Shown here: in pieces, positions 1 through 64,000 of the stretch
Layout: each line of letters begins with the position of its first letter
How positions within the stretch are numbered: the first letter of the stretch is position 1
From: Candidatus Obscuribacterales bacterium
Lineage (GTDB): Bacteria > Cyanobacteriota > Vampirovibrionia > Obscuribacterales > Obscuribacteraceae
Assembly (NCBI GenBank): GCA_965228855.1
Contig: CBDDIJ010000002.1
Span: 256,001 to 320,000, forward strand
Length of the DNA stretch: 64,000 bases
Direction: 5' to 3'
Position numbers and translations under genes: made by a program
The notes under the pieces: model-generated
Databases searched by the model: none
What the model was told of the DNA's origin: nothing
Seen by the model: only the letters and a program-made list of their open reading frames with translations

Positions 1-447
1 ATCTGGAGCGGTGTCACCGGCGGTGGCATCACCCGAAGAGCTGTTACCGGCATCCGCATCGTCAGCGCCGTGCTTCTCGCCATCGCAACCACAATCGTGG
101 TGCTCGGCTTCGGGCGCGGGCTTGGGCGGCGTCGGCGTTTCCGCGGAGCGAGCGCTCTTCCTGGCGGAGTCGCCGCCGGTGAAGAAGTCGATGATGCTCT
201 TTGCGCCGACGAAGAGGAAGTACAGGTACGAGGCACCGGCCAGCAGTCGGACGGGCATGGCGCCGAGGAACATCGGCGAAGACATCACGCCGGCCAGCAT
301 GACCACACCGACGAACGAGATGGTGAGCGCGTTGTTCTTGCTCAGCCCTCGGTCGACGAGAAACTGATAAACCCGCTTGCTCGTCGAGGCCACGCCGATG
401 AGCAGCGGGATGACGAGAATCAGGCTGAAGGACCACATTCCACCCAT
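1..447 (-). CDS. Hypothetical membrane protein, runs off the left edge of the window
   Basis: ATG at 447 with AGGA upstream; manual translation MGGMWSFSLILVIPLLIGVAST... gives about 3 hydrophobic segments and an acidic tail; frame open to position 1. Confidence 0.7.
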   Translation of the reverse strand, partial: MGGMWSFSLILVIPLLIGVASTSKRVYQFLVDRGLSKNNALTISFVGVVMLAGVMSSPMFLGAMPVRLLAGASYLYFLFVGAKSIIDFFTGGDSARKSARSAETPTPPKPAPEAEHHDCGCDGEKHGADDADAGNSSSGDATAGDTAPD

Positions 448-553
448 GGTGATATTTCCTTTTCGGAGTCAGAGTTGAGAAGGAACTGAGAGCCGGAGCG
501 CATGCAGCGACTCCGACTCTCAGCCGAGTGATTGACGTCAGTTACGAGCTGTT

Positions 554-1252
554 TTACAGCCCGAGCGAGACCAGCACCTTCAGGAAGGCGCCGGGTTGCA
601 GCGTCACCCATGCCAGCAGCGCCGCTAGAGCTGCGTAGGCAGTCGCGTAACCGACCCTGGTGAGGAGCGACACGCGGAAGAAGGACGGGGCGACATCGGC
701 TTGCTGATTGCGCATCTGAATCGCCGTCCAGGCTTCGCGCAGAATCAGGGCCGCCATGATGATGTTGAACAGGTTGAGCCCGATCTGCATCATGAAGTAG
801 ATGAACAGCGGGATACCGAGGAAGTACATCCGGCGTTCGATGGCGAGCGAAATCTTGCCGCCGTCGAGGGGCTCGAGCGGGACCAGATTCAGCAGGTTGA
901 TGACCACGCCCCAGATGCCGAGCTGGAAGAGCAGAGCCCCTCCGAGCACGTATCCGAGCGTAAGCGCGATCAGACTGGCGATGCCGCCGATGAGCGGGCC
1001 GGCAAAGGCGACGAAAGCTTCGTCGCGGGCGTTGGCGCTGTAGCCATTCAGGCGTACCATTGCGCCGAGCGGCGTGAAGACGGGCAGAGAGACGCTCATG
1101 CCCTTCATGCGAGCCGCGTAGAAGTGCCCCATCTCGTGAATGAAGATGAGCACGAGAATCCCGATTGCCATCGGAAGCGACCTGGTCAAGAGGAACCAGA
1201 ACGCGACCGAGATAACAAACGAGATAAGCGAAGTTTGGCGTTCGTTATTCAT
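554..1252 (-). CDS. Site-2 protease family (M50) intramembrane metalloprotease
   Basis: HEMGH zinc motif, AFAGP, NLLNLVPLEPLDGG; multiple TM segments; start placed at MNNERQ. Confidence 0.92.
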   Translation of the reverse strand: MNNERQTSLISFVISVAFWFLLTRSLPMAIGILVLIFIHEMGHFYAARMKGMSVSLPVFTPLGAMVRLNGYSANARDEAFVAFAGPLIGGIASLIALTLGYVLGGALLFQLGIWGVVINLLNLVPLEPLDGGKISLAIERRMYFLGIPLFIYFMMQIGLNLFNIIMAALILREAWTAIQMRNQQADVAPSFFRVSLLTRVGYATAYAALAALLAWVTLQPGAFLKVLVSLGL

Positions 1253-1419
1253 TTTTGAACCTTTCGCGACGCACGTTGCTGTTTCGACTCCGAGTCGAGA
1301 AGCAAAATGCGCCTGTTCGTTCGATCCGAGCATCTGTAAGAAGGCGTTAACGTTACCGACCCGGTGTTAGCGTTCTTCGAGTGATAGGATGTTGTGGGCA
1401 ACACGACTGGGAAACGTCA

Positions 1420-1776
1420 ATGTCGAACAACAACAACTACCGTGAAGACCGCCCGTGGGGCACTTTCATCATTCTTGACGATCTGCCGTACACCAAAGTC
1501 AAGCGACTGGTAGTCAATCCCGGACAGCGCCTCAGCTATCAGAGCCACAAATTGCGCGCCGAACACTGGGTTGTCGTACGAGGCGTAGCGACCGTCACCT
1601 TGGATGACGTGACGAAAGAGTATCGCTACGGAGACCACGTTTTCGTCGGACGGGGAGTCAAGCACCGCATCGCCTGCTTGGGCGACGAGCCGGTCGAAAT
1701 CATCGAGGTCCAAACGGGAGAAGCCTTCCCGGAGGAAGACATCGTCCGCTACTCCGACGATTACAGCCGCAGCTAG
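1420..1776 (+). CDS. Phosphomannose isomerase type II C-terminal cupin domain protein
   Basis: RPWG, RLSYQSH..RAEHW, IIEVQTG..EEDIVR..DDY motifs. Confidence 0.92.
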   Translation: MSNNNNYREDRPWGTFIILDDLPYTKVKRLVVNPGQRLSYQSHKLRAEHWVVVRGVATVTLDDVTKEYRYGDHVFVGRGVKHRIACLGDEPVEIIEVQTGEAFPEEDIVRYSDDYSRS

Positions 1777-1950
1777 ACTCGCACATCTACGCTCACGCTA
1801 ACGCCTTCCATGAGCTGCTGGATTAGCTCGAGAAAGAGAGTTGCAGCCGGCAGGCACACGCCTGGCACGGTTCAAGAAACAGCTTGCAGCCGATCCGCCT
1901 GTAGCGGTGCGGAAAACACCTCACGCGCAGTCACGCGCCAGAGAGCCGCC

Positions 1951-2784
1951 TCAGGTGGAAGCCAGCAGCAGGAGAACAACCGCAGTGCCGTTGTTCAGCA
2001 CATGCGCGATAATTGGGACGTACAGGCTACCAGAGCGTCGATACGACTCCGCCAGGATTGCTCCCGCGACGAAATATGCGATGAAACCGCTCAGATTGAA
2101 GTGCATCAGCGCGAACGCCGAAGCGCTCACGACAAGCGCCACCACGTCGGCCATGACCCTACCTGCGGTGCCCCTGTTCGACAGAGCGCTACGCGTCATG
2201 TTGTACAGGAAGCCGCGGAACACAAGCTCCTCGAAGACCGGACCGACGACCACCAACGCTGCGAGCGCGTAGAGCGGCCACCCGGAGAGCGCCTTGAGAA
2301 AGTCGGCGGCGGGATCGACCACATCGGGCATCGGGACGAAGCTTATGAGCTTGTCGACGCCGATGATGACGAGCCACGTGACGACGCCGCGCCAGAGGGC
2401 CGACCACTTACTGCCTTTGAGACTGTCGAGGTTGAGCCCGACAATCTTCTTCAGGCTGAGCTTGTCCTTGCCCAGTTGTCGCTTCAAATACCAGACTTCC
2501 GCTCCGAAACCGCAGAAGAAGCTGACAATCGAAGAGATCACCAGGAACGGCAGGTAATGGTCGGTCATGATGCGGTGAGGCAGACCTTCGTCCACCAGCG
2601 ACGTCAACATCACACCCGCGATGAGCGCGAGAGCAGAGGCGAAAGTGACCACGAAGTAAATGACGAGCGCGACACCGTAGGTCTTTGCAGACTTGCCGAG
2701 GTCCCACGGGAAATCAGTTTTGAGACGCGCGACAGGATGGAAAATCGCATCCCATGCGCGACTCAGAAGCGTTTTGTTTTTCAT
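1951..2784 (-). CDS. CPBP (CAAX/Abi) family intramembrane glutamic protease
   Basis: EELVFRG, FALMH and HVLNN motifs; hydrophobic. Confidence 0.9.
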   Translation of the reverse strand: MKNKTLLSRAWDAIFHPVARLKTDFPWDLGKSAKTYGVALVIYFVVTFASALALIAGVMLTSLVDEGLPHRIMTDHYLPFLVISSIVSFFCGFGAEVWYLKRQLGKDKLSLKKIVGLNLDSLKGSKWSALWRGVVTWLVIIGVDKLISFVPMPDVVDPAADFLKALSGWPLYALAALVVVGPVFEELVFRGFLYNMTRSALSNRGTAGRVMADVVALVVSASAFALMHFNLSGFIAYFVAGAILAESYRRSGSLYVPIIAHVLNNGTAVVLLLLAST

Positions 2785-3216
2785 GCTGGAATTCCCGACC
2801 TGCTGCTAGCAAAACAGCAGATCTGTAACGTTGACTGCGCAAACCCTTTGCCAGACAGGTGTTTCGGTTTAGCGACAGCGAAATAGCGTTAAACCCCACC
2901 GCACAACAAGTGAGATGAGGACTAAATTTCTGAGGGAAAAATCAGAGCTGTGGCAATAAGTTTGGGGGGACGATAGGAACAAGCGAAGCTTACTGAATCA
3001 AGTTCTTGTTGAACAAACGCGAAGCTACTTCTCGCACGCGTTTATAACTAAGTCTTGTTTCATACTGCGAACTTTGGCTCTGATTAGAGGAGTTTAGAAA
3101 AACTGGAAAGTGATTAACAGTGCGCGACAGAAAGATCAGGTCCCATGCTTGAAGCTACTTTCTTGATTAAGGGAAACAGATAGCGGTCCTTGCGCGAGCA
3201 CCCGAATCGCTACTCT

Positions 3217-3537
3217 CCGATGAAAAAACAACAGATGTGTGAAAAACAGCACAAAAATCCTCGAAAACGGCCTCGTTTTTTACACACTCCGCCAGAGCGA
3301 CTCGTTTTTCTGTCTAAGCGCACTCAATTCGTACTCACCGATGAAAAAGCGGACCTCACCGATGAAAAACAGCAGATGTGTGAAAAACAGCACAAAAATC
3401 CTCGAAAACGGCCTCGTTTTTTACACACTCCGTCAGAGCGATTCGACCTCACCGATGAAAAACAGCAGATGTGCGAAAAACAGCACAAAAATCTTCGAAA
3501 ACGGCCTCGATTTCTGCACACTCCGGTCAGAGCGATT
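3217..3537. repeat. Three near-identical copies of an 85-93 bp A/T-tract-rich intergenic repeat
   Basis: CCGATGAAAAACAGCAGATGTGTGAAAAACAGCACAAAAATCCTCGAAAACGGCCTCG...CAGAGCGA at about 3217, 3359 and 3452; last two copies 93 bp apart. Confidence 0.9.
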
Positions 3538-3694
3538 CTTTTTTTTCGAGAGCGATTCGTTTTTTCGTTTCTAAAGCGGACCATGCGACCAGTTGATGGT
3601 CGCCGATGAATAGATTTCTGGCCCGGTCTGTGTCAGAGCGGGCCACTTTTCATTCATGCGAACCGATTGTGACTCTCGGACAGCTGGTTGGGTT

Positions 3695-5269
3695 TCAAAC
3701 CGTAGCCGCGCTGATAACAGGCTGGTACGACAGTATCGGATTGTCGCGCCCATAGAGCGAAGTTAGCTCTTTCAACTTGTGCGTCACTTCGGGCGTGAGC
3801 GCATCAGCTTTCATGCGCCAAGCCCAGTTCCCTTGCTGTGAGGCAGGCAAGTTCATGCGCGACGAGGAACCTAAACCGAGAACGTCCTGCATCGGAATAA
3901 TCGCGATTGCAGAAACAGACGCAAAGGCGCTGTGAATGAAGTCCCAGTTGATGTTTTTTCCATCGGACTTGAGATATTTCAAACAACGTTCGCGCTCGAA
4001 ATCAATCTGCTCTTGCGTGCGCGAAGAACCCGCTCCTGCCTGACTGTTGAACCAACCGATAGCGGTATCGTTATCGTGCGTTCCCGTGTAGACAACAGAG
4101 TGGGGGATGTAGTTGTGCGGGAGGTCGATGTTGCAAGCGTCGCCCCCAAACGCCATTTGCAGGATCCGCATGCCCGGGAATTCAAACGAATCACGCAGCT
4201 CTTCCACATCCGGCGTGATGACACCAAGGTCCTCGACAATGATTGGAAGCGTGTCGCCAAAGTGTTTCTGCAAGGCGGTGAAAAACTCAGTGCCTGGAGT
4301 TGTAACCCATTTGCCCTTCTGAGCAGTGGTTTCACCGTACGGAATCTCCCAGCTCGCGGCAAAGCCTCTGAAGTGGTCGATACGAATGACGTCGACCATT
4401 TCGAGCGACATTTCCATGCGACGAATCCACCAACCGAAATTATCTTCGCGGATGTTATCCCAGTTATAGAGCGGATTTCCCCAGAGCTGCCCGGTCGCGC
4501 TGAAATAATCCGGTGGCACTCCGGAAACTACAATCGGCACTCCGTCTTCATCCAATTTGAAAAACTCAGGATATCGCCACACATCGACAGAATCGTAAGC
4601 AACGAAGATCGGCAGGTCGCCTACAATCGCGACCTTCTTTTCGTTTGCGTACTGCTTCAGTTTCATCCACTGTTTGAAGAACAAGTACTGGTAGAATTTG
4701 CGCTCCTCGATTTCCTCCCCGTGCGCCGCTTCGACTTTCGCGAGTGCGGCTTCATCTCGCTTGGCCAACTTCGCGTCCCACTTGTCCCAGGACTGTCCGG
4801 CGTTCTTTTCTTTGATAACGCGGAAAAGGGCGTAGTCGTCTAACCACCAGTGGTTCTTCTGGCAAAATGCAAGAAAGGCGGTCTGCAAGCCGGTGTCCGT
4901 AGATTTTTTAAAATTACGGAAAGCCTGCGCCAACAACGCGTTTTTGTAGTCGATCACCTGACCGTAACTGATGCGCTCGTCGTCATCAGACTCAGGCGGT
5001 GAAGCAACATCGTCTTCTTTGAGGAAACCATCTTCAACCACATCGTCAAGGCTTATGAACAGCGCATTTCCTGCGAATGCCGATAAGCATTGGTAGGGTG
5101 AGTCACCAAATCCGGTCGGTCCCAGAGGCAAGATTTGCCAGATGTGCTGCCCGGAGTCAGCGAGAAAGTCAATGAACTCGTAAGCTTCCTTGCCGAGATC
5201 GCCGATTCCATACTTGCTCGGAAACGAGCTCGGGTGCATGAGTATTCCGCTGGAACGTGGAAATTTCAC
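3695..5269 (-). CDS. malQ: 4-alpha-glucanotransferase (amylomaltase, GH77)
   Basis: SGILMHP, GDSPYQ, GVPPDYFSATGQLWGNP, RIDHFRGF, EDLG, YTGTHDN; GTG start at 5269 with GAAGGA RBS. Confidence 0.97.
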   Translation of the reverse strand: MKFPRSSGILMHPSSFPSKYGIGDLGKEAYEFIDFLADSGQHIWQILPLGPTGFGDSPYQCLSAFAGNALFISLDDVVEDGFLKEDDVASPPESDDDERISYGQVIDYKNALLAQAFRNFKKSTDTGLQTAFLAFCQKNHWWLDDYALFRVIKEKNAGQSWDKWDAKLAKRDEAALAKVEAAHGEEIEERKFYQYLFFKQWMKLKQYANEKKVAIVGDLPIFVAYDSVDVWRYPEFFKLDEDGVPIVVSGVPPDYFSATGQLWGNPLYNWDNIREDNFGWWIRRMEMSLEMVDVIRIDHFRGFAASWEIPYGETTAQKGKWVTTPGTEFFTALQKHFGDTLPIIVEDLGVITPDVEELRDSFEFPGMRILQMAFGGDACNIDLPHNYIPHSVVYTGTHDNDTAIGWFNSQAGAGSSRTQEQIDFERERCLKYLKSDGKNINWDFIHSAFASVSAIAIIPMQDVLGLGSSSRMNLPASQQGNWAWRMKADALTPEVTHKLKELTSLYGRDNPILSYQPVISAATV

Positions 5270-6144
5270 AGTTTGGTTTCCTTCTCTAAAACGCAGTAGT
5301 CCCGTCGATTTTGTGACTCGCTCGAAGCGCACCACAAGCCTTTCATCAAGATTAAGGCTATCACTTTCTCGGTTATGCCATGCCCGAAGCGAGAAGAAAC
5401 TGAAGAAGTTGCACTTAAAACAAAATTTTTGTCGATAAACTCACTGAGTTCCAAAAGATCAAAAGAAAGGCCCGATCAGAATAATCTTCTAGGCGAAATC
5501 CCGGTTCCCGCCTGGCTTTGGAAAGTTTTACGAAACCCGCACCAGTAGCCAAGAAAGCTCGCTTGCGCTAATTGCGACAGAGTTTAACCTCCATTAATTC
5601 TACTCGTTTTGAATACTCTCTTTGAGGTTTAAACATCTCGCCAGGCGCGCGAATGTGCCACGCAGTCAAGAGCAACGGCACAAAAACCGAGGCGGGCGGC
5701 GCCAGACGACGACAGGTTGCCAGTCTTTTCTTGGCAACCTCGTCTATGTTAGCAATGACTTACATATCCAATTTCGATTTCCAGCGAGTCCAGAAACCAA
5801 CCGCAGAAACGCTGACTACTCACCAAGATTCAGCTAATCCTTCCGAGGATGCGTATTGGTCTTGTCTCTCGCGAAAGCGCAAACTCCGGTGACGCCCCCA
5901 AAGTGTCGCCGCTACGAAAGGCGCGTTCTCGTCAACGAGCGCGTCATTCAGTGCACGCCCGGCTCTCCGTCTGAGCGCAGCCCCTGCACAACTCTAAACC
6001 GCCTGAAGTGATTCACGCGACCTAGCACCACGACTGCCTTTGACGGTTGTGGGTGTGGCACTGATTGAACAAGTTTCGTTGACGATTAACGCGCTTCTCC
6101 CACGAGCAGCGCGTTTTCAATTTTGAACCGAAAGGAGCCAAAAC

Positions 6145-7863
6145 ATGAAAACGATACACATCTCGATCAACGCGATGTGCTCGCTGCTCGTGGGTGACCC
6201 CTACAACCCCGGCAGCCAGCCATCCCAAGACGCACGCGCTAAGGCTCGTGCGTACTTCACGGCAATGAAACAGAAGGGCGTCGATGGCATCTCCGCCGAC
6301 TTCTGGTGGGGCCAGATTCAGCCCGAATCCGGTCCAATCGACTGGAGCAAACCCGGCGCCGCCTACTACGACTGGCTCGTCGACACGATCATCGAGTGCG
6401 GACTCAAGGTGGTCCCCATCCTGAGCTTCCATCAGTGCGGTGGCAACGTCGGAGACGACGTCTACGTGCCGATTCCGAAGTGGGTCTGGGAAAAGCTGCA
6501 GCGCATCCTGGGCGACGCGAACTTCGCCAAGTTCAAGTCGGAACAGGGAAATCTCTGCGAAGAGTACGTGTCGTTCTGGGCAACCCACCTGGTTCTCGAC
6601 GACTACGCCGCCTTCGTGAAGTCCTTCCGTGACCACTTCGCTGACCGCGCTGCGCACATCAGCGAGATCAACATCAGCCTGGGGCCGGCCGGCGAACTCC
6701 GCTACCCGTCCTACAACAGCCACGACAAGGGTGTCGATTATCCGACTCGTGGCGCGCTGCAGTGCTACTCGAAGCTGGCCGTGGACTCGTTCCGCGACTG
6801 GGTGCTGAAGAAGTACGGAACGCTGGATGGCGTCGACAAGGCCTGGGGCACCGCGACGGCGAAGGGGCAACCCATTCTGCCGCCGAGCAATCCGCTCCAG
6901 TTCTTCACCGACCGCAACCACGTCAACATGCAGTACGGGATGGACCTGTTCGACTGGTACGCCAACGTGCCTCAGGACCATGCCCGCATGGTTCTGAAGA
7001 AGGTGTTCGAGATTTTGGCGGCCGACGATTCCCCGATGAAGGGCATCGACATCGGCGTCAAGGTTCCGGGCATCCACTGGTTGACGGGAACCTGGGAGTT
7101 CAACGCCCAGATCGCAACCGAGAAGCTGCAGGCGGAGCTTGCGAACATCTGTGCTGAGCAGGCCCGCAACTTCGACGGCAAGACCGACGCCGCAACCTAT
7201 GGCGACCAGCTCGCGAAGAAGCTTGCGCAACACGTGCGCACTCGGACCAAGACCTGGAAGCCGGTGGAAGATGGTGGTTCGATCAAGCTGGGCAGCCGCC
7301 TGGCTGAGCTCGCTGCCGGCCTCATCCGCACCTCGGACAGGGCTGACTGGGAGAGCGACGAAGCCGGTCGCGGCTATCGCCCTCTCATCAAGCTCTTCGC
7401 CGAGTTCGAGGGCAACAAGAACAGCCGACTGGTCATGCACTTCACCTGCCTGGAAATGGCTGACGGTGAGGGCGCTGAGCGGAACGCGAATTCGGTTGCT
7501 CAGTCTCTCGTGTACTGGGTCGGTGCGGAAGCTCACCGGCAGGGCGTTCCCATCAAGGGAGAAAACGCCGTGTCGTGGAATCTGCCTCTGCCCGGCGCAT
7601 GGGAGCGGATGCGTCAGCACCTGCTCGACGCAAGCCTGGATGCGAATGGCGTCCGTCAAGGCTGGTTCGAGGGTCTCACGATCCTCCGCATGAACCACGT
7701 CGCCGACGACCCGGTGGCCGCTGCGGAGATGGTGAAAACCACAGCCTACGCAGCGCAGCTCAACGGCGCCCTGTCGAAGCAGTCCAAGTCCGCGCGGACC
7801 CGTGCCGCCGGCAAGCCCACCACGCCACCGCCTGCGGTGAAGCCTGGAGAGAAGATTGCCTGA
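6145..7863 (+). CDS. Beta-amylase (glycoside hydrolase family 14)
   Basis: SFHQCGGNVGDD, LGPAGELRYPSY (catalytic Glu), GIHW, FTCLEM, GENA (second catalytic Glu); AAGGAG RBS. Confidence 0.93.
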   Translation: MKTIHISINAMCSLLVGDPYNPGSQPSQDARAKARAYFTAMKQKGVDGISADFWWGQIQPESGPIDWSKPGAAYYDWLVDTIIECGLKVVPILSFHQCGGNVGDDVYVPIPKWVWEKLQRILGDANFAKFKSEQGNLCEEYVSFWATHLVLDDYAAFVKSFRDHFADRAAHISEINISLGPAGELRYPSYNSHDKGVDYPTRGALQCYSKLAVDSFRDWVLKKYGTLDGVDKAWGTATAKGQPILPPSNPLQFFTDRNHVNMQYGMDLFDWYANVPQDHARMVLKKVFEILAADDSPMKGIDIGVKVPGIHWLTGTWEFNAQIATEKLQAELANICAEQARNFDGKTDAATYGDQLAKKLAQHVRTRTKTWKPVEDGGSIKLGSRLAELAAGLIRTSDRADWESDEAGRGYRPLIKLFAEFEGNKNSRLVMHFTCLEMADGEGAERNANSVAQSLVYWVGAEAHRQGVPIKGENAVSWNLPLPGAWERMRQHLLDASLDANGVRQGWFEGLTILRMNHVADDPVAAAEMVKTTAYAAQLNGALSKQSKSARTRAAGKPTTPPPAVKPGEKIA

Positions 7864-8039
7864 GCCAGCCGTGAGGCTCGCGTAAGGCGAGTTTGCACCT
7901 GGAGAGGAGCGGTCGCCGACGAACATCGGTGATGCGCTCCTCTTCGGCGTGCGAGCTGAGAACCGTAGAGTACACGCGCTCCTCCAACACCCTGGGGAGC
8001 GGCTCCGTGTTAACCGAGGGTCAGAAGGGGAGTTCTATT

Positions 8040-10169
8040 ATGAAAAACAGAATTATAGACGAACTCGTAACTGCCGTCGGCTCCCCTGAGCCTCTCGGAG
8101 CTACGGTTCAGACAACCGGCATCAACTTCGCCGTCCGTTCGGGCGCCGACTCGATGTCCATCAACCTGTTCGCTCACGCCGATGATGTCGAGCCCAAGAA
8201 AGTGGTGCCGATGCACAAGACGGGCGACGTGTTCCACGTCTTCGTCGAGAGCCTGGGCGATCGCACGATGTACAACATCACCGCCCATGGTGCCTGGGAA
8301 CCCAAAGCCGGCAAGCGCTACAACGCCGGAATCCAGCTCATCGACCCGGAAGCACGGATGGTGACCGGCACTCGCAACTGGTTCGCACCGTTCGGTTACG
8401 ACAACAGCAACCCGCAGGACCCGGACCGCCATCTGCGCATGGGACCGAAACCGACCACCGCGACGCCGAAATGCGTTGCGCTGGCGAGTTCGACTTTCGA
8501 CTGGGAAGGCGACACGGCGCCCGATACGCCGCTCGTCGAAACGGTCGTCTACGAAGTCGCCGTCGCAGGCTTCACCGGTCACAAGAACAGTCCGGTCAAG
8601 AAGTTCCGCGGCACCTACCTCGGTTTCATCGAGATGATTCCGCACCTCAAGCGGCTCGGCGTCACTGCGGTCGAGCTTCTGCCGGTGATGTCCTGGTACC
8701 GCAAGACGCAGTTCAAGGACCCGGTCACCGGCGCGGAACTGGAGAACGAGTGGGGCTACATGACCATCGCGTTCGGCGCGCCGGACGAAGGTCTCGCCAC
8801 CATCCCCGGTGCCGAAGTCAACGAGTTCAAAATGCTCGTTCGGGCTCTGCACAAGGCCGGCATCGAAGTGATTCTGGACATCGTGTTCAACCACAGTCCG
8901 GAATCCCACGAGTACGGTCCGACTCTGAGCCTCCGCGGTCTGGACAACAGGACGTACTACCTGCTGGTGCCCAACCAGCTGGACAAGCACTTCCTGGAGG
9001 ACGGCAGCCTGCCGCTCAACTACTCCGGCTGCGGCAACACCCTCAACTGCAACGAGCCGCACGTGCGCGCCCTGATTCTGCGCGTGCTGCGACGCTGGGT
9101 CGAGGAGTTCCATGTCGATGGCTTCCGCTTCGACCTGGCAGCGGTCTTCGGCATCGACTGCGACCTCTCGGTCAAGCCCGATGCTCCGGTGATCGTTGAA
9201 ATCGCCAGAGACCCCGTTCTCCACAAGGTGAAGCTGATCGCCGAACCGTGGAGCGTGGGTGTTTATCTCATGGGGCGCTTCCCGGCTCCGTGGTCGGAAT
9301 GGTGCGGTCGATATCGCGACACCGTGCGTGCCTTCGTTCGAGGCGAAGCCGGCCAGGTCGCGATGCTCGCCACGTCGCTCGCCGGTTCGCAAGACTGGTT
9401 CGGCGATGGTTCGCGCCGTCGAGTGCCAGTCAACTTCGTCACCGCCCATGATGGCTTCTCGTTGTGGGACCTCGTGTCTTACGACAACAAGCACAATGTG
9501 GCGAACGGGGAAAACGGCAACGATGGCGAAAGCCACAACCGGAGCTGGAATTGCGGCTACGAAGGCGACCTCGCCAACGCGCCGTTGTCGGACGACGAGA
9601 AGAAACGCATCGACGCGCTGCGCCGCAAGCAGGTCAAGAATTTCCTGACCCTGCTCATGGTCAGCCGCGGTGTGCCGATGATCGTCTACGGCGACGAGAT
9701 GGGTCGGACCAACGGCGGCAACAACAATCCGTGGTGCCAGCACGAGCTCAACCAGCTTGACTGGAACCTGCTCGAGCAGAACCCGGATCTATTCCGTTTC
9801 GCCAGCATGATGATCGATTTCCGCAAGAGGCACTACCTCGGCGGACGCGGGCACAAGCCGGTCTTTCGGCCGCTCGCGTGGCACGGCGTCGCACCCAACA
9901 AGCCGGACTTCAGCACGGGCACTCGATTCATCGCAGTCGAGCTCGGGCAGTTCACGGCTCAAGGCGTCGACCCGGACCAGGCGGTCTACGTTGCGACGAA
10001 CGGTTACTGGGAGCCGATTCCGGTAAAACTGCCTGCCGGTAACTGGCACCGCATCGTCGACACGAACCTCGCTTCCGGCGCGGACATCGTGGAAGACGAC
10101 AACGCCACCGCTCTTGGTGGCGAGTACATCCTGCAGCCGCGCTCGACCATCGTGCTTGTGCGGAAGTAG
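8040..10169 (+). CDS. glgX: Glycogen debranching enzyme / isoamylase (GH13)
   Basis: PLGAT, VILDIVFNH, NYSGCGNTLNC, DGFRFDLA, LIAEPW, NFVTAHDGF, GDEMGRT..GNNN. Confidence 0.95.
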   Translation: MKNRIIDELVTAVGSPEPLGATVQTTGINFAVRSGADSMSINLFAHADDVEPKKVVPMHKTGDVFHVFVESLGDRTMYNITAHGAWEPKAGKRYNAGIQLIDPEARMVTGTRNWFAPFGYDNSNPQDPDRHLRMGPKPTTATPKCVALASSTFDWEGDTAPDTPLVETVVYEVAVAGFTGHKNSPVKKFRGTYLGFIEMIPHLKRLGVTAVELLPVMSWYRKTQFKDPVTGAELENEWGYMTIAFGAPDEGLATIPGAEVNEFKMLVRALHKAGIEVILDIVFNHSPESHEYGPTLSLRGLDNRTYYLLVPNQLDKHFLEDGSLPLNYSGCGNTLNCNEPHVRALILRVLRRWVEEFHVDGFRFDLAAVFGIDCDLSVKPDAPVIVEIARDPVLHKVKLIAEPWSVGVYLMGRFPAPWSEWCGRYRDTVRAFVRGEAGQVAMLATSLAGSQDWFGDGSRRRVPVNFVTAHDGFSLWDLVSYDNKHNVANGENGNDGESHNRSWNCGYEGDLANAPLSDDEKKRIDALRRKQVKNFLTLLMVSRGVPMIVYGDEMGRTNGGNNNPWCQHELNQLDWNLLEQNPDLFRFASMMIDFRKRHYLGGRGHKPVFRPLAWHGVAPNKPDFSTGTRFIAVELGQFTAQGVDPDQAVYVATNGYWEPIPVKLPAGNWHRIVDTNLASGADIVEDDNATALGGEYILQPRSTIVLVRK

Positions 10170-10409
10170 GAACGGCTGTGCGCCGGAGACTCTGCAGCAA
10201 TGCAGCCTGTCTCCGGCGCGACGCGCTCGGGATGCAAATCCACGCGCGAGGTGGCAAGCGATGAGCTTGCCGTGGACAGTGAGAGCCGTCATGTCAAACG
10301 ACTGACGACTCGGGATTCTCTAACAACGGCTCCGCGGAATGTTTCCGCGTCGCCAAACCCAGACCAGACGAACCGAGGGAAGTTCTTCCTCACAACCGGA
10401 GAAAAAATT

Positions 10410-10835
10410 ATGTCCAACAAGCAGCAGCACCTGTCTTGCGTCGCCCGCGGCAACGGCTTCATCCCGGTCGCCGACGCCACCTACTTCATCGACAACGAGC
10501 CGGTCCACACCGGGCTCTTCGAGATGATCGGCGACAGCCTCCAGCCGGTGCACAACACCGACACCTCCCTGCGCGTGCGCACCTGCGTGCTCCGTGAGCG
10601 CCACCCCGACATCAAGGGCGACCGCCACTACCGCGCCATCGAGGACGTGTTCCCGCCGACCGAGGGCAACGAGGACCGCTACGTCGGCATCTTCGAGTCC
10701 TACGAGGACCGCATCAAGGGCTCGGTGTCCATGCCGGTCACGCTGACCTGCTTCACGCCGGTCCACGCGTTCAAGACCGACAAGGGTCCCGACCAGTACT
10801 ACGGCGCCGCCGCCCGCGCCAAGCGCGCCGCCTGA
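10410..10835 (+). CDS. Hypothetical protein
   Basis: GGAGA RBS, strongly GC3-biased codons, followed by a hairpin. Confidence 0.8.
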   Translation: MSNKQQHLSCVARGNGFIPVADATYFIDNEPVHTGLFEMIGDSLQPVHNTDTSLRVRTCVLRERHPDIKGDRHYRAIEDVFPPTEGNEDRYVGIFESYEDRIKGSVSMPVTLTCFTPVHAFKTDKGPDQYYGAAARAKRAA

Positions 10836-10851
10836 CGGCAAGCCTGAGGGC

Positions 10852-10885
10852 AAGAGCGTCATCGCAACCCAGCGATGGCGCTCTT
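10852..10885 (+). terminator. Terminator-like hairpin
   Basis: AAGAGCGTCATCGC / GCGATGGCGCTCTT inverted repeat after the stop at 10835. Confidence 0.7.
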
Positions 10886-10902
10886 CGCCTTTCCACTTCA
10901 GT

Positions 10903-11202
10903 CTACTAGATCATACAGGATTCACAGAACCCGAAAACACAAGCCCAGAGAGGGTATTCGGCATGTCAGGTTCTACCGCGGTTAGATTTGTCTACGTGAC
11001 GATGCCACTTTTCGGAGATTCCGTCGCTCTCAGATAGCCAGGACTCACGGCCTACTACAGTGCTTGTCTACGCCACGATGCCACTTTTCGGAGAATCCGT
11101 CGCTCTCAGATAGCCAAATCAAAGTACCCGTTCGACGGCATGTCCCAAAACCGCCTACCTGAGGCAACTTCCGACGATAGCTTGTCCTATATTTGCTAGT
11201 AG
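10903..11202. repeat. Composite site 1: box B, twin-A x2, inverted box B
   Basis: CTACTAGATCATACAGGA at 10903; 52-bp elements at 10989 and 11065; TCCTATATTTGCTAGTAG ending at 11202; offsets 86 and 86 bp. Confidence 0.88.
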
Positions 11203-11223
11203 GTAGCCTGGGTGGACAAATCG

Positions 11224-11276
11224 GGGTGAGGACAGGCGCTTGGTTGCCGAAGCAGCCTTGCGCCTGTACCTCACCC
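11224..11276 (-). terminator. Long terminator-like hairpin
   Basis: GGGTGAGGACAGGCGC / GCGCCTGTACCTCACCC downstream of the patatin stop codon. Confidence 0.7.
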
Positions 11277-11294
11277 GTCTCCTAAGTATCTTCA

Positions 11295-12290
11295 TCAGCT
11301 CAGCCCCTGCGAGCCCATGAAGCCGCGGACAAGAGCCACCAACTGACCGAAATCAGCACAGTGGCTCAGCGGGTTCAAACCTTCCTGGAACGCATGGCTG
11401 TGCGCGCTCAGTTCGATGACTGCAGCGTTGAAGCCAGCCAACAGCCCCGCCACTTTCTGACCTTCGGTGAGCCGAAAGCGCATGGCGTGGACTTCGGCAA
11501 CGTGTGCGTTGATGTTGATGTCGGCCTTGCCGTCGTCCGCCAGTTCGATCCGGTCGGAGTCATGGCAGAGAAGCTTGCGGCCGACACGGCACAGGAAGTT
11601 GTTTTTGCGCGAATCTTTGCCGGTAGACGCGACTCGCACAATGGTACCCTGGGCGCCCATGAAGTGCTGCTGAACCACAGATGCGGGACAGCCACCCAAC
11701 GGGCTCAGAGCACCGTCGAACAGGAACCGGCCCATATAAGGAACAGCTTCCAGCAGGCCGGGAATCGCGCACGTTGCCCTGATTGCCAGCGACAGCGGAG
11801 CAGGCTCCTCAGACAGCACGTTGTAGCTGCCGTCGAAACCGTACTCGAACACGCCGGAGGCAGTGAACAGGATATGCGAATTCTCGGTGAGAGCCATCGT
11901 CCAGAAGGACTCCGGCCACTCTTTCACCTGCGCATCGATCAGTTCGCCCAGCCCATCCGTGTGACGCATGCCGCGACGCAGCAGGCGAGCGATGAACTTG
12001 TGAGCGACGCTGCGCTTGCCGTCGAGTTCGGTGGCGAACGAACGCAGAGGTCCGGTGTCACCGCTGGCGGGGCGCAACAGTTTGAGGAAATCGAGAGCCA
12101 TGGTGGTCTCGATGATACGAAGCGGATCGGCGTTGTCAGCCAGGAGCAGTGCCGGGATAGCACCGCCGCTGATACCACCAATCGAGCTCCAGCTTTTCAG
12201 ACCAGCGAGCTTGATGGCGAGCGTAGCGCCCAACCCGGTGAGGATTGCGCGCGACCCGCCCTGCTCGATGACGAGATGACGGTTATTCAT
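11295..12290 (-). CDS. Patatin-like phospholipase
   Basis: QGGSRA glycine loop, GISGG nucleophile motif, AIRATCAIPG, FDGA. Confidence 0.88.
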   Translation of the reverse strand: MNNRHLVIEQGGSRAILTGLGATLAIKLAGLKSWSSIGGISGGAIPALLLADNADPLRIIETTMALDFLKLLRPASGDTGPLRSFATELDGKRSVAHKFIARLLRRGMRHTDGLGELIDAQVKEWPESFWTMALTENSHILFTASGVFEYGFDGSYNVLSEEPAPLSLAIRATCAIPGLLEAVPYMGRFLFDGALSPLGGCPASVVQQHFMGAQGTIVRVASTGKDSRKNNFLCRVGRKLLCHDSDRIELADDGKADININAHVAEVHAMRFRLTEGQKVAGLLAGFNAAVIELSAHSHAFQEGLNPLSHCADFGQLVALVRGFMGSQGLS

Positions 12291-12524
12291 AATGTCCTCC
12301 TAAGACTATCGCCGACCAACAGCAGTCGACGAAGAAGCGAACCCGCGCAGGCGCCGTGAGTCCGCTTGGACATCACGACTGCGTCAGCCCGGGGCGAACG
12401 TTCGCTTGCGCTTTCGGCGGAAGCGATATCGTCCTGAGAAAAGTAGGTGCATGCGGTTCCTTTCAAACAGTTGCGTTCCTCGGGTGAAACACCGGCGATT
12501 GCTCGCCGATGTTTCTGTTTAATC

Positions 12525-13433
12525 TCAGTCCTTCATCTCAATCACGCGCGTCGAACCCGGACCGAAACCCAGGAACGCGATCATTGCGAAGAAGACGCCG
12601 AAGATAACCCAGCAGATGCCGGTGATGGATTCACGCGTGGTTTTGGTTTCCCACATCATGTTTCCGCGGGTCTGCTGGTAGATCATCGAAAGAGCGGACT
12701 GGACGCCCTTCGCATCGCTCGCCTGGAACAATGCGAACGGCGAGTCGCCGAGCTGCTCGACGAAGTCGCGGATGAAACGACCTTCTGCCGGTGCTTTGGC
12801 GGCGGCGTTGCCGACCTCGACGAGGAAGACCTCGACGTGCAGTCGGGCGAGTTCCGCGGCAATCTTGGTGGGCTGGTCGAAGTACATGATGCCCTCACCG
12901 TCGGTGAAGACCACGAGCACTCGCTGTTCCGAACCACCCGCTGCGCGAAACTGTTCGAGCGCCGAGGCGAAGCCCGGATCGAACCGACCGACGCCGTAGT
13001 CGAACGGCAGCTTGGTCGCGTCTGCAGGCAGTTTGGCACCACCCGCCGAAATCGGCGCGATGATCCTTGCGGTTTCACCGAAAAGCGTCAGGCCGTATCC
13101 GGCTTCAGGACGCCCTGCGGAGAAATCACGAAGACCTTGAACTGCGAGTTCGGCGCGCGTGGGCAGGCCGCTAGCTGCGCGCTGCGACATCGAACCGGAC
13201 TCGTCCACGAGAGCGACGATGTTGACCGGCTGCGGCACGCGCACGTTCTCATGATTCACGACGTATGGTTGCGCCAGGGCAAAGACCAGCGCGGTACCGA
13301 GGATGCTGACCATGAGCGGCCACATCGAGACCACGCGCGAGCGTCGAGTCGAGTAGTCGGAACGGGTCGGAATGAGCATCAGGACGAAAAACACGAGGCA
13401 CGCGAAGAAATATTCCGGATGAATGGCTTGCAT
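12525..13433 (-). CDS. Membrane-anchored von Willebrand factor A domain protein
   Basis: LVDESGSM MIDAS motif, VVFTDG; two N-terminal and one C-terminal TM segments. Confidence 0.85.
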   Translation of the reverse strand: MQAIHPEYFFACLVFFVLMLIPTRSDYSTRRSRVVSMWPLMVSILGTALVFALAQPYVVNHENVRVPQPVNIVALVDESGSMSQRAASGLPTRAELAVQGLRDFSAGRPEAGYGLTLFGETARIIAPISAGGAKLPADATKLPFDYGVGRFDPGFASALEQFRAAGGSEQRVLVVFTDGEGIMYFDQPTKIAAELARLHVEVFLVEVGNAAAKAPAEGRFIRDFVEQLGDSPFALFQASDAKGVQSALSMIYQQTRGNMMWETKTTRESITGICWVIFGVFFAMIAFLGFGPGSTRVIEMKD

Positions 13434-13567
13434 GGTACGGTTCCTCTCGAACTTAACCACGAGTGATCTTATCGACCGCATCCAGCAGTCGAAGGCGAAA
13501 TGCAAAGGTGGCACCGGCAAGCAAGAATGCCTGCCGGCGCCGAAATTGACAGTTCAGTTCGCCGGCA

Positions 13568-13747
13568 TCAGCCGCCGAACAACCAGCTGAGCACGCCGAT
13601 TGCGATTCCGAGGAACCCGATCAGGGTCAGGGCATTGGCGAGATTGAACAGCGCCTTGTTGCGCATGCCGTCAGCCGCCTGAGCGACGAACAACGACACG
13701 ACCATCATGACGACGCCGACAACCGTGATCCATCCGATGATGGTCAT
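13568..13747 (-). CDS. Small two-TM membrane protein (59 aa, below the ORF track cutoff)
   Basis: Manual translation MTIIGWITVVGVVMMVVSLFVAQAADGMRNKALFNLANALTLIGFLGIAIGVLSWLFGG; AAGG upstream. Confidence 0.7.
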   Translation of the reverse strand: MTIIGWITVVGVVMMVVSLFVAQAADGMRNKALFNLANALTLIGFLGIAIGVLSWLFGG

Positions 13748-13883
13748 GGTTTGAAACCTTTTGGACCGCTGAAAACAGCCTCACCAGCTCGCGGTCCGGA
13801 GCCGATGAGAGCAGCGGGCTGAAGAAACGGCGACGGCAACGTTCCCGAGTCACCTCGAGGCAACGCCACCGCCGCCGACACCA

Positions 13884-14141
13884 TCAGTCGTAGCTGAACC
13901 AGTACGCCTCCATCACCCTGAGCACTTCCGCGGTCACAGGGAACTCAGGCGTGGACGGGATGACGGAGTCTATGCCGCACTTGGCGCACACAGCTGTGGT
14001 TCCGCGGTCCGTCCATTCCTTTATCTCATGTGGCGCGTAGATCTCCAGGCAGTGGAAGCAGCCGCAGGTCGCAGCCTTGTTGAGCTCCTCGCGGTTGTGT
14101 GTGCACCGCGCATGAGCAGCCTTCTGGTCGAATTGATGCAT
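13884..14141 (-). CDS. Small Cys-rich putative zinc-binding protein
   Basis: CGCFHC...WTD...TAVCAKCGIDSVI pattern. Confidence 0.8.
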   Translation of the reverse strand: MHQFDQKAAHARCTHNREELNKAATCGCFHCLEIYAPHEIKEWTDRGTTAVCAKCGIDSVIPSTPEFPVTAEVLRVMEAYWFSYD

Positions 14142-14462
14142 GTTCTTGGTCCCTGGTCAGTCCATCAACAGCGCGCCTGACGACAGCCGAAGCCATCGCC
14201 TGACCTCACACGGTCGCACACAAGCGGCTTCAGTTCGGAGAACCTGAACCGCCTGTGGTGGCGCACCTGATGGCGAAAAGTGACCGACCTAACTGCTATC
14301 GATTCGCATGGCTCTCCTTTCTTGAGAGTTGATGTCGGATACCGCTCACCCTTTCCGACTGAAACCGCGAACGCACTCGCGAGAATGCGGACGCGGCGCC
14401 GGATGCAGCTGAGCGGTCACCCGGCTACAGGCAGCACAAGGCTGCGTGTAGCCTGACGGCCT

Positions 14463-14810
14463 TCAACGGCAGTCGTAGCGGTAGCCGACGAAGCGGTCCC
14501 AACGGTCGTAGATCGGGATGCGGACCTGCGTGCAGGGGCGCTGGTAGCGCGGCTGCGAACGCTGATAGCGCGGGTAGTCGCGCTGGTAGTGACGCTCGTT
14601 CTCGAAGGTCTGCTGGTCGCCGATCAGCCCACCGCCGATGGCGCCGATGGCAGCACCGGCAGCAGCACCGCCGACGTCGCCGGTTGCGGCACCGCCGATG
14701 ATGGCACCGCCGATGGCACCGATCGTACCGTACTGCTGGCCGAGGGGAGTGGCGCAGCCGCCGAGGAACAGAACGGACAGCAGGGAGAGGGAGACGAGGA
14801 TTTTACGCAT
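14463..14810 (-). CDS. Glycine-zipper lipoprotein
   Basis: Signal peptide with LGGC lipobox; GAIGGAIIGG...GAAAGAAIGAIGG glycine zipper. Confidence 0.85.
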   Translation of the reverse strand: MRKILVSLSLLSVLFLGGCATPLGQQYGTIGAIGGAIIGGAATGDVGGAAAGAAIGAIGGGLIGDQQTFENERHYQRDYPRYQRSQPRYQRPCTQVRIPIYDRWDRFVGYRYDCR

Positions 14811-15057
14811 GATTGCTCCAGACCCGAAAAGGGTCGATGTGGTTGTGGGAAATTTGAGTCCGAACTTGAGTCCGGACAACTGTTCCGCCACGTCAGTATC
14901 AACGTCGCGGATAAACACCGAACAGCAGGAACTGCTCGGTTCGAAACGAGCGCCCGAAGACGCTCGCTCCGAGATCAGCTTGCAGGCAGTTTTCCGAGCT
15001 CCGAAAAGGAGCAGCGAAACTTACCGTGCAAGCGGTTTCACTTCAGGCGATGGCGCC

Positions 15058-15693
15058 TTACTTGTTCTTGCCGCCGGGGACCTGCATGGGCTCGTCGACG
15101 CCGGTCTCGAACGCCTGCTTGGTGTCCGAGGTCAGCACGATGACGTACATCTGGTCGAGAGCGGCCTGGCCCGACTTGACGTTCGAGCCGATGCGCGCCT
15201 TGAGGGCGTCGGACGGGAAGAACTTGCCGAGGAAGAAGGACTTGATGAGCCCTTCCTGGCGCCAGTAGTCGTAGGCCTGCAGCATGCCGATCAGCTTCGA
15301 CTGCTTCTGCTTGTAGCTCTCGCGGCCGGCCTTGACGAAGTCGACGATCCGGTCGTAGAGGTCGAGCTGACCCTTGAGGTCCGGATAGGCTTCGGTGATC
15401 GCCGAGAACATGGCGCCGCCGGTGCCGGGCTGCATCTTGCCCTCGTAGCGCCCCTTGACCGCGTCCTCGAGGATCTGGTCGAGCTTGTCGGACTTCAGGT
15501 TGGCGACGCCGACCTGCTCGTAGAACGAGGACTTGAACGAGGACAGCTCGTTCTGGTTGTCGAGGTACTGCGCGTTGAGGCCGGTCTCCATGCGGATGCC
15601 TTCGTTGCGCATGCTGTTGACGGTGCCATAGAGGCTGATCGCACCGAACACGAGGGCGCCGATGACGCCGAGAGTGATGAGAAGACCCTTCAT
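15058..15693 (-). CDS. Membrane-anchored helical protein, LemA-like (copy 2)
   Basis: AGGAG RBS; N-terminal TM then helical domain with EAYPDLK; near-identical paralog at 16399-17040; LemA similarity is my inference. Confidence 0.75.
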   Translation of the reverse strand: MKGLLITLGVIGALVFGAISLYGTVNSMRNEGIRMETGLNAQYLDNQNELSSFKSSFYEQVGVANLKSDKLDQILEDAVKGRYEGKMQPGTGGAMFSAITEAYPDLKGQLDLYDRIVDFVKAGRESYKQKQSKLIGMLQAYDYWRQEGLIKSFFLGKFFPSDALKARIGSNVKSGQAALDQMYVIVLTSDTKQAFETGVDEPMQVPGGKNK

Positions 15694-15833
15694 TGCAATT
15701 CTCCTGATGGAAGTTGGGAGTGACGCGCACAGCACCGCAGATGGTGCCCGAAGCGCCAGATGGATTTCACACGCCGTCCGCTGCAAACTCTGACGAGAAA
15801 GCTACAAAGCGGCGAAACGAGAACGAACGGACG

Positions 15834-16220
15834 CTAGTCGATCCGAGGATTGGCGACCGAGGGACCGAGAACCTTGTAGCCGAAGCCGCTGGCGAACCCG
15901 ATGAAGAGCACGCTGACGGCAACCATGAACAGACTTGAAGCCGAATCGATCACGCCGCCACCGAGCGCGAAGACGGCGGCGAGCAGGATGGCATAGATGA
16001 CGAGCGTGGTCATCATCCCGGAGAATACCGGACGATGCGCGCCGGCGAAGGAGACGATGCAGCCGACCACGGTTCCGATCACGGCACCGACGATAGCCGG
16101 ACGGCTGAGCAACACGGCATCCGAGAGCACGACCGACCCGTAGGCGATCACGTTGACGATGACCTGAGCGACAGCGCAACCCATAGCGCTGCCGAGAATT
16201 CCTGTGAACTTGTTTTTCAT
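15834..16220 (-). CDS. Four-TM membrane protein
   Basis: MKNKFTGILG...; four hydrophobic segments; lies between the two LemA-like paralogs. Confidence 0.7.
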   Translation of the reverse strand: MKNKFTGILGSAMGCAVAQVIVNVIAYGSVVLSDAVLLSRPAIVGAVIGTVVGCIVSFAGAHRPVFSGMMTTLVIYAILLAAVFALGGGVIDSASSLFMVAVSVLFIGFASGFGYKVLGPSVANPRID

Positions 16221-16398
16221 AGCGAGAATCCCGCTGTTCGACGTTTCGTTTGCCGAATAGATTCGGCGGTGAGGCACTTCCGAAACGGATGAGATGACAC
16301 GTTTGCCACCACCATCCGCCTGTAACTGTTCGTCATTCGGTCGGCACCGGTAGCGATGGATGATACCACCACCACCGGTACCAAACACGCAAGGAAGC

Positions 16399-17040
16399 TT
16401 ACTTCTTCTTGCCGGCGCCCGGGATTTCCATCGGGGCGTCCGTGCCGGTCTCGTAGGCCTTCTTGGCGTCGGAGGTCAGCACGATGATGTACATCTGGTC
16501 GAGCGCCGCCTGGCCGGTCTGGACGTTGGAGCCGATGCGGGCCTTGAGCGCCGAGGACGGGAAGAAGTTGCCGAGGAACATGGACTTCACGAGCCCTTCC
16601 TGGCGCCAGTAGTCGTAGACGCGCAGCATGTCGATCAGCTTCGTCTGCTTCTGCTTGTAGGCTTCGCGGCCGGCGCGGACGAAGTCGACGATGCGGTCAT
16701 AGAGGTCGAGCTGCCCCTTCAGGTCCGGGTAGGCCTCGGTGATTGCCGAGAACATCGAACCGCCGGTGCCGGGCTCCATCTTGCCCTCGTAGCGACCCTT
16801 GACCGCGTCCTCGATGATCTGATCGAGCTTGTCGGACTTCAGGTTGGCGACGCCGACCTGCTCGTAGAACGAGGACTTGAACGAGGAGAGCTCGTTCTGG
16901 TTGTCGAGGTACTGCGCGGAGAGGCTGGTCTCCATGCGGATGCCGTCGTTGCGCATGCCGTTGACGTAGCCGTAGAAGCTGACCGCGCCGATGACGAGGG
17001 CGGCGATCACGCCGAGGGTGATCATCAAACCTTTGCTCAT
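16399..17040 (-). CDS. Membrane-anchored helical protein, LemA-like (copy 1)
   Basis: AGGAG RBS; N-terminal TM; EAYPDLK; paralog of 15058-15693. Confidence 0.75.
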   Translation of the reverse strand: MSKGLMITLGVIAALVIGAVSFYGYVNGMRNDGIRMETSLSAQYLDNQNELSSFKSSFYEQVGVANLKSDKLDQIIEDAVKGRYEGKMEPGTGGSMFSAITEAYPDLKGQLDLYDRIVDFVRAGREAYKQKQTKLIDMLRVYDYWRQEGLVKSMFLGNFFPSSALKARIGSNVQTGQAALDQMYIIVLTSDAKKAYETGTDAPMEIPGAGKKK

Positions 17041-17162
17041 GTGTATTCTCCTGATAGGAAGTTGACAGAGTTTGAGCGCCACCACCATTGGTGCCGCTCA
17101 GTTTGCTCGAGGTGTGCGGCAAAAGCGCTCGGTCGTCGAGTCGCTCCGTCGCACTGTTGCGT

Positions 17163-18542
17163 CTAGCGGCGAAAGCGCCGGAAGACGTCGTCGCCGGCGG
17201 CAATGCAGATGCCCCAGGCGACCGCGGCGAAGAACAGCATCGCGAAGAGGATGCCTATCATCTGGCCGGTGGTCGGCTCGATTTCGGTGAGCAGGTAAGC
17301 GAAACCGCCCTTGCCGTCATCGCCGCCCATGCGCACGCGCTCGAACTTGTTCTTGCCCCAGAGAATGTTCTCCAGGACGCCCGAGGAGAGCGACACGCTG
17401 ACCTTGTCTTGCGACAGAACCTTCGCCGTCGGATTGCCGAGCAGCGTCTGCGGATCCAGCGCGACACCCTTGAGGTCGTACTGGAGCTGGAGCAAGAGAT
17501 GCTCGTTGCCCATCGGCATGCCGGTCGTTCCGCGAGCCCAGTCGACGGTTTTGCCGTCCTTCGTGCCGAGCACGATGACGACGCCGTTCTTCGACAGAGC
17601 CTGCTTCTCGAACTTCTCGGACTGCCAGTACGCGGTGAGCGCGCCGGCGTAGTTGTCCGGGTTCGTGACCTTGTTGGCGTCGACGACGACCAGATGCAAG
17701 TCGCCCTGCAGCATGGTGCCGAAGGCAGCGTTGAACCGGTTGATCGCCCCTCGCCAGTCGCCTGCCGGCGGAGTGACGCCGACGAAGTAGGCGCGGTCCA
17801 GGTAGTAGAACCCGTAGACGTCGTTGTCGCGAGCGATTTCCGGGAACAGATTCGCCTTCGAGTACTGGTCCACTTCGCTGTTGAAGCGCTTGAGGATCGA
17901 GGACTGCGAGGCGAGGATGTAGTTGGCGTACGGCTTGCGAGCCGTCACCGGACCGGGGTTGCCCGAGTTGAGCCGGTCGCTGGCGCGCTGCCAGAAGTCG
18001 GGCACGCCGGAGGCGTAGTGCGACGGCACGCGAGTCCAGCGACGCCACCGGTGATTGTCCGGGTCGGTCGGCAGGTTGTGCCAGGCGATGGTGTAGTCAC
18101 CGAGGGTGGTGTGAACGACGAAGGTCCACTCGTAGTCCGTGTAGGGGCACGAGTGATATTCGGTGCGTTCGCACTCCTTCTCGACGCGCTTGCGACCGCC
18201 CTTGCCGTCATCGACGTAATAGGAGCAGTCGTACTTGACCTTGTAAGGGTCGCAGTCGTAGCAGCGCTTGCACCAGCCGTCGCGCTCGCACTTGATCTTC
18301 TCCCAGGTCACGCCGGTTTCCCAACCGGTCCAGTTCTCAGTGAAGGTCACCTGGTTGCTGATCGCCATCTGACGTCCGACATACGCCGTTCCCGGAATGA
18401 CGAGAACGAGCATGACGGCGCCGGCGATGAGAAATTCCTTGTTCGTGATTCGCTTCTCGGAGTTTGTCTTCTCCAAGTAAACCTTTGCCGCATAGCCCAC
18501 CGCGAGGGTGATTGCAGCTGCAAGAAGAACCAACAAAATCAT
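17163..18542 (-). CDS. Membrane protein with a large Cys-containing extracytoplasmic domain
   Basis: AGGAGG RBS; 2 N-terminal TM, Cys-rich segment CERDGWCKRCYDCDPY...HSCPY, C-terminal TM followed by RRFRR. Confidence 0.85.
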   Translation of the reverse strand: MILLVLLAAAITLAVGYAAKVYLEKTNSEKRITNKEFLIAGAVMLVLVIPGTAYVGRQMAISNQVTFTENWTGWETGVTWEKIKCERDGWCKRCYDCDPYKVKYDCSYYVDDGKGGRKRVEKECERTEYHSCPYTDYEWTFVVHTTLGDYTIAWHNLPTDPDNHRWRRWTRVPSHYASGVPDFWQRASDRLNSGNPGPVTARKPYANYILASQSSILKRFNSEVDQYSKANLFPEIARDNDVYGFYYLDRAYFVGVTPPAGDWRGAINRFNAAFGTMLQGDLHLVVVDANKVTNPDNYAGALTAYWQSEKFEKQALSKNGVVIVLGTKDGKTVDWARGTTGMPMGNEHLLLQLQYDLKGVALDPQTLLGNPTAKVLSQDKVSVSLSSGVLENILWGKNKFERVRMGGDDGKGGFAYLLTEIEPTTGQMIGILFAMLFFAAVAWGICIAAGDDVFRRFRR

Positions 18543-19386
18543 GCCGGTCATCCTCCTATTCGAAAAGAGGTTGAGGTTGACGACGCCTCGGCTAACGGCT
18601 GCCCGATGAAACGGAACCGCCAGTCGAGACGTCGGTGTTGCGAAGCCCTGAAGCGCCAGAGCCCAGAAATTCAAACTCTCGCTTGACCGCGCACCGCCCC
18701 CATCAGCAATTAAGCCTTGATGAGAGTCGGAAATCGTGCGCGAATGAGGGTTGGAGTTGGTTTACGTCTAGAGAGAGTTGTTGTCAAGCGATTCTTTATT
18801 AGTACCAGGTATAGATATTGTGAAGCACGCTTAATATTTTCGTTTAAAACCGTTTACAATTCTCTTGGCAACAAGCAAAAACCGCCACGACTGCCTCTTT
18901 TACTTCCGGATTGCCTGAGTCCGGTCGGCGATATCGCAGATGAATTCTGAACCGACCGATTAGCTGACCTGCGCGAGCCCGACCACCGTTTTGAAATCGT
19001 GCGCGACCTTATGCGGAAACAGCGTCGTGCCAATTGTCCCGCTTCGCCTCCGGTAAGAGGTCAAAAACGTAGAACTGACGACAAGGTAGACGGCCGTTGC
19101 TGAACAGTTAGCGCGAACCTGGCGCATCGCCCGAAACGCCGCGCTGAAGCCAATGTAACGAGAGTTAAACGAGCAACATCTCAAAACCATTACGAAAATA
19201 AACGTTCCTTGGAAAGAAAACTTCTGTAGGTTTCAAGTACATCTTCCTTCCAAAAACCAAACTAAATCCAGGCACAGAAACACAAGCCAATTAAACGCGA
19301 ATCTACTCCACTACAGCTTTCATCGCTGCATGAGTTGATCCGCGCCCTGGATTGAAGCACCACTGCTGGTGCCTCTCGTTTGGAAG

Positions 19387-19689
19387 ATGGAGTTGAAACG
19401 TCCAACCAGAAGGAAATTGCAAATGCAGCTTCCCGACGATGACCCGCTGCTGCTCGTGACCTGGCATCTCGGCAAAGGTTTTCAGCACATGCGGCATGAG
19501 CAGGAGAGCGGTTTCGACAGCCCCGAGATGGCCGCACTCGAGAAGTTCTGGACCGAAACCGCGAGCTCCGACCTGACTCGCGACAACGTCGCCAAACTGC
19601 TCGAGATGGCACGGGCGATTCCCGGCTTTCCCGCCAAACGGCTCGAATCTGCAGAGCAAATGCTCGCCCAGGTTCCCGCCGGCGTTTGA
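19387..19689 (+). CDS. Hypothetical protein
   Basis: ORF with coding-like codon bias at the head of a co-oriented run; start uncertain. Confidence 0.6.
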   Translation: MELKRPTRRKLQMQLPDDDPLLLVTWHLGKGFQHMRHEQESGFDSPEMAALEKFWTETASSDLTRDNVAKLLEMARAIPGFPAKRLESAEQMLAQVPAGV

Positions 19690-19760
19690 CTGCGACTACC
19701 GAAAGCAAACGAACTGCAAGCGGTTTCAATCGCGAGCGTTCACAACCACAGGGTTACTCG

Positions 19761-20246
19761 ATGGACACCTCTGCTATCTCTCTGGACGGTCTGCAAGCGG
19801 CTGTCGCCACCGCGATTTCGGTCGGCAAGCTTGACCGTCAGGCTGCCACCAAGTCGCGCGCCTTCCACGAAGCTCGCCTGACCGCCCCGGACCGCCTGGA
19901 CGCCGCCGCGCAGAACCGCTTCCTGTCGGTCATCGGCGACGTCGCCAGCAAGGTTCAGATGGCGGTCGGCATCAGCATGACCTGGGACCAGGACATCGTC
20001 GTCCCGGTCATGGAGCTCTCGCTCCAGGAATACCCCGGTCCCAAGATGCGCTCGCCTTTCCAGCAGCCCGAAGACCAGCTCGAGGTCGCACGCCTCAACC
20101 ATGCGGCACCGGCAGTCTTCGCTTTCCTCGAGAAAGCTGGTCTGCAGCCACACCTGAAGTACGTCTACAACGGCGACATCCGTTGTTACTCGCTTCAGAT
20201 CGCCATCCGGGTTCACGCCGGAATCTGCCCCAGGCTCGACCAGTAG
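19761..20246 (+). CDS. Hypothetical protein
   Basis: 161-aa ORF, strong GC3 bias. Confidence 0.75.
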   Translation: MDTSAISLDGLQAAVATAISVGKLDRQAATKSRAFHEARLTAPDRLDAAAQNRFLSVIGDVASKVQMAVGISMTWDQDIVVPVMELSLQEYPGPKMRSPFQQPEDQLEVARLNHAAPAVFAFLEKAGLQPHLKYVYNGDIRCYSLQIAIRVHAGICPRLDQ

Positions 20247-20417
20247 CACGGTCAAGCCGTTCGTGCGACTGCGTTAGCACTCGCCGAACCGGATTCGCGA
20301 GTTCACTCCGAATCCAAAATCGAGACGCACGAGCGCTCACGAATCGCGGTGGCTGAGTCTCTGCGGTTCGCGACGCTCGTGCTGGAATCACAATCAAGAA
20401 GAAGAAAGAGACGAATT

Positions 20418-20741
20418 ATGATGCTACGTTTTGATATCACCATCGCCTACAACGGTGCTCAGACCTCCGTGTTCGCATCGCGCCGCGCTGCAGTAGCCGT
20501 CAAGCTGCTGTCCAAGACGCCCGAACGCATCGCTGTTATCGCGACGCCGCAACCCGGATTCGACCCGTCGAAGGATTTCCTCGCGACGGAAACCATCGGC
20601 GCCGACGGTCAGACGACCCGGAAGGTCCTGCACGGCACTGTTCCGGACAAGGTCCTGAACAGTGGTCAGCTGAGCGCCGTCGGCGAATTGATCGCCAACT
20701 CGGTGAAGACCGTGTCGGGCAACGTCACCCACTTCATTTGA
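20418..20741 (+). CDS. Hypothetical protein
   Basis: 107-aa ORF, GC3 bias, purine-rich upstream. Confidence 0.7.
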   Translation: MMLRFDITIAYNGAQTSVFASRRAAVAVKLLSKTPERIAVIATPQPGFDPSKDFLATETIGADGQTTRKVLHGTVPDKVLNSGQLSAVGELIANSVKTVSGNVTHFI

Positions 20742-20853
20742 GCATCCCGATTGGTCCTCAGTGCCGCTAACGCCTGAGTATTAGTCCAGCGCTGGAGTAT
20801 CTCGAGTATGTGGCAGCTCGGCCATGACTCGCTTCGCCGCTTCACCTACGAGA

Positions 20854-20892
20854 TTCGCAAGGCACCTGCCCTTGCGAACCTCGTTTTTTTTT
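20854..20892 (+). terminator. Intrinsic terminator
   Basis: TTCGCAAGG / CCTTGCGAA stem followed by a run of 9 T. Confidence 0.75.
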
Positions 20893-20900
20893 GAATCCGC

Positions 20901-21085
20901 CTACTATATCCCGGCGTATCTACTGTCAAGAGGGCGCAACGTTTCGGGACTCAGCCAGCTTACTATATTCCGGCGTATTTACTTTCAAGCGGGTGCAGCG
21001 TTTCGGGACTTTCATATGAATAAGAAGCGCCTGTGTCTACGACTCATTGCCGGATTTTCGCAATTCCGTCTATGCCTCGTAGACA
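20901..21085. repeat. Composite site 2: box B x2 (59-bp duplication), twin-A
   Basis: CTACTATATCCCGGCGTA at 20901, TTACTATATTCCGGCGTA at 20960, 52-bp element 21034-21085 (offset 74). Confidence 0.88.
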
Positions 21086-21496
21086 CGCGAGGACAACCAC
21101 CTACTAAAAAAACCACAGAGATGAAGCAGGGTGGCGCGAGCTGCGCAGTTCTGAAACAGTACACTTCGCTATTTCGTATAAACGCAGAAAGTGTCAAGGC
21201 CCCCTCTTGCTAGCCGCACCGCCCCGCATCTAGGGTCAAGGTAAATCGTTTCGTTCTTTACCTGTGGAAGTGCGCTGAACGGCTAGGAATCACGAGAGCC
21301 CATTCAACAGTCGATTCGCGAGTGCGAACCGGCGGATGCCGCTTACGCGAAGAGCCTTCTCGAAGAGCCTTTTCGAACAGATCAGCACACCCACTTAGCT
21401 GAACGCGCGGCCCATCGTCCGATCAGAAACGGTTTTGCCTACCCGAGAAGCAACCAATCATCGCGATTGGTTGCTTCGCTATGGAGTGTTTTTATA

Positions 21497-22105
21497 ATGA
21501 AAAATAGAATAAACAAACTGTCCGAAACTCAAAGTGCAATCATCGCTGCCCCGCCAGGACAGAAGGTTTCGACGTACGGTTGCATCACCGTGCGCGCCGT
21601 CGCCAACTCATATGTTCAAGCCGAAGCAGGTGCCACCATTATCGCCGAAGCGTGTTCATTCATCGAAGCGCGGCACGGCTCGCGGATTATGGCTAAAGAC
21701 GGCTGTGTGATCTTCAGTTACGGCGGTGCCAAAATCGATCGCGAAGCGAATGCTCGTGTACTTATCATCGACAAGAAAAACCTTGATGATGCGCCGCTCC
21801 AGCTGGCGATCGCAAAACGCGACGGTAAATTCACATCGCGAAAAGTGATACTCGCCCTCGAAGGAGTTCATGTAAAAACCGAGGACAACTGTTTCATACT
21901 CGCCTTCCCTGGCGCGATTGTTGAAACCGGAGACAATTGCAGAGTGGTGACGTTTGACTCGTGCGTGATAAAAACCGGCAACAACTGTTTTATCAATGCA
22001 GGCAAGCGTTGTCGAGTTTATCGCGGTCACAAGTGTCGCGTGCAAGTCGGACCGGGTTCGTTTGTGACCATGGAAAAAGTCTCGTCGATAAACGAACTTC
22101 TCTAA
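21497..22105 (+). CDS. Repeat protein, probable beta-solenoid
   Basis: GGAG RBS; two tracts of about 8-residue repeats (AEAGATII AEACSFIE ARHGSRIM AKDGCVIF; TGDNCRVV TFDSCVIK TGNNCFIN AGKRCRVY). Confidence 0.75.
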   Translation: MKNRINKLSETQSAIIAAPPGQKVSTYGCITVRAVANSYVQAEAGATIIAEACSFIEARHGSRIMAKDGCVIFSYGGAKIDREANARVLIIDKKNLDDAPLQLAIAKRDGKFTSRKVILALEGVHVKTEDNCFILAFPGAIVETGDNCRVVTFDSCVIKTGNNCFINAGKRCRVYRGHKCRVQVGPGSFVTMEKVSSINELL

Positions 22106-22357
22106 AACCTGACTAGAGGCGACTTTTCGCCTCTAGCTCGTCTACAAACTTTTACTACCCCTTATAGAATAATCACCATCAGTGATACCACCACAAAGCA
22201 CCAGATTTAATACCAGCCACTAAAGCTTAAGATATTCAAAAATTTTCCAGTTTCCAAGCGGAAAAATCGCGATTTATCCTCGATCAATCGGGTACATAAC
22301 AAACAGCACTACGGCGCTCGTCGTCAATATATACGGAAAGTGCAAAGGAGATTTCCG

Positions 22358-22603
22358 ATGGCTGACCATCATTTGCTAATTGAACCGTTTCAAGCGAAAA
22401 GTGAGACTCACTGTCGGCTTTCACTCTCTGATGAAACCAATTGCATTTCACTCTGGGTAGACGAACAGCAACTCCGGAAAGTCTTATCGCATCTCCATTG
22501 CTCGGAGAATGTCATTCAGCGTTTTCTCTCAAGCCCGTTCATAGTTAAACAGCAAATACCCGCTCAGGCTGCCAGAGAAATCGGAATCGACCTGATCAAC
22601 TGA
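22358..22603 (+). CDS. Hypothetical protein
   Basis: AAGGAG RBS; followed by hairpin and T-run at about 22630-22657. Confidence 0.7.
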   Translation: MADHHLLIEPFQAKSETHCRLSLSDETNCISLWVDEQQLRKVLSHLHCSENVIQRFLSSPFIVKQQIPAQAAREIGIDLIN

Positions 22604-22737
22604 GCCCCATCTGCATCAAATAGTTTCAGGGACCGGACGATTTTCGCCGGTCCTTTTCGTTGGCACAGTAAGATTTCGACTGCTTTGATGCGGACGTTTT
22701 GCCCTCTTTATCGACGGACCGGTTCTAGATCGTGCCC

Positions 22738-22789
22738 TGTCAATCCCACAGCGACGATTTTGGCGAATTCCGTCGCTCTCTCATTGACA
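22738..22789. repeat. Site 3: twin-A element with no clear box B
   Basis: T-GTCAA-tcccaca-GCGAC-gattttggcgaattcc-GTCGC-tctctca-TTGAC-A. Confidence 0.8.
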
Positions 22790-23227
22790 GACCGATCCAA
22801 TTCCAGACCGTCTAAGAATCTCGCGTCGAGCCGTTTAGAACAAGCCCAGCCTCGAACCATCCTGCTCAGCTTCAAGCAAACGTTGTGATAGCTAGCGCGA
22901 GTTACCAAGAAGCGATTTCAAACTCAAACACCTGTACAGCTTTATCTTTTGGTTAAAGTTAACAGTTGTAAAGAGGACTCTGTTTACAACACTTCTTTTG
23001 TTGAGACGAAGTCTTTCTGATACCAAGAAGACATTCTCAACACAACTTCTTCTCTGAAAGGGTCCTTATCCACCAAAACACTTGATAAAACCCATTTCCG
23101 CGCGCAGACTTCTTCACTCACCAGTGAGGACGATGCACACCGCGCGCTACTCCACCCAGCGATGCATTTTGCATCTGAGACTTCCATTTGTCTCAAGACT
23201 GGCACTCACATTTACCTGGAGCAATTT

Positions 23228-23407
23228 ATGTTCAAAATCATCGTCATGTCCGCTGAGGGCTGCCCTTCGTTCCTGCTCGACTCGAGCCTCGACCGCTTCC
23301 AGATTGCACGGGAAGTGGCTCGACGGTTCGGCTACGCTACGATGGCGCCCTTCGCATCCAGCATCTGCGCCCTGCCGCACAGCTGGATGGCCGTGGACCC
23401 GGTTTGA
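23228..23407 (+). CDS. Small hypothetical protein
   Basis: GGAG RBS before ATG; GC3-biased 59-aa ORF. Confidence 0.5.
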   Translation: MFKIIVMSAEGCPSFLLDSSLDRFQIAREVARRFGYATMAPFASSICALPHSWMAVDPV

Positions 23408-23602
23408 CACTACAGGCGGTATCGACTGGGACATCCAGTTCCGGTCCGTAAACCGCAGTCGCCCTTACGCAGCGGCTCGAACCAGACGGAATGCCATCTC
23501 GGCGCCGTTCGGTTCCAGCAGCTGAGTATACCCGCTTGCCGGGATTTCAACGTTCCAAGTCCATCTGGAGCACCGATTAACACCGAACTTCGGACAACAC
23601 CC

Positions 23603-24103
23603 ATGAACACGATAATTCTCTGCCTGATGCTCGCAGCCTCGCTCGGCGTCGGCATTTACCTGGGAGCTCGTCTCGCACGCTCTCAATACGGCATTCCGAA
23701 AAGCATCGGTCTGGCTGTTCTTCTGTTCATCGGCACCTGCATCGCAGCGACTTCGTTGCAGGAGCATCCACTCGTGCTCGCCTGTGCGGTCACCTGTGTC
23801 GCTTCCGTCATCGCCGCCTGGATCGGCGCGAAAAGCATGCCGGACTACCTGCGCAGCGCTCACCTGAACCATCCCGATGTCTTCCCCGGCAGTCGACAAA
23901 ACTCGGGTTTCGGCAGCCCCGGGAGTTCCGACCTCTCGAAGGGCATTGCGGCAATCGCCCAGCCCATCGCTCGCGCCGCCGCGCGCAAGCCTGCGCTGCC
24001 ATCTCGCGTCACACCCACCGGCAAGACCATTCGCCTGGTTTCCACCACGGACGCGAAGGTCGGCGGCAAACGACGCAAAGGTCACCTCCGGGCTGCGAAC
24101 TAA
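23603..24103 (+). CDS. Three-TM membrane protein with basic C-terminal tail
   Basis: Three hydrophobic segments in the N-terminal half. Confidence 0.7.
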   Translation: MNTIILCLMLAASLGVGIYLGARLARSQYGIPKSIGLAVLLFIGTCIAATSLQEHPLVLACAVTCVASVIAAWIGAKSMPDYLRSAHLNHPDVFPGSRQNSGFGSPGSSDLSKGIAAIAQPIARAAARKPALPSRVTPTGKTIRLVSTTDAKVGGKRRKGHLRAAN

Positions 24104-24151
24104 TTCGCACCGCGGTTTTTGTTCAACAGACTCAACCTCATGGAGGTTTCA

Positions 24152-25348
24152 TTGAATCCAATCTTGCGAAGATATCTGGGCGGCGCAGCGTTTGTCGTCG
24201 CCGCTCTGGTCGCCGGCGGCATCTGGCTCGCCACCACCGACAGTACCGAACTCGGCATGACCGATTTCCCGATCGGCACGGACGTGCGCCTGGAAGTCGC
24301 GAAGGACGCCGAGATTCGCACCGTCGAACTCTACGCCGATCGCGTCACAGCCAAGCATTCCGTCGCCACCCTCAGCGACGGTAGCATCACGAACTACTGG
24401 TACCGCGCCGACGGCACGCTCGAGAAAGCGGTCACTGAAGGTCCGCCCGATGCCGCCGGCGTCCGCATGGTGAAGCGGCAAGCAGAGGTCGCGCCGGACG
24501 GTTTCACCTACCTGTACGACGTCGAGTATCTCGCCGACGGCAGCAAGTCGAAAGAGACGAAGTTCGAGCAAGGCAAGTTGCTGCGCTCGTACTTCCACGC
24601 CAATGGCATCGCCCGGCGCGTGCAGGTGATCGTCGCCGAGAAGAAGGGCTGGCGGCTGACTCAGGAGGACTTGTATCGTCCGGACACGTCGCTTGTGGAA
24701 AGCGTGCGATACGGCGACAACGACTCCTGGGAACGCAAGTTCTTCAACGAGCAGAACGTGCTCCTGAGTTCGAAGGCGATGGGTGCCTACGGCACGCGGT
24801 ACACCGAGGTGGAGTACTATCCGGACGGCGTCACCAGACAGCGCATGGTGGAGCAGAACGGGCAGGGCACCAAGCTCACGACCTACCGAACCAACGGCGC
24901 GAGGGACCAGGAGCGCGTCTTTAGCGGTCCGGTCACAGGCTCGAACCTGGTCGTCACGGCTTACGACTCGCACGACCGCTTGAGCTTCCAGCAGTGGTGG
25001 TCGTTCGGCGAGAGCGGCTATTACATGTGGCAGCTCAAAACCTTCCGCGAGAACGGCTCGATGGCGAAGTCCGTCTACTTCGAGAAAAACAGCAAGGGCG
25101 CCACAGAGGTCGTCTTCAAGGGCGACGGTGCCTACCACAGCGACTTCACTCGCCGAAAGTTCCGGAACGAGGACGGCAAGCTCGAACTCGAAGAAGACGA
25201 GGTCAAGAACAAGGTGGTGGCCACTCGGCATTTCTCGCCCGAGCGCAACATCAAGCTTCAGCTGCCGAAAGAACAGCTGGAGCTCAAGGACGTGTCGCCC
25301 CTGCCGCGGCAAGTCATCGAATACGCGCCCGCACCGATGGGCCGATAA
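24152..25348 (+). CDS. Membrane-anchored MORN-like (YwqK-type) beta-hairpin repeat protein, paralog 1
   Basis: GGAGG RBS and TTG start; N-terminal TM; repeated Y/F-x-x-D/N-G units (YRADGTL, YLADGS, FHANG, YYPDG). Confidence 0.8.
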   Translation: MNPILRRYLGGAAFVVAALVAGGIWLATTDSTELGMTDFPIGTDVRLEVAKDAEIRTVELYADRVTAKHSVATLSDGSITNYWYRADGTLEKAVTEGPPDAAGVRMVKRQAEVAPDGFTYLYDVEYLADGSKSKETKFEQGKLLRSYFHANGIARRVQVIVAEKKGWRLTQEDLYRPDTSLVESVRYGDNDSWERKFFNEQNVLLSSKAMGAYGTRYTEVEYYPDGVTRQRMVEQNGQGTKLTTYRTNGARDQERVFSGPVTGSNLVVTAYDSHDRLSFQQWWSFGESGYYMWQLKTFRENGSMAKSVYFEKNSKGATEVVFKGDGAYHSDFTRRKFRNEDGKLELEEDEVKNKVVATRHFSPERNIKLQLPKEQLELKDVSPLPRQVIEYAPAPMGR

Positions 25349-25444
25349 CCGGGATCGACAGTGACGCACAGCCCGCCTGACAAACAGACGAAGCTGCGCG
25401 TCACGTCTCCTCTAACGCAACCTCTGGAATCGAAGGAGGACTCG

Positions 25445-26632
25445 ATGAACAATCGTCTTCTCTCCGTACTGGGCATTGCGGCTCTGTCGATAGCGGCAGC
25501 CGCCGTGTCCATCTATGCCACCAGCAGCAATACCGCACTGGAGAACGGAGCCTTCCCGGCCACCACTCCCGTGCGCGCAGAACTGCATCTGAGCGAAACG
25601 ATTCGTTCGGTGGAATTCTATCCGGACGGTATCACTCCCCGACAGGGTGTCGCGGAGAACAACGACGGCTCGAAGACGACCTTCAGCTACCGGGCTGACG
25701 GCACGCTCGAAAAGGTCGTCACCATGGGCGTCGCCGACGCCAACGGTATCCGCGCCACACTGCGCTACGCCGAAATCGCAGCGGACGGTCAGACCTACGC
25801 GTACGACGTCGAATGGACTTCAGACGGCAGCAAGCGCAAGGAGACCCGGCTCGTCAACGATGCGACCACCGAGCGCAGCTACTTCTACGCCGACGGCAAT
25901 GTTCGTAAGTCGCAGGTGATCGCGCTCGACAGCAAAGGCTGGAAGCTCGTCACCGAGGACGTCTATCGCGAAGACCGTACGCTCGCCCACACGCTCCGGT
26001 CCGGCAAATACGACGCCTTCGAGTCGACCGACTATGCGGCCGACGGTGTCCGTGCTGTTTTCGTGAAGAAGTTCACTCCCGGTCAGTACGTCGAGCTCAC
26101 TTTCGCCGACGACGGGGTGACCAGGCTCCGTGAAGTGATGCAGCGGTCGGACGGAACGACCATCACCGTTCGTCGACTGGACGGCACCACGGCGGAGAAG
26201 CGCCAATGGACGAGTGCTGTCAATCAGGGCTCGATGGTGGTCGAAGTCATGAACGACGCCGGCAAGCTCACCTACGACAACTGGTGGACCTGGAAGGACA
26301 ACAAATACACCCTCTGGTCTTACCGCGAATACCGCGCCGACGGCACGAACTCGCGGCAAATCATCTTCGCGAGCGACGGCAAAACCGTTGAGACTGAGCT
26401 CGTCTACGACGGCGACGGACGCTTCGGTACCGACAACTTCCTGCGCCGCAAGTACCGTCCCGACGGCACACTTGCGACCGAGGAGGTGGTCGTGAAATAC
26501 AAGACCGTCAGCACCGTCGAATTTACGGTCGCTGACGACAAGCGAATCGCCCTCGACGCGAGTCGTCTCGTCGACAGCGAATACACGGCACCGCCCACGG
26601 TGGTACCGTACACGCCGCCGAGCGGGCCCTGA
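25445..26632 (+). CDS. Membrane-anchored MORN-like repeat protein, paralog 2
   Basis: AAGGAGG RBS; colinear with paralogs 1 and 3 (RSVEFY, YRADGTLE, KGWKL). Confidence 0.82.
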   Translation: MNNRLLSVLGIAALSIAAAAVSIYATSSNTALENGAFPATTPVRAELHLSETIRSVEFYPDGITPRQGVAENNDGSKTTFSYRADGTLEKVVTMGVADANGIRATLRYAEIAADGQTYAYDVEWTSDGSKRKETRLVNDATTERSYFYADGNVRKSQVIALDSKGWKLVTEDVYREDRTLAHTLRSGKYDAFESTDYAADGVRAVFVKKFTPGQYVELTFADDGVTRLREVMQRSDGTTITVRRLDGTTAEKRQWTSAVNQGSMVVEVMNDAGKLTYDNWWTWKDNKYTLWSYREYRADGTNSRQIIFASDGKTVETELVYDGDGRFGTDNFLRRKYRPDGTLATEEVVVKYKTVSTVEFTVADDKRIALDASRLVDSEYTAPPTVVPYTPPSGP

Positions 26633-26727
26633 GAGACCTGCTCACCTAGCTCCTCCCCCGGCTCCGGTGTGTTTCTAGAAAACAGCGACCGCCGGAGCCA
26701 CATTCACGTAAGACGAAAGGAAATTCG

Positions 26728-27192
26728 ATGTACACATTTCTCGCCGTTATCGCCGTGACGCTCGTCCTCCAGATTGCCGAGGTCTTCTTCGGTGCACCGC
26801 CCATGGTGCAGAAGGCTTTCAACCGAGCGGACCGCATTCGCCAATATGGACGGGGGCGCGCCTATTTCTCGCTCCTGGTCCTCTATCCGCTGGCTCTCAC
26901 CGCCGCCTTCTACGCACTCGGAACCCTCGCCGGTGTCGTGGTCGGCTACGCAGATGCCTGGGCGGATGTGGGCACATTCTTCATGCTCATCATCTTCCTC
27001 GGCATCATGGGCTGCTTCTTCGCCTTCCTGCGAGACCTCGGCTCGCTCGTCGCGAGCAAGATCACCGGCAAGGAACGCGCCAGCACCGACGATGTGCGGC
27101 TGCTGACGACCGTCGTCTTCACGAGCGGCATGTACGGTTCTCTCGTCGCCGTCGCGCTGAAGACCGCCGGCATCGTCACCTTCGGTCACTGA
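26728..27192 (+). CDS. Four-TM membrane protein
   Basis: AAAGGA RBS; four hydrophobic segments. Confidence 0.78.
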   Translation: MYTFLAVIAVTLVLQIAEVFFGAPPMVQKAFNRADRIRQYGRGRAYFSLLVLYPLALTAAFYALGTLAGVVVGYADAWADVGTFFMLIIFLGIMGCFFAFLRDLGSLVASKITGKERASTDDVRLLTTVVFTSGMYGSLVAVALKTAGIVTFGH

Positions 27193-27401
27193 CCATCAAC
27201 GGCGCGCTCTCACGGTAACCAAACCGCGCCGCGCCCATGACCTCTGAACGCCAGCCTTGCGGGACTGGCGTTGCGGATCAGGCGTGATGCTGGCGCTCCA
27301 CTTTGCGGGCGTCTTCGCCAATTAGCACTGGCGGTTCGACTAACTGCGGGGACGCCATGCGGCGCCCCCGTCCGTGGCAACCAAACCTTCGGGATCACCG
27401 A

Positions 27402-27977
27402 ATGATCACTTTACACATCGTGGCGAGCCTCGCGTTCGCAACCCTGCTGTATTCTCTGTCCGAGTACGTGATTCATCGCTGGCTCATGCACCGCATGCGC
27501 CTGGCGAATCTCGCGGACAGCAACACGATGCGCGAGCTGGTGCGCAACCACATGGGCAAGCACCACAAGCGCGACTACCACCACGAGACTCACGAAGAAG
27601 ACGACAAGCTCTGGCAGGTCCAGATCTTCGCGCTGATTCCGGTCACGTTCGTCGAAATCGCCTTGCTGTTCGTCGACCCGCTCACTTGCGGCGTGGTCTT
27701 CGTTTTCGGCATGGCGTACGCTTCTTTCTGGTGGGTCGTGCATCTCGAGATGCATCGCGCCGAAGGACGCTTCTTCTCTCGAACGGCGCTGTTCAAGCAC
27801 CTCGAGTTGCGTCACCAGTACCACCATGAGTTTCCGAACACGAACTTCAACGTCATCCTGCCGTTCGGAGACTGGCTGTTCGGCTCGACGCCGACCGCAA
27901 GCCAGCGCGCCAAGTTGGCAGCTGGAGAGCGCCGCAAGACTGCAAACAGACCGAAGACGGTCTCAGAAGCAGCCTGA
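27402..27977 (+). CDS. Fatty acid hydroxylase / sterol desaturase family protein
   Basis: His boxes EYVIHRWLMH, HMGKHH, HLEMH, HQYHH and NFNV...DWLFG. Confidence 0.85.
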   Translation: MITLHIVASLAFATLLYSLSEYVIHRWLMHRMRLANLADSNTMRELVRNHMGKHHKRDYHHETHEEDDKLWQVQIFALIPVTFVEIALLFVDPLTCGVVFVFGMAYASFWWVVHLEMHRAEGRFFSRTALFKHLELRHQYHHEFPNTNFNVILPFGDWLFGSTPTASQRAKLAAGERRKTANRPKTVSEAA

Positions 27978-28144
27978 GCGGCCCAATGTACACGGGACGC
28001 TACGGGGTCTCCGACGCGTTGACCACGAGTGAATGACGCACTCGCAAACTTGCCGGAGACGTCTCGATTGAGCAGGGGCAAACTTGCTCGATCGAGGCTT
28101 CGTCCCGACTTCAGCAACTTCCACCAAACCCGATGGAGGATAAA

Positions 28145-29356
28145 ATGTGGAATCGCTTTTCCGGGTTGAAGAAATCGACCCAGATTGTAATTCTCGCGGC
28201 GGCAGCTGTTTCGCTCAGCACCATCGCGCTCACCGGCGGCTACTATGCCACCAGAACCGATACCATCGACAACGTCGACCTGTACCCGGAGAAACTCCCC
28301 GTCCAGGCGCAGCTCCACGACGGAGAGACACTCCGCAACGTCGAGTTCTATGAGGACGCCATCACGCCGAAGCGTGCCGTCGCCTACAACAACGACGGCA
28401 CCCAGACCGAGTTCCACTATCGCGAGAACGGCACGCTGGAAACGGCGCAAACCGTTCGACTGAGCGAAGGCGGCGCCCGCACGATCCTGCGCAGCGCGGT
28501 GCTGGCCGACGACGGCGTCACCTACAAGCACGATGTCGAATACTTCGATGACGGCGTCCGGATTCGCAAGGAGCTCATCCTGGCGGACAACGAGACGCAG
28601 AACCGCAAGTATTTCTTCGAGAACGGCAACGTCTTCGAAGACCAGGTCATCAAGCTCGACCGGAAGGGCTGGAAGCTCGCCACCGAGTCCGAGTACCGGG
28701 CCGACAAATCGCTTGCGAGCACCTACGTCGCCACCGAAAACGACGGCTGGGACCGCAAGTACTTCGACGAGACCGGCGTGCTCACGATGTCGAAGTCGGT
28801 GCATACCTGGGCTTCTTTCTACACGGAAGTCACGTACGCGAACGGCGTCGTGCCGATTCGCACGGTGGAACAGAAGGGCTCGAGCACCACGGTCACCCTG
28901 CGGCGCGTCGATGGAACGAAGTCCGAGGTTCGCGTCTGGTACGGACCTCTGGTCAAGGCGATGATGGTCGTCACCTACTTCGACGAACAGGAACGCAAGA
29001 CCTTCTACCAGTCCTACATGTCGGACGACGACGGCAAGCCCGTGCTCAGCTCAATCACCATCTACGACAGAAACGGTGACGATGCCCGTACGGTCTACTA
29101 TGAGAGCGACGGCGAGATCAACGAAACGCTCTATACCTTCGGCGACAAGTCGAAGTGGATGCGTCGACTGTATCGCGACGACAAGACGCTCAAGCAGGAA
29201 ATTGACATGGAGATGGGCAAGGGTCAAGTCGGCACCAGGGAGTTCGAGGCTGAGGACAACATCAAGTTCGAAATCCCCGAGCAATATGTGGTCCTGCAGC
29301 CCTACACCACTCCGGAACAGGTGATCGAGTATCACCCGGACTACAACGGTCACTGA
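28145..29356 (+). CDS. Membrane-anchored MORN-like repeat protein, paralog 3
   Basis: GGAGG RBS; RNVEFY, YRENGTLE, KGWKL, C-terminal QVIEY shared with paralog 1. Confidence 0.82.
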   Translation: MWNRFSGLKKSTQIVILAAAAVSLSTIALTGGYYATRTDTIDNVDLYPEKLPVQAQLHDGETLRNVEFYEDAITPKRAVAYNNDGTQTEFHYRENGTLETAQTVRLSEGGARTILRSAVLADDGVTYKHDVEYFDDGVRIRKELILADNETQNRKYFFENGNVFEDQVIKLDRKGWKLATESEYRADKSLASTYVATENDGWDRKYFDETGVLTMSKSVHTWASFYTEVTYANGVVPIRTVEQKGSSTTVTLRRVDGTKSEVRVWYGPLVKAMMVVTYFDEQERKTFYQSYMSDDDGKPVLSSITIYDRNGDDARTVYYESDGEINETLYTFGDKSKWMRRLYRDDKTLKQEIDMEMGKGQVGTREFEAEDNIKFEIPEQYVVLQPYTTPEQVIEYHPDYNGH

Positions 29357-29429
29357 GCCACGCTCACACCGCCGCAAAAACAGCGCGCGCCGCCACCACC
29401 CCTGGTGGCGCGCTCCTTCTTCCCATTGT

Positions 29430-29728
29430 CTACTATATACCGAAGTATTAATTCCTTCGACAAAGCAGCACCCACAGGCAATCTGGAGACTCAGGTAACT
29501 TTCTCAGAATAAATTTGTCTATCGTACGATGCCGGAATTTCCAAATTTCGGCATTCCTGCGTAGACATGACCCCGGTTGTCCACGAGATTTAGAAAGCCA
29601 CCGTCAATGAGAGTGCGACGGAATTCGCCAAAACTGTCGCTCTCTCATTGCCAAAACCTGATCTTTGAATTAGAAAGATGCCGGAACGCCTCACCAGTTC
29701 ACAAAATCCTTCCTAGATGTTTTAGTAG
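29430..29728. repeat. Composite site 4: box B, twin-A x2, inverted box B
   Basis: CTACTATATACCGAAGTA at 29430; 52-bp elements at 29516 and 29602; TCCTAGATGTTTTAGTAG ending at 29728; offsets 86 and 75; hairpins on both flanks. Confidence 0.88.
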
Positions 29729-29806
29729 AGCAGATCTGGAAAGAGCAGGCGCGTTTCGGTTTAGAACCAAAACGCGCCGCCCCTTAAGCTAGCCGGTTAG
29801 CCCAAC

Positions 29807-31567
29807 TTACTTCTTCTCGGTCGGAACCTCGGGCGTGACCGCGGGGTTCGTGTCCGGCTGCTGCGGCACAGCGTCGGGCAATTGAGGCGCCGGCGCAGCC
29901 TTGTGAGTGTTGAAGCTCGCAGGCAGCTTGCCGGTCTCGATGTAGCGCCGATAGTCGTGCACATTGTCGAAGGCGACAGGGAACAGCGACTTGCCGTCGA
30001 TCACGATAATCCGGACCGTGGCATGACCCGGTGCGTCGCGGATGATCGAGACCTTGTAGTACCAGCGACCGTCCGGAGTGTGGACGATCAGCGGTTCCAC
30101 AGCGGCATACATATTCCAGTTCAGCTCCGGAGCCGCCTCGGTCAGGTTCTGCAGACCGGTACGGGGACCAGTGATCGTGTCACCGCCGCGCCGGTCGTAG
30201 CCCTTGATCTCGCCGTTGACAGCGTCGAACAGCAAGACGTGGGTGAGCGCATCGGCAGTGTCGCCGAAGGGCTCGAAGGGCAGCACGAGCTGCGGACCGA
30301 AGTTCCGGAAGTTCTGGTAGTACGGATGCGAGTTCTTGTTGGGATACTCGTCCTTGGTGGTGTGGTCCTCGCTGATGTCGAGCAGACCCTTCTGGGACCA
30401 GAAGTAGTCAGCCAGCCCGTAGCGGAACTTGGCGTACGCTGCACCGTACAAATTGACCAGGTCGGTCGGATACAGCGTGGCGCCGGCGAACTTCTCCTTG
30501 GCAGACTTCAGGCTCTGATTCACGAAGCTGCCGTGCGTGCCGAATTCCATGACGCCCGACATCACGGGAATCATCGTGCCGGTCCAGGTCGGCTTGTAGG
30601 TTACGTAGGAGACGAGCAACGACCAGGAGCCGTCCTTGTTCTGCCAGTAGACCTTCTGCGCGGGCTTGGAGAGCGGATGCCGGAGCTTGAAGAGCCCCTC
30701 GGTCACCCAGGATTCGGCGCCGAAGAGGAAGAAGGCGTTCTCGCCAGACTTCTGATCGACCTTGCGATTCATCTCGGAACCGTCCACGCGGATGACACCG
30801 CTGGCGGAGCCCCAGAAGCTGTACCAGAACTTGTTGGCGGTCACCTCGGGGTTGAAACCGAGCGGCGCCTGCCAGACAGCCCGAGGCTCGCTCGACGGAG
30901 TGAGCGTCTTGTCGTCGGTGCTGTCGAGCGTGGTCTGAGTGCCCTGGGGCAGCCAGACGATGTGGACGCGCTCGACCTGCTTGGTGCGATCGTCGTTGGA
31001 CTTGAGCGCGTACTCGAGCGCCGTGGCGCGCGGCAGGACGCGGTCATCGACCGTCACGGGAAACTGGTCCAGCAAAGTCGTATTGCGCGCGACATGAGCA
31101 GCGAGCTGCCACTGCTGGATGAAGGGCACCGTGTTGGCGAGGACCAGCCAGAGACCGACGACGCCGAGGCCGACGCGCACCAGAGCGGTCAGGGCGACCG
31201 GCAAGCGCGATCCGAGCGCGAGGAGTGCAGCACCAATGACGCTGACAACGACAAAGGGTGCGAAGGTCGCGCCGTAGCTGTAGAGCAAGCCGGCCACAAC
31301 AGCACCGCCGACGATACCAGTCGCGATCTTGCCTATCCGCGACATGCGCGTGAAAGTCAGACCAGCGACCATCGCGGAGCCGAAGATCCAGATCGGCATG
31401 TATTGCCAGAGAAAGGCGAACACAGGCTGACCGATGTAGAACACCGCCCACAACAGAATGAGCGAAAGCGGACCCAGGAGGAGCCAGCGCTTGAAACCGC
31501 CCAGAAAGAAGCGTGCGGCCTTCGACCGTTGATCACCGGTCGGAGGTGTGGATTTTTCGTTCTGCAT
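29807..31567 (-). CDS. Hypothetical membrane protein with large soluble C-terminal domain
   Basis: GAAGGA RBS; about 5 N-terminal TM segments; 586 aa; no motif recognised. Confidence 0.85.
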   Translation of the reverse strand: MQNEKSTPPTGDQRSKAARFFLGGFKRWLLLGPLSLILLWAVFYIGQPVFAFLWQYMPIWIFGSAMVAGLTFTRMSRIGKIATGIVGGAVVAGLLYSYGATFAPFVVVSVIGAALLALGSRLPVALTALVRVGLGVVGLWLVLANTVPFIQQWQLAAHVARNTTLLDQFPVTVDDRVLPRATALEYALKSNDDRTKQVERVHIVWLPQGTQTTLDSTDDKTLTPSSEPRAVWQAPLGFNPEVTANKFWYSFWGSASGVIRVDGSEMNRKVDQKSGENAFFLFGAESWVTEGLFKLRHPLSKPAQKVYWQNKDGSWSLLVSYVTYKPTWTGTMIPVMSGVMEFGTHGSFVNQSLKSAKEKFAGATLYPTDLVNLYGAAYAKFRYGLADYFWSQKGLLDISEDHTTKDEYPNKNSHPYYQNFRNFGPQLVLPFEPFGDTADALTHVLLFDAVNGEIKGYDRRGGDTITGPRTGLQNLTEAAPELNWNMYAAVEPLIVHTPDGRWYYKVSIIRDAPGHATVRIIVIDGKSLFPVAFDNVHDYRRYIETGKLPASFNTHKAAPAPQLPDAVPQQPDTNPAVTPEVPTEKK

Positions 31568-32270
31568 TTGAGTTTTCCTTCATGCAAGTTGTTATCTTGC
31601 GGTCTGGATGATGCTCAACGCGTCAACGAGACACGTGTACGCGAACCGTGCTCCGACCATCCCACAGCTGTAAGAGATGGAAATTCGGATTTCGGAACGC
31701 GGAGCGGTGATTGGGGAACTAAAAGAGGAACTCGCGGAGGAGACAAAACAAAACACGTAACTTTAGACGCGCGCCTCGGATAGCGCGCAAGAAATGTTTC
31801 TCTATGTAGCTTAGACACCGTAGAAAAATGTCTTTTGCATAATCTCATACAGTTCGCGACAACCCGCGCCCGAGCCAGTTTCTCGGACCCAATAGATAAA
31901 GGGTCTAACCGAATATTACCGACACATGTTCAATTTCTAATCACGCAGAGCTGCGCGAACCTGAGCGTCAATGACCCGAATATCACATCAGCGACGTTTC
32001 TTCATTTTGAAACAGAAGGTGAACAAACACCTCGAGAGCGAGCCCTGACAGCAGTTTCCAGAATCGAACCGAAACCGGACCCCCTGAAGGTATTAAGCAT
32101 TTGAAATGAGCTTTAATTCAAGCACCCGGAGTTTGTAATTTGAGTTACTTCTCAACGTGCCTCATTTAAGTTTAAAACCGATTCGCCCATCAACCAAAAC
32201 AGCCCACAGTCTTCACTCGGATTCATCTACCGAGCGGGGCGCTGTCGCTAGTTCAAGAAAGGTGCTGTCC

Positions 32271-33017
32271 ATGCCACTCTTAAGCGTGCTGGCCCTCGCG
32301 ACCAGCCTGCTCCTGGGTTCGTACTTCGCTCAGCGTCGTATGCCCAAACGCGCCCAGAGCCTCATTCTCGCGCTTTCTTTTCTCACCGGCGCAGCAATCG
32401 CCGTTAATGGCGAGATTCCGTTCGGCTGCCTGATCGCAGCCTCGGGACTCGCTTTTCTCCTCGGCACAATCTGGCGTTCCAACTCAGGTATCGATCCGAA
32501 GGCACGCCCGGAGTACCGTTTCTGTCCCAGTTGCGCCCACAAGCTCGAGCAGCGCGACTTCGAGGGCAAAGCCAAACTTGCCTGCCCGAGCTGCTCTTTC
32601 GTTTATTGGAACAATCCCATAGTCGTCGGAGTTACGCTCGTTCCCTCCGAGGACGGCGATAGCGTCCTCCTCGTCAAACGCGGCGTTGCACCAAAGAAGG
32701 GCTTCTGGTGCCTGCCTGGAGGCTTCGGAGAACCGAACGAACATCCCAAGGAAACCGCCGGCCGCGAAACCGGCGAGGAAGCCACGCTCGATGTCGAAAT
32801 CGACCGTCTCCTTGCTGTCCATGCGGCTCCAGGCTCCAACCAGGCGCTCATCTTCTATCTCGCCAAACCGACGAATGTAAAACCGCAACCCGGCAGCGAC
32901 GCTCTCGAAACGCGCTACTTCCGGCTCGACGACCTGCCTGCCGACATCGCGTTTTCCACTCACCTCGATGTAATCACCGAGTGGAAGAAAGCCTGGCTCG
33001 CACGCAAGTCGGCATAA
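32271..33017 (+). CDS. NUDIX hydrolase with zinc ribbon and N-terminal TM segments
   Basis: FCPSC...CPSC zinc ribbon, NP, Nudix box GGFGEPNEHPKETAGRETGEEA, AFSTH. Confidence 0.9.
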   Translation: MPLLSVLALATSLLLGSYFAQRRMPKRAQSLILALSFLTGAAIAVNGEIPFGCLIAASGLAFLLGTIWRSNSGIDPKARPEYRFCPSCAHKLEQRDFEGKAKLACPSCSFVYWNNPIVVGVTLVPSEDGDSVLLVKRGVAPKKGFWCLPGGFGEPNEHPKETAGRETGEEATLDVEIDRLLAVHAAPGSNQALIFYLAKPTNVKPQPGSDALETRYFRLDDLPADIAFSTHLDVITEWKKAWLARKSA

Positions 33018-33041
33018 ACCGCGGCTTTAGCCAGACTTTGA

Positions 33042-33090
33042 AAGAAGGACCGCAAAACCTGAGGGTGAGCGGTCCTTCTTTTCTTCTTCT
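33042..33090 (+). terminator. Intrinsic terminator
   Basis: AAGAAGGACCGC / GCGGTCCTTCTT stem followed by a T-rich tract. Confidence 0.7.
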
Positions 33091-33122
33091 CAACCGCTGC
33101 TATTTCCCTTCCTTCCCAATCG

Positions 33123-33371
33123 CTACTATATTTTCTCGTACCTCTCGAGCGCTCAAAAGGCACGGATAGCAACACGTTCGAGGATTCAAACACACACAGC
33201 GGCTCTCACTGTCTATGACAGAATGACGAATTTCCGAAAAACCGTCTACGAGCCGTAGACAAACCCAGCCACCTGATCGAACACCAGCGCGTCAGGAAGT
33301 CCGTAAACCGCAAGCTGGCAAGCCTTCCGCCCGCTAGGACATCCCTCCAGAGAAACTAAATCCTAAAGTAG
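33123..33371. repeat. Composite site 5: box B, twin-A, degenerate inverted box B
   Basis: CTACTATATTTTCTCGTA at 33123; 52-bp element 33210-33261; AACTAAATCCTAAAGTAG ending at 33371; offsets 87 and 110. Confidence 0.82.
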
Positions 33372-33775
33372 CAAGTTTGTTAGCGCCAGGTACGCTAGCC
33401 CGGAGCGCTTGAAATCTCTATCACCAGCAGCAATGAAACTCCACTCATAGTGGGATCAGGGCGTCTCTAAAAGCAGGCAGCAAGCGGTTTTTCGCATAAG
33501 AAGAATTAGATGAATTTCTGGTTATAAGCTAGAAAGGTCTGTTTACACTACGCGGGAAAGTTTCGAATCAGAGCGCGCGATTTAATAACCTCAACTCGTT
33601 CCCCCTTATCCCCGAGCTTCAGGTACGTCCCCCACCAAGCCCGGTTCCTCAAAAACAGCTGCAAGTCTTTTCCAGAGAGCGCGAGCTTTCCGGTTGGACA
33701 CGCGTCTATCCAGAGCAAGTGGAGACGCACTGCCGCTGTTTGGTTCACCACAACTCAGTCTGAGGAGATTCACGA

Positions 33776-34207
33776 ATGAAATCCGATTTCTCACGACCCG
33801 AGGGCGTCGAAGAAGACGATAGCGACTTCACATCGATGCTCGAGTACATCCAGCAGGGCGACGAGCAGATGGCGAATCGCGAATTCAGCGATGCCGAAAG
33901 CTCCTACAACGAGGCTCTCTCTGCGGCGTTCGGCTTCTACGGTGCCACCAGTGCGACCGTCCTGCCGCTCGTCCTCAAGCTCGCCGATGCCCAGCTGGCG
34001 GACTGCCAGGACGAAGACCACTTCTCCGACCTGACTCGCACCCTGCAACGCGCACTCGCCGTTGCATCGCTCAAGCACGGTCCGGAGAGCAAGGAGCTCA
34101 TCCCGATCATCGAGAAGCTGATCGCGGTTTACGACCTGCAGGGTGCGCATATGCTCAGCGGCGAACTGCTTCAGCGCCTGCAGGTGCTCAACGAAGTCCA
34201 AGGCTAG
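33776..34207 (+). CDS. Small TPR-like helical protein, paralog 1
   Basis: GAGGAG RBS; TPR-like helices; C-terminal YDLQGAHML. Confidence 0.8.
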   Translation: MKSDFSRPEGVEEDDSDFTSMLEYIQQGDEQMANREFSDAESSYNEALSAAFGFYGATSATVLPLVLKLADAQLADCQDEDHFSDLTRTLQRALAVASLKHGPESKELIPIIEKLIAVYDLQGAHMLSGELLQRLQVLNEVQG

Positions 34208-34429
34208 ACGCGCACACCACTCGTGGTGCACCCGAGAGTTCGAGCAAGCACGACACGTCAGGCGCTCCCAGAGCGCTCACGACACGCCACCATCTGCGGT
34301 GCCCTTGCGTTGGCATCACCGCCGGCGCATGCGTCAATTCTGATCCTTCCGCTGTCGCATTCCAAGCAGCGGTCACTCCCATGCACAAGCTGATGCTGTG
34401 CAGATAACAACGTAGAAAGGAGAAATACA

Positions 34430-34843
34430 GTGGCTTCAAAGTATTCCGCCGCCACCGTCGCCGAGACAGTCGCCAGTGGCGACAAGATGTTCGAAGACGG
34501 TCAGTTCTACCAGGCAGCCGCCAAGTACCAGGAAGCGTTCGTCATCCAGATCCAGCTCAACAACGGTAAGGTCGGAGCGTCCGACAAGCCGCTGATGGAG
34601 AAGATCTTCGACGCCAATATGGCCGGGTCCTTCACCTACCCGCAGCTCATGGCGAGCTGCCTGAAGATGGCGCGCACCATCCTCTTCCTCGCCGAGCGCG
34701 AACACGGCATCGACTCGCCGGAGCTCATCCAGCCGCTCGAACGCCTGGTCACGCTCTACGACCTCGACGGCGCGCATATGCTCGCCATCGAAGTGAAGCA
34801 GCGCATCGACGACATTCGCGCGCAGCAACAATCCGCAGTCTGA
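34430..34843 (+). CDS. Small TPR-like helical protein, paralog 2
   Basis: AAGGAG RBS, GTG start; YDLDGAHMLAIEVKQRIDDI. Confidence 0.82.
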   Translation: MASKYSAATVAETVASGDKMFEDGQFYQAAAKYQEAFVIQIQLNNGKVGASDKPLMEKIFDANMAGSFTYPQLMASCLKMARTILFLAEREHGIDSPELIQPLERLVTLYDLDGAHMLAIEVKQRIDDIRAQQQSAV

Positions 34844-34893
34844 GCGGTTTCCGCTTCAATCCCGTTTCACCATAACTCAGATAGGAAACCAGT

Positions 34894-35310
34894 ATGACCA
34901 CACAATCGATCAACGATAAGGCGCAGGCCTCCATCGCCAGCGGTGATGAATCGTTCGCGGCCGGCAAGTTCGACAACGCCAAGTCGGCTTACGAGCAGGC
35001 TTACCAGACCCTGTACGGCGCCTATGGCTACAACAACCCGATTCTCGTTCCCGTCCTCCGCAAGCTCGTCGCGGTTCACTACTCGAAGAACGCGCAGGGC
35101 TCCTCCAGCGCGATGAAGGAGATGGGCAAGTACCTGAAGATCGAGCTCGCCATCCTGCAGCATGCGCACGGTGTGCGCGCCGCGGAGCTCATCCCGACGC
35201 TCGAGCAGCTCGTCATCTTCTACGACTTCGACGGCGCGCACATGCTCGCGGTCGAGGTGCTGCAGCGCATCGACGACATCAAGGCCAACCTCGAAGCAGG
35301 GCAGGACTGA
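34894..35310 (+). CDS. Small TPR-like helical protein, paralog 3
   Basis: AGGA RBS; YDFDGAHMLAVEVLQRIDDI. Confidence 0.82.
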   Translation: MTTQSINDKAQASIASGDESFAAGKFDNAKSAYEQAYQTLYGAYGYNNPILVPVLRKLVAVHYSKNAQGSSSAMKEMGKYLKIELAILQHAHGVRAAELIPTLEQLVIFYDFDGAHMLAVEVLQRIDDIKANLEAGQD

Positions 35311-35405
35311 ACTGAATCCTCCCAACCGCCAAATCCAGGCGGCATCTTAGTTCACTTCCCATGCGGTTTTACAACCGCATTCACCCCCAATATCGAGGTA
35401 GCACT

Positions 35406-38400
35406 ATGAGAATTCTAAACCGAATACTGCTACCGCTGGTGGTGGCACTGATCGCTCTGGCGTCAGCTACTACCGCGATGGCTCAGAGTTCACAGACGTG
35501 GATGCCGGCGTTCAATCCCGACCAACACGTCTACATCGACCAGAAGCTTTCGGAACACGGCTCGAAGCCCGTGAGCCTGCCGAATCTTCCGTCCGCAATC
35601 GAGCAGGCGCAAACGGTTCACAACCTCAAGATCTATGTCGTCGCCACCGAACAGGGCACCGAGAGCGACGCATCATCGTCGCTCGCCGCCAAGAAGCTCG
35701 ACGAGTTGATCTTGCGATGGAGCAACGACGCGAATTTCCCCAAGGATGACTATCTCGTCATCATGTGGGTGCGCTTCAAGGACGACCCCGCCCGCGGCTC
35801 CGTCGCGGCGAACGGTGGCAACCGGCTTCGCGCCTACGGCATGTCGGCAAGCCACTTCAGCTCCGACAGCGGACCGGTCATTCCCGTGCTCAAGCAGCAC
35901 ATGCGCGAACGCCCGGAACTGGCACTGACGACCATCATCAGCAACGTCAACCAGGAAGTGACCAGCGCGATCGCCTCGGCGCAAGCCGCGAAGGAGCGCC
36001 AGGAAGCGCTTAAGGAGCTGCCCGGCATCCTGCTCAAGTGGGGCTCGCTTCTCGCCGCCCTCGGGCTCGGCATCTTCTTGACGTTGCGCTCGTCCAGGTG
36101 GAGCGGTCGGGCAAAGCTGCTGCGAAACCGTTTCGAAAACAACCTGCACGCAGTCGGCGAACAGCTCGCCAAGCTGAAAGCCGATCATGGTCAGTTTCTG
36201 CACGACCAGGCGAACTGGGCGAATCGGTTCAAGGGCGCGTCGCTCGAAAAATTGACTGCGGGCTTCCAGGCTTACAGCGAACTGCTCTCGGTGCATGCCG
36301 CGACATCTGCTCGACTGGCGGATTCCGACAAGGCGCGCCGCAAGCACTGGTTTCCGCGCATCCAGGGCAGTCTCGACGCTATCGAGCTGCTGAGCGAGAA
36401 ACCGATCGTGGTTTCGAGCAAAGCAATCGAACTCGAGATGGCGACGCTCTTCGGCGGTCTCACCGTCGACAAGACGGTCGAGCCGGGCAAGGTGTTCGCC
36501 AACGGCAGCGCTTTGTTCGAGACGGCAGATGCCGCGCTCACCGAGATCAAGCGTTGCATCGAAGTCAGCGAAACGGCACTCGCCACCGTCGGCGACACCA
36601 TCCTCTGGGTGGACGGTCAGCATGGGCGTTTCGAACAGGAACGGCTGACGCTGGCTCCCTATCAGTCGATGCTCGAACAGCTGGTCGCCGAGCGCAACCA
36701 GTTCAAGTCCGACGCGTTCACCGACCCGGTGACGCTGATTCTGGAAGTGCCCGGACTCACCGGTCTGGCTGCCGAGCTGAAGGCGACCATCGAAGAAGCG
36801 TTCAAGATCGCAGACAACATCGAAGCCGCCGGTCAACTGATCGGCGAAACCGTCAAGCGCGTCGAAGAGTTGCGCAAGACCGGCGTCGATTATCGCTTCT
36901 TCGGCTCCGAACCCCGAGTGCTCGACAAGCGCTATCGCCTCGACGAAGAAGGCGGAAACCCGGATCCCGTAATCCACGAAGCCGCCGGGCTGTTGATGCG
37001 AGCCTTCAACTTGCTCTACGCCGGCGCACTCGATCCGGCTACCGACAAGCTGGAGGATGCGCGACTCCGGCGAGAAGACGCCATCAAGGTCATCGACCGA
37101 GTCTTCGCCGCCAAGGCGAAGGTCGAGGCCGACGCGCACCTGGTGGGCGAAACCAAAGGCGCGCTCGACAAGGAAGTTAAGAGCGCCCGCGAAGCGCTCG
37201 CGATTCTCCAGCGTGACTTCCTCCCGGTCAACTTCCCGAACGCAGCCGGCGACTGCGCCGACGTCGACGTCACCATCGAGGTGGCTCTCGACCTGTTCGC
37301 GAAGGCAAGAAGCGCGTACGACCGCCAGTTCTACTTGCAGGCAGCCGGTCTGCTCAAGGAGAGCATCGACGAAATCGCCGCGGCGCGCTCGAAGTGCGCT
37401 GCCGTAGAAGAGCTTCTGGCAACGCTTACGAGCAATCGTGAGGAGAGCCGCAAGTTCGTTCCGGAAGCACGCGCGCACGCCGATCGACTCGGGCGCCTGC
37501 TCAAGGAGCGCGACTTCACGACATCGGCTGCAACCGATGCGGACCTGGCTCGCGCCGTCAAGGAAACAGTCGCGCTCGAGGCGATCGTCGTCCAGCCCAT
37601 CTCTGATTGGGTTGACGCTCACAAGCGTGCAACCGGTTTGAAAGAGAAACTGGTCGAGATCGAAACCGCCTGCGACGAACAGTTCCGGCTCTACGAAGAG
37701 ACCTACGAGCTGATCGGTACCCTGCCGGCGGACGTCGAAAGCGCGTATCTCGCCATCAACGAGAACACGCTTCCTCCCGCACGCGAAGCGCATGCGGAGG
37801 CGGCGGGCGAACTCGAGGCGCTCTCCTGCGCCGTCGACAAGCCCAAGAGCGACTGGAAGGCATTGAACGAACGCGCGGTCAAAGCGCACGCGCTCTGCCA
37901 GATTTGCCGCTCGAAGGCTGCTTCCGACGACCACAACCACAAGCAAGCGGCACTGCATCTGGCGTACTGCAAAGTGCGCTCGCGTCGCTTCGCTCGCCGC
38001 AAGCACAAGTACCTGACCGAAGCAAATCGGCTTTATGCCGAGGCGCAGACCGCGTTCACCAAACGCGACTGGGCGGGCGCTTCCAAGTCGGCTGTGGCGG
38101 CCTACAAAGAGTTTCTTAAGTTCGACAGGCATCAGAAGCGTCGAACCGCGACCCTCGTGGTCAAGGACGCTCCTGGCGGCGGCTCGGCATCCTCGCGGCC
38201 ATCCGCGTCCGGAAGCACCGCAGCTTCGGATGACGGCTACTCCACGGGCATCGCCATTGCCATCGGCATGAGCATGGGCTCAGGCAACCCGCAGCCTGCA
38301 AGCTCGGGCTCGTCGTCGTCGAGTTCGTCGAGTTCGTCGTCGAGCTCCTCGTCCGGCTCCTCCTACACGCCCAGCTACAGTTCCGACTCCGGCGGCTCGA

Positions 38401-38462
38401 GCATCAGCATCAGCTCGGGCGGCGGCGACTTCGGAGGTGGCTCCGGCGGCGGCGGCTACTAG
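35406..38462 (+). CDS. Large membrane protein: signal peptide, TPM-like domain, TM, long helical/coiled-coil region, Ser/Gly-rich tail
   Basis: GAGG RBS; signal peptide ending AMA-Q; TM WGSLLAALGLGIFLTL; tail SSSS...GGGDFGGGSGGGGY; TPM assignment is inference. Confidence 0.85.
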   Translation: MRILNRILLPLVVALIALASATTAMAQSSQTWMPAFNPDQHVYIDQKLSEHGSKPVSLPNLPSAIEQAQTVHNLKIYVVATEQGTESDASSSLAAKKLDELILRWSNDANFPKDDYLVIMWVRFKDDPARGSVAANGGNRLRAYGMSASHFSSDSGPVIPVLKQHMRERPELALTTIISNVNQEVTSAIASAQAAKERQEALKELPGILLKWGSLLAALGLGIFLTLRSSRWSGRAKLLRNRFENNLHAVGEQLAKLKADHGQFLHDQANWANRFKGASLEKLTAGFQAYSELLSVHAATSARLADSDKARRKHWFPRIQGSLDAIELLSEKPIVVSSKAIELEMATLFGGLTVDKTVEPGKVFANGSALFETADAALTEIKRCIEVSETALATVGDTILWVDGQHGRFEQERLTLAPYQSMLEQLVAERNQFKSDAFTDPVTLILEVPGLTGLAAELKATIEEAFKIADNIEAAGQLIGETVKRVEELRKTGVDYRFFGSEPRVLDKRYRLDEEGGNPDPVIHEAAGLLMRAFNLLYAGALDPATDKLEDARLRREDAIKVIDRVFAAKAKVEADAHLVGETKGALDKEVKSAREALAILQRDFLPVNFPNAAGDCADVDVTIEVALDLFAKARSAYDRQFYLQAAGLLKESIDEIAAARSKCAAVEELLATLTSNREESRKFVPEARAHADRLGRLLKERDFTTSAATDADLARAVKETVALEAIVVQPISDWVDAHKRATGLKEKLVEIETACDEQFRLYEETYELIGTLPADVESAYLAINENTLPPAREAHAEAAGELEALSCAVDKPKSDWKALNERAVKAHALCQICRSKAASDDHNHKQAALHLAYCKVRSRRFARRKHKYLTEANRLYAEAQTAFTKRDWAGASKSAVAAYKEFLKFDRHQKRRTATLVVKDAPGGGSASSRPSASGSTAASDDGYSTGIAIAIGMSMGSGNPQPASSGSSSSSSSSSSSSSSSGSSYTPSYSSDSGGSSISISSGGGDFGGGSGGGGY

Positions 38463-38468
38463 TTTTTA

Positions 38469-38506
38469 CCGGTCCGGAACGCATGTCGTTCCGGACCGGG
38501 TCTTTC
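38469..38506 (+). terminator. Terminator hairpin
   Basis: Perfect 13-bp stem CCGGTCCGGAACG / CGTTCCGGACCGG. Confidence 0.8.
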
Positions 38507-38516
38507 TTCACTTTCC

Positions 38517-38798
38517 CTACTATAGAAGACAGTCCATGCGAAGTCCACAGAGCTTTGAATAGACAGCATTTAGAGGAGCTCCCCTGCAAAACCGGTAAAG
38601 TTTGTCTACGCTTGTATGACGCAATTGCCAAATTCCGTCGCTCTCAGATAGCCAAACCCACCGTTTTCAATTCCTCGCAAATATTGAATCCACCAAAAAC
38701 CGCTGCCTATAACGATCCGAACAAAACACCGATACCATCGCATCTAGTAGTATCGCTGTCGACCCGAACAAAAACGCAGATACCATCGCATCTAGTAG
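38517..38798. repeat. Composite site 6: box B, twin-A, inverted box B x2 (48-bp duplication)
   Basis: CTACTATAGAAGACAGTC at 38517; 52-bp element 38603-38654; TACCATCGCATCTAGTAG ending at 38750 and 38798; offsets 86 and 96. Confidence 0.88.
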
Positions 38799-38894
38799 TT
38801 AAAGTTTGAAAACGGAAAGAGCAAGGGTTTCCCCTTGCTCCTCCGTGCGACTAGGAGTCAATCATCGGCGCATCGCGACACCGATGAAGTCCGC

Positions 38895-39746
38895 TCACAT
38901 CCCGCGACGGGTGAGGATGATGCGGTCGCCGTCGGTGCCGGCGATCTTCACCTTGCAGCGACCGACGGAGCGCGCGGCCGGCGGCACCTCGTTGGACGGC
39001 AGGTAGCCGACGATCGGGGCGTTCGACGGGCCGAAGGTGACCTCGACGAAGTTGCCGACGGACTTGCCCAGGGTGCCCAGCTTCGCGCGGTTGTCGGCGA
39101 GCGTGGACTCGAGAGCCGCCTGGTTGGCGCGCTTGGTCTCGGCGACGAGCGTCAGCGCGATGTTGAGGTCCTTGCGCGGGTCGGCGTCGGGGCGGATGCT
39201 CAGCACCTCGGCGGTGATCGCGTCGCCGACCGAAAGGTTGGCGATGAAGCGGTCACGGCTCGAGCGGTCGGAACCCGGCACGTTGATGGCGTGCAGGATG
39301 GCCTGATAGCCCGCGGCGGCGCCGTCGGCGATGGTCACCAGCGCGAAGTCCTTGCGGACCTCCTTGACGGTGACATCGACGGTCGAGCCGACCTCGTCCT
39401 CGCTGCAGCCCTTGAGCGCGGCGAGCACGCCGGCGTCCTGGAGCGTGCGCTCGCTGACACGGATGCGCATGCGGTTGGACTTGTCGCCCTCGGCTGGCGC
39501 CTTGATGTCGATGACCTCGACGGTGATCTCGGTCTTCAGCGCGGCAGCCTTGCGGCGGGCCTTGCGGTTGCTGTGGGTGCCGCCCGAGAACTGGTCGTCC
39601 TTGAGCAGCGTCATCTCGTCACCGACCTTGACCAGGACGCCGTAGTCGAGCGCCTTGTGGACGACGCCGGTCACGATCTGGCCGACGACGAGGTTGGTGG
39701 ACGGGGTGGTAGCGGTGGTGGTGGTGGTGGTGGTAGCGTTCGTCAT
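38895..39746 (-). CDS. S1 RNA-binding domain protein (two S1 domains plus a partial one)
   Basis: GGAGG RBS; VGQIVTGVVHKALDYGVLV and VGSTVDVTVKEVRKDFALV...LH...LSVGDAITAEVLSI. Confidence 0.85.
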   Translation of the reverse strand: MTNATTTTTTTATTPSTNLVVGQIVTGVVHKALDYGVLVKVGDEMTLLKDDQFSGGTHSNRKARRKAAALKTEITVEVIDIKAPAEGDKSNRMRIRVSERTLQDAGVLAALKGCSEDEVGSTVDVTVKEVRKDFALVTIADGAAAGYQAILHAINVPGSDRSSRDRFIANLSVGDAITAEVLSIRPDADPRKDLNIALTLVAETKRANQAALESTLADNRAKLGTLGKSVGNFVEVTFGPSNAPIVGYLPSNEVPPAARSVGRCKVKIAGTDGDRIILTRRGM

Positions 39747-40382
39747 ATGACTTTCCTCCGGATACGGGTTGATTGGTCGCCGCGGTGCACTCGCAGCTAA
39801 ACCGGTAACAGGAATCAGCCTGCTCAACCTTGAGCAGACCGGTGACAGAAGCTCAACAGGTTCCGTAGCCCATCGAACTCCTTTGCCTCTCTACGACCAA
39901 AAACGCGCCCCGAACTGAAAGCTCTCCCCACTGTTGCGCGAAAAGCGCATGTGAATTTGCACGAGGCAGTGATTCAGCTAGTGGTTGTGAGGTTTGAGCA
40001 GTTGTTCGGAACGAATTAAGGGTTTACAAGAGGTAACTGACCCTAACCATTAGGGGCGTGGAGTTCCAAGTTAAACCTGGTGGGAATTGCAGGCTCTTTT
40101 CTCAAGATCTAAACCAATATCATCGGCATTGAATGCCGCAAAGCCTCTGCGGCTAAGACATTCGAGCTAGACCAGCCGAATCTCGCACCAAGATTAAACC
40201 GAGTTTAACGGCTCGCGCACCTCGCGCTCCGTTTAATCTCCGCCGCTATCGCACGCTCGCGTGAAGCGGTTCCAGAATACGCCGACAACAAAAAGGCGAA
40301 TATCAAGTTTGCTCTCGAATGAACCAATGCCGACAGCCAAATATGCTTCGAACAATCCGGAACATAACAGCTTTGCTCACAA

Positions 40383-41276
40383 CTACTTCAATGACGACTC
40401 AGACAATGTCGGATGAAGGTTAAAGGCATCTGTCACAGGCTTACCATCAATATCACCCGGCAAAGGTATATCCAGCAACCAGAGCGCCGTTGCAGCGGTA
40501 TCATATGTGGTGACTTTCTTGTCAATTTTATAGTCAGGTTTGACACCGCAGCCCCATACAATCCAGGGAATTGTCATGTCTTCAGGACTATTGCTGCCGT
40601 GAGTTTTGGCGTGGCCACCGTGATCCGCGCTCAAGATAACAACGCTGTCATCCTCAATTCCCGCATCCTTGATCGCGTCTACTATGATTTTTAACGCCTT
40701 ATCCTGTTCCTCGAACGCCTCGATCTGCTGCGGTGAGCCCCATCCGTAGGTGTGTCCGGCGCTATCGGAGTCGGCAAAGTGAATGAAACATAGATTCGGT
40801 TTTCTCGCCTTGATGTAATCGGCAGCGGCGATTGCAGAATCGATCGAGCGATAAGATGGCAAAGAAAAATTGTTGAGACTTTTCGCCTGATACAGGTGAA
40901 TGAACTTGGGTTTGTTCACGAACATCGCTGTTGTGAGTTTATTATCCTTAGCCAGTTTGAAAATCGTTGGAGAAGTAATCATGCCTCTCTGCGGCTCCCA
41001 GTCATTCCACAAAACTTTGTGCTTGTTCGGTCCGTAGCCAGTCAGCATCGAGGTGTGCGAAGTGAGAGTGATACTCGGGTAAATTGTCTGCGCATCCCAG
41101 GTGACGGCGCCCTTTTTCGCCAGCTTCATCAATTCCGGCATCTTGCACTCTTTCATAACAGCAGGTTTTCCGCCGTCATAACTGATTATGAAAACGTGCT
41201 CCGCCTTTCTCTCAGCCGACGCCGGACTGCACGCCGCAAAACTAATTACGAATAAAGCCGATAGAAACCTGCGCAT
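40383..41276 (-). CDS. Exported alkaline phosphatase superfamily protein (nucleotide pyrophosphatase/phosphodiesterase type)
   Basis: ISYDG, PSITLTSHTSMLTG, DSAGH, LSADHGG; signal peptide; AGGAG RBS. Confidence 0.9.
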   Translation of the reverse strand: MRRFLSALFVISFAACSPASAERKAEHVFIISYDGGKPAVMKECKMPELMKLAKKGAVTWDAQTIYPSITLTSHTSMLTGYGPNKHKVLWNDWEPQRGMITSPTIFKLAKDNKLTTAMFVNKPKFIHLYQAKSLNNFSLPSYRSIDSAIAAADYIKARKPNLCFIHFADSDSAGHTYGWGSPQQIEAFEEQDKALKIIVDAIKDAGIEDDSVVILSADHGGHAKTHGSNSPEDMTIPWIVWGCGVKPDYKIDKKVTTYDTAATALWLLDIPLPGDIDGKPVTDAFNLHPTLSESSLK

Positions 41277-41474
41277 GTTAGTGACTCCTGACTTGAGCAT
41301 CCGCTCTGGCTGACGACCGGTTTGCATGGTGCCAGCAAATCTACTTTAGCCGGTTTCGCTGTCCCCATCTCGTTTTGGAACTGCAGAAACAGCTTCGAAG
41401 TGACACCAACAAGCCTCCATGCTATGTTGTTTGTCGCCCGCAGCAAATATTATACGTGGCAACCCAAAGAAACA

Positions 41475-42965
41475 ATGGATAACTCACCGAAACCAAAACA
41501 AACTTTCGCAGTTACAATCGACAATTGCGACAAAGAGCAAATTCACATCCCTGGCTCCGTTCAAAGCTTCGGCGCTCTTATCGCTTTTGACTCGCAACAT
41601 CTCATTACCAGGGTCAGTGAAAACATTGAAAGTTTGATTGGTCAGAAAGCGATCGACTTGCTCGGAAAGCCGCTCGGCTCAATTATGGAAGACGGCGAAA
41701 TTGCCAAACTCGAAAGCGTCGACAATGACACGTTCTTCAGTTGCGTCAGCCTTCAACTTAAGGCAGGCGGGCCAATGACGGCCGTAGCACATGCGACCAA
41801 CGGCGAAAGTTACATCGATATCGTGAGCGACCCGCTCTCTTCCAAAACGGATTTCTTTCCGGTCATGCGCGAGATGGCGTCCGAGTTCTCAGCCGCGGCA
41901 AACGAGCAGCAGCTCGCACAGATCATTGCCGACAAGGTGCGTTTTATTTCCGGGTTCGATCGCGTAAAAGTCTACAAATTCGATGCCGAATGGAACGGCG
42001 CCGTCATCGCCGAAGCCAGAAAGCAATCCATGCCATCTTATAAGGGATTGCATTTTCCTGCTTCCGACATTCCGAAACAGGCACGTGAACTCTACATACG
42101 AAACCGACTGCGAGTGATCGCCGATGTAAACGATCCTCAGTCGCCGCTCGTCGAACGAGCAGATCTCAAACCGCTCGACATGAGCTTCTCCTTTGTTCGC
42201 AGCGTATCGCCAATCCACCTGCAGTATCTGAGAAACATGGACGTAGCAGCTTCTATGTCGATCTCGCTGTTTGAACGAAACAAGTTTTGGGGACTGATAG
42301 CTTGCCACAATGAAAAACCGCGTGCATTCAATCTGCATGAAGCGACGCTGTTTTATTCACTATCCGAATTTTGTTCAAACCGGCTCAGCGACTTGTACAG
42401 GATAAATGCTGGAGAGCAGAAAGAGGCGTATCTTTCGATAATTCAAGATCTCGTTTCCAACTTCAACCGCAATCGCAGAATCGAGTCACTGATTCACGAT
42501 AAGCCATCCGTAGACGATTTGATAATCAGCACCGGGAATGCCGTCGTCCTCGGGAAATCGATAGTAAAGAAAAACGCTGCGCCGGACGATTCCACCCTAC
42601 ATGGGCTTATAGCCTGGCTTGAGCGCGGCGGCGAAGATGTCTTTGCTTGCGACGACCTGCCGTCGAGATACGGCGAATCAATCGGTTCATACGCTTGTGG
42701 GCTGCTCGCCGCCAAGATTCCAAACGTTCCGCGCTCCTGGATCTTGTGGTTTAAACTTGAAATCACCACCGAGGTCGAATGGGCGGGTGACCCGTTCAAA
42801 CCAACAGAAGACAGCCCTTTCGGCGCGCGACTTTATCCGCGAACGTCATTCGAACTCTGGAAAGAAAACCGCAAAGGTCATTCGTCACCCTGGCAGCCGT
42901 GGGAGCTCGAGGCGGCACACTTCCTCGCCAAGATGCTCGGTCCAATCGCCGCCGCCGACGCCTAG
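41475..42965 (+). CDS. Bacteriophytochrome photosensory module (PAS-GAF-PHY) with no output domain
   Basis: N-terminal NCDKEQIHIPGSVQ, FDRVKVYKF, PASDIPKQAR, RSVSPIHLQYLRNM, WGLIACH, WAGDP, PRTSFELW, PW. Confidence 0.92.
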   Translation: MDNSPKPKQTFAVTIDNCDKEQIHIPGSVQSFGALIAFDSQHLITRVSENIESLIGQKAIDLLGKPLGSIMEDGEIAKLESVDNDTFFSCVSLQLKAGGPMTAVAHATNGESYIDIVSDPLSSKTDFFPVMREMASEFSAAANEQQLAQIIADKVRFISGFDRVKVYKFDAEWNGAVIAEARKQSMPSYKGLHFPASDIPKQARELYIRNRLRVIADVNDPQSPLVERADLKPLDMSFSFVRSVSPIHLQYLRNMDVAASMSISLFERNKFWGLIACHNEKPRAFNLHEATLFYSLSEFCSNRLSDLYRINAGEQKEAYLSIIQDLVSNFNRNRRIESLIHDKPSVDDLIISTGNAVVLGKSIVKKNAAPDDSTLHGLIAWLERGGEDVFACDDLPSRYGESIGSYACGLLAAKIPNVPRSWILWFKLEITTEVEWAGDPFKPTEDSPFGARLYPRTSFELWKENRKGHSSPWQPWELEAAHFLAKMLGPIAAADA

Positions 42966-42981
42966 CACGTCTCAACGCTTC

Positions 42982-43043
42982 CTACTATGTCCTAAACCTG
43001 AACCTGGCTACCTGGCTTGAAGCTTTACCATGTTCTATAGTAG
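42982..43043. repeat. Site 7: inverted pair of box B with no twin-A
   Basis: CTACTATG at 42982 and TACCATGTTCTATAGTAG ending at 43043, between convergent genes. Confidence 0.75.
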
Positions 43044-43135
43044 CTGATCCTTGAAAAGGAACAGGACCGGCATGAGGCTCCGCGATTCAACCTTGATTGG
43101 TCGATGTCGCGAAGCCGCCCGGTTCCTGTTCTGTA

Positions 43136-43639
43136 TCACGAGTGCTGCATGACGAGAGCGTCACAACGCTTGCGCAGCGGCTTGTTCGCGTCGGAGTTGA
43201 AGTCGGCTCGCAGCTGGTGGATGCGTTGAATCGCGGACTTGTCGTCAGCACGAATCTCTTCCACCGAAACAATCGAACCAACCAACGCGACAAACGCCAC
43301 AGCTTTATTGACACCATCGATAGCACCATTCGAGATCATCAGTTTGTTTTTTTCTTCTTCGGTGCTGATGCCAAAGCACTTCACACCGTCCTTGGCGAAA
43401 CGCGCAACAACCGCCGGTCCCTCGATGGGATTCTCAGCGAATTGATCGATGGTGCCGTCTACCAGCGCGACATCGAAGTCGGTGGCGAGGGTGACATCGT
43501 TGTCGTCTACATCGACGGCTAGCAGCGTTTCGAGATTGCGAAAGCCGACCACGCATTGAACCTGGTGACCTTGCGCCTGCAACACTTCGGATAGACCTTT
43601 CGCGAGAGCGCGAAAGTCCTCGACTATTAGAACTTTCAT
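43136..43639 (-). CDS. Receiver (REC)-like domain protein
   Basis: MKVLIVEDF..., FDVALVDG, IST, VNK; GGAGG RBS. Confidence 0.8.
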   Translation of the reverse strand: MKVLIVEDFRALAKGLSEVLQAQGHQVQCVVGFRNLETLLAVDVDDNDVTLATDFDVALVDGTIDQFAENPIEGPAVVARFAKDGVKCFGISTEEEKNKLMISNGAIDGVNKAVAFVALVGSIVSVEEIRADDKSAIQRIHQLRADFNSDANKPLRKRCDALVMQHS

Positions 43640-44391
43640 GATTGCCTCCTTTTCCGGTTGCCCGGAATTAGAGGGACTACTCGTCGAAAACGGCGGGTAT
43701 CCCACTGGGTTTCGAGCTCAATCCACAAACACCGGACGGCGCTATCAAACACGGGGCAACGAGCCGGGTGCGTGATATCTAAATTAGTTGCGCAGAGATA
43801 GGTGTTTGTAAGTTCAGCTCAGGTTTGAATTGAAAACATGTGCAGCCCACCATAGACCTCTCGATCTCCTATGGCAATATCAAGATTAAACGGAGAAGTG
43901 TGATTAAGAAGTTCCGCGCACGACATTAGATCTATGTTTCGGGAACAGCTTGATGATTCGGGAAATTGAACTTGCAAATGTAGTGAACTAGCGCCGCTAG
44001 CGGACGATTGATCCAAAGTTCGCGCTATCAATGCAAACCGTTAACACCGGTTAATCTTCAAACTTAAACTGCGACACTCGAGAGCCTCCGACTTTTGAGT
44101 ACAAATATCAAAAGAGATTTTGCCGGAGAGGCAGTCATCATGGCACTTTTCGCACCAACGTCATCCGACGTTTTGATATTTCGAATTCGTTGATCTGGAT
44201 TGGACGCAGGACTATTCTTGGTTTATCTCTCTTCCGCACATTTTTCGAGCGTTATTTCCAGCCCAGCCAAACTTTGACAGACTTCCGGCTCTCCACTCGT
44301 CCCACCGAATCGGGATGGGTCTCACTGACGCTGTAAACGGTTTCAAACCAATCCAAACAAACCCCAAGACCATAGGGAGTAAGGTGATGCT

Positions 44392-44709
44392 ATGAACGCC
44401 ACATTCCACAAGATTCTGCGCAACGGCCCGCTGTTTCTCGACCAGAACGGCTGCTGGCACGTCAACCGCTCGTCCGAACTCGACCTTGAAGGCAAACTGC
44501 TCAACGGTCATCCGAGCGAATTCGGCTACCTGTCAGCCATCCGCGAAGTCGCTGATGTCGAGACCGAGGAAAGCTTCAACGGCACACGCGTCGAGTACAT
44601 CGGAATCGCCGAGATCGTCGAAAGCCTTGCCGATTTCGCTGACGCCGACTTCGCCGAACAGTACCGAGCGGTCGCCCGCCTGGTTCGCGAATACGCCAAC
44701 AATCTGTAA
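44392..44709 (+). CDS. Hypothetical protein
   Basis: AAGGTG RBS, GC3 bias, hairpin at 44752-44788 downstream. Confidence 0.75.
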   Translation: MNATFHKILRNGPLFLDQNGCWHVNRSSELDLEGKLLNGHPSEFGYLSAIREVADVETEESFNGTRVEYIGIAEIVESLADFADADFAEQYRAVARLVREYANNL

Positions 44710-44800
44710 GGAGACGAACTCAACGATGGAAACTGACGACAGCGAGCCAATGACAGAACCGTAGAAGCCCTGCTTTTACGGTTTTGTCCTCAACCTCCCC

Positions 44801-44950
44801 CTACTATATTCCAGCGTACTCCGCGACACCCCCAGATCCTTCTACAGCACGGCTCTCCGAGACTTACGCTTATGAAACCAACACCAGAAATTGCGATTTG
44901 GCTATCACTCGTTGCCGGATTGACAGAAATCCGGCAACGACTCATAGACA
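44801..44950. repeat. Composite site 8: box B, twin-A
   Basis: CTACTATATTCCAGCGTA at 44801; 52-bp element 44899-44950; offset 98. Confidence 0.85.
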
Positions 44951-44961
44951 AAACCAATGGG

Positions 44962-45195
44962 TCATGCCCGTTTCGTGAGACAGAGCAAACGGACACCCAC
45001 AAAGCGTGTGCATTCTATAACTGGCAAACAAAACATACAGAAGAGCACGCTAAGGCAAACCAAGAATCCGGCTACTGCCGCTAGACCGAAGAATGCCAAC
45101 GCGAATATGTTCATGAGCGCAGCACCACCACCGGAACAATAGGTGGCACCAAGAGCGGCGGAACAAACAATGAGAATAATGCCGGTTTTTGTCAT
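44962..45195 (-). CDS. Possible small membrane protein
   Basis: AGGA RBS; hydrophobic 77-aa ORF. Confidence 0.5.
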   Translation of the reverse strand: MTKTGIILIVCSAALGATYCSGGGAALMNIFALAFFGLAAVAGFLVCLSVLFCMFCLPVIECTRFVGVRLLCLTKRA

Positions 45196-45609
45196 GAATC
45201 CATCCTATCATCGCTTCGATTCCAGCACCAAACAGCGCCGACTGACGGCCTCGCCATAAGCCGAGCGCGTTGAAGCTATCGGCAGATCAACGAAAATGGT
45301 GACGAGTCTCAATTTCGATATTGGCTTATATCCGATGCGGCTTTCTCGCCATGAGCTTCACGCGGAATTAATGGTTAATTCGAATGCTTAAAACACTGTC
45401 AGACACTCTTTCTTATTGACTCACCGCCTTAAAGAAGTCAGGTTCAGATTATAAATCTTAGATTCTGTTTAAACCCAAAGAGCCTTAAACCAAGAACATC
45501 TCCGCTATCTCCAATTAGACACTCAGTGACAAGCGTCACTCTGATTTCTGTTTCCAGAACCTGAGTACATCAGCCGTTCGCTCATGTACTCCAAACCAGG
45601 GAGAAGACT

Positions 45610-46410
45610 ATGATTCAAATCTCCAGAATCGACGTTCGTCACGGACTGCTCACAAACAGCGGCGTTTGCATCGGACGCAACGTTGAACAGGTGGACATCG
45701 ATCTCACGACGGCACGGAGCGCAAAAGCCAGAGACCTGCTGGAACGCGGCGTCTCGCAAGCCCGGATGTACAACATCGACGCGTCACGCCGCTCCTTTTG
45801 CGACGCATCGGAAACTGCGCGTCGAGACAAAGACGGCTTCGTTGAAGCGGCAGCTGGAACGCTGCTCGCGCTGCAAGCCGACGGTATGACCAACACTTCA
45901 TCCCAGTCGTACTTCCTGCAACAGGCGCTCAAGGCGCTCGACTTCGAGATCTTCGGATGGTCGCAACAGTTTCTCGACGATGCCGCACCGCGCGACGTCT
46001 CCGCTCCGATCCTCCAGCCGCGCAACACTCTGCGCGAACTGATCGTTGACAATCTCGAGCAGTTTAACTTGCGGCAGGATAGCTTGCTGATCGCCGAAAC
46101 CCGGACCAACATCAACCGGCTCCTGGCGCAAGGAAACTGGCTGCAGGCTGGCAATGTCGCAAAAATCGGCATGGAGAACGCGACCGAGATGTTCGGCGAA
46201 AATCACTGGTGGGTTGCGGTGATGCTCGTGCGACGCGCGACGGCTCTGCTGCGGCAACAGCAAGCGAAGATGGCGCAGCCACTGGTCAAGCGGGCGGCTT
46301 ACATCTTCGCCGAATGGACAGACTTCACCGCGGGCGGTGGCGTCTTCAAACAAGAGTTGGACATTCTCACGACCGCCGAGAGCGACCTTCGGTTGTTCGC
46401 GGTTGGCTGA
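45610..46410 (+). CDS. Hypothetical helical protein with a TPR-like C-terminus
   Basis: GGGAG RBS; FGENHWWVA...RAAYIF resembles kinesin-light-chain-type TPR. Confidence 0.75.
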   Translation: MIQISRIDVRHGLLTNSGVCIGRNVEQVDIDLTTARSAKARDLLERGVSQARMYNIDASRRSFCDASETARRDKDGFVEAAAGTLLALQADGMTNTSSQSYFLQQALKALDFEIFGWSQQFLDDAAPRDVSAPILQPRNTLRELIVDNLEQFNLRQDSLLIAETRTNINRLLAQGNWLQAGNVAKIGMENATEMFGENHWWVAVMLVRRATALLRQQQAKMAQPLVKRAAYIFAEWTDFTAGGGVFKQELDILTTAESDLRLFAVG

Positions 46411-46474
46411 GAGAGCAGCGTTTTCACAACGCAATTTTTTTCTTCCACCACAACACTCTCGAAAGGTCACTACC

Positions 46475-47494
46475 ATGAAAATCGTTCACAAGCTGTTCGA
46501 CAGCAGCGCGACGAACCTCGTCGCTTTCGCCGAATCGGGCGAGGGTTTCACCGAACTCCGCAACCACGGCATGTTCGTGAGTGGAAGCTTCCTCGACGGC
46601 GACCGCTTCGAGGACTTCTTCGCGAAGCGCGCCGAAGGCGACTACGGCTTCTCGCACGTCGGCATGCGCAGCTACCTCACTGGCGTTGGCGACACGTCCG
46701 AGACTCGCAAGGAGCTGGAGGCGCTGTTCGTCGATATCCAGCGCAACTCGCTGCGCCGCGTGACGCGCGGGTGCAAGGAACAGGAAGCGCTCGAGATGCG
46801 CATCGACGGTTCCAGTGCGTCGTGCGTGCGCACCAGCAAGGACGGGCGCTACATCGCTATCGGCGACGGCGAGGGCGTCTTCGAGTTGTGGAACATGGAC
46901 GGCAAACCCTATCGGCTGATGGTTGCCGACCTCGGACACGGCGCCAGCATCAGCGATATCTGCTACAGTCGATCCAATCTCGACGTCCTGGTCGCCACCA
47001 CGAGCGGTGACCTGTGCCTGGTTGACACGGCGCGCAATGAGTCGGAACTGCTGCACTGCGAAAACCAGCTCCCGTTCTACAGCATCGACGGGCAGCACGA
47101 GGGCAACGGCTGGGTCTGCGGCGGCGACAGCGAGGTGCTCTGGTTCATCCAGACGAAGGGCGTCGGCATGGACAAAACGGTCCACGCTGAGGAAATCCCG
47201 TTCCGGCTGGAACGGCGCCAGATGTTCACCGGCGTGCCCTTCCACGTCGTCCCCGGCATGCTCAACAGCTGGGTGGGCTGCATCCGCACCGGTGTCGGCA
47301 GCTATATTCGCCGCGTCCGTTTCCTCACCGACGAGCTCGTCTGCGTGATGGGTCCGGAGGCTACCGAGGTCTGGAGCATCGAAGGGAAGGAACCGCAGGT
47401 GGTGGCGCGCAAGCGTCACGATTCCGATTGCCGCCTGCTCGGCTTCGGCGGCACGGAGGAGCTGGTGACGGTTTCCTTGGGGCGCCCGATGTGA
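46475..47494 (+). CDS. WD40/beta-propeller-like protein
   Basis: SKDGRYIAIGDGEGVFELWNM, ISDICYS...VLVATTSGDLCLVD repeats. Confidence 0.78.
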   Translation: MKIVHKLFDSSATNLVAFAESGEGFTELRNHGMFVSGSFLDGDRFEDFFAKRAEGDYGFSHVGMRSYLTGVGDTSETRKELEALFVDIQRNSLRRVTRGCKEQEALEMRIDGSSASCVRTSKDGRYIAIGDGEGVFELWNMDGKPYRLMVADLGHGASISDICYSRSNLDVLVATTSGDLCLVDTARNESELLHCENQLPFYSIDGQHEGNGWVCGGDSEVLWFIQTKGVGMDKTVHAEEIPFRLERRQMFTGVPFHVVPGMLNSWVGCIRTGVGSYIRRVRFLTDELVCVMGPEATEVWSIEGKEPQVVARKRHDSDCRLLGFGGTEELVTVSLGRPM

Positions 47495-47510
47495 TTGTTT
47501 GACCGACAGC

Positions 47511-47547
47511 CGCCGGGGAAGAAGCTTGGAATGCTTCTCCCCCGGCG
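47511..47547 (+). terminator. Terminator-like hairpin
   Basis: CGCCGGGGAAGAAGC / GCTTCTCCCCCGGCG. Confidence 0.7.
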
Positions 47548-47564
47548 CGCTTTCAAAACCCTCT

Positions 47565-47733
47565 CTACTATATTCCGGCGTATTGAAAACCCTCCTACTA
47601 TATTCCAGCGTATTCAAAAATCACGCAGAATCCCGACTCCAGCTGCATTTAACCAGCGGACCTCTAAACGTTGACCCGATTTGTCTACGCTACGATGCCG
47701 GAATTTCGAAAATCCGTCTACGCACCATAGACA
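47565..47733. repeat. Composite site 9: box B x2 (30-bp duplication), twin-A
   Basis: CTACTATATTCC(G/A)GCGTA at 47565 and 47595; 52-bp element 47682-47733; offset 87. Confidence 0.9.
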
Positions 47734-48087
47734 AACAAATACTCAAACATTCTTCAAGGAAGACGCGATAGCTCGCGCACGCCATTCGCTCTGGCGGGCA
47801 ACAACTGAAAGCCCGCCGGGAGCGCGAGCTGCTGGACATTTTGCCCAGTTGTAAAGAGATATTATTTGCAACACTGTTACATCCATAACAGTGATTCTGT
47901 TTTAGATCTAATGGCAAGTTGAGTTTATAACCAACAAAAAACTCTTTCAGCCAAGACTATCACCCACAAACCAATCGGCTGCAACTTAACTGGAAATCGC
48001 TTGAGCACCATCTGTGCTGCGGTTTCTGCTCGCCTGCGTTCACGCGGTGCGAATTCTTCTTACTCCAACGGAACGAAAGGTAAGACG

Positions 48088-48540
48088 ATGTTCCAATCGA
48101 AGAAAACCTTCCTCGCCGCCCGCCACACCAACTCGTTCGACCAGAACGCACAGCGCGCGCTCGGCTACCTCGCCAAGCTCAACACGCTGCAAGCCAACGC
48201 CTACGATCGCGGCGACGGCGCCGGATTCGACGCCTGCCTGCGCGCCAAGAACGCCGCCGTCGTCGCATTCGCAATCGCACACCGCGAGCGGCGCTACGGC
48301 TTCGCCACCGACATCATCGACACCATCGATGTCATCGCCCGCAACGTCGTCACCATCAACGCCGAGGAGGACTGCGGCACCATCGTCAGCGGTCTCGCCG
48401 ACGCGGTCGCCTACCTCACCGAGCGCCTCCCCGGCGTCTGCACCATCAGCGGCGGCGGCGTCGTCATCCTCCGCGGAGACCACGTCACCGCCGCGATGCG
48501 CGACATCGTCGCCCACAACGACAACCGCAAGGTCGCCTGA
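48088..48540 (+). CDS. Hypothetical protein
   Basis: AAGGT RBS, extreme GC3 bias. Confidence 0.78.
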   Translation: MFQSKKTFLAARHTNSFDQNAQRALGYLAKLNTLQANAYDRGDGAGFDACLRAKNAAVVAFAIAHRERRYGFATDIIDTIDVIARNVVTINAEEDCGTIVSGLADAVAYLTERLPGVCTISGGGVVILRGDHVTAAMRDIVAHNDNRKVA

Positions 48541-48756
48541 GCGACCTCCCCGATGAGAGGCGGTGCTTCCAGTGCCGCTTCTCGTCTGCGGTTCGGCATA
48601 TTCGAAACTGAGTTCCTCGTCCAGAACCTACTCACCCACCCATCCGGTTTCTGGTCCCAATTTGCTCCAGCGCATAAAACCGCTGGCGCTGCTCGATTTC
48701 GGAAATAGCTGAGCTGTAAAACATCAACCAACCCACAAACCCAAAGGAACTGAAAA

Positions 48757-49209
48757 ATGACCAAGACCACCCCTCCCACCGTCACCGAACTCCCCGCTGC
48801 GCTGCACATCCCCGTCAGCGTGCTGGCCCAGATGCCGGAGAAGCTCCGCCTCCTCGGTGTAACGATCCGCGCCTGCTCGAAGGTCGTCGGCGCCTCTCGC
48901 GACAAGTTCCGCGAGGGTCACGAGCCCGTTCGCGAAGCCTACAACGACGCCAACGGCACGGCCAACTGCATCGTCAACGCCATCGCCGAGCTCTCCGCTC
49001 AGGAATCGCCGGAAATGGCTCCGGTCATCAAGTCGGCGCGTGCGGCCCAAGCGCTCACGAGCTCCATCTACAAGGTCTGCGGCAACATCCACAACGATGA
49101 CTGCTTCAAGACCACGTTCGGAGACGTCGCTACGGTGAACGCCACGGTCAACGCTCTCGGCGCCTGCGGCGACGAGATTCGCGAAACGCTTCGCAAGTTC
49201 GGCTACTGA
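48757..49209 (+). CDS. Hypothetical helical protein
   Basis: AAGGA RBS, GC3 bias, hairpin at 49216-49249 downstream. Confidence 0.78.
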   Translation: MTKTTPPTVTELPAALHIPVSVLAQMPEKLRLLGVTIRACSKVVGASRDKFREGHEPVREAYNDANGTANCIVNAIAELSAQESPEMAPVIKSARAAQALTSSIYKVCGNIHNDDCFKTTFGDVATVNATVNALGACGDEIRETLRKFGY

Positions 49210-49267
49210 GCTGACGGTGGGAAGAGGGCGCATGCGCCCTCTTCTCACCAAACTCTTCGAACCCCGC

Positions 49268-49857
49268 CTACTATGTCATCTAATGATTCCCTGGACCGTC
49301 CCAGCCCAGGCCTGTTAGGTTTCCAGGATCAGCGCTAATTCAGCCCTCCATTTTGTCTATCGTAGAATGCCGGATTTCGCGAAAAGCGGCATTCCAGGAG
49401 CGACAAATCGCCATTCAAGGCATCCACTGACATCAACAGCCAAGGTCAAACAAGTACGCCTGTATGGCTTTGGGGGCTCCTCAAAGTACTTCCTTCTATA
49501 GTAAATAGGGGACTGATTCAGCCCTCCATTTTGTCTATCGTAGAATGCCGGATTTCGCGAAAAGCGGCATTCCAGCAGCGACAAATCGCCTTTCAAGGCA
49601 TCCACTGACATCAACGACAAAGGTCAAATAAGTGCGCCTGTAAGGCATTTCGGACTTCTCCAAAATACTGCCTTTTATAGTAGACAAGGACATTCAGCAC
49701 TCCATTTTGTCTATCGTAGAATGCCGGATTTCGCGAAAAGCGGCATTCCAGGAGCGACAAATCGCCATTCGAGCATCCACTGACATCAACAGCCAAGGTC
49801 AAACAAGTACGCCTGTAAGGCATTTCGGATTTGACGAGATACTCTCTTCTATAGTAG
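49268..49857. repeat. Composite site 10: box B followed by three tandem 176-178 bp units, each twin-A plus inverted box B
   Basis: CTACTATG at 49268; units start at 49338, 49516, 49692; twin-A at 49354, 49532, 49708; TATAGTA(A/G) ending at 49504, 49683, 49857. Confidence 0.92.
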
Positions 49858-49871
49858 CAAAATTTTAGAAA

Positions 49872-49899
49872 GAGCGCAGACCGGGGGGGGTCTGCGCTC
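49872..49899 (-). terminator. Terminator hairpin
   Basis: GAGCGCAGACC / GGTCTGCGCTC just past the stop at 49915. Confidence 0.75.
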
Positions 49900-49914
49900 A
49901 GGAAAAAACGTCGG

Positions 49915-50499
49915 TCAGCGGCGCTTGCCGGACTGCTCCTTCGCCTTCATGAACTTGTACATCCGTTCCCAGTTCGCGAGGAAGAGCTTCGCTCGCGACT
50001 CTGATTTGATGAAATCCATCTCGTTGGCCTGTTTGCTTGCGGAGTTGGAGAGGTTCCAACTACCGCTGTAGGTCCACAGACCATCGATAACGGTGTACTT
50101 GTGGTGCATGATCTGTCCGTATGATTCGGACTTGCCGATCACCACCTCGATGCCCGCCGCTCGCAGTTTTTCCACCTGCTCCTTAGCGTCGGGTCCACCG
50201 CTCTGCGACTGGTCCAACAACACTCGGACAGTGACGCCGCGAGTTTCCTTCAGCCATATCAACTTGGCGGTGATGTCGTCATGGGTCAGCGAGTACGCTG
50301 CCATGTTGACCGACTTCTGAGCCTTGTCGAGAAACTTCAGGTAGGCGTCGATGCCGTTGTCGTAGGGCGTAAACAGCGTCTCGATATAGTCCTGCGGGTC
50401 GACACCATCGCGCGGCATCTGATACCCGTAGTACGTGCCAGCACCAAAGGTGGTGGCAAGCAAGGCGAGGCTTAGTAAGATGTTTCTCAGCATCTTCAT
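49915..50499 (-). CDS. Exported phospholipase D / Nuc-like single-HKD protein
   Basis: MHHKYTVIDG...SGSWN HKD motif; N-terminal signal/TM. Confidence 0.9.
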   Translation of the reverse strand: MKMLRNILLSLALLATTFGAGTYYGYQMPRDGVDPQDYIETLFTPYDNGIDAYLKFLDKAQKSVNMAAYSLTHDDITAKLIWLKETRGVTVRVLLDQSQSGGPDAKEQVEKLRAAGIEVVIGKSESYGQIMHHKYTVIDGLWTYSGSWNLSNSASKQANEMDFIKSESRAKLFLANWERMYKFMKAKEQSGKRR

Positions 50500-50587
50500 G
50501 GAAGAAGTCTTTCGAAGTTGGAGCGTTTTCGCTCTCAGTAATTGAAAGACGGGGAGACAGACAGCGCCTGCCTCCCCGTAAAGAAAC

Positions 50588-51958
50588 TTACTTCGCCGCC
50601 ATCAGCGCTTCGATGTCGGCGACGGTTTTCGGCACACCGGCAGTGATGACTTCACAGCCGTCCGCGGTGATCACCACATCGTCCTCGATGCGGATGCCAA
50701 TGCCGCGATAGCGCTTGGGAACGAGCTTGTCGTCCTTCGGCAAGTAGAGACCCGGCTCCACCGTGATCACCATCCCTGGTGCCAGGGGGAGAGCCTTGCC
50801 CTCTTTCTTCTCGACGCCACAAACGTCGTGCACGTCGAGACCGAGCCAGTGACTCGTCCCGTGCATGAACCAGCGCGCGGTGTGAGCCAGACTCTTCTCC
50901 GTGCCGCGCGATTCCGCCGAGGCCACGGCTTTGTCGTGGGCGCTCTTCTTGAGCATCTTCTTGGGCAGGATGCCCAACTCGACGAGACCGCGACGAAGCG
51001 CGTTGTCGGCAGCCGCGTGCACCTTGTTGATGGAAGCACCCGGCTTTGCAGCGCGAATGGCAGCCAGCTGAGCGGCAAGAACCACATCGTAGACTTCACG
51101 CTGAGCATCACTGAACTTGCCGTTGACCGGATAGGTTCGGGTGATGTCTGCCGCGTAACCGCAGTACTCGAGACCGGCGTCGACGAGCAGCAAGTCGCCA
51201 TCCGCGAGCGCTTCCGCGTTGGTGTTGTAGTGGAGAATCACCGCATTGTTTCCGCCGGCGGCGATGGTGTTGTAAGCGCGCTCGGGAGCGCCCTTCGCCG
51301 CACCGTAGCCTTCGATGATGCCCTGAATGGCATACTCGAACATGCCCGGACTGACCTGCCGCATCGCCTCGCAGTGCGCCTGCGCCGAGATTTCGGCGAC
51401 ATGACGCATGAGGTCGAGTTCGACCGGTTCCTTCACATGCCGCATGGCATGCAGGATGTCCTCCGGGTTATGCAGCGACGCCTGACGAACCAGCCAGAGC
51501 GCGCGGAACTTCTCGTCGATCTTCGGGTTCCGGTTGAAGCGGTAGAAGACGTCGTTGACGCCCTCCAGCAGCTCCTCCATCACCGAAGAGAAATCGTCGA
51601 CACTGTGCGCTTCGTGACAGTCGAAGTTCGCCCTGGCACCGGCGGTGCCCAGACGGCGTCCCGTCCAGGTTTCACGCTCGGCGTCCTTGGGACGCACGAA
51701 CATGATGAAACGGTTTTGCCCCTTCGACTTCTTGAACACGAGCACCGCACCCGGCTCCGAAAAACCGCTCAGGTAGAGGATGTCGGACGACGGACGGTAG
51801 GTGTACTCGGTGTCGTTACTGCGAGTCATCTCGGGATTGCCGACGATGATCGCAACGGAATCAACCGGAAGGCGATTGAAAAACTCTTTTCGCCGCCCGG
51901 CGAAGAACGAGCGCGCCAAGCGGGGTGCGCTCGCCTTCGGGGTAGTTGTTTTTGCCAT
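50588..51958 (-). CDS. pepP: Xaa-Pro aminopeptidase (M24B)
   Basis: LHY, DAG..YAADITRTYPVNGKFS, HGTSHWLGLDVHD, TVEPGLY, GIRIEDD. Confidence 0.95.
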   Translation of the reverse strand: MAKTTTPKASAPRLARSFFAGRRKEFFNRLPVDSVAIIVGNPEMTRSNDTEYTYRPSSDILYLSGFSEPGAVLVFKKSKGQNRFIMFVRPKDAERETWTGRRLGTAGARANFDCHEAHSVDDFSSVMEELLEGVNDVFYRFNRNPKIDEKFRALWLVRQASLHNPEDILHAMRHVKEPVELDLMRHVAEISAQAHCEAMRQVSPGMFEYAIQGIIEGYGAAKGAPERAYNTIAAGGNNAVILHYNTNAEALADGDLLLVDAGLEYCGYAADITRTYPVNGKFSDAQREVYDVVLAAQLAAIRAAKPGASINKVHAAADNALRRGLVELGILPKKMLKKSAHDKAVASAESRGTEKSLAHTARWFMHGTSHWLGLDVHDVCGVEKKEGKALPLAPGMVITVEPGLYLPKDDKLVPKRYRGIGIRIEDDVVITADGCEVITAGVPKTVADIEALMAAK

Positions 51959-52152
51959 GTGTTACCTCTCTTTTTCGATTTCTCGAAATTAAGAAACCGC
52001 GGGGAGCGCCGCTTGGCGCTCTCCGCGGGGTTTGCCGGAAATCGGCACTGGGAGGGAATCTCCGAATCAAATGGGGAAGGAGCCACAAATTGCAGACTAT
52101 GCGCGAACAAAACACTCGCGCCTAATCACTGCAATCAATGACCTCCTGCGAA

Positions 52153-54816
52153 CTACTCAGCAGCCTCGATCGAACCGGCGACCACGGTGACGGCGTGATC
52201 CAGGTCGAAGTATTTGCGAATCGCCGCATCCACTTCTTCCTTGGTGACCGCATCGTACTTGGCCTTGAGACCGTCGATCTCGGCAGCGCCCAGACCATAG
52301 ACCTCGAGGTTCACGAGAGCCGAGGCGAGACCGGCAGTGCTCCGCAACGAGACGACGAACGAGCCGTAAGCCCGTCCTTTCTCATCGGCGAGTTCTCGCT
52401 CGGTGATGCCGCTCGCGCGATAGTCGTCGACGACCTTGCGCACCAGTCCAATGGCTTTCTCGATGTTCTCCGGGTTAACGGAGAGCGTGATTTTCCACGG
52501 GGCGAAGCCGGCGGTAACGTTCTCGAAGCTGCAGGTGATGCCGTAAGTCAGACCGTTGCGCTCGCGCACTTCGAGCCCGAGCCTCGACGAAAGCGTGTCG
52601 GCACCAAGCGCCGCATTGGCCAGACTGGCGGCGAAGTAATCGGGATCCGTGCGCTTGACGGCGGCAGGCAGACCGATAGCGATATCGGTCGATGCTTTGC
52701 CGGCGATTGGAACGTCGATACGAGCCGCCTGAGCGGGAACTTCGACAGCCGAAACAGCAATCGGTTTCACCTCTGCGCCCTGCCACTCGGTGAGCGACGC
52801 CGGAAGGATTTCGAGCACCTTGTCCGGATCGATGGCACCGCAAATGGCGAGAACCAGCCCCCTGGGCGAGTAGTTCTCGGCGTGGAATTTGACCAGGTCA
52901 TCGCGGGTGATACCACGCAACTCGGCAAGCAATTCGTCATACGGCTTGTCGTGATAGACCACGGACTTGTCGTAGAGCTCCTGCGAGAGCCGCGCGGACG
53001 CGACAGACTCGGTATCGGAGCTGGTCTGCATGACGAAGGCCTCGAACTCCTTCAGACTGCGGTCGAGCTCAGCCTGCGCGAAGAGCGGGTGGCGCAGCAC
53101 ATTCCCGTAAAGTCCGAGGAAGGCGACCAGGTCATCCCGTACGACGGTAGCAAGACTGCCCACCGTGAACGGTCCCGTGCGGAAACCGATACCGGCACCC
53201 ATGCCTTCCAGTTGCTCCGCGAGTTCGGCTTTGCCGAGCTGTGCAGAACCCTTGGTGAGCATATACGAGACGAGCTCGGGGACAAGCGCCTTGTCGTAGG
53301 TGCTGGCTGCAGAACCGGCGCGCAGCGCAGTCGCCAAGGAGACCGTCTCGCCGGGAGTGGCGAGAGCGAGCACGGTCAGACCATTGGGAAGTACGTGCCG
53401 ACGAACGCGTTCTGCATACGTCGCCGACTCCGCAGAACCGGACACAGCGGACTCAACACCGCCAGTGGTGGCAGACTCAACGACAGCATCCTCGCCGGAC
53501 TCCGCCTCGGCAACCGGCTGGAAATAGCCGGTCGTGCGGTTATCCGAGTTAAGATACTGGGCAGCGACACGCGTGACGTCCGCGGCGGTGACGGCGTCGA
53601 AGTTATCGTCGTAATCCAACGACCACTTCCAGTCGGCAACGGATTCGCCGTCGCAGAGCAGCTCGGCGAAGTCGCTCGAGTCGTCGTGCTTCAGCAGAGT
53701 CGCCTTCCGATTCGCCTGTTTCACGCGCTTGAGGTCGCGCTCATCAGCCGGACGTGACACCAGACCCTCGAGCTCGGCATGAATTGCCGCCTCCAGAGTC
53801 CTGGGCTCGACGCCCGGCGCGCAGGTCGCCTGCACGATGAACAAACCGGGGTCTCGGTTCTGCCCTGCCTGAGCGAAGCATTTGACTGCCAGTCCGGTAT
53901 CGACCAGCGCCTTGTAAAGACGGCTGGCACGCTTACCGCTCGAACCGAGAAGCGCCGCCGCCACCGACAGGGCGTACGTGTCGCCATGCGCCGCCTGGGG
54001 AACGTGGAATCCCATCCAGATCTCGGGCATATCATTGCCCTTGCGCCGAATGGTGAAGGTGCGCTCGCCCTCCTGCTTCGGTTCGGTTGTGTAGACCGCA
54101 GGAATCTCGTGCGGAGAAGGCGCGATCGCTCCGAACAGTTTCGCAACCAGAGCCAGAGTCGCCTCCGGATCCAGGTCGCCGGCGACGATCAAGGTCGCGT
54201 TATTCGGGAAGTAGAACGTGTCGTAGAACTGCTGCATGCGCTCCATCGGGACGCCTTCGACGTCCGAGCGCCAGCCGATCACCGGGTGGTGATACGGATG
54301 TTCGCGGAAGGACATCGCCATCAGTTCTTTGTACATCACGTCCGACGGGTCATTTTCGCCGCGCTCGAACTCGTTGCGAACCACGGTCATCTCGGAGTTG
54401 CGGTCGTCCCTGGTGAGGACGAGATTGCGCATGCGGTCCGCCTCGATGGCGAGAACCAGCTCGAGATGCTCCTTCGCCACCACCTCGTAATAGTTGGTGC
54501 GGTCGAAGGACGTGGTTGCATTGTAGAGCGCGCCGATCGGCTTGAGCAGGTCATCGATGCCGTTGCCCTTGCTCGGGTGACGGTCGGTCGTGCCCTTGAA
54601 CATCATGTGTTCGAGAAAGTGCGTCGAACCCGTGTAGCCGACGGCTTCGTTGCGGGACCCGACGCGATAAACGATCATTGCGGTCACAACGGGCGCCGAG
54701 TGGTTCTCGACGAACAACACCTTCAGCCCGTTCGACTTGAGCCGGTACTCGACCACGGCACCCTGTGAGGCGACGAAATCGAAACCAAGCCCTGACAATA
54801 CAGTTTGGTCTTTCAT
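52153..54816 (-). CDS. M16 family zinc peptidase, fused active and inactive halves
   Basis: HFLEHMMFKGT inverted zinc motif, NATTSFDRTNYY; second half ELVSYMLTKGS, VRERNGLTY. Confidence 0.95.
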   Translation of the reverse strand: MKDQTVLSGLGFDFVASQGAVVEYRLKSNGLKVLFVENHSAPVVTAMIVYRVGSRNEAVGYTGSTHFLEHMMFKGTTDRHPSKGNGIDDLLKPIGALYNATTSFDRTNYYEVVAKEHLELVLAIEADRMRNLVLTRDDRNSEMTVVRNEFERGENDPSDVMYKELMAMSFREHPYHHPVIGWRSDVEGVPMERMQQFYDTFYFPNNATLIVAGDLDPEATLALVAKLFGAIAPSPHEIPAVYTTEPKQEGERTFTIRRKGNDMPEIWMGFHVPQAAHGDTYALSVAAALLGSSGKRASRLYKALVDTGLAVKCFAQAGQNRDPGLFIVQATCAPGVEPRTLEAAIHAELEGLVSRPADERDLKRVKQANRKATLLKHDDSSDFAELLCDGESVADWKWSLDYDDNFDAVTAADVTRVAAQYLNSDNRTTGYFQPVAEAESGEDAVVESATTGGVESAVSGSAESATYAERVRRHVLPNGLTVLALATPGETVSLATALRAGSAASTYDKALVPELVSYMLTKGSAQLGKAELAEQLEGMGAGIGFRTGPFTVGSLATVVRDDLVAFLGLYGNVLRHPLFAQAELDRSLKEFEAFVMQTSSDTESVASARLSQELYDKSVVYHDKPYDELLAELRGITRDDLVKFHAENYSPRGLVLAICGAIDPDKVLEILPASLTEWQGAEVKPIAVSAVEVPAQAARIDVPIAGKASTDIAIGLPAAVKRTDPDYFAASLANAALGADTLSSRLGLEVRERNGLTYGITCSFENVTAGFAPWKITLSVNPENIEKAIGLVRKVVDDYRASGITERELADEKGRAYGSFVVSLRSTAGLASALVNLEVYGLGAAEIDGLKAKYDAVTKEEVDAAIRKYFDLDHAVTVVAGSIEAAE

Positions 54817-54921
54817 CTTAGTGTTTCCTAGGCTTTCGCCTTGTTATAAGAGGCCGCCGGTGAATGCCAGCGCCTCTAAAATTCTGAGCGGTGAGTGCGC
54901 CCAGCCTAGCGGTTAACGGAA

Positions 54922-56397
54922 TTACGGCTTAGCGTTCAATTTCTGCTCCAGGAAGCGCACAGCCGCCTGGAACTGATTGTCATTGACGCTGCCGTACGAC
55001 CCCCAGCCCGACTTTTCCAGCCGGATGGCCGGCTGAACACCGTTGCTGATGGTCTGCCCGGCGTCACCAAGAAAGGTGCCTGCCGGAGTAAAGGCTCTGA
55101 GGTGCGTGATCCTCAGCTTGTGCCCATTGCCGATGGGCAGATAAGTCTGACCGATGCCCTTGCCGAAAGTGGTGGTACCGATGGCGGTGGCGACTCCGTT
55201 ATCGATTAGAGCAGCCGAGAACATCTCAGCAGCCGAGGCGGAGTTACCGTTGACCAGCAGGACAACCGGTCTGCCCTTGAGCAGATTCGGCGGTCGCTGC
55301 AACATCGGCACCGGAAAGTCACGAATCAAGCCATAGTTGGCCCTGAGCAGGATCTGGCTGCGGGTGATGTCCACGTGCGTCAACATGTAGCCGCCTTTCG
55401 GCATGCGCAGGTTGATGTTCGTGACATTGCCTTCATCCATGAACAGCGCCGCTGTGCGCACCGCCTCGTGAATGAAACCGCCGGGATTGTCGCGCAGGTC
55501 GATGACGAGCGCGTCCACGTCGGTGAGTTTCTCCATCGCCTCCTGCACTTGCGAGTGCACTGACCACTGGTCGAAGGTTTCGATGCGAATGTAGCCCACC
55601 CGACCGGTAGCGGGAGCGGCAGGCTTACCACCACCAGCGGTGCCATCGACAACCTGCAAACGGGTCACCGGAAGCCGCCCCTTCTTCTTTCTGGCATGCT
55701 CCAAACTGTGAACCGGTGCAACTTCCAGCGTTTTGACGACCGACTGCGGAACTTTGCCTCGAGCAATCGTGACGGAAAATTCCTTCCCGTCGCGGCGCAT
55801 GACGAGCGTGACCGTTTGACCTTCGTCGCCCTTGAGGGCATCGGATAGCATTGCGATGCTCCAGGTGGATACATCCTTGCCGTCGATGGAAACGAAGTCG
55901 TCACCGTCTTTCAGACCAGCCAGCTCACCGGGGCCGCCAGGAACCACACGCTTGAGCGTAAGTTGCGAACCACGAGCTGCCAGCTCAACACCGACGCCGA
56001 TGTAGTGACCATCAGCCCGTTCCTTATCGCGTTCGACAATCGAAGCGGTGAGCAGTTTCGTATACGATTCGTCCAGATGTTCGACCATTTCACTTGCATA
56101 TTTCAGCGCGTCGTCTTCGGTCTTGATCAGGTGGTCGTACTTGTGCTCCCACTGGTCCCAGTCTTTGAGCCGGGACTGGTCGTAGATGTTGTCCCTGGCC
56201 ACGCTCCAGGTGTTGTGGTACAGCTCAATCGGCGTGACATGCGGATCGTAGATGAAGTAATGGGCATAACTCAGTACGATGGTCGCTGCCGCGAGCAGGA
56301 CGGCCATTGTGCTGAGCCCAAGAACGGAGAGCCCTTTCGACAAAAGTCCTCGCTTCACCTCAAGTCGAGGAGCGAGAAAAAATATTCTCCTGAACAT
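54922..56397 (-). CDS. S41A carboxyl-terminal processing protease
   Basis: TM anchor, PDZ (GVGV), DLRDNPGG, SASAAE, TFGKG. Confidence 0.93.
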   Translation of the reverse strand: MFRRIFFLAPRLEVKRGLLSKGLSVLGLSTMAVLLAAATIVLSYAHYFIYDPHVTPIELYHNTWSVARDNIYDQSRLKDWDQWEHKYDHLIKTEDDALKYASEMVEHLDESYTKLLTASIVERDKERADGHYIGVGVELAARGSQLTLKRVVPGGPGELAGLKDGDDFVSIDGKDVSTWSIAMLSDALKGDEGQTVTLVMRRDGKEFSVTIARGKVPQSVVKTLEVAPVHSLEHARKKKGRLPVTRLQVVDGTAGGGKPAAPATGRVGYIRIETFDQWSVHSQVQEAMEKLTDVDALVIDLRDNPGGFIHEAVRTAALFMDEGNVTNINLRMPKGGYMLTHVDITRSQILLRANYGLIRDFPVPMLQRPPNLLKGRPVVLLVNGNSASAAEMFSAALIDNGVATAIGTTTFGKGIGQTYLPIGNGHKLRITHLRAFTPAGTFLGDAGQTISNGVQPAIRLEKSGWGSYGSVNDNQFQAAVRFLEQKLNAKP

Positions 56398-56463
56398 AAT
56401 TGCGTACTCCAAAAGGAAGCGGAGCCCGGCTTCTGATGCCGAGCTCCGCCTGATGAAACGCGC

Positions 56464-57855
56464 TTAGTTGTCCTGGTTGAGGAACTTCAGCGCGAAGTCG
56501 AGCTGGTTGTCCGTCGGCGTGCCAGGGCGAAAGCCCTTGCCGGGAACAACCGTGTGATGCGGCTCGATGCCATGGTGAGCGGCGCTGCCGTCACCGACCC
56601 AGGTGCCGTTGGGCGTGAAGTACCGCAGCGTGGTGATACGCAGAACGGTTCCGTTCGGCATCGGCATGAACAGCTGTCCGATGCCCTTGCCGAAGGTCTT
56701 CTCGCCGATGACGGTGACCCGATTGTTGTCCTTGAGCGCGCCGGTGAACATCTCGGAAGCCGAGGCGGAGTGCCCGTTGACGAGGAGCACGATCTTCTTG
56801 CCGGCGGTGAGGTCAGCGTAGCGCTGCTTCACCTTCACCTCGGTCGTGCCGTCCGATTCGTCCAGATCCTCGACGAGCATGCGGTCCTTCTGCAGGCGAT
56901 AGGTGGTCTTGCTGTATCCACCGAAAGGCACGCGGTTGCGAATCGAGACCACGTCACCTTCGGACAGGAAGAGCGAAACCAGGTCGATGCAGATGTCCAC
57001 ACGACCGCCGGGATTGCCGCGAAGGTCGATGACCAGCGACTTCGCATCCTGCATCGACTTGAGCGCAGCGGCCATCTCTTCGATGGTGTCGTCCTGCTCG
57101 AAGCTCGAGAGCGCGATGTAGCCTACGTCTCCGTAACGCTTGGTGAGTACGGCCGGCGAATTGACGACACCACGGACGATGTCGAGCTTACGTTCGACGC
57201 CGGCGCTCTCGACCACGAGAGTGACGGGAGTGCCGGGCTTGCCCTTGAGCTCCTTGACGATGTCCTTCAGGTTCTTGTCCTTCAGGTCGACGCCATTGGC
57301 GCTCTTGATGGCATCACCAGCCTTCATGCCGGCCTTGCCAGCAGGACCATCATCGAACACTTTGTCGATAACGGGATAGCCGTCGGCGTTCGCCTGCGGC
57401 AGTACCTCGCCGGACTTGTCGAGGACGGGCTTGCCGTCTTCGTCGGCCTTGTAGCCGAGCCCGACGCCGATGCCTGCGAAGGTACCGGACATCTCCTGGC
57501 GCATGGCCTGGACTTCCTCACGACTGTGGTAGTGCGTGAACGGGTCCTTGAGACTGTCGAGCATTTCGTTGGCGTAACGCACGGCATCTTCTTCGGTTTT
57601 GATCTTGCCGTCGAACTTGTGCTCCCACTGATCCCAGTCCTTCATCTGCGAAGGGTCGTAGGCGAAGCCGGGAGCGACCTGCCAGACACGGTGAAACAAC
57701 TTCTCGGGCGAAGCCGCGAAGTACTCAGTCGCGACGAACGCGCCGAGTGCGACGAGGAACAGCGTGACCCCGAGAGAACCGAGCCCCATGAACTGCAGGG
57801 CTCGCTTGAAGAAACTCTTGCGCTCTTCCGGCGCAGGTCCAGGTGCGAGAAACAT
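56464..57855 (-). CDS. S41A carboxyl-terminal processing protease
   Basis: DPFT, GIGV PDZ, DLRGNPGG, SASASE, TFGKG, RYFTPNG. Confidence 0.94.
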   Translation of the reverse strand: MFLAPGPAPEERKSFFKRALQFMGLGSLGVTLFLVALGAFVATEYFAASPEKLFHRVWQVAPGFAYDPSQMKDWDQWEHKFDGKIKTEEDAVRYANEMLDSLKDPFTHYHSREEVQAMRQEMSGTFAGIGVGLGYKADEDGKPVLDKSGEVLPQANADGYPVIDKVFDDGPAGKAGMKAGDAIKSANGVDLKDKNLKDIVKELKGKPGTPVTLVVESAGVERKLDIVRGVVNSPAVLTKRYGDVGYIALSSFEQDDTIEEMAAALKSMQDAKSLVIDLRGNPGGRVDICIDLVSLFLSEGDVVSIRNRVPFGGYSKTTYRLQKDRMLVEDLDESDGTTEVKVKQRYADLTAGKKIVLLVNGHSASASEMFTGALKDNNRVTVIGEKTFGKGIGQLFMPMPNGTVLRITTLRYFTPNGTWVGDGSAAHHGIEPHHTVVPGKGFRPGTPTDNQLDFALKFLNQDN

Positions 57856-58585
57856 GATGTTTACTCCAGAGTTATTGCTCGTCTTGGCGAGCGAAAAGGC
57901 ATACGCTCGAAAGCGCCGATTGCATAACTGCATTCGGCGCTACCTAGGCGTATGCGTCTGATGCTCGACGGAAGCCGAGCGCGGGACACACCACGAGCAC
58001 TGAAACGTGCCGCGGTATGGGTCGAAAGAAACCGAGCGACACGTCAATGTCACCACTGGTGACACCACCATGTCATACCGGAGCGGAACTACCTGCCGAC
58101 AACAAGCACTCAAGCCCGATCATGCGATAGCTGCTGCGAGGCAGTCAGTCAGTCGATCTCGAGCGCGTGCACGACCAGACGATGCTACCGCCGGTAGAAC
58201 CACCTTCAAGCTCTTAGAACAGAGATGTGATTACGAGTGCTGAGTCAGAAATAGTCCTGGGTAGATAAGCAGAGATATGCTTGAACATAAGAAATAGACG
58301 TGAAGATCAGCAAATTAACTAGATCCAGGTTTACTCCGGAGATAAATAAACGCGCTGTAATTTGACACGCGCACACAGAATTTATCGCAGAGTTAAAAGC
58401 TCCCCCAGTTAAGGCTTTTAGCAATATCGCGAGAATAGCTTATATGCCAAATCCTTCTTGACATCAGTAATGACGGGGGTTTCCGGCTTAGCGCAGGTTC
58501 GTTAATCGCTACCACAAACGCGTTTTATTTTTCTCATAAATAGCTAAAATACCCTAAGCCACAATTTCGGAAAGGTCTCCCACGA

Positions 58586-59053
58586 ATGTCACTCAATCAC
58601 CATCTTCAGATTTTCAGAACCAACTCGCTAATTAATCACGTTAGCGCCCTCGTGCTGACTACAGGAACGGCGTTATTCGTTTCTGGCTGCTCGGCCTCGG
58701 ACAAAACTGCCACAGCAAATGACGCCGAAATTCTGAACGACGCAAACGCATATCATGCAATCTATGACTCGAAAAAACCTGTTCTCGTCGAATTCTGCGC
58801 CCCCTGGGCTGAAAGCTCAAAACAAACGGCGCCGATAATGAGCGATCTTGCAGCCGAATTTACCGACGTGCGTTTTGTGCGCGTAGACACTGACAAAGCG
58901 CCGCAGACCATGCAGATGTTCGAGATTGAAACTGTTCCAACCTTCATTCTAGTAAGCAAGAAATGCAAGCACGGAAAACAACTGACCGGTGTTCATACCA
59001 AAAGCGAACTGGCAGCATTCATCAGCGAAAGCTACGCTGAGTGCCACGATTGA
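58586..59053 (+). CDS. Thioredoxin-fold lipoprotein lacking CxxC
   Basis: VSGC lipobox; KPVLVEFCAPWAESSK, FVRVDTD, VPTF. Confidence 0.82.
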   Translation: MSLNHHLQIFRTNSLINHVSALVLTTGTALFVSGCSASDKTATANDAEILNDANAYHAIYDSKKPVLVEFCAPWAESSKQTAPIMSDLAAEFTDVRFVRVDTDKAPQTMQMFEIETVPTFILVSKKCKHGKQLTGVHTKSELAAFISESYAECHD

Positions 59054-59075
59054 TTGTGCGCCGTTTATCGATCAA

Positions 59076-60455
59076 TTAACGCGAAGATGCGACGTTGCCT
59101 TTGAGGATATGTTCACGCGCCTCACCGACCACGTAAATAGATCCGGTAACTACGATAACTTCGCCTTCCTTAGCCACTTTGCGCGCTTCATCAATGGCCT
59201 CGGCAACACTGTTTGAAACATGAACATCAGCATCAGCGGCACCGAATGTGGTGACAACTTCTGCAATGTCCGAAGGATTCATTGAGCGCGGATTTTTCGA
59301 TCGAGTCGCTATACAGAGGCTGCTCATGCTCTCTAGCTGTTTCCAAATCGCACTCATGTTCTTGTCCATGTTCAAACCAAGAACAAAGATGCACGACTTC
59401 ACGTCGAAGAACTGCTTGATTGCATCAGCCAGAGCCTGAGCCGACTCGTGATTATGAGCGGCGTCAACGACTATGATTGGCTCTCCGTTCTTCTTGCCGT
59501 CTTTGAAGCCACTGAGTATCTGCAGTCGTCCGGGAACAACCGCTTTCTCGAGTCCCTTCCTGATGTGCTCATCGGTAATATTCACGCCTTCTTTCCGCAA
59601 CGCCAATGCAGCGGCAGCGGCTGTAGATGCGTTGCTCACCTGGTGAGAGCCAAGCATGGGCGTAAACAACTCGAGCGAACCAAACTCTTTTGATTCGAGC
59701 GAGAACGTCTGCCCGGTTATGTCTTGCTTCTCAGTGCGGATTTTGTACTCGCGCGCAACGTCTATAAGCGTCGCCTGCACCTCGCCACAACGACGACCGA
59801 CAGCCGTTCTTGCGCCCTGGTCTTTCTGCGGAGCGAGCACGGCGATACACTTCGGCGTGATGATTCCAGCTTTGTTCGCCGCGATTTCGGTTGGCGTCGA
59901 GCCCAATATCTCAACGTGTTCGAGACTGATAGGCGTGATCACAGCAACATCTTTGGTAGCAAATACGTTAGTGACGTCATACCGTCCGCCGAGACCAACC
60001 TCGACTACCTGCCAGTCGATCGGCGGGTTGCTGTTTTTGGCCAGATGAAAGAATAATGCGGTGAGGACGCCAAAAGTTGAGATATTGTTGTTTCCAGCAG
60101 ATTTCTCAGCTTCGATAATCGGTTTGATCTCCGCGACGCCTTTGGCAAAACGCTCAGGGTCGACATTTTTGCCGCCGAACGCAATGCGCTCGCAGTAGTC
60201 GTGCAGGTGTGGGCTGGTATATAGCGCAGTATTCAAACCGGCTTCGTTCAGAATGTGAGCAATCATCGTGCTCGTACTGCCCTTGCCTTTGGAACCGGCG
60301 ACGTGCACCGTGTGGCGACCAAGTTGCGGATTCTCCATACGCTCCAACAGCGCCCGCATCGACGGCAAACCCATCGTCGGACCGCGCGCGCCGAACGTGG
60401 CTCTTTCCATGTCTGGAAATTGTTGGATGTACGCTATGGCTTCCGCATAATTCAT
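59076..60455 (-). CDS. folC: Folylpolyglutamate synthase / dihydrofolate synthase
   Basis: HVAGSKGKGST, YTSPHL, EVGLGGRYD.TN, KAGII, PGR, DAAHN, TGSIY. Confidence 0.96.
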   Translation of the reverse strand: MNYAEAIAYIQQFPDMERATFGARGPTMGLPSMRALLERMENPQLGRHTVHVAGSKGKGSTSTMIAHILNEAGLNTALYTSPHLHDYCERIAFGGKNVDPERFAKGVAEIKPIIEAEKSAGNNNISTFGVLTALFFHLAKNSNPPIDWQVVEVGLGGRYDVTNVFATKDVAVITPISLEHVEILGSTPTEIAANKAGIITPKCIAVLAPQKDQGARTAVGRRCGEVQATLIDVAREYKIRTEKQDITGQTFSLESKEFGSLELFTPMLGSHQVSNASTAAAAALALRKEGVNITDEHIRKGLEKAVVPGRLQILSGFKDGKKNGEPIIVVDAAHNHESAQALADAIKQFFDVKSCIFVLGLNMDKNMSAIWKQLESMSSLCIATRSKNPRSMNPSDIAEVVTTFGAADADVHVSNSVAEAIDEARKVAKEGEVIVVTGSIYVVGEAREHILKGNVASSR

Positions 60456-60696
60456 AAGATTTATTGCCTGCGCGCTTCGTTTTTGACGTTTCCGCTTGAA
60501 AACAAAGTGCGAACTTTTCTAGGTTACTGGTGCTTTTTAGACCCTAAGCACCCACATTGAGGAATACTCTCCGACAACTAAACCGTATTTCGTTGTCCAT
60601 TTCAAGCCTTTTCAAGCCTTGTCAGGTGGCATTCTTCCAGCCCCGGCGCAAGGCGGTCTTCGCACGCCCAATCCACTAACACTCGAGAACCAGAAT

Positions 60697-61914
60697 ATGA
60701 GCTCATTGCGCTCCATTTTGGGTGCCATCGGCACTCTGTTTTCTGGCGCCGTTCATAACCGGCGTTTGGCGGCCTCCAGGCTCGACGGACTCGGTGAGTC
60801 CAAAATCCGGGCCGGCGCGACGAAAATCACGAGCGATTTCGAAATCGTCGACCTCGCCTCCGGTGCTCCCGCATTCAGCACTCCTGAAGAACTCAAAACG
60901 AAAGCGGTGGAAGCCATTCTGGGCAACCACAATCAATACTCTGACCCGGCCGGCGATCGAGAACTGCGCCAGCTCATCGCTGCCCAGACCGGTCGCACAA
61001 TCAACGAAGTCACCATCACATCCGGCACTTCGGCTGCTCTGGCCGGCGTGCTCCTGGCGCTGGTTGAGAAAGGCGATGAGGTTATCGTCTTCGCGCCGTT
61101 CTTCGAGAGCTACTCCAGCGCGATTCGCCTGGCGGGAGCGACGCCGCGCTACGTCAACCTGGTCACGCCGGACTGGACGCTCGATGAAGCGGCGCTGCGG
61201 GCAGTTTTCAGCAAGCGCACCCGCGCCGTGATCGTCAACTCCCCGCACAATCCGACCGGGCGCGTGTTCAGCAAAGCGGAGTTGGAATTGGTGGCGCGGC
61301 TCTGCGAGGAGCACGATTGCTTACTGATCAGCGACGAGATCTACTCGAAGCTGACGTTCGATTCACCGACTCACGCGGCCCCGTCCCTTGCGGAAACGGT
61401 ATGGAACCGCGGTCGCAACATCATCATTGATGGGCTCTCCAAGGCTTACAACGCAACAGGCTGGCGAGTCGGTTACGTGATCGCGCCGGCGCCTGTTTCA
61501 GAACAGTTTCGCATTGTCCACTCAATCATGGGACTGTCCGCGCCTACGCCTCTTCAAATCGCTGCCCGCGGCGCGTTCGACCCGGCCGTGAATTGCGCTC
61601 TGACTGAAACCGTTTTCGCCTGTCGCGAGGCACGAGACCTGCTCTGCAATGCCTTGCAAACCGCTGGGTTCAAGCTGCGAGTTCCGGAAGGCGCGACCTA
61701 CGTTTTTGCTGACGCCACGCATCTGGGCGCCGCGAACTTGGACGACGCCCGAGACCTGCTGATCAGCCGCACCGGCGTCAAGTCCGTTTCCGGCTCCTGC
61801 TTCTTCGATGAAGCCGCACCCGCCGCCGGACAATGGCTGCGCTTCTGCTTCGCGCGCGACCTCGCGCTAATTCAGATAGCGGCTCAACGCCTGCAACTCC
61901 TGCATGCGCGCTAG
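60697..61914 (+). CDS. PLP-dependent class I/II aminotransferase
   Basis: NSPHNPTG, SDEIY, LSKAYNATGWRVGY, LRFCFA. Confidence 0.93.
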   Translation: MSSLRSILGAIGTLFSGAVHNRRLAASRLDGLGESKIRAGATKITSDFEIVDLASGAPAFSTPEELKTKAVEAILGNHNQYSDPAGDRELRQLIAAQTGRTINEVTITSGTSAALAGVLLALVEKGDEVIVFAPFFESYSSAIRLAGATPRYVNLVTPDWTLDEAALRAVFSKRTRAVIVNSPHNPTGRVFSKAELELVARLCEEHDCLLISDEIYSKLTFDSPTHAAPSLAETVWNRGRNIIIDGLSKAYNATGWRVGYVIAPAPVSEQFRIVHSIMGLSAPTPLQIAARGAFDPAVNCALTETVFACREARDLLCNALQTAGFKLRVPEGATYVFADATHLGAANLDDARDLLISRTGVKSVSGSCFFDEAAPAAGQWLRFCFARDLALIQIAAQRLQLLHAR

Positions 61915-61926
61915 GCCCGAAACTGC

Positions 61927-61962
61927 GAACAGGCGACTTCCCACCAGGGATTTCGCCTGTTC
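61927..61962 (+). terminator. Terminator-like hairpin
   Basis: GAACAGGCGA / TCGCCTGTTC. Confidence 0.7.
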
Positions 61963-61977
61963 CTCCTCCAGATCTGT

Positions 61978-62544
61978 CTACTATAAGTTTTGGTATTACT
62001 CCATTTCGCCCGAAGCCCACCCCAGCATAGCTTTCAAGGCTTGCATAGCATCGAGCCCTCCTGAATTTTTCCGATTTGTCTACGACTCGTTGACGGATCT
62101 CGCGAATTCCGGCAACGAGGCGTAGACAACGTCCTTCGCTCTGAGCCCGAAGTCATCCGAACAGATGCTCCGATCAAAACGCTGCAAATTTGATTGCAGG
62201 TTTCGAACAAAATGCTGCAAACCAATTTGCAGGTCCTTTCGCTCTGAGCCCGAAGTCATCCGAACAGGTGCTCCGATCAAGACGCTGCAAATTTGATTGC
62301 AGGTTTCGAACAAAATGCTGCAAACCAATTTGCAGGTCCTTCGTTCTGAGCCCGAAGTCCTCCGAACAGGATACGATCAATCGACTAATTCGGCTGTCTA
62401 CGCCAGAGCGACGGAATTCGCGAGATCCGTCAACGAGTCGTAGACAAAGCCGCTATTGGGGAGCCGGAAAGATGCAAACAAGGTCCGTAGAACCGCCGGT
62501 CACGAGGCATTCGGGGGACAGCGACAAACTGTCTTGTATAGTAG
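61978..62544. repeat. Composite site 11: box B, twin-A, 102-103 bp tandem repeat, inverted twin-A, inverted box B
   Basis: CTACTATAAGTTTTGGTA at 61978; 52-bp elements 62077-62128 and 62395-62446; tandem units at 62131, 62233, 62336; AACTGTCTTGTATAGTAG ending at 62544; offsets 99 and 98. Confidence 0.92.
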
Positions 62545-62831
62545 TAAAACGAGGCAAGGTTAGCGCGAGCTCATCTAGCGCTTATTTTCGTATTTACGCC
62601 CATAAGCATAAGAGTTCGCGCATGCATTACATTCCAAACTCATGAGCTTTTAGCTAGGTTCTAAGCATCTATTTCAACCCATCGCCGCGCGATAAAGGAC
62701 TAAACCTCCTTCAAGTTTTGAAAGAACGACAGTCGCAACAAATCAAAGCTGTTTGAGAGAAATCTTCGACGGTTGGTTTGGCACGGTTTGAAACGGATTT
62801 TTTGGTTCCACTAACCAGAAAGGAGTACAAG

Positions 62832-64000
62832 ATGGCAACCGACGAATTGCCTTCCGACCTCCTGCAGCAAGCCCGAGAACTCTCTCAAGATGCGCTTGTC
62901 GTTCCCGACAGCGTCGAGGGTTTGGCTCATAAGCTGCTGCAGGCACGTCAGGAGGGCAGACCTCTTCGGGTGAAGCTTGGTGTCGACCCGACGTCGGCTC
63001 ACCTGCACCTGGGTCATGCAGTCGTGGGGCGCGCATTGCGTCGCTTCATGGAGCGTGGACATCAGGTGGTGATTCTCATCGGCGGTTTCACCGCGCGGAT
63101 CGGCGACCCCACCGGTCGCAACGCTACGCGCCCGAAACTCACCGCAGACGAAGTGGCGCAAAACGCCACCAACTTCCTCGCGCAACTGCGTCGCGTCCTG
63201 GATGTCGACAAAGTCGAGGTGGTCAACAACGCCAGTTGGTTCGACACGATGTCTCTCCCCGAACTCCTCGAGCTCGCCGGAAGACTGACAGTCAATCAGC
63301 TTCTCGCCAAGGACGACTTCCGCACCAGAATCGCCAACGGCGACTCGCTCGCATTGCACGAGTTTCTCTACCCGGCGCTGCAGGGCTTCGATTCCGTCCA
63401 GGTCCGGGCGGATGTCGAACTCGGCGGCACCGATCAGCGCTTCAATCTCCTGATGGCCAGGCAGATTCAGCCGTCCTTCGGTCAGGAACCGCAGGTCGCG
63501 ATGATGCTGCCGATTCTCGAAGGCATCGATGGAAAGCGCAAGATGTCGAAGTCGTTCGGCAACGCGATTGCCCTGGACGACACCGCCGACGACATTGTCG
63601 CAAAGTGCATGCGCATTCCCGACGATGTCGTGCTCAAGTTCTTCACGTTGGCGACCAACATGACGAGCGACGAGGTCGAGGCGGAGAGAGCGATTCTCGC
63701 AAGCGGCGGCAATCCCAAGGATGCGAAAGAGCGCCTCGCTCGACGCATCGCGACGGAACTGCAAAGCGCTGACGCAGCCGAGACAGCAATCGCCGCATGG
63801 CAGAAGGTGCACAGCCTGCGCGAGCTTCCGGACACCATGCCGGAGCGCGTTCAGGTCGAGCCCATCGGTCTCGTCAAACTGCTCGTCGAGAGCGGCATGG
63901 CAGAGAGCAACACCAAAGCTCGCCGCCTGATCACCGACGGCGCCGTCAAACTCGACGGCGAGAAGGAAATGAACGTCGAGCGAGTCCTGGAGCCGATTGC
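62832..64000 (+). CDS. tyrS: Tyrosine--tRNA ligase, truncated by the window edge
   Basis: AAGGAG RBS; manual translation KLGVDPTSAHLHLGH (HIGH), IGDPTGR, YPALQGFDS, ELGGTDQRFN, KMSKS, start of S4-like domain. Confidence 0.96.
   Translation, partial: MATDELPSDLLQQARELSQDALVVPDSVEGLAHKLLQARQEGRPLRVKLGVDPTSAHLHLGHAVVGRALRRFMERGHQVVILIGGFTARIGDPTGRNATRPKLTADEVAQNATNFLAQLRRVLDVDKVEVVNNASWFDTMSLPELLELAGRLTVNQLLAKDDFRTRIANGDSLALHEFLYPALQGFDSVQVRADVELGGTDQRFNLLMARQIQPSFGQEPQVAMMLPILEGIDGKRKMSKSFGNAIALDDTADDIVAKCMRIPDDVVLKFFTLATNMTSDEVEAERAILASGGNPKDAKERLARRIATELQSADAAETAIAAWQKVHSLRELPDTMPERVQVEPIGLVKLLVESGMAESNTKARRLITDGAVKLDGEKEMNVERVLEPI

Follow-up and report, generated by a model that had tools for sequence, protein, structure and literature searches.

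The 52-bp repeat twin-A, a pair of 19-bp palindromes lying 33 bp apart, appears to be the primary recognised element of a large set of dispersed sites, and its likely binder is a protein that joins a PLD-superfamily nuclease domain to a HipB-like HTH. We propose, with a probability of roughly 0.5, that the two form an enzyme-linked repeat system in which twin-A would be bound, cut, copied and amplified by this PLD-HTH protein. Judging from sequence comparisons, binding of twin-A by the protein is very probable, and the odds that it also cuts DNA and spreads the twin sites catalytically are about even. The gene and the twin repeat would constitute a new enzyme-and-repeat partnership, of a kind that we did not find in the literature.

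Occurrence of twin-A in the window and in the genome

The sites in the window (the whole stretch of 64,000 nucleotides analysed here) are shown in Table 1. When the genome-wide scan suggested by the first-pass annotation was carried out, using a weight matrix built from the 15 copies in the window, 210 twin-A sites were identified, with almost no scores from 16 to 30 and no site in block-shuffled C2. The majority of them (174 of 210) were inside a 1.05-Mb origin-spanning domain, which also contains nearly all high-GC3 genes. This domain is sharply bounded at ~1 Mb and has its own gene class and its own 3' motif, and ~380 high-GC3 genes form an origin-centred block. Twin-A sites were found at 51 of 68 convergent ends with a high-GC3 gene, compared with 4 of 57 other convergent ends. 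The repeat was limited to one 93-95% cluster and one copy in genome G006; the high-GC3 gene domain is genus-wide. Cross-centre complementarity within twin-A was only modestly above expectation (DNA fold z median -3.3, range -7 to -0.3). No twin-A was found in the viral contigs searched, an Rfam scan of the 64-kb window gave no match at the gathering score, and the window's segment was not found in the parts of G007 examined.

The unit at 33123 sits in a 760-bp gap that is missing from three relatives, whose two genes abut; the unit has a paralogue at C2:96190. At the 38517 locus, relatives keep B-like words and have no twin-A, and at 29430 box B and the twin are duplicated in another strain. 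A second twin family, twin-C, consists of two CTGCAA-N6-TTGCAG boxes 33 bp apart, with 46 copies in this genome; its motif also occurs upstream of a PLD-HTH paralogue at C2:1042759.

Table 1. Twin sites and box B elements identified in the window
Position	Strand	Feature
10903..11202		Hairpin-flanked unit: B(+) 10903, twin-A 10989-11040, twin-A 11065-11116, B(-) ending 11202
20901..21085	+	Duplicated B (20901, 20960) and twin-A 21034-21085
22738..22789		TGTCAA-subtype twin-A, without box B
29430..29728		B(+) 29430, twin-A 29516-29567, TGTCAA-like twin 29602-29653, B(-) ending 29728
33123..33371		B-twinA-B unit, twin-A 33210-33261
38517..38798		B(+) 38517, twin-A 38603-38654, two B(-) ending 38750 and 38798
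44801..44950	+	B 44801 and twin-A 44899-44950
47565..47733	+	Duplicated B (47565, 47595) and twin-A 47682-47733
49268..49857		B(+) 49268 and three tandem twinA-arm-B(-) units, twin-A 49354, 49532, 49708
61978..62544		B(+) 61978, twin-A 62077-62128, twin-A 62395-62446, B(-) ending 62544
62182..62335		Twin-C, two copies (62182-62232, 62285-62335), inside 103-bp repeats

Box B and helical phasing

The distances between box B and twin-A reported earlier for the window (nine left and five right offsets) were all exact on re-measurement, two of the B boxes being variants (TTACTA at 20960 and CTACTT at 33371). Their clustering in steps of ~11-12 bp also held throughout the genome: among 210 arms with distinct spacers, offsets peaked at 75, 85-88, 96-100 and 107-110, and just 1 of the 210 fell in the troughs. 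The best-fitting period was 11.6-11.7 bp, with an R of 0.76, whereas the 99.9th percentile of the null was 0.20. The same peaks were observed for a third strain, which is present in a metagenome. For LacI loops in vivo, a fitted period of 11.60 is described (PMC1762422), which equals the B-twin-A period here. The idea of a protein-bound multi-part site is thus supported, and the helical phasing fits a DNA loop. Box B lies on both sides of only 62 of 210 twin-A sites, and none of 19 sites of the TGTCAA subtype has a box B.

Box B has the TACTA-N7-TAGTA symmetry noted before, yet its conservation is strongly asymmetric, with CTACTATA conserved and the right half weak. It points away from the upstream gene, in sense orientation at 38% and in antisense at 0% of 240 high-GC3 unit ends. 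A sigma-70 -10 box was rejected, as the -35 position is not conserved, and no motif was found upstream of high-GC3 units. That intervening sequences differ between loci was largely right (210 of 244 spacers were distinct and most were unrelated), although distant paralogues exist for 24 of 236 arms, and the arms carry a weak CCC.AAA...GGG.TTT pattern. Arms diverge by 12% vs 5% for the background, with the substitution spectrum of the background, and it is in the 10 bp outside B that mismatches (18%) and the openings of gaps (24 across 40 pairs) are most frequent; the phasing is conserved although the arms change fast.

B-like words are likely older than twin-A, to judge by their number in 233 kb of relatives' DNA (24 vs 7.6 in shuffles), but this is not settled because, under stricter criteria, just 1 of 47 ends of high-GC3 units in relatives had a B. 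Within the genus, the exact B pattern exceeded control only in G000 and G007. When 11 twins of relatives or of other genera were examined, none had a B-like word in the surrounding 170 bp, and the box B step is therefore local to this genus.

A PLD-HTH gene as the likely partner

Search for a recombinase or DNA-binding partner, as advised in the first-pass annotation, pointed to a gene outside the window (C2:103074-103847), which encodes a 257-aa protein and has twin-A both before and after it. It should be noted that, in this genome, 284 genes have a site no more than 500 bp away, and such flanking is therefore not specific by itself. The catalytic HxK is kept in 34 of 35 homologues and the full HxKx4D...GSxN motif in 138 of 153 proteins; an invariant CxxC is also present. 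A fold search matched Nuc, NucT, Zucchini and PLD3, and also returned TrmBL2, a non-cutting chromatin protein. Motif and fold are those of PLD-superfamily nucleases of the Nuc/BfiI type, and the closest structures to its HTH are HipB. NCBIfam and PADLOC gave only sub-threshold or partial matches to HipB, DrmC and MkoC, and the ESM Atlas gave no match at 0.9.

Other enzymes were also searched for. Serine recombinases (PF00239 and PF07508) had no match in this genome, which is 95% complete. PF00589 had 17 matches, and two tyrosine-recombinase-like genes lie inside the origin domain. Both are degenerate: K replaces the first catalytic R, and the HxxRH motif reads QxxRD. Relatives that lack twin-A also have matches of similar size to these genes. 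An Ssn-type GIY-YIG nuclease was rejected on the poor fit of the sites to the SRM pattern and because the short gene at C2:2134531 is >100 kb from the nearest site. A retron-like RT at C2:944459 was also discarded, given its similar scores in relatives without twin-A and the background-like arm substitutions. Pfam scans with families other than DDE, covering 140 of 216 soluble high-GC3 proteins and 112 of 287 soluble ordinary proteins encoded in the origin domain as well as 34 window proteins, revealed no further recombinase or transposase.

Gene-site pairing across the family

A twin palindrome with boxes 32-34 bp apart (score at least 28) was identified at 16 of 32 PLD-HTH homologue loci, a set that includes the five loci from which the idea arose and related loci that are not independent. 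With control spacings, this was the case at 1 of 32 loci, and among 150 control genes at 4.7%; the remaining 16 homologue loci were below the threshold. Each homologue's twin has its own sequence and the same geometry, the G016 twin reading TATTCC-N6-GGAATA, and the half-sites of sister proteins are related (TGTCTA/TGTCAA, ATGTGC/ATGTGA, TACCAG/TTACCG). The family would thereby offer over ten natural pairs of protein and site, which are alike in geometry and differ in sequence.

Twin copy numbers in other genomes ranged from 1 to 60: G013 has 60, four of them just upstream of its PLD-HTH gene, G112 and G119 have 4 each, and G005, G006 and G002 have 5, 6 and 1, respectively. Several of the homologues' twins have thus become dispersed in their genomes. 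A single complete twin-A unit is present in G006, whose closest PLD-HTH homologue is only 35% identical. The sister genome G007 has a paralogue (54% identical), absent from this genome, which is flanked by TGTCAA arrays; the PLD-HTH gene at C3:64655 of G007 has repeats on both sides. At 13 orthologous loci, TGTCAA copies numbered 52 in G007 vs 10 in this genome, a contrast from one genome pair, anchored on G007 sites, that may reflect assembly; TGTCTA-type copies numbered 111 vs 92.

These data also bear on a reading in which the protein binds twins without moving them, as an autorepressor or a TrmBL2-like organiser that would loop twin-A to B and insulate origin-domain units, the repeats spreading by replication slippage and homologous conversion and being kept by selection. 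In many cases the twin is found 170-350 bp upstream of the gene, as operators are, and the G061 twin is single-copy, as a plain operator would be; the TrmBL2 fold match, the preference for high-GC3 convergent ends and the conserved phasing of fast-changing arms agree with such a role. Nevertheless, we consider it rather unlikely, in view of the retained catalytic motif, of twins that also lie downstream, on both sides or in tandem arrays, and of a repeat confined to one cluster and one G006 copy in a genus-wide gene domain.

Rearrangements at the sites

In an alignment to a sister genome of 95% identity, 41 of the 69 breaks were at most 300 bp from a site, vs 23% of intergenic bases. Gene-sized breaks were at sites in 16 of 28 cases, several being IS110 insertions. 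All 7 IS110 copies sit in twin-A, which gives two IS110 families a defined natural target. Contigs of three runs, which drop rare forms, revealed local duplications and replacements. Tandem units were 145-146 and 156-157 bp long, and the linkers at tandem junctions (7-8 nt long in 17 of 35) match neither flank; therefore no fixed crossover or cut position could be placed. Paralogous copies share B-to-twin or B-to-B and end there, and one unit is present as a full copy, from B to B, at both C2:1120499 and C5:1318273.

Breaks are thus enriched at the sites, but the changes fall outside B and not in its 7-bp spacer. The first-pass annotation had proposed that B is a tyrosine recombinase core, or crossover site, and twin-A its accessory site, with gene blocks swapped as cassettes. 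Besides the enriched breaks, the symmetry of B, the probable age of B-like words and the two tyrosine-recombinase-like genes in the domain speak for this scheme. It is nevertheless improbable: the two genes have altered catalytic motifs, none of 35 orthologous twin-A pairs was inverted although paired B boxes stand in inverted orientation to each other, gene order is the same as in relatives without twin-A, and the circular or inverted junctions that had been anticipated found no support in the contigs of the three runs. The B-twinA-B unit is still less probable as a MITE, with B as terminal repeats and a conventional transposase or IS110 recombinases as the mover, since the B-to-B copy and the IS110 insertions that recommend it are set against mostly unrelated interiors and units that are mostly not two-sided, the lack of a Y1 transposase (PF01797, 0 in G000 and G007), IS110 copies that interrupt the boxes like parasites, and twin families without B that also spread.

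Proposed mechanism

In the enzyme-linked repeat system that we favour, two PLD-HTH dimers would bind the two boxes of a twin on one helical face. In this genus, the bound dimers would loop to box B, 75, 86, 98 or 109 bp away, box B presumably being an older motif just 3' of the terminators of high-GC3 transcription units; copies would settle at high-GC3 unit ends around the origin because of this proposed looping. The paired PLD domains might then introduce nicks close to where B or twin-A has its outer edge; subsequent repair, or transesterification, could produce the tandem units, partial B-arm duplications and box conversion, as well as an occasional distant copy of an arm or of a whole B-twinA-B unit. 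A stronger version is more tentative: the PLD enzyme may be a site-specific DNA strand-transferase with a phosphohistidine intermediate, looping twin to B and copying the unit, and may represent a new chemical class of transposase or recombinase with HTH-programmed specificities that colonised and remodels the ends of the high-GC3 block.

Comparison with known systems

To our knowledge, two enzyme partners are known for the spread of bacterial extragenic repeats, RAYT and Ssn, and we know of no PLD-superfamily member that mobilises DNA. If our proposal is true, the PLD-HTH protein would be a third partner, with chemistry unrelated to both. Since the natural protein-site pairs share one geometry and differ in sequence, binding code and chemistry are directly testable. 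The host belongs to a little-studied, non-photosynthetic cyanobacterial order, and its origin domain is exposed by the repeats.

RAYT-REP/BIME systems are described as comprising hundreds of species-specific extragenic palindromes, with the enzyme gene flanked by its cognate repeat and abundance tied to the gene (PMC2817692), and REP repeats are described as targets of IS110-family elements (PMC1525189). Our system is similar in its many extragenic palindromes of species-specific sequence, composite arrays, gene flanked by cognate repeats, copy number linked to the presence of the gene and IS110 targeting. However, the enzyme here is PLD plus XRE-HTH rather than an HUH Y1 transposase, and the site appears to consist of a spaced pair of palindromes, their centres variable, with a phased box B, rather than of one hairpin. 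In the Ssn-SRM system (NTS/dRS3, NIME arrays), a small nuclease gene is reported to be flanked by cognate repeats, with conserved boxes, variable spacers and array turnover (PMC11893778, PMC1797815). These features are shared, whereas the Ssn enzyme is a GIY-YIG ssDNA nuclease and only 1 of 210 sites here fits the SRM pattern.

According to PMC3376134, HipB binds 18-bp palindromic TATCC-N8-GGATA operators in pairs. HipB and C-protein XRE regulators resemble our protein in HTH structure and paired palindromic operators, as in the G016 twin; in our case, the HTH is fused to a PLD domain, the boxes are 32-34 bp apart and up to 210 copies are dispersed. BfiI is described as a PLD nuclease with an additional DNA-binding domain; it cuts through a covalent intermediate and is capable of transesterification (PMC2475615). 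BfiI and Nuc-type enzymes share the single-HKD domain with intact motif and, for BfiI, the joining of PLD to a DNA-binding domain, but a HipB-like HTH and the invariant CxxC replace the B3 domain here, and self repeats are dispersed. TrmB proteins differ from the PLD-HTH protein in domain order. Chromatin and repressor roles are reported for TrmBL2 and the TrmB family (PMC3031468). Like these proteins, ours combines an HTH with a PLD-fold domain; unlike them, it has another HTH class, keeps the catalytic motif and is associated with sequence-specific twin sites.

Geometry and phasing of the sites

The window lies at C2:256001-320000 of the Candidatus Obscuribacterales genome (G000), and every offset between twin-A (a 52-bp pair of palindromic boxes) and box B (a CTACTA-type box beside it) quoted in the first-pass annotation was exact on recheck. 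By using a weight matrix built from 15 window copies, we identified 210 twin-A sites in the genome and none in shuffled C2. Twin-A is composed of two 19-bp boxes of the TGTCTA-N7-WTGACG type, 33 bp apart, with an AT-rich 14-bp centre between them. CTACTA was present at 70-115 bp from 236 of 420 twin-A flanks, with offset peaks at 75, 85-88, 96-100 and 107-110 bp (210 distinct spacers). The suggested stepwise spacing of about 11-12 bp was thus borne out genome-wide, with a period of 11.6-11.7 bp (R 0.76 vs 0.20). Since a fit of 11.60 bp per turn for LacI loops in vivo is among the results of PMC1762422, such a step would be compatible with a small supercoiled loop.

Genomic placement

Most sites (174 of 210) were located within C2:70-1125 kb, which spans dnaA (793 kb) and the GC-skew minimum. 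On the basis of gene calls made in this analysis, the genome contains two gene classes, and genes with GC3 (GC at third codon positions) >0.7 were nearly limited to this domain and the adjoining C5 end. A site was found at 21 of 28 convergent junctions with two high-GC3 genes, at 30 of 40 with one and at 4 of 57 with none. A hairpin preceded box B in 142 of 210 cases, and box B always pointed away from the gene. Twin-A sites are markers of the 3' ends of high-GC3 units. Peptidases, glycosidases and enzymes acting on lipids or nucleotides, together with proteins of unknown function, made up most of the high-GC3 proteins scanned.

The domain itself has sharp edges (C2 ~0-1125 kb plus the C5 end; about half of its genes exceed GC3 0.7, and almost none elsewhere), is rich in peptidases, glycosidases, patatins and MoxR/vWA sets, and holds its synteny across the genus. 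An old genome merger and a separate expression programme are candidate explanations, and a sigma-70-family factor (see table) is a possible regulator of the high-GC3 set.

Range across genomes and turnover

By strict pattern, 61 genomes contained 133 twin-A copies in G000, 114 in its ~95%-identical sister G007, one in the relative G006 and no others. A genome-collection scan revealed 39 loci, 37 under the title Candidatus Obscuribacterales; the other two shared a single contig in a bin labelled Acidobacteria, showed 93% identity to C2 and were probably mis-binned. A third strain in a metagenome had sites at the same loci. Four relatives (G001, G002, G005 and G006) kept the window gene order without twin-A; at window 33017-33776, genes abut in three of these four. 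B-like words were over-represented in 233 kb of the four relatives' DNA (24 vs 7.6), although a second test for box B there was weak (1/47); box B therefore probably predates twin-A.

In alignment with G007, 41 of 69 breaks were within 300 bp of a site (share of intergenic bases, 23%). No inversion was observed among 35 twin-A pairs. On a biofilter strain contig, seven of the eight breaks listed over 19.8 kb were at sites, in the form of duplications or replacements. Tandem periods grouped at 73, 145-146 and 156-157 bp, and tandem linkers compared with both flanks matched neither. Divergence of the arms (between box B and twin-A) was 12% vs a background of 5%, with an ordinary substitution spectrum, and the most variable stretch was the 10 bp outside box B. 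What distant paralogues had in common was either twin-A with a single arm or the complete unit from B to B. All seven IS110 genes were inserted in a twin-A box.

A candidate partner gene

An inventory of the DNA between facing twin-A sites yielded a candidate partner, PLD-HTH. Genome searches found no serine recombinase or Y1 transposase, and no GIY-YIG gene linked to the sites. The PLD-HTH structure model (pLDDT 87.5) matched PLD3, Zucchini, NucT and Nuc, and also TrmBL2. G000 has five such genes, all inside the domain. The protein family has 304 representatives at 1e-30. Of 104 genomes from the taxonomic family, 42 gave a match at E 1e-30, about 12 of these being partial matches to long proteins; when 8 candidates per genome were scored in 300 genomes from elsewhere in the phylum, none belonged to it.

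Several homologues carry twins of their own. TGTCAA arrays, a twin-A variant, flank an extra paralogue of G007, and twin-C (CTGCAA-N6-TTGCAG boxes; 46 copies, two in the window) flanks the paralogue at C2:1042759. For the G005 and G006 homologues the flanking twin is of the ATGTG-N9-CACAT type, and CTACTA stands at a distance of 54 bp (75 bp at the G002 copy). Overall, a twin at 32-34 bp spacing was present at 16 of 32 homologue loci vs 1 at control spacings; this set includes five loci used to frame the idea, and the remaining eleven positive loci come from other genera or relatives. Copies of their own twin numbered 60 in G013, 4 each in G112 and G119, and 1 in G061. The two tyrosine-recombinase-like proteins in the table are candidates for non-catalytic binders of box B.

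Locations of features in G000
Feature	Location	Remarks
PLD-HTH gene, 257 aa	C2:103074-103847	Single-HKD PLD domain, invariant CxxC, HTH closest to HipB
IS110 copies, two families	C2:774849, 858710, 1120919, 197361, 988499; C5:861807, 1461566	Right half of twin-A box, 7/7
Further twin-like motif, two copies	C2:1001966, 1002150	Upstream of PLD-HTH paralogue at 1002534
Two tyrosine-recombinase-like paralogues	C2:369775-370713, 923144-924055	In domain; catalytic motifs altered
Retron-like reverse transcriptase	C2:944459-945628	C-terminal extension; also in G007
Sigma-70-family factor, high-GC3	L207:9276-10109 (C2 ~706.8-707.6 kb)	One among scanned proteins; regions 2, 3, 4; adjoins twin-A site
Three paralogous 407-423-aa proteins	window:24119-29356	N-terminal membrane anchor; Pfam scan of one of them gave no match; two further paralogues elsewhere in domain
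81-nt repeat, three copies	window:3224-3538	Intergenic; distinct from twin-A
tRNA gene array, ~21 genes	C3:724518-727973	Many degenerate
GC content far from genome's	C4 (0.29-0.66); C2:1-60000 (0.63)	Possible contamination or islands

Mechanism and relation to known systems

We regard it as established how the sites are built, phased and placed, that twins are associated with the gene, that they have spread and behave as hot spots, and that the catalytic motif is intact. The twin boxes may be bound by two HipB-like dimers, and the bound complex would then loop to box B. A PLD dimer might nick and join DNA, a precedent being the account of BfiI in PMC2475615, and amplification of the sites could be a by-product or a selfish outcome. 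The main rival is binding by PLD-HTH without cutting, in an operator-type or chromosome-organising role. Should the PLD domain prove to move DNA, the system would be categorically new.

The observation is real, and the twin-A/PLD-HTH system is probably undescribed so far; a literature search, in which subscription journals were thinly covered, found no published account of Obscuribacterales repeats or of a PLD/HKD nuclease-HTH with repeats. It works like RAYT-REP (PMC2817692) and Ssn-SRM (PMC11893778 and PMC1797815), yet the membership tests for both failed. Our verdict is that it represents a further variety of enzyme-linked repeats.
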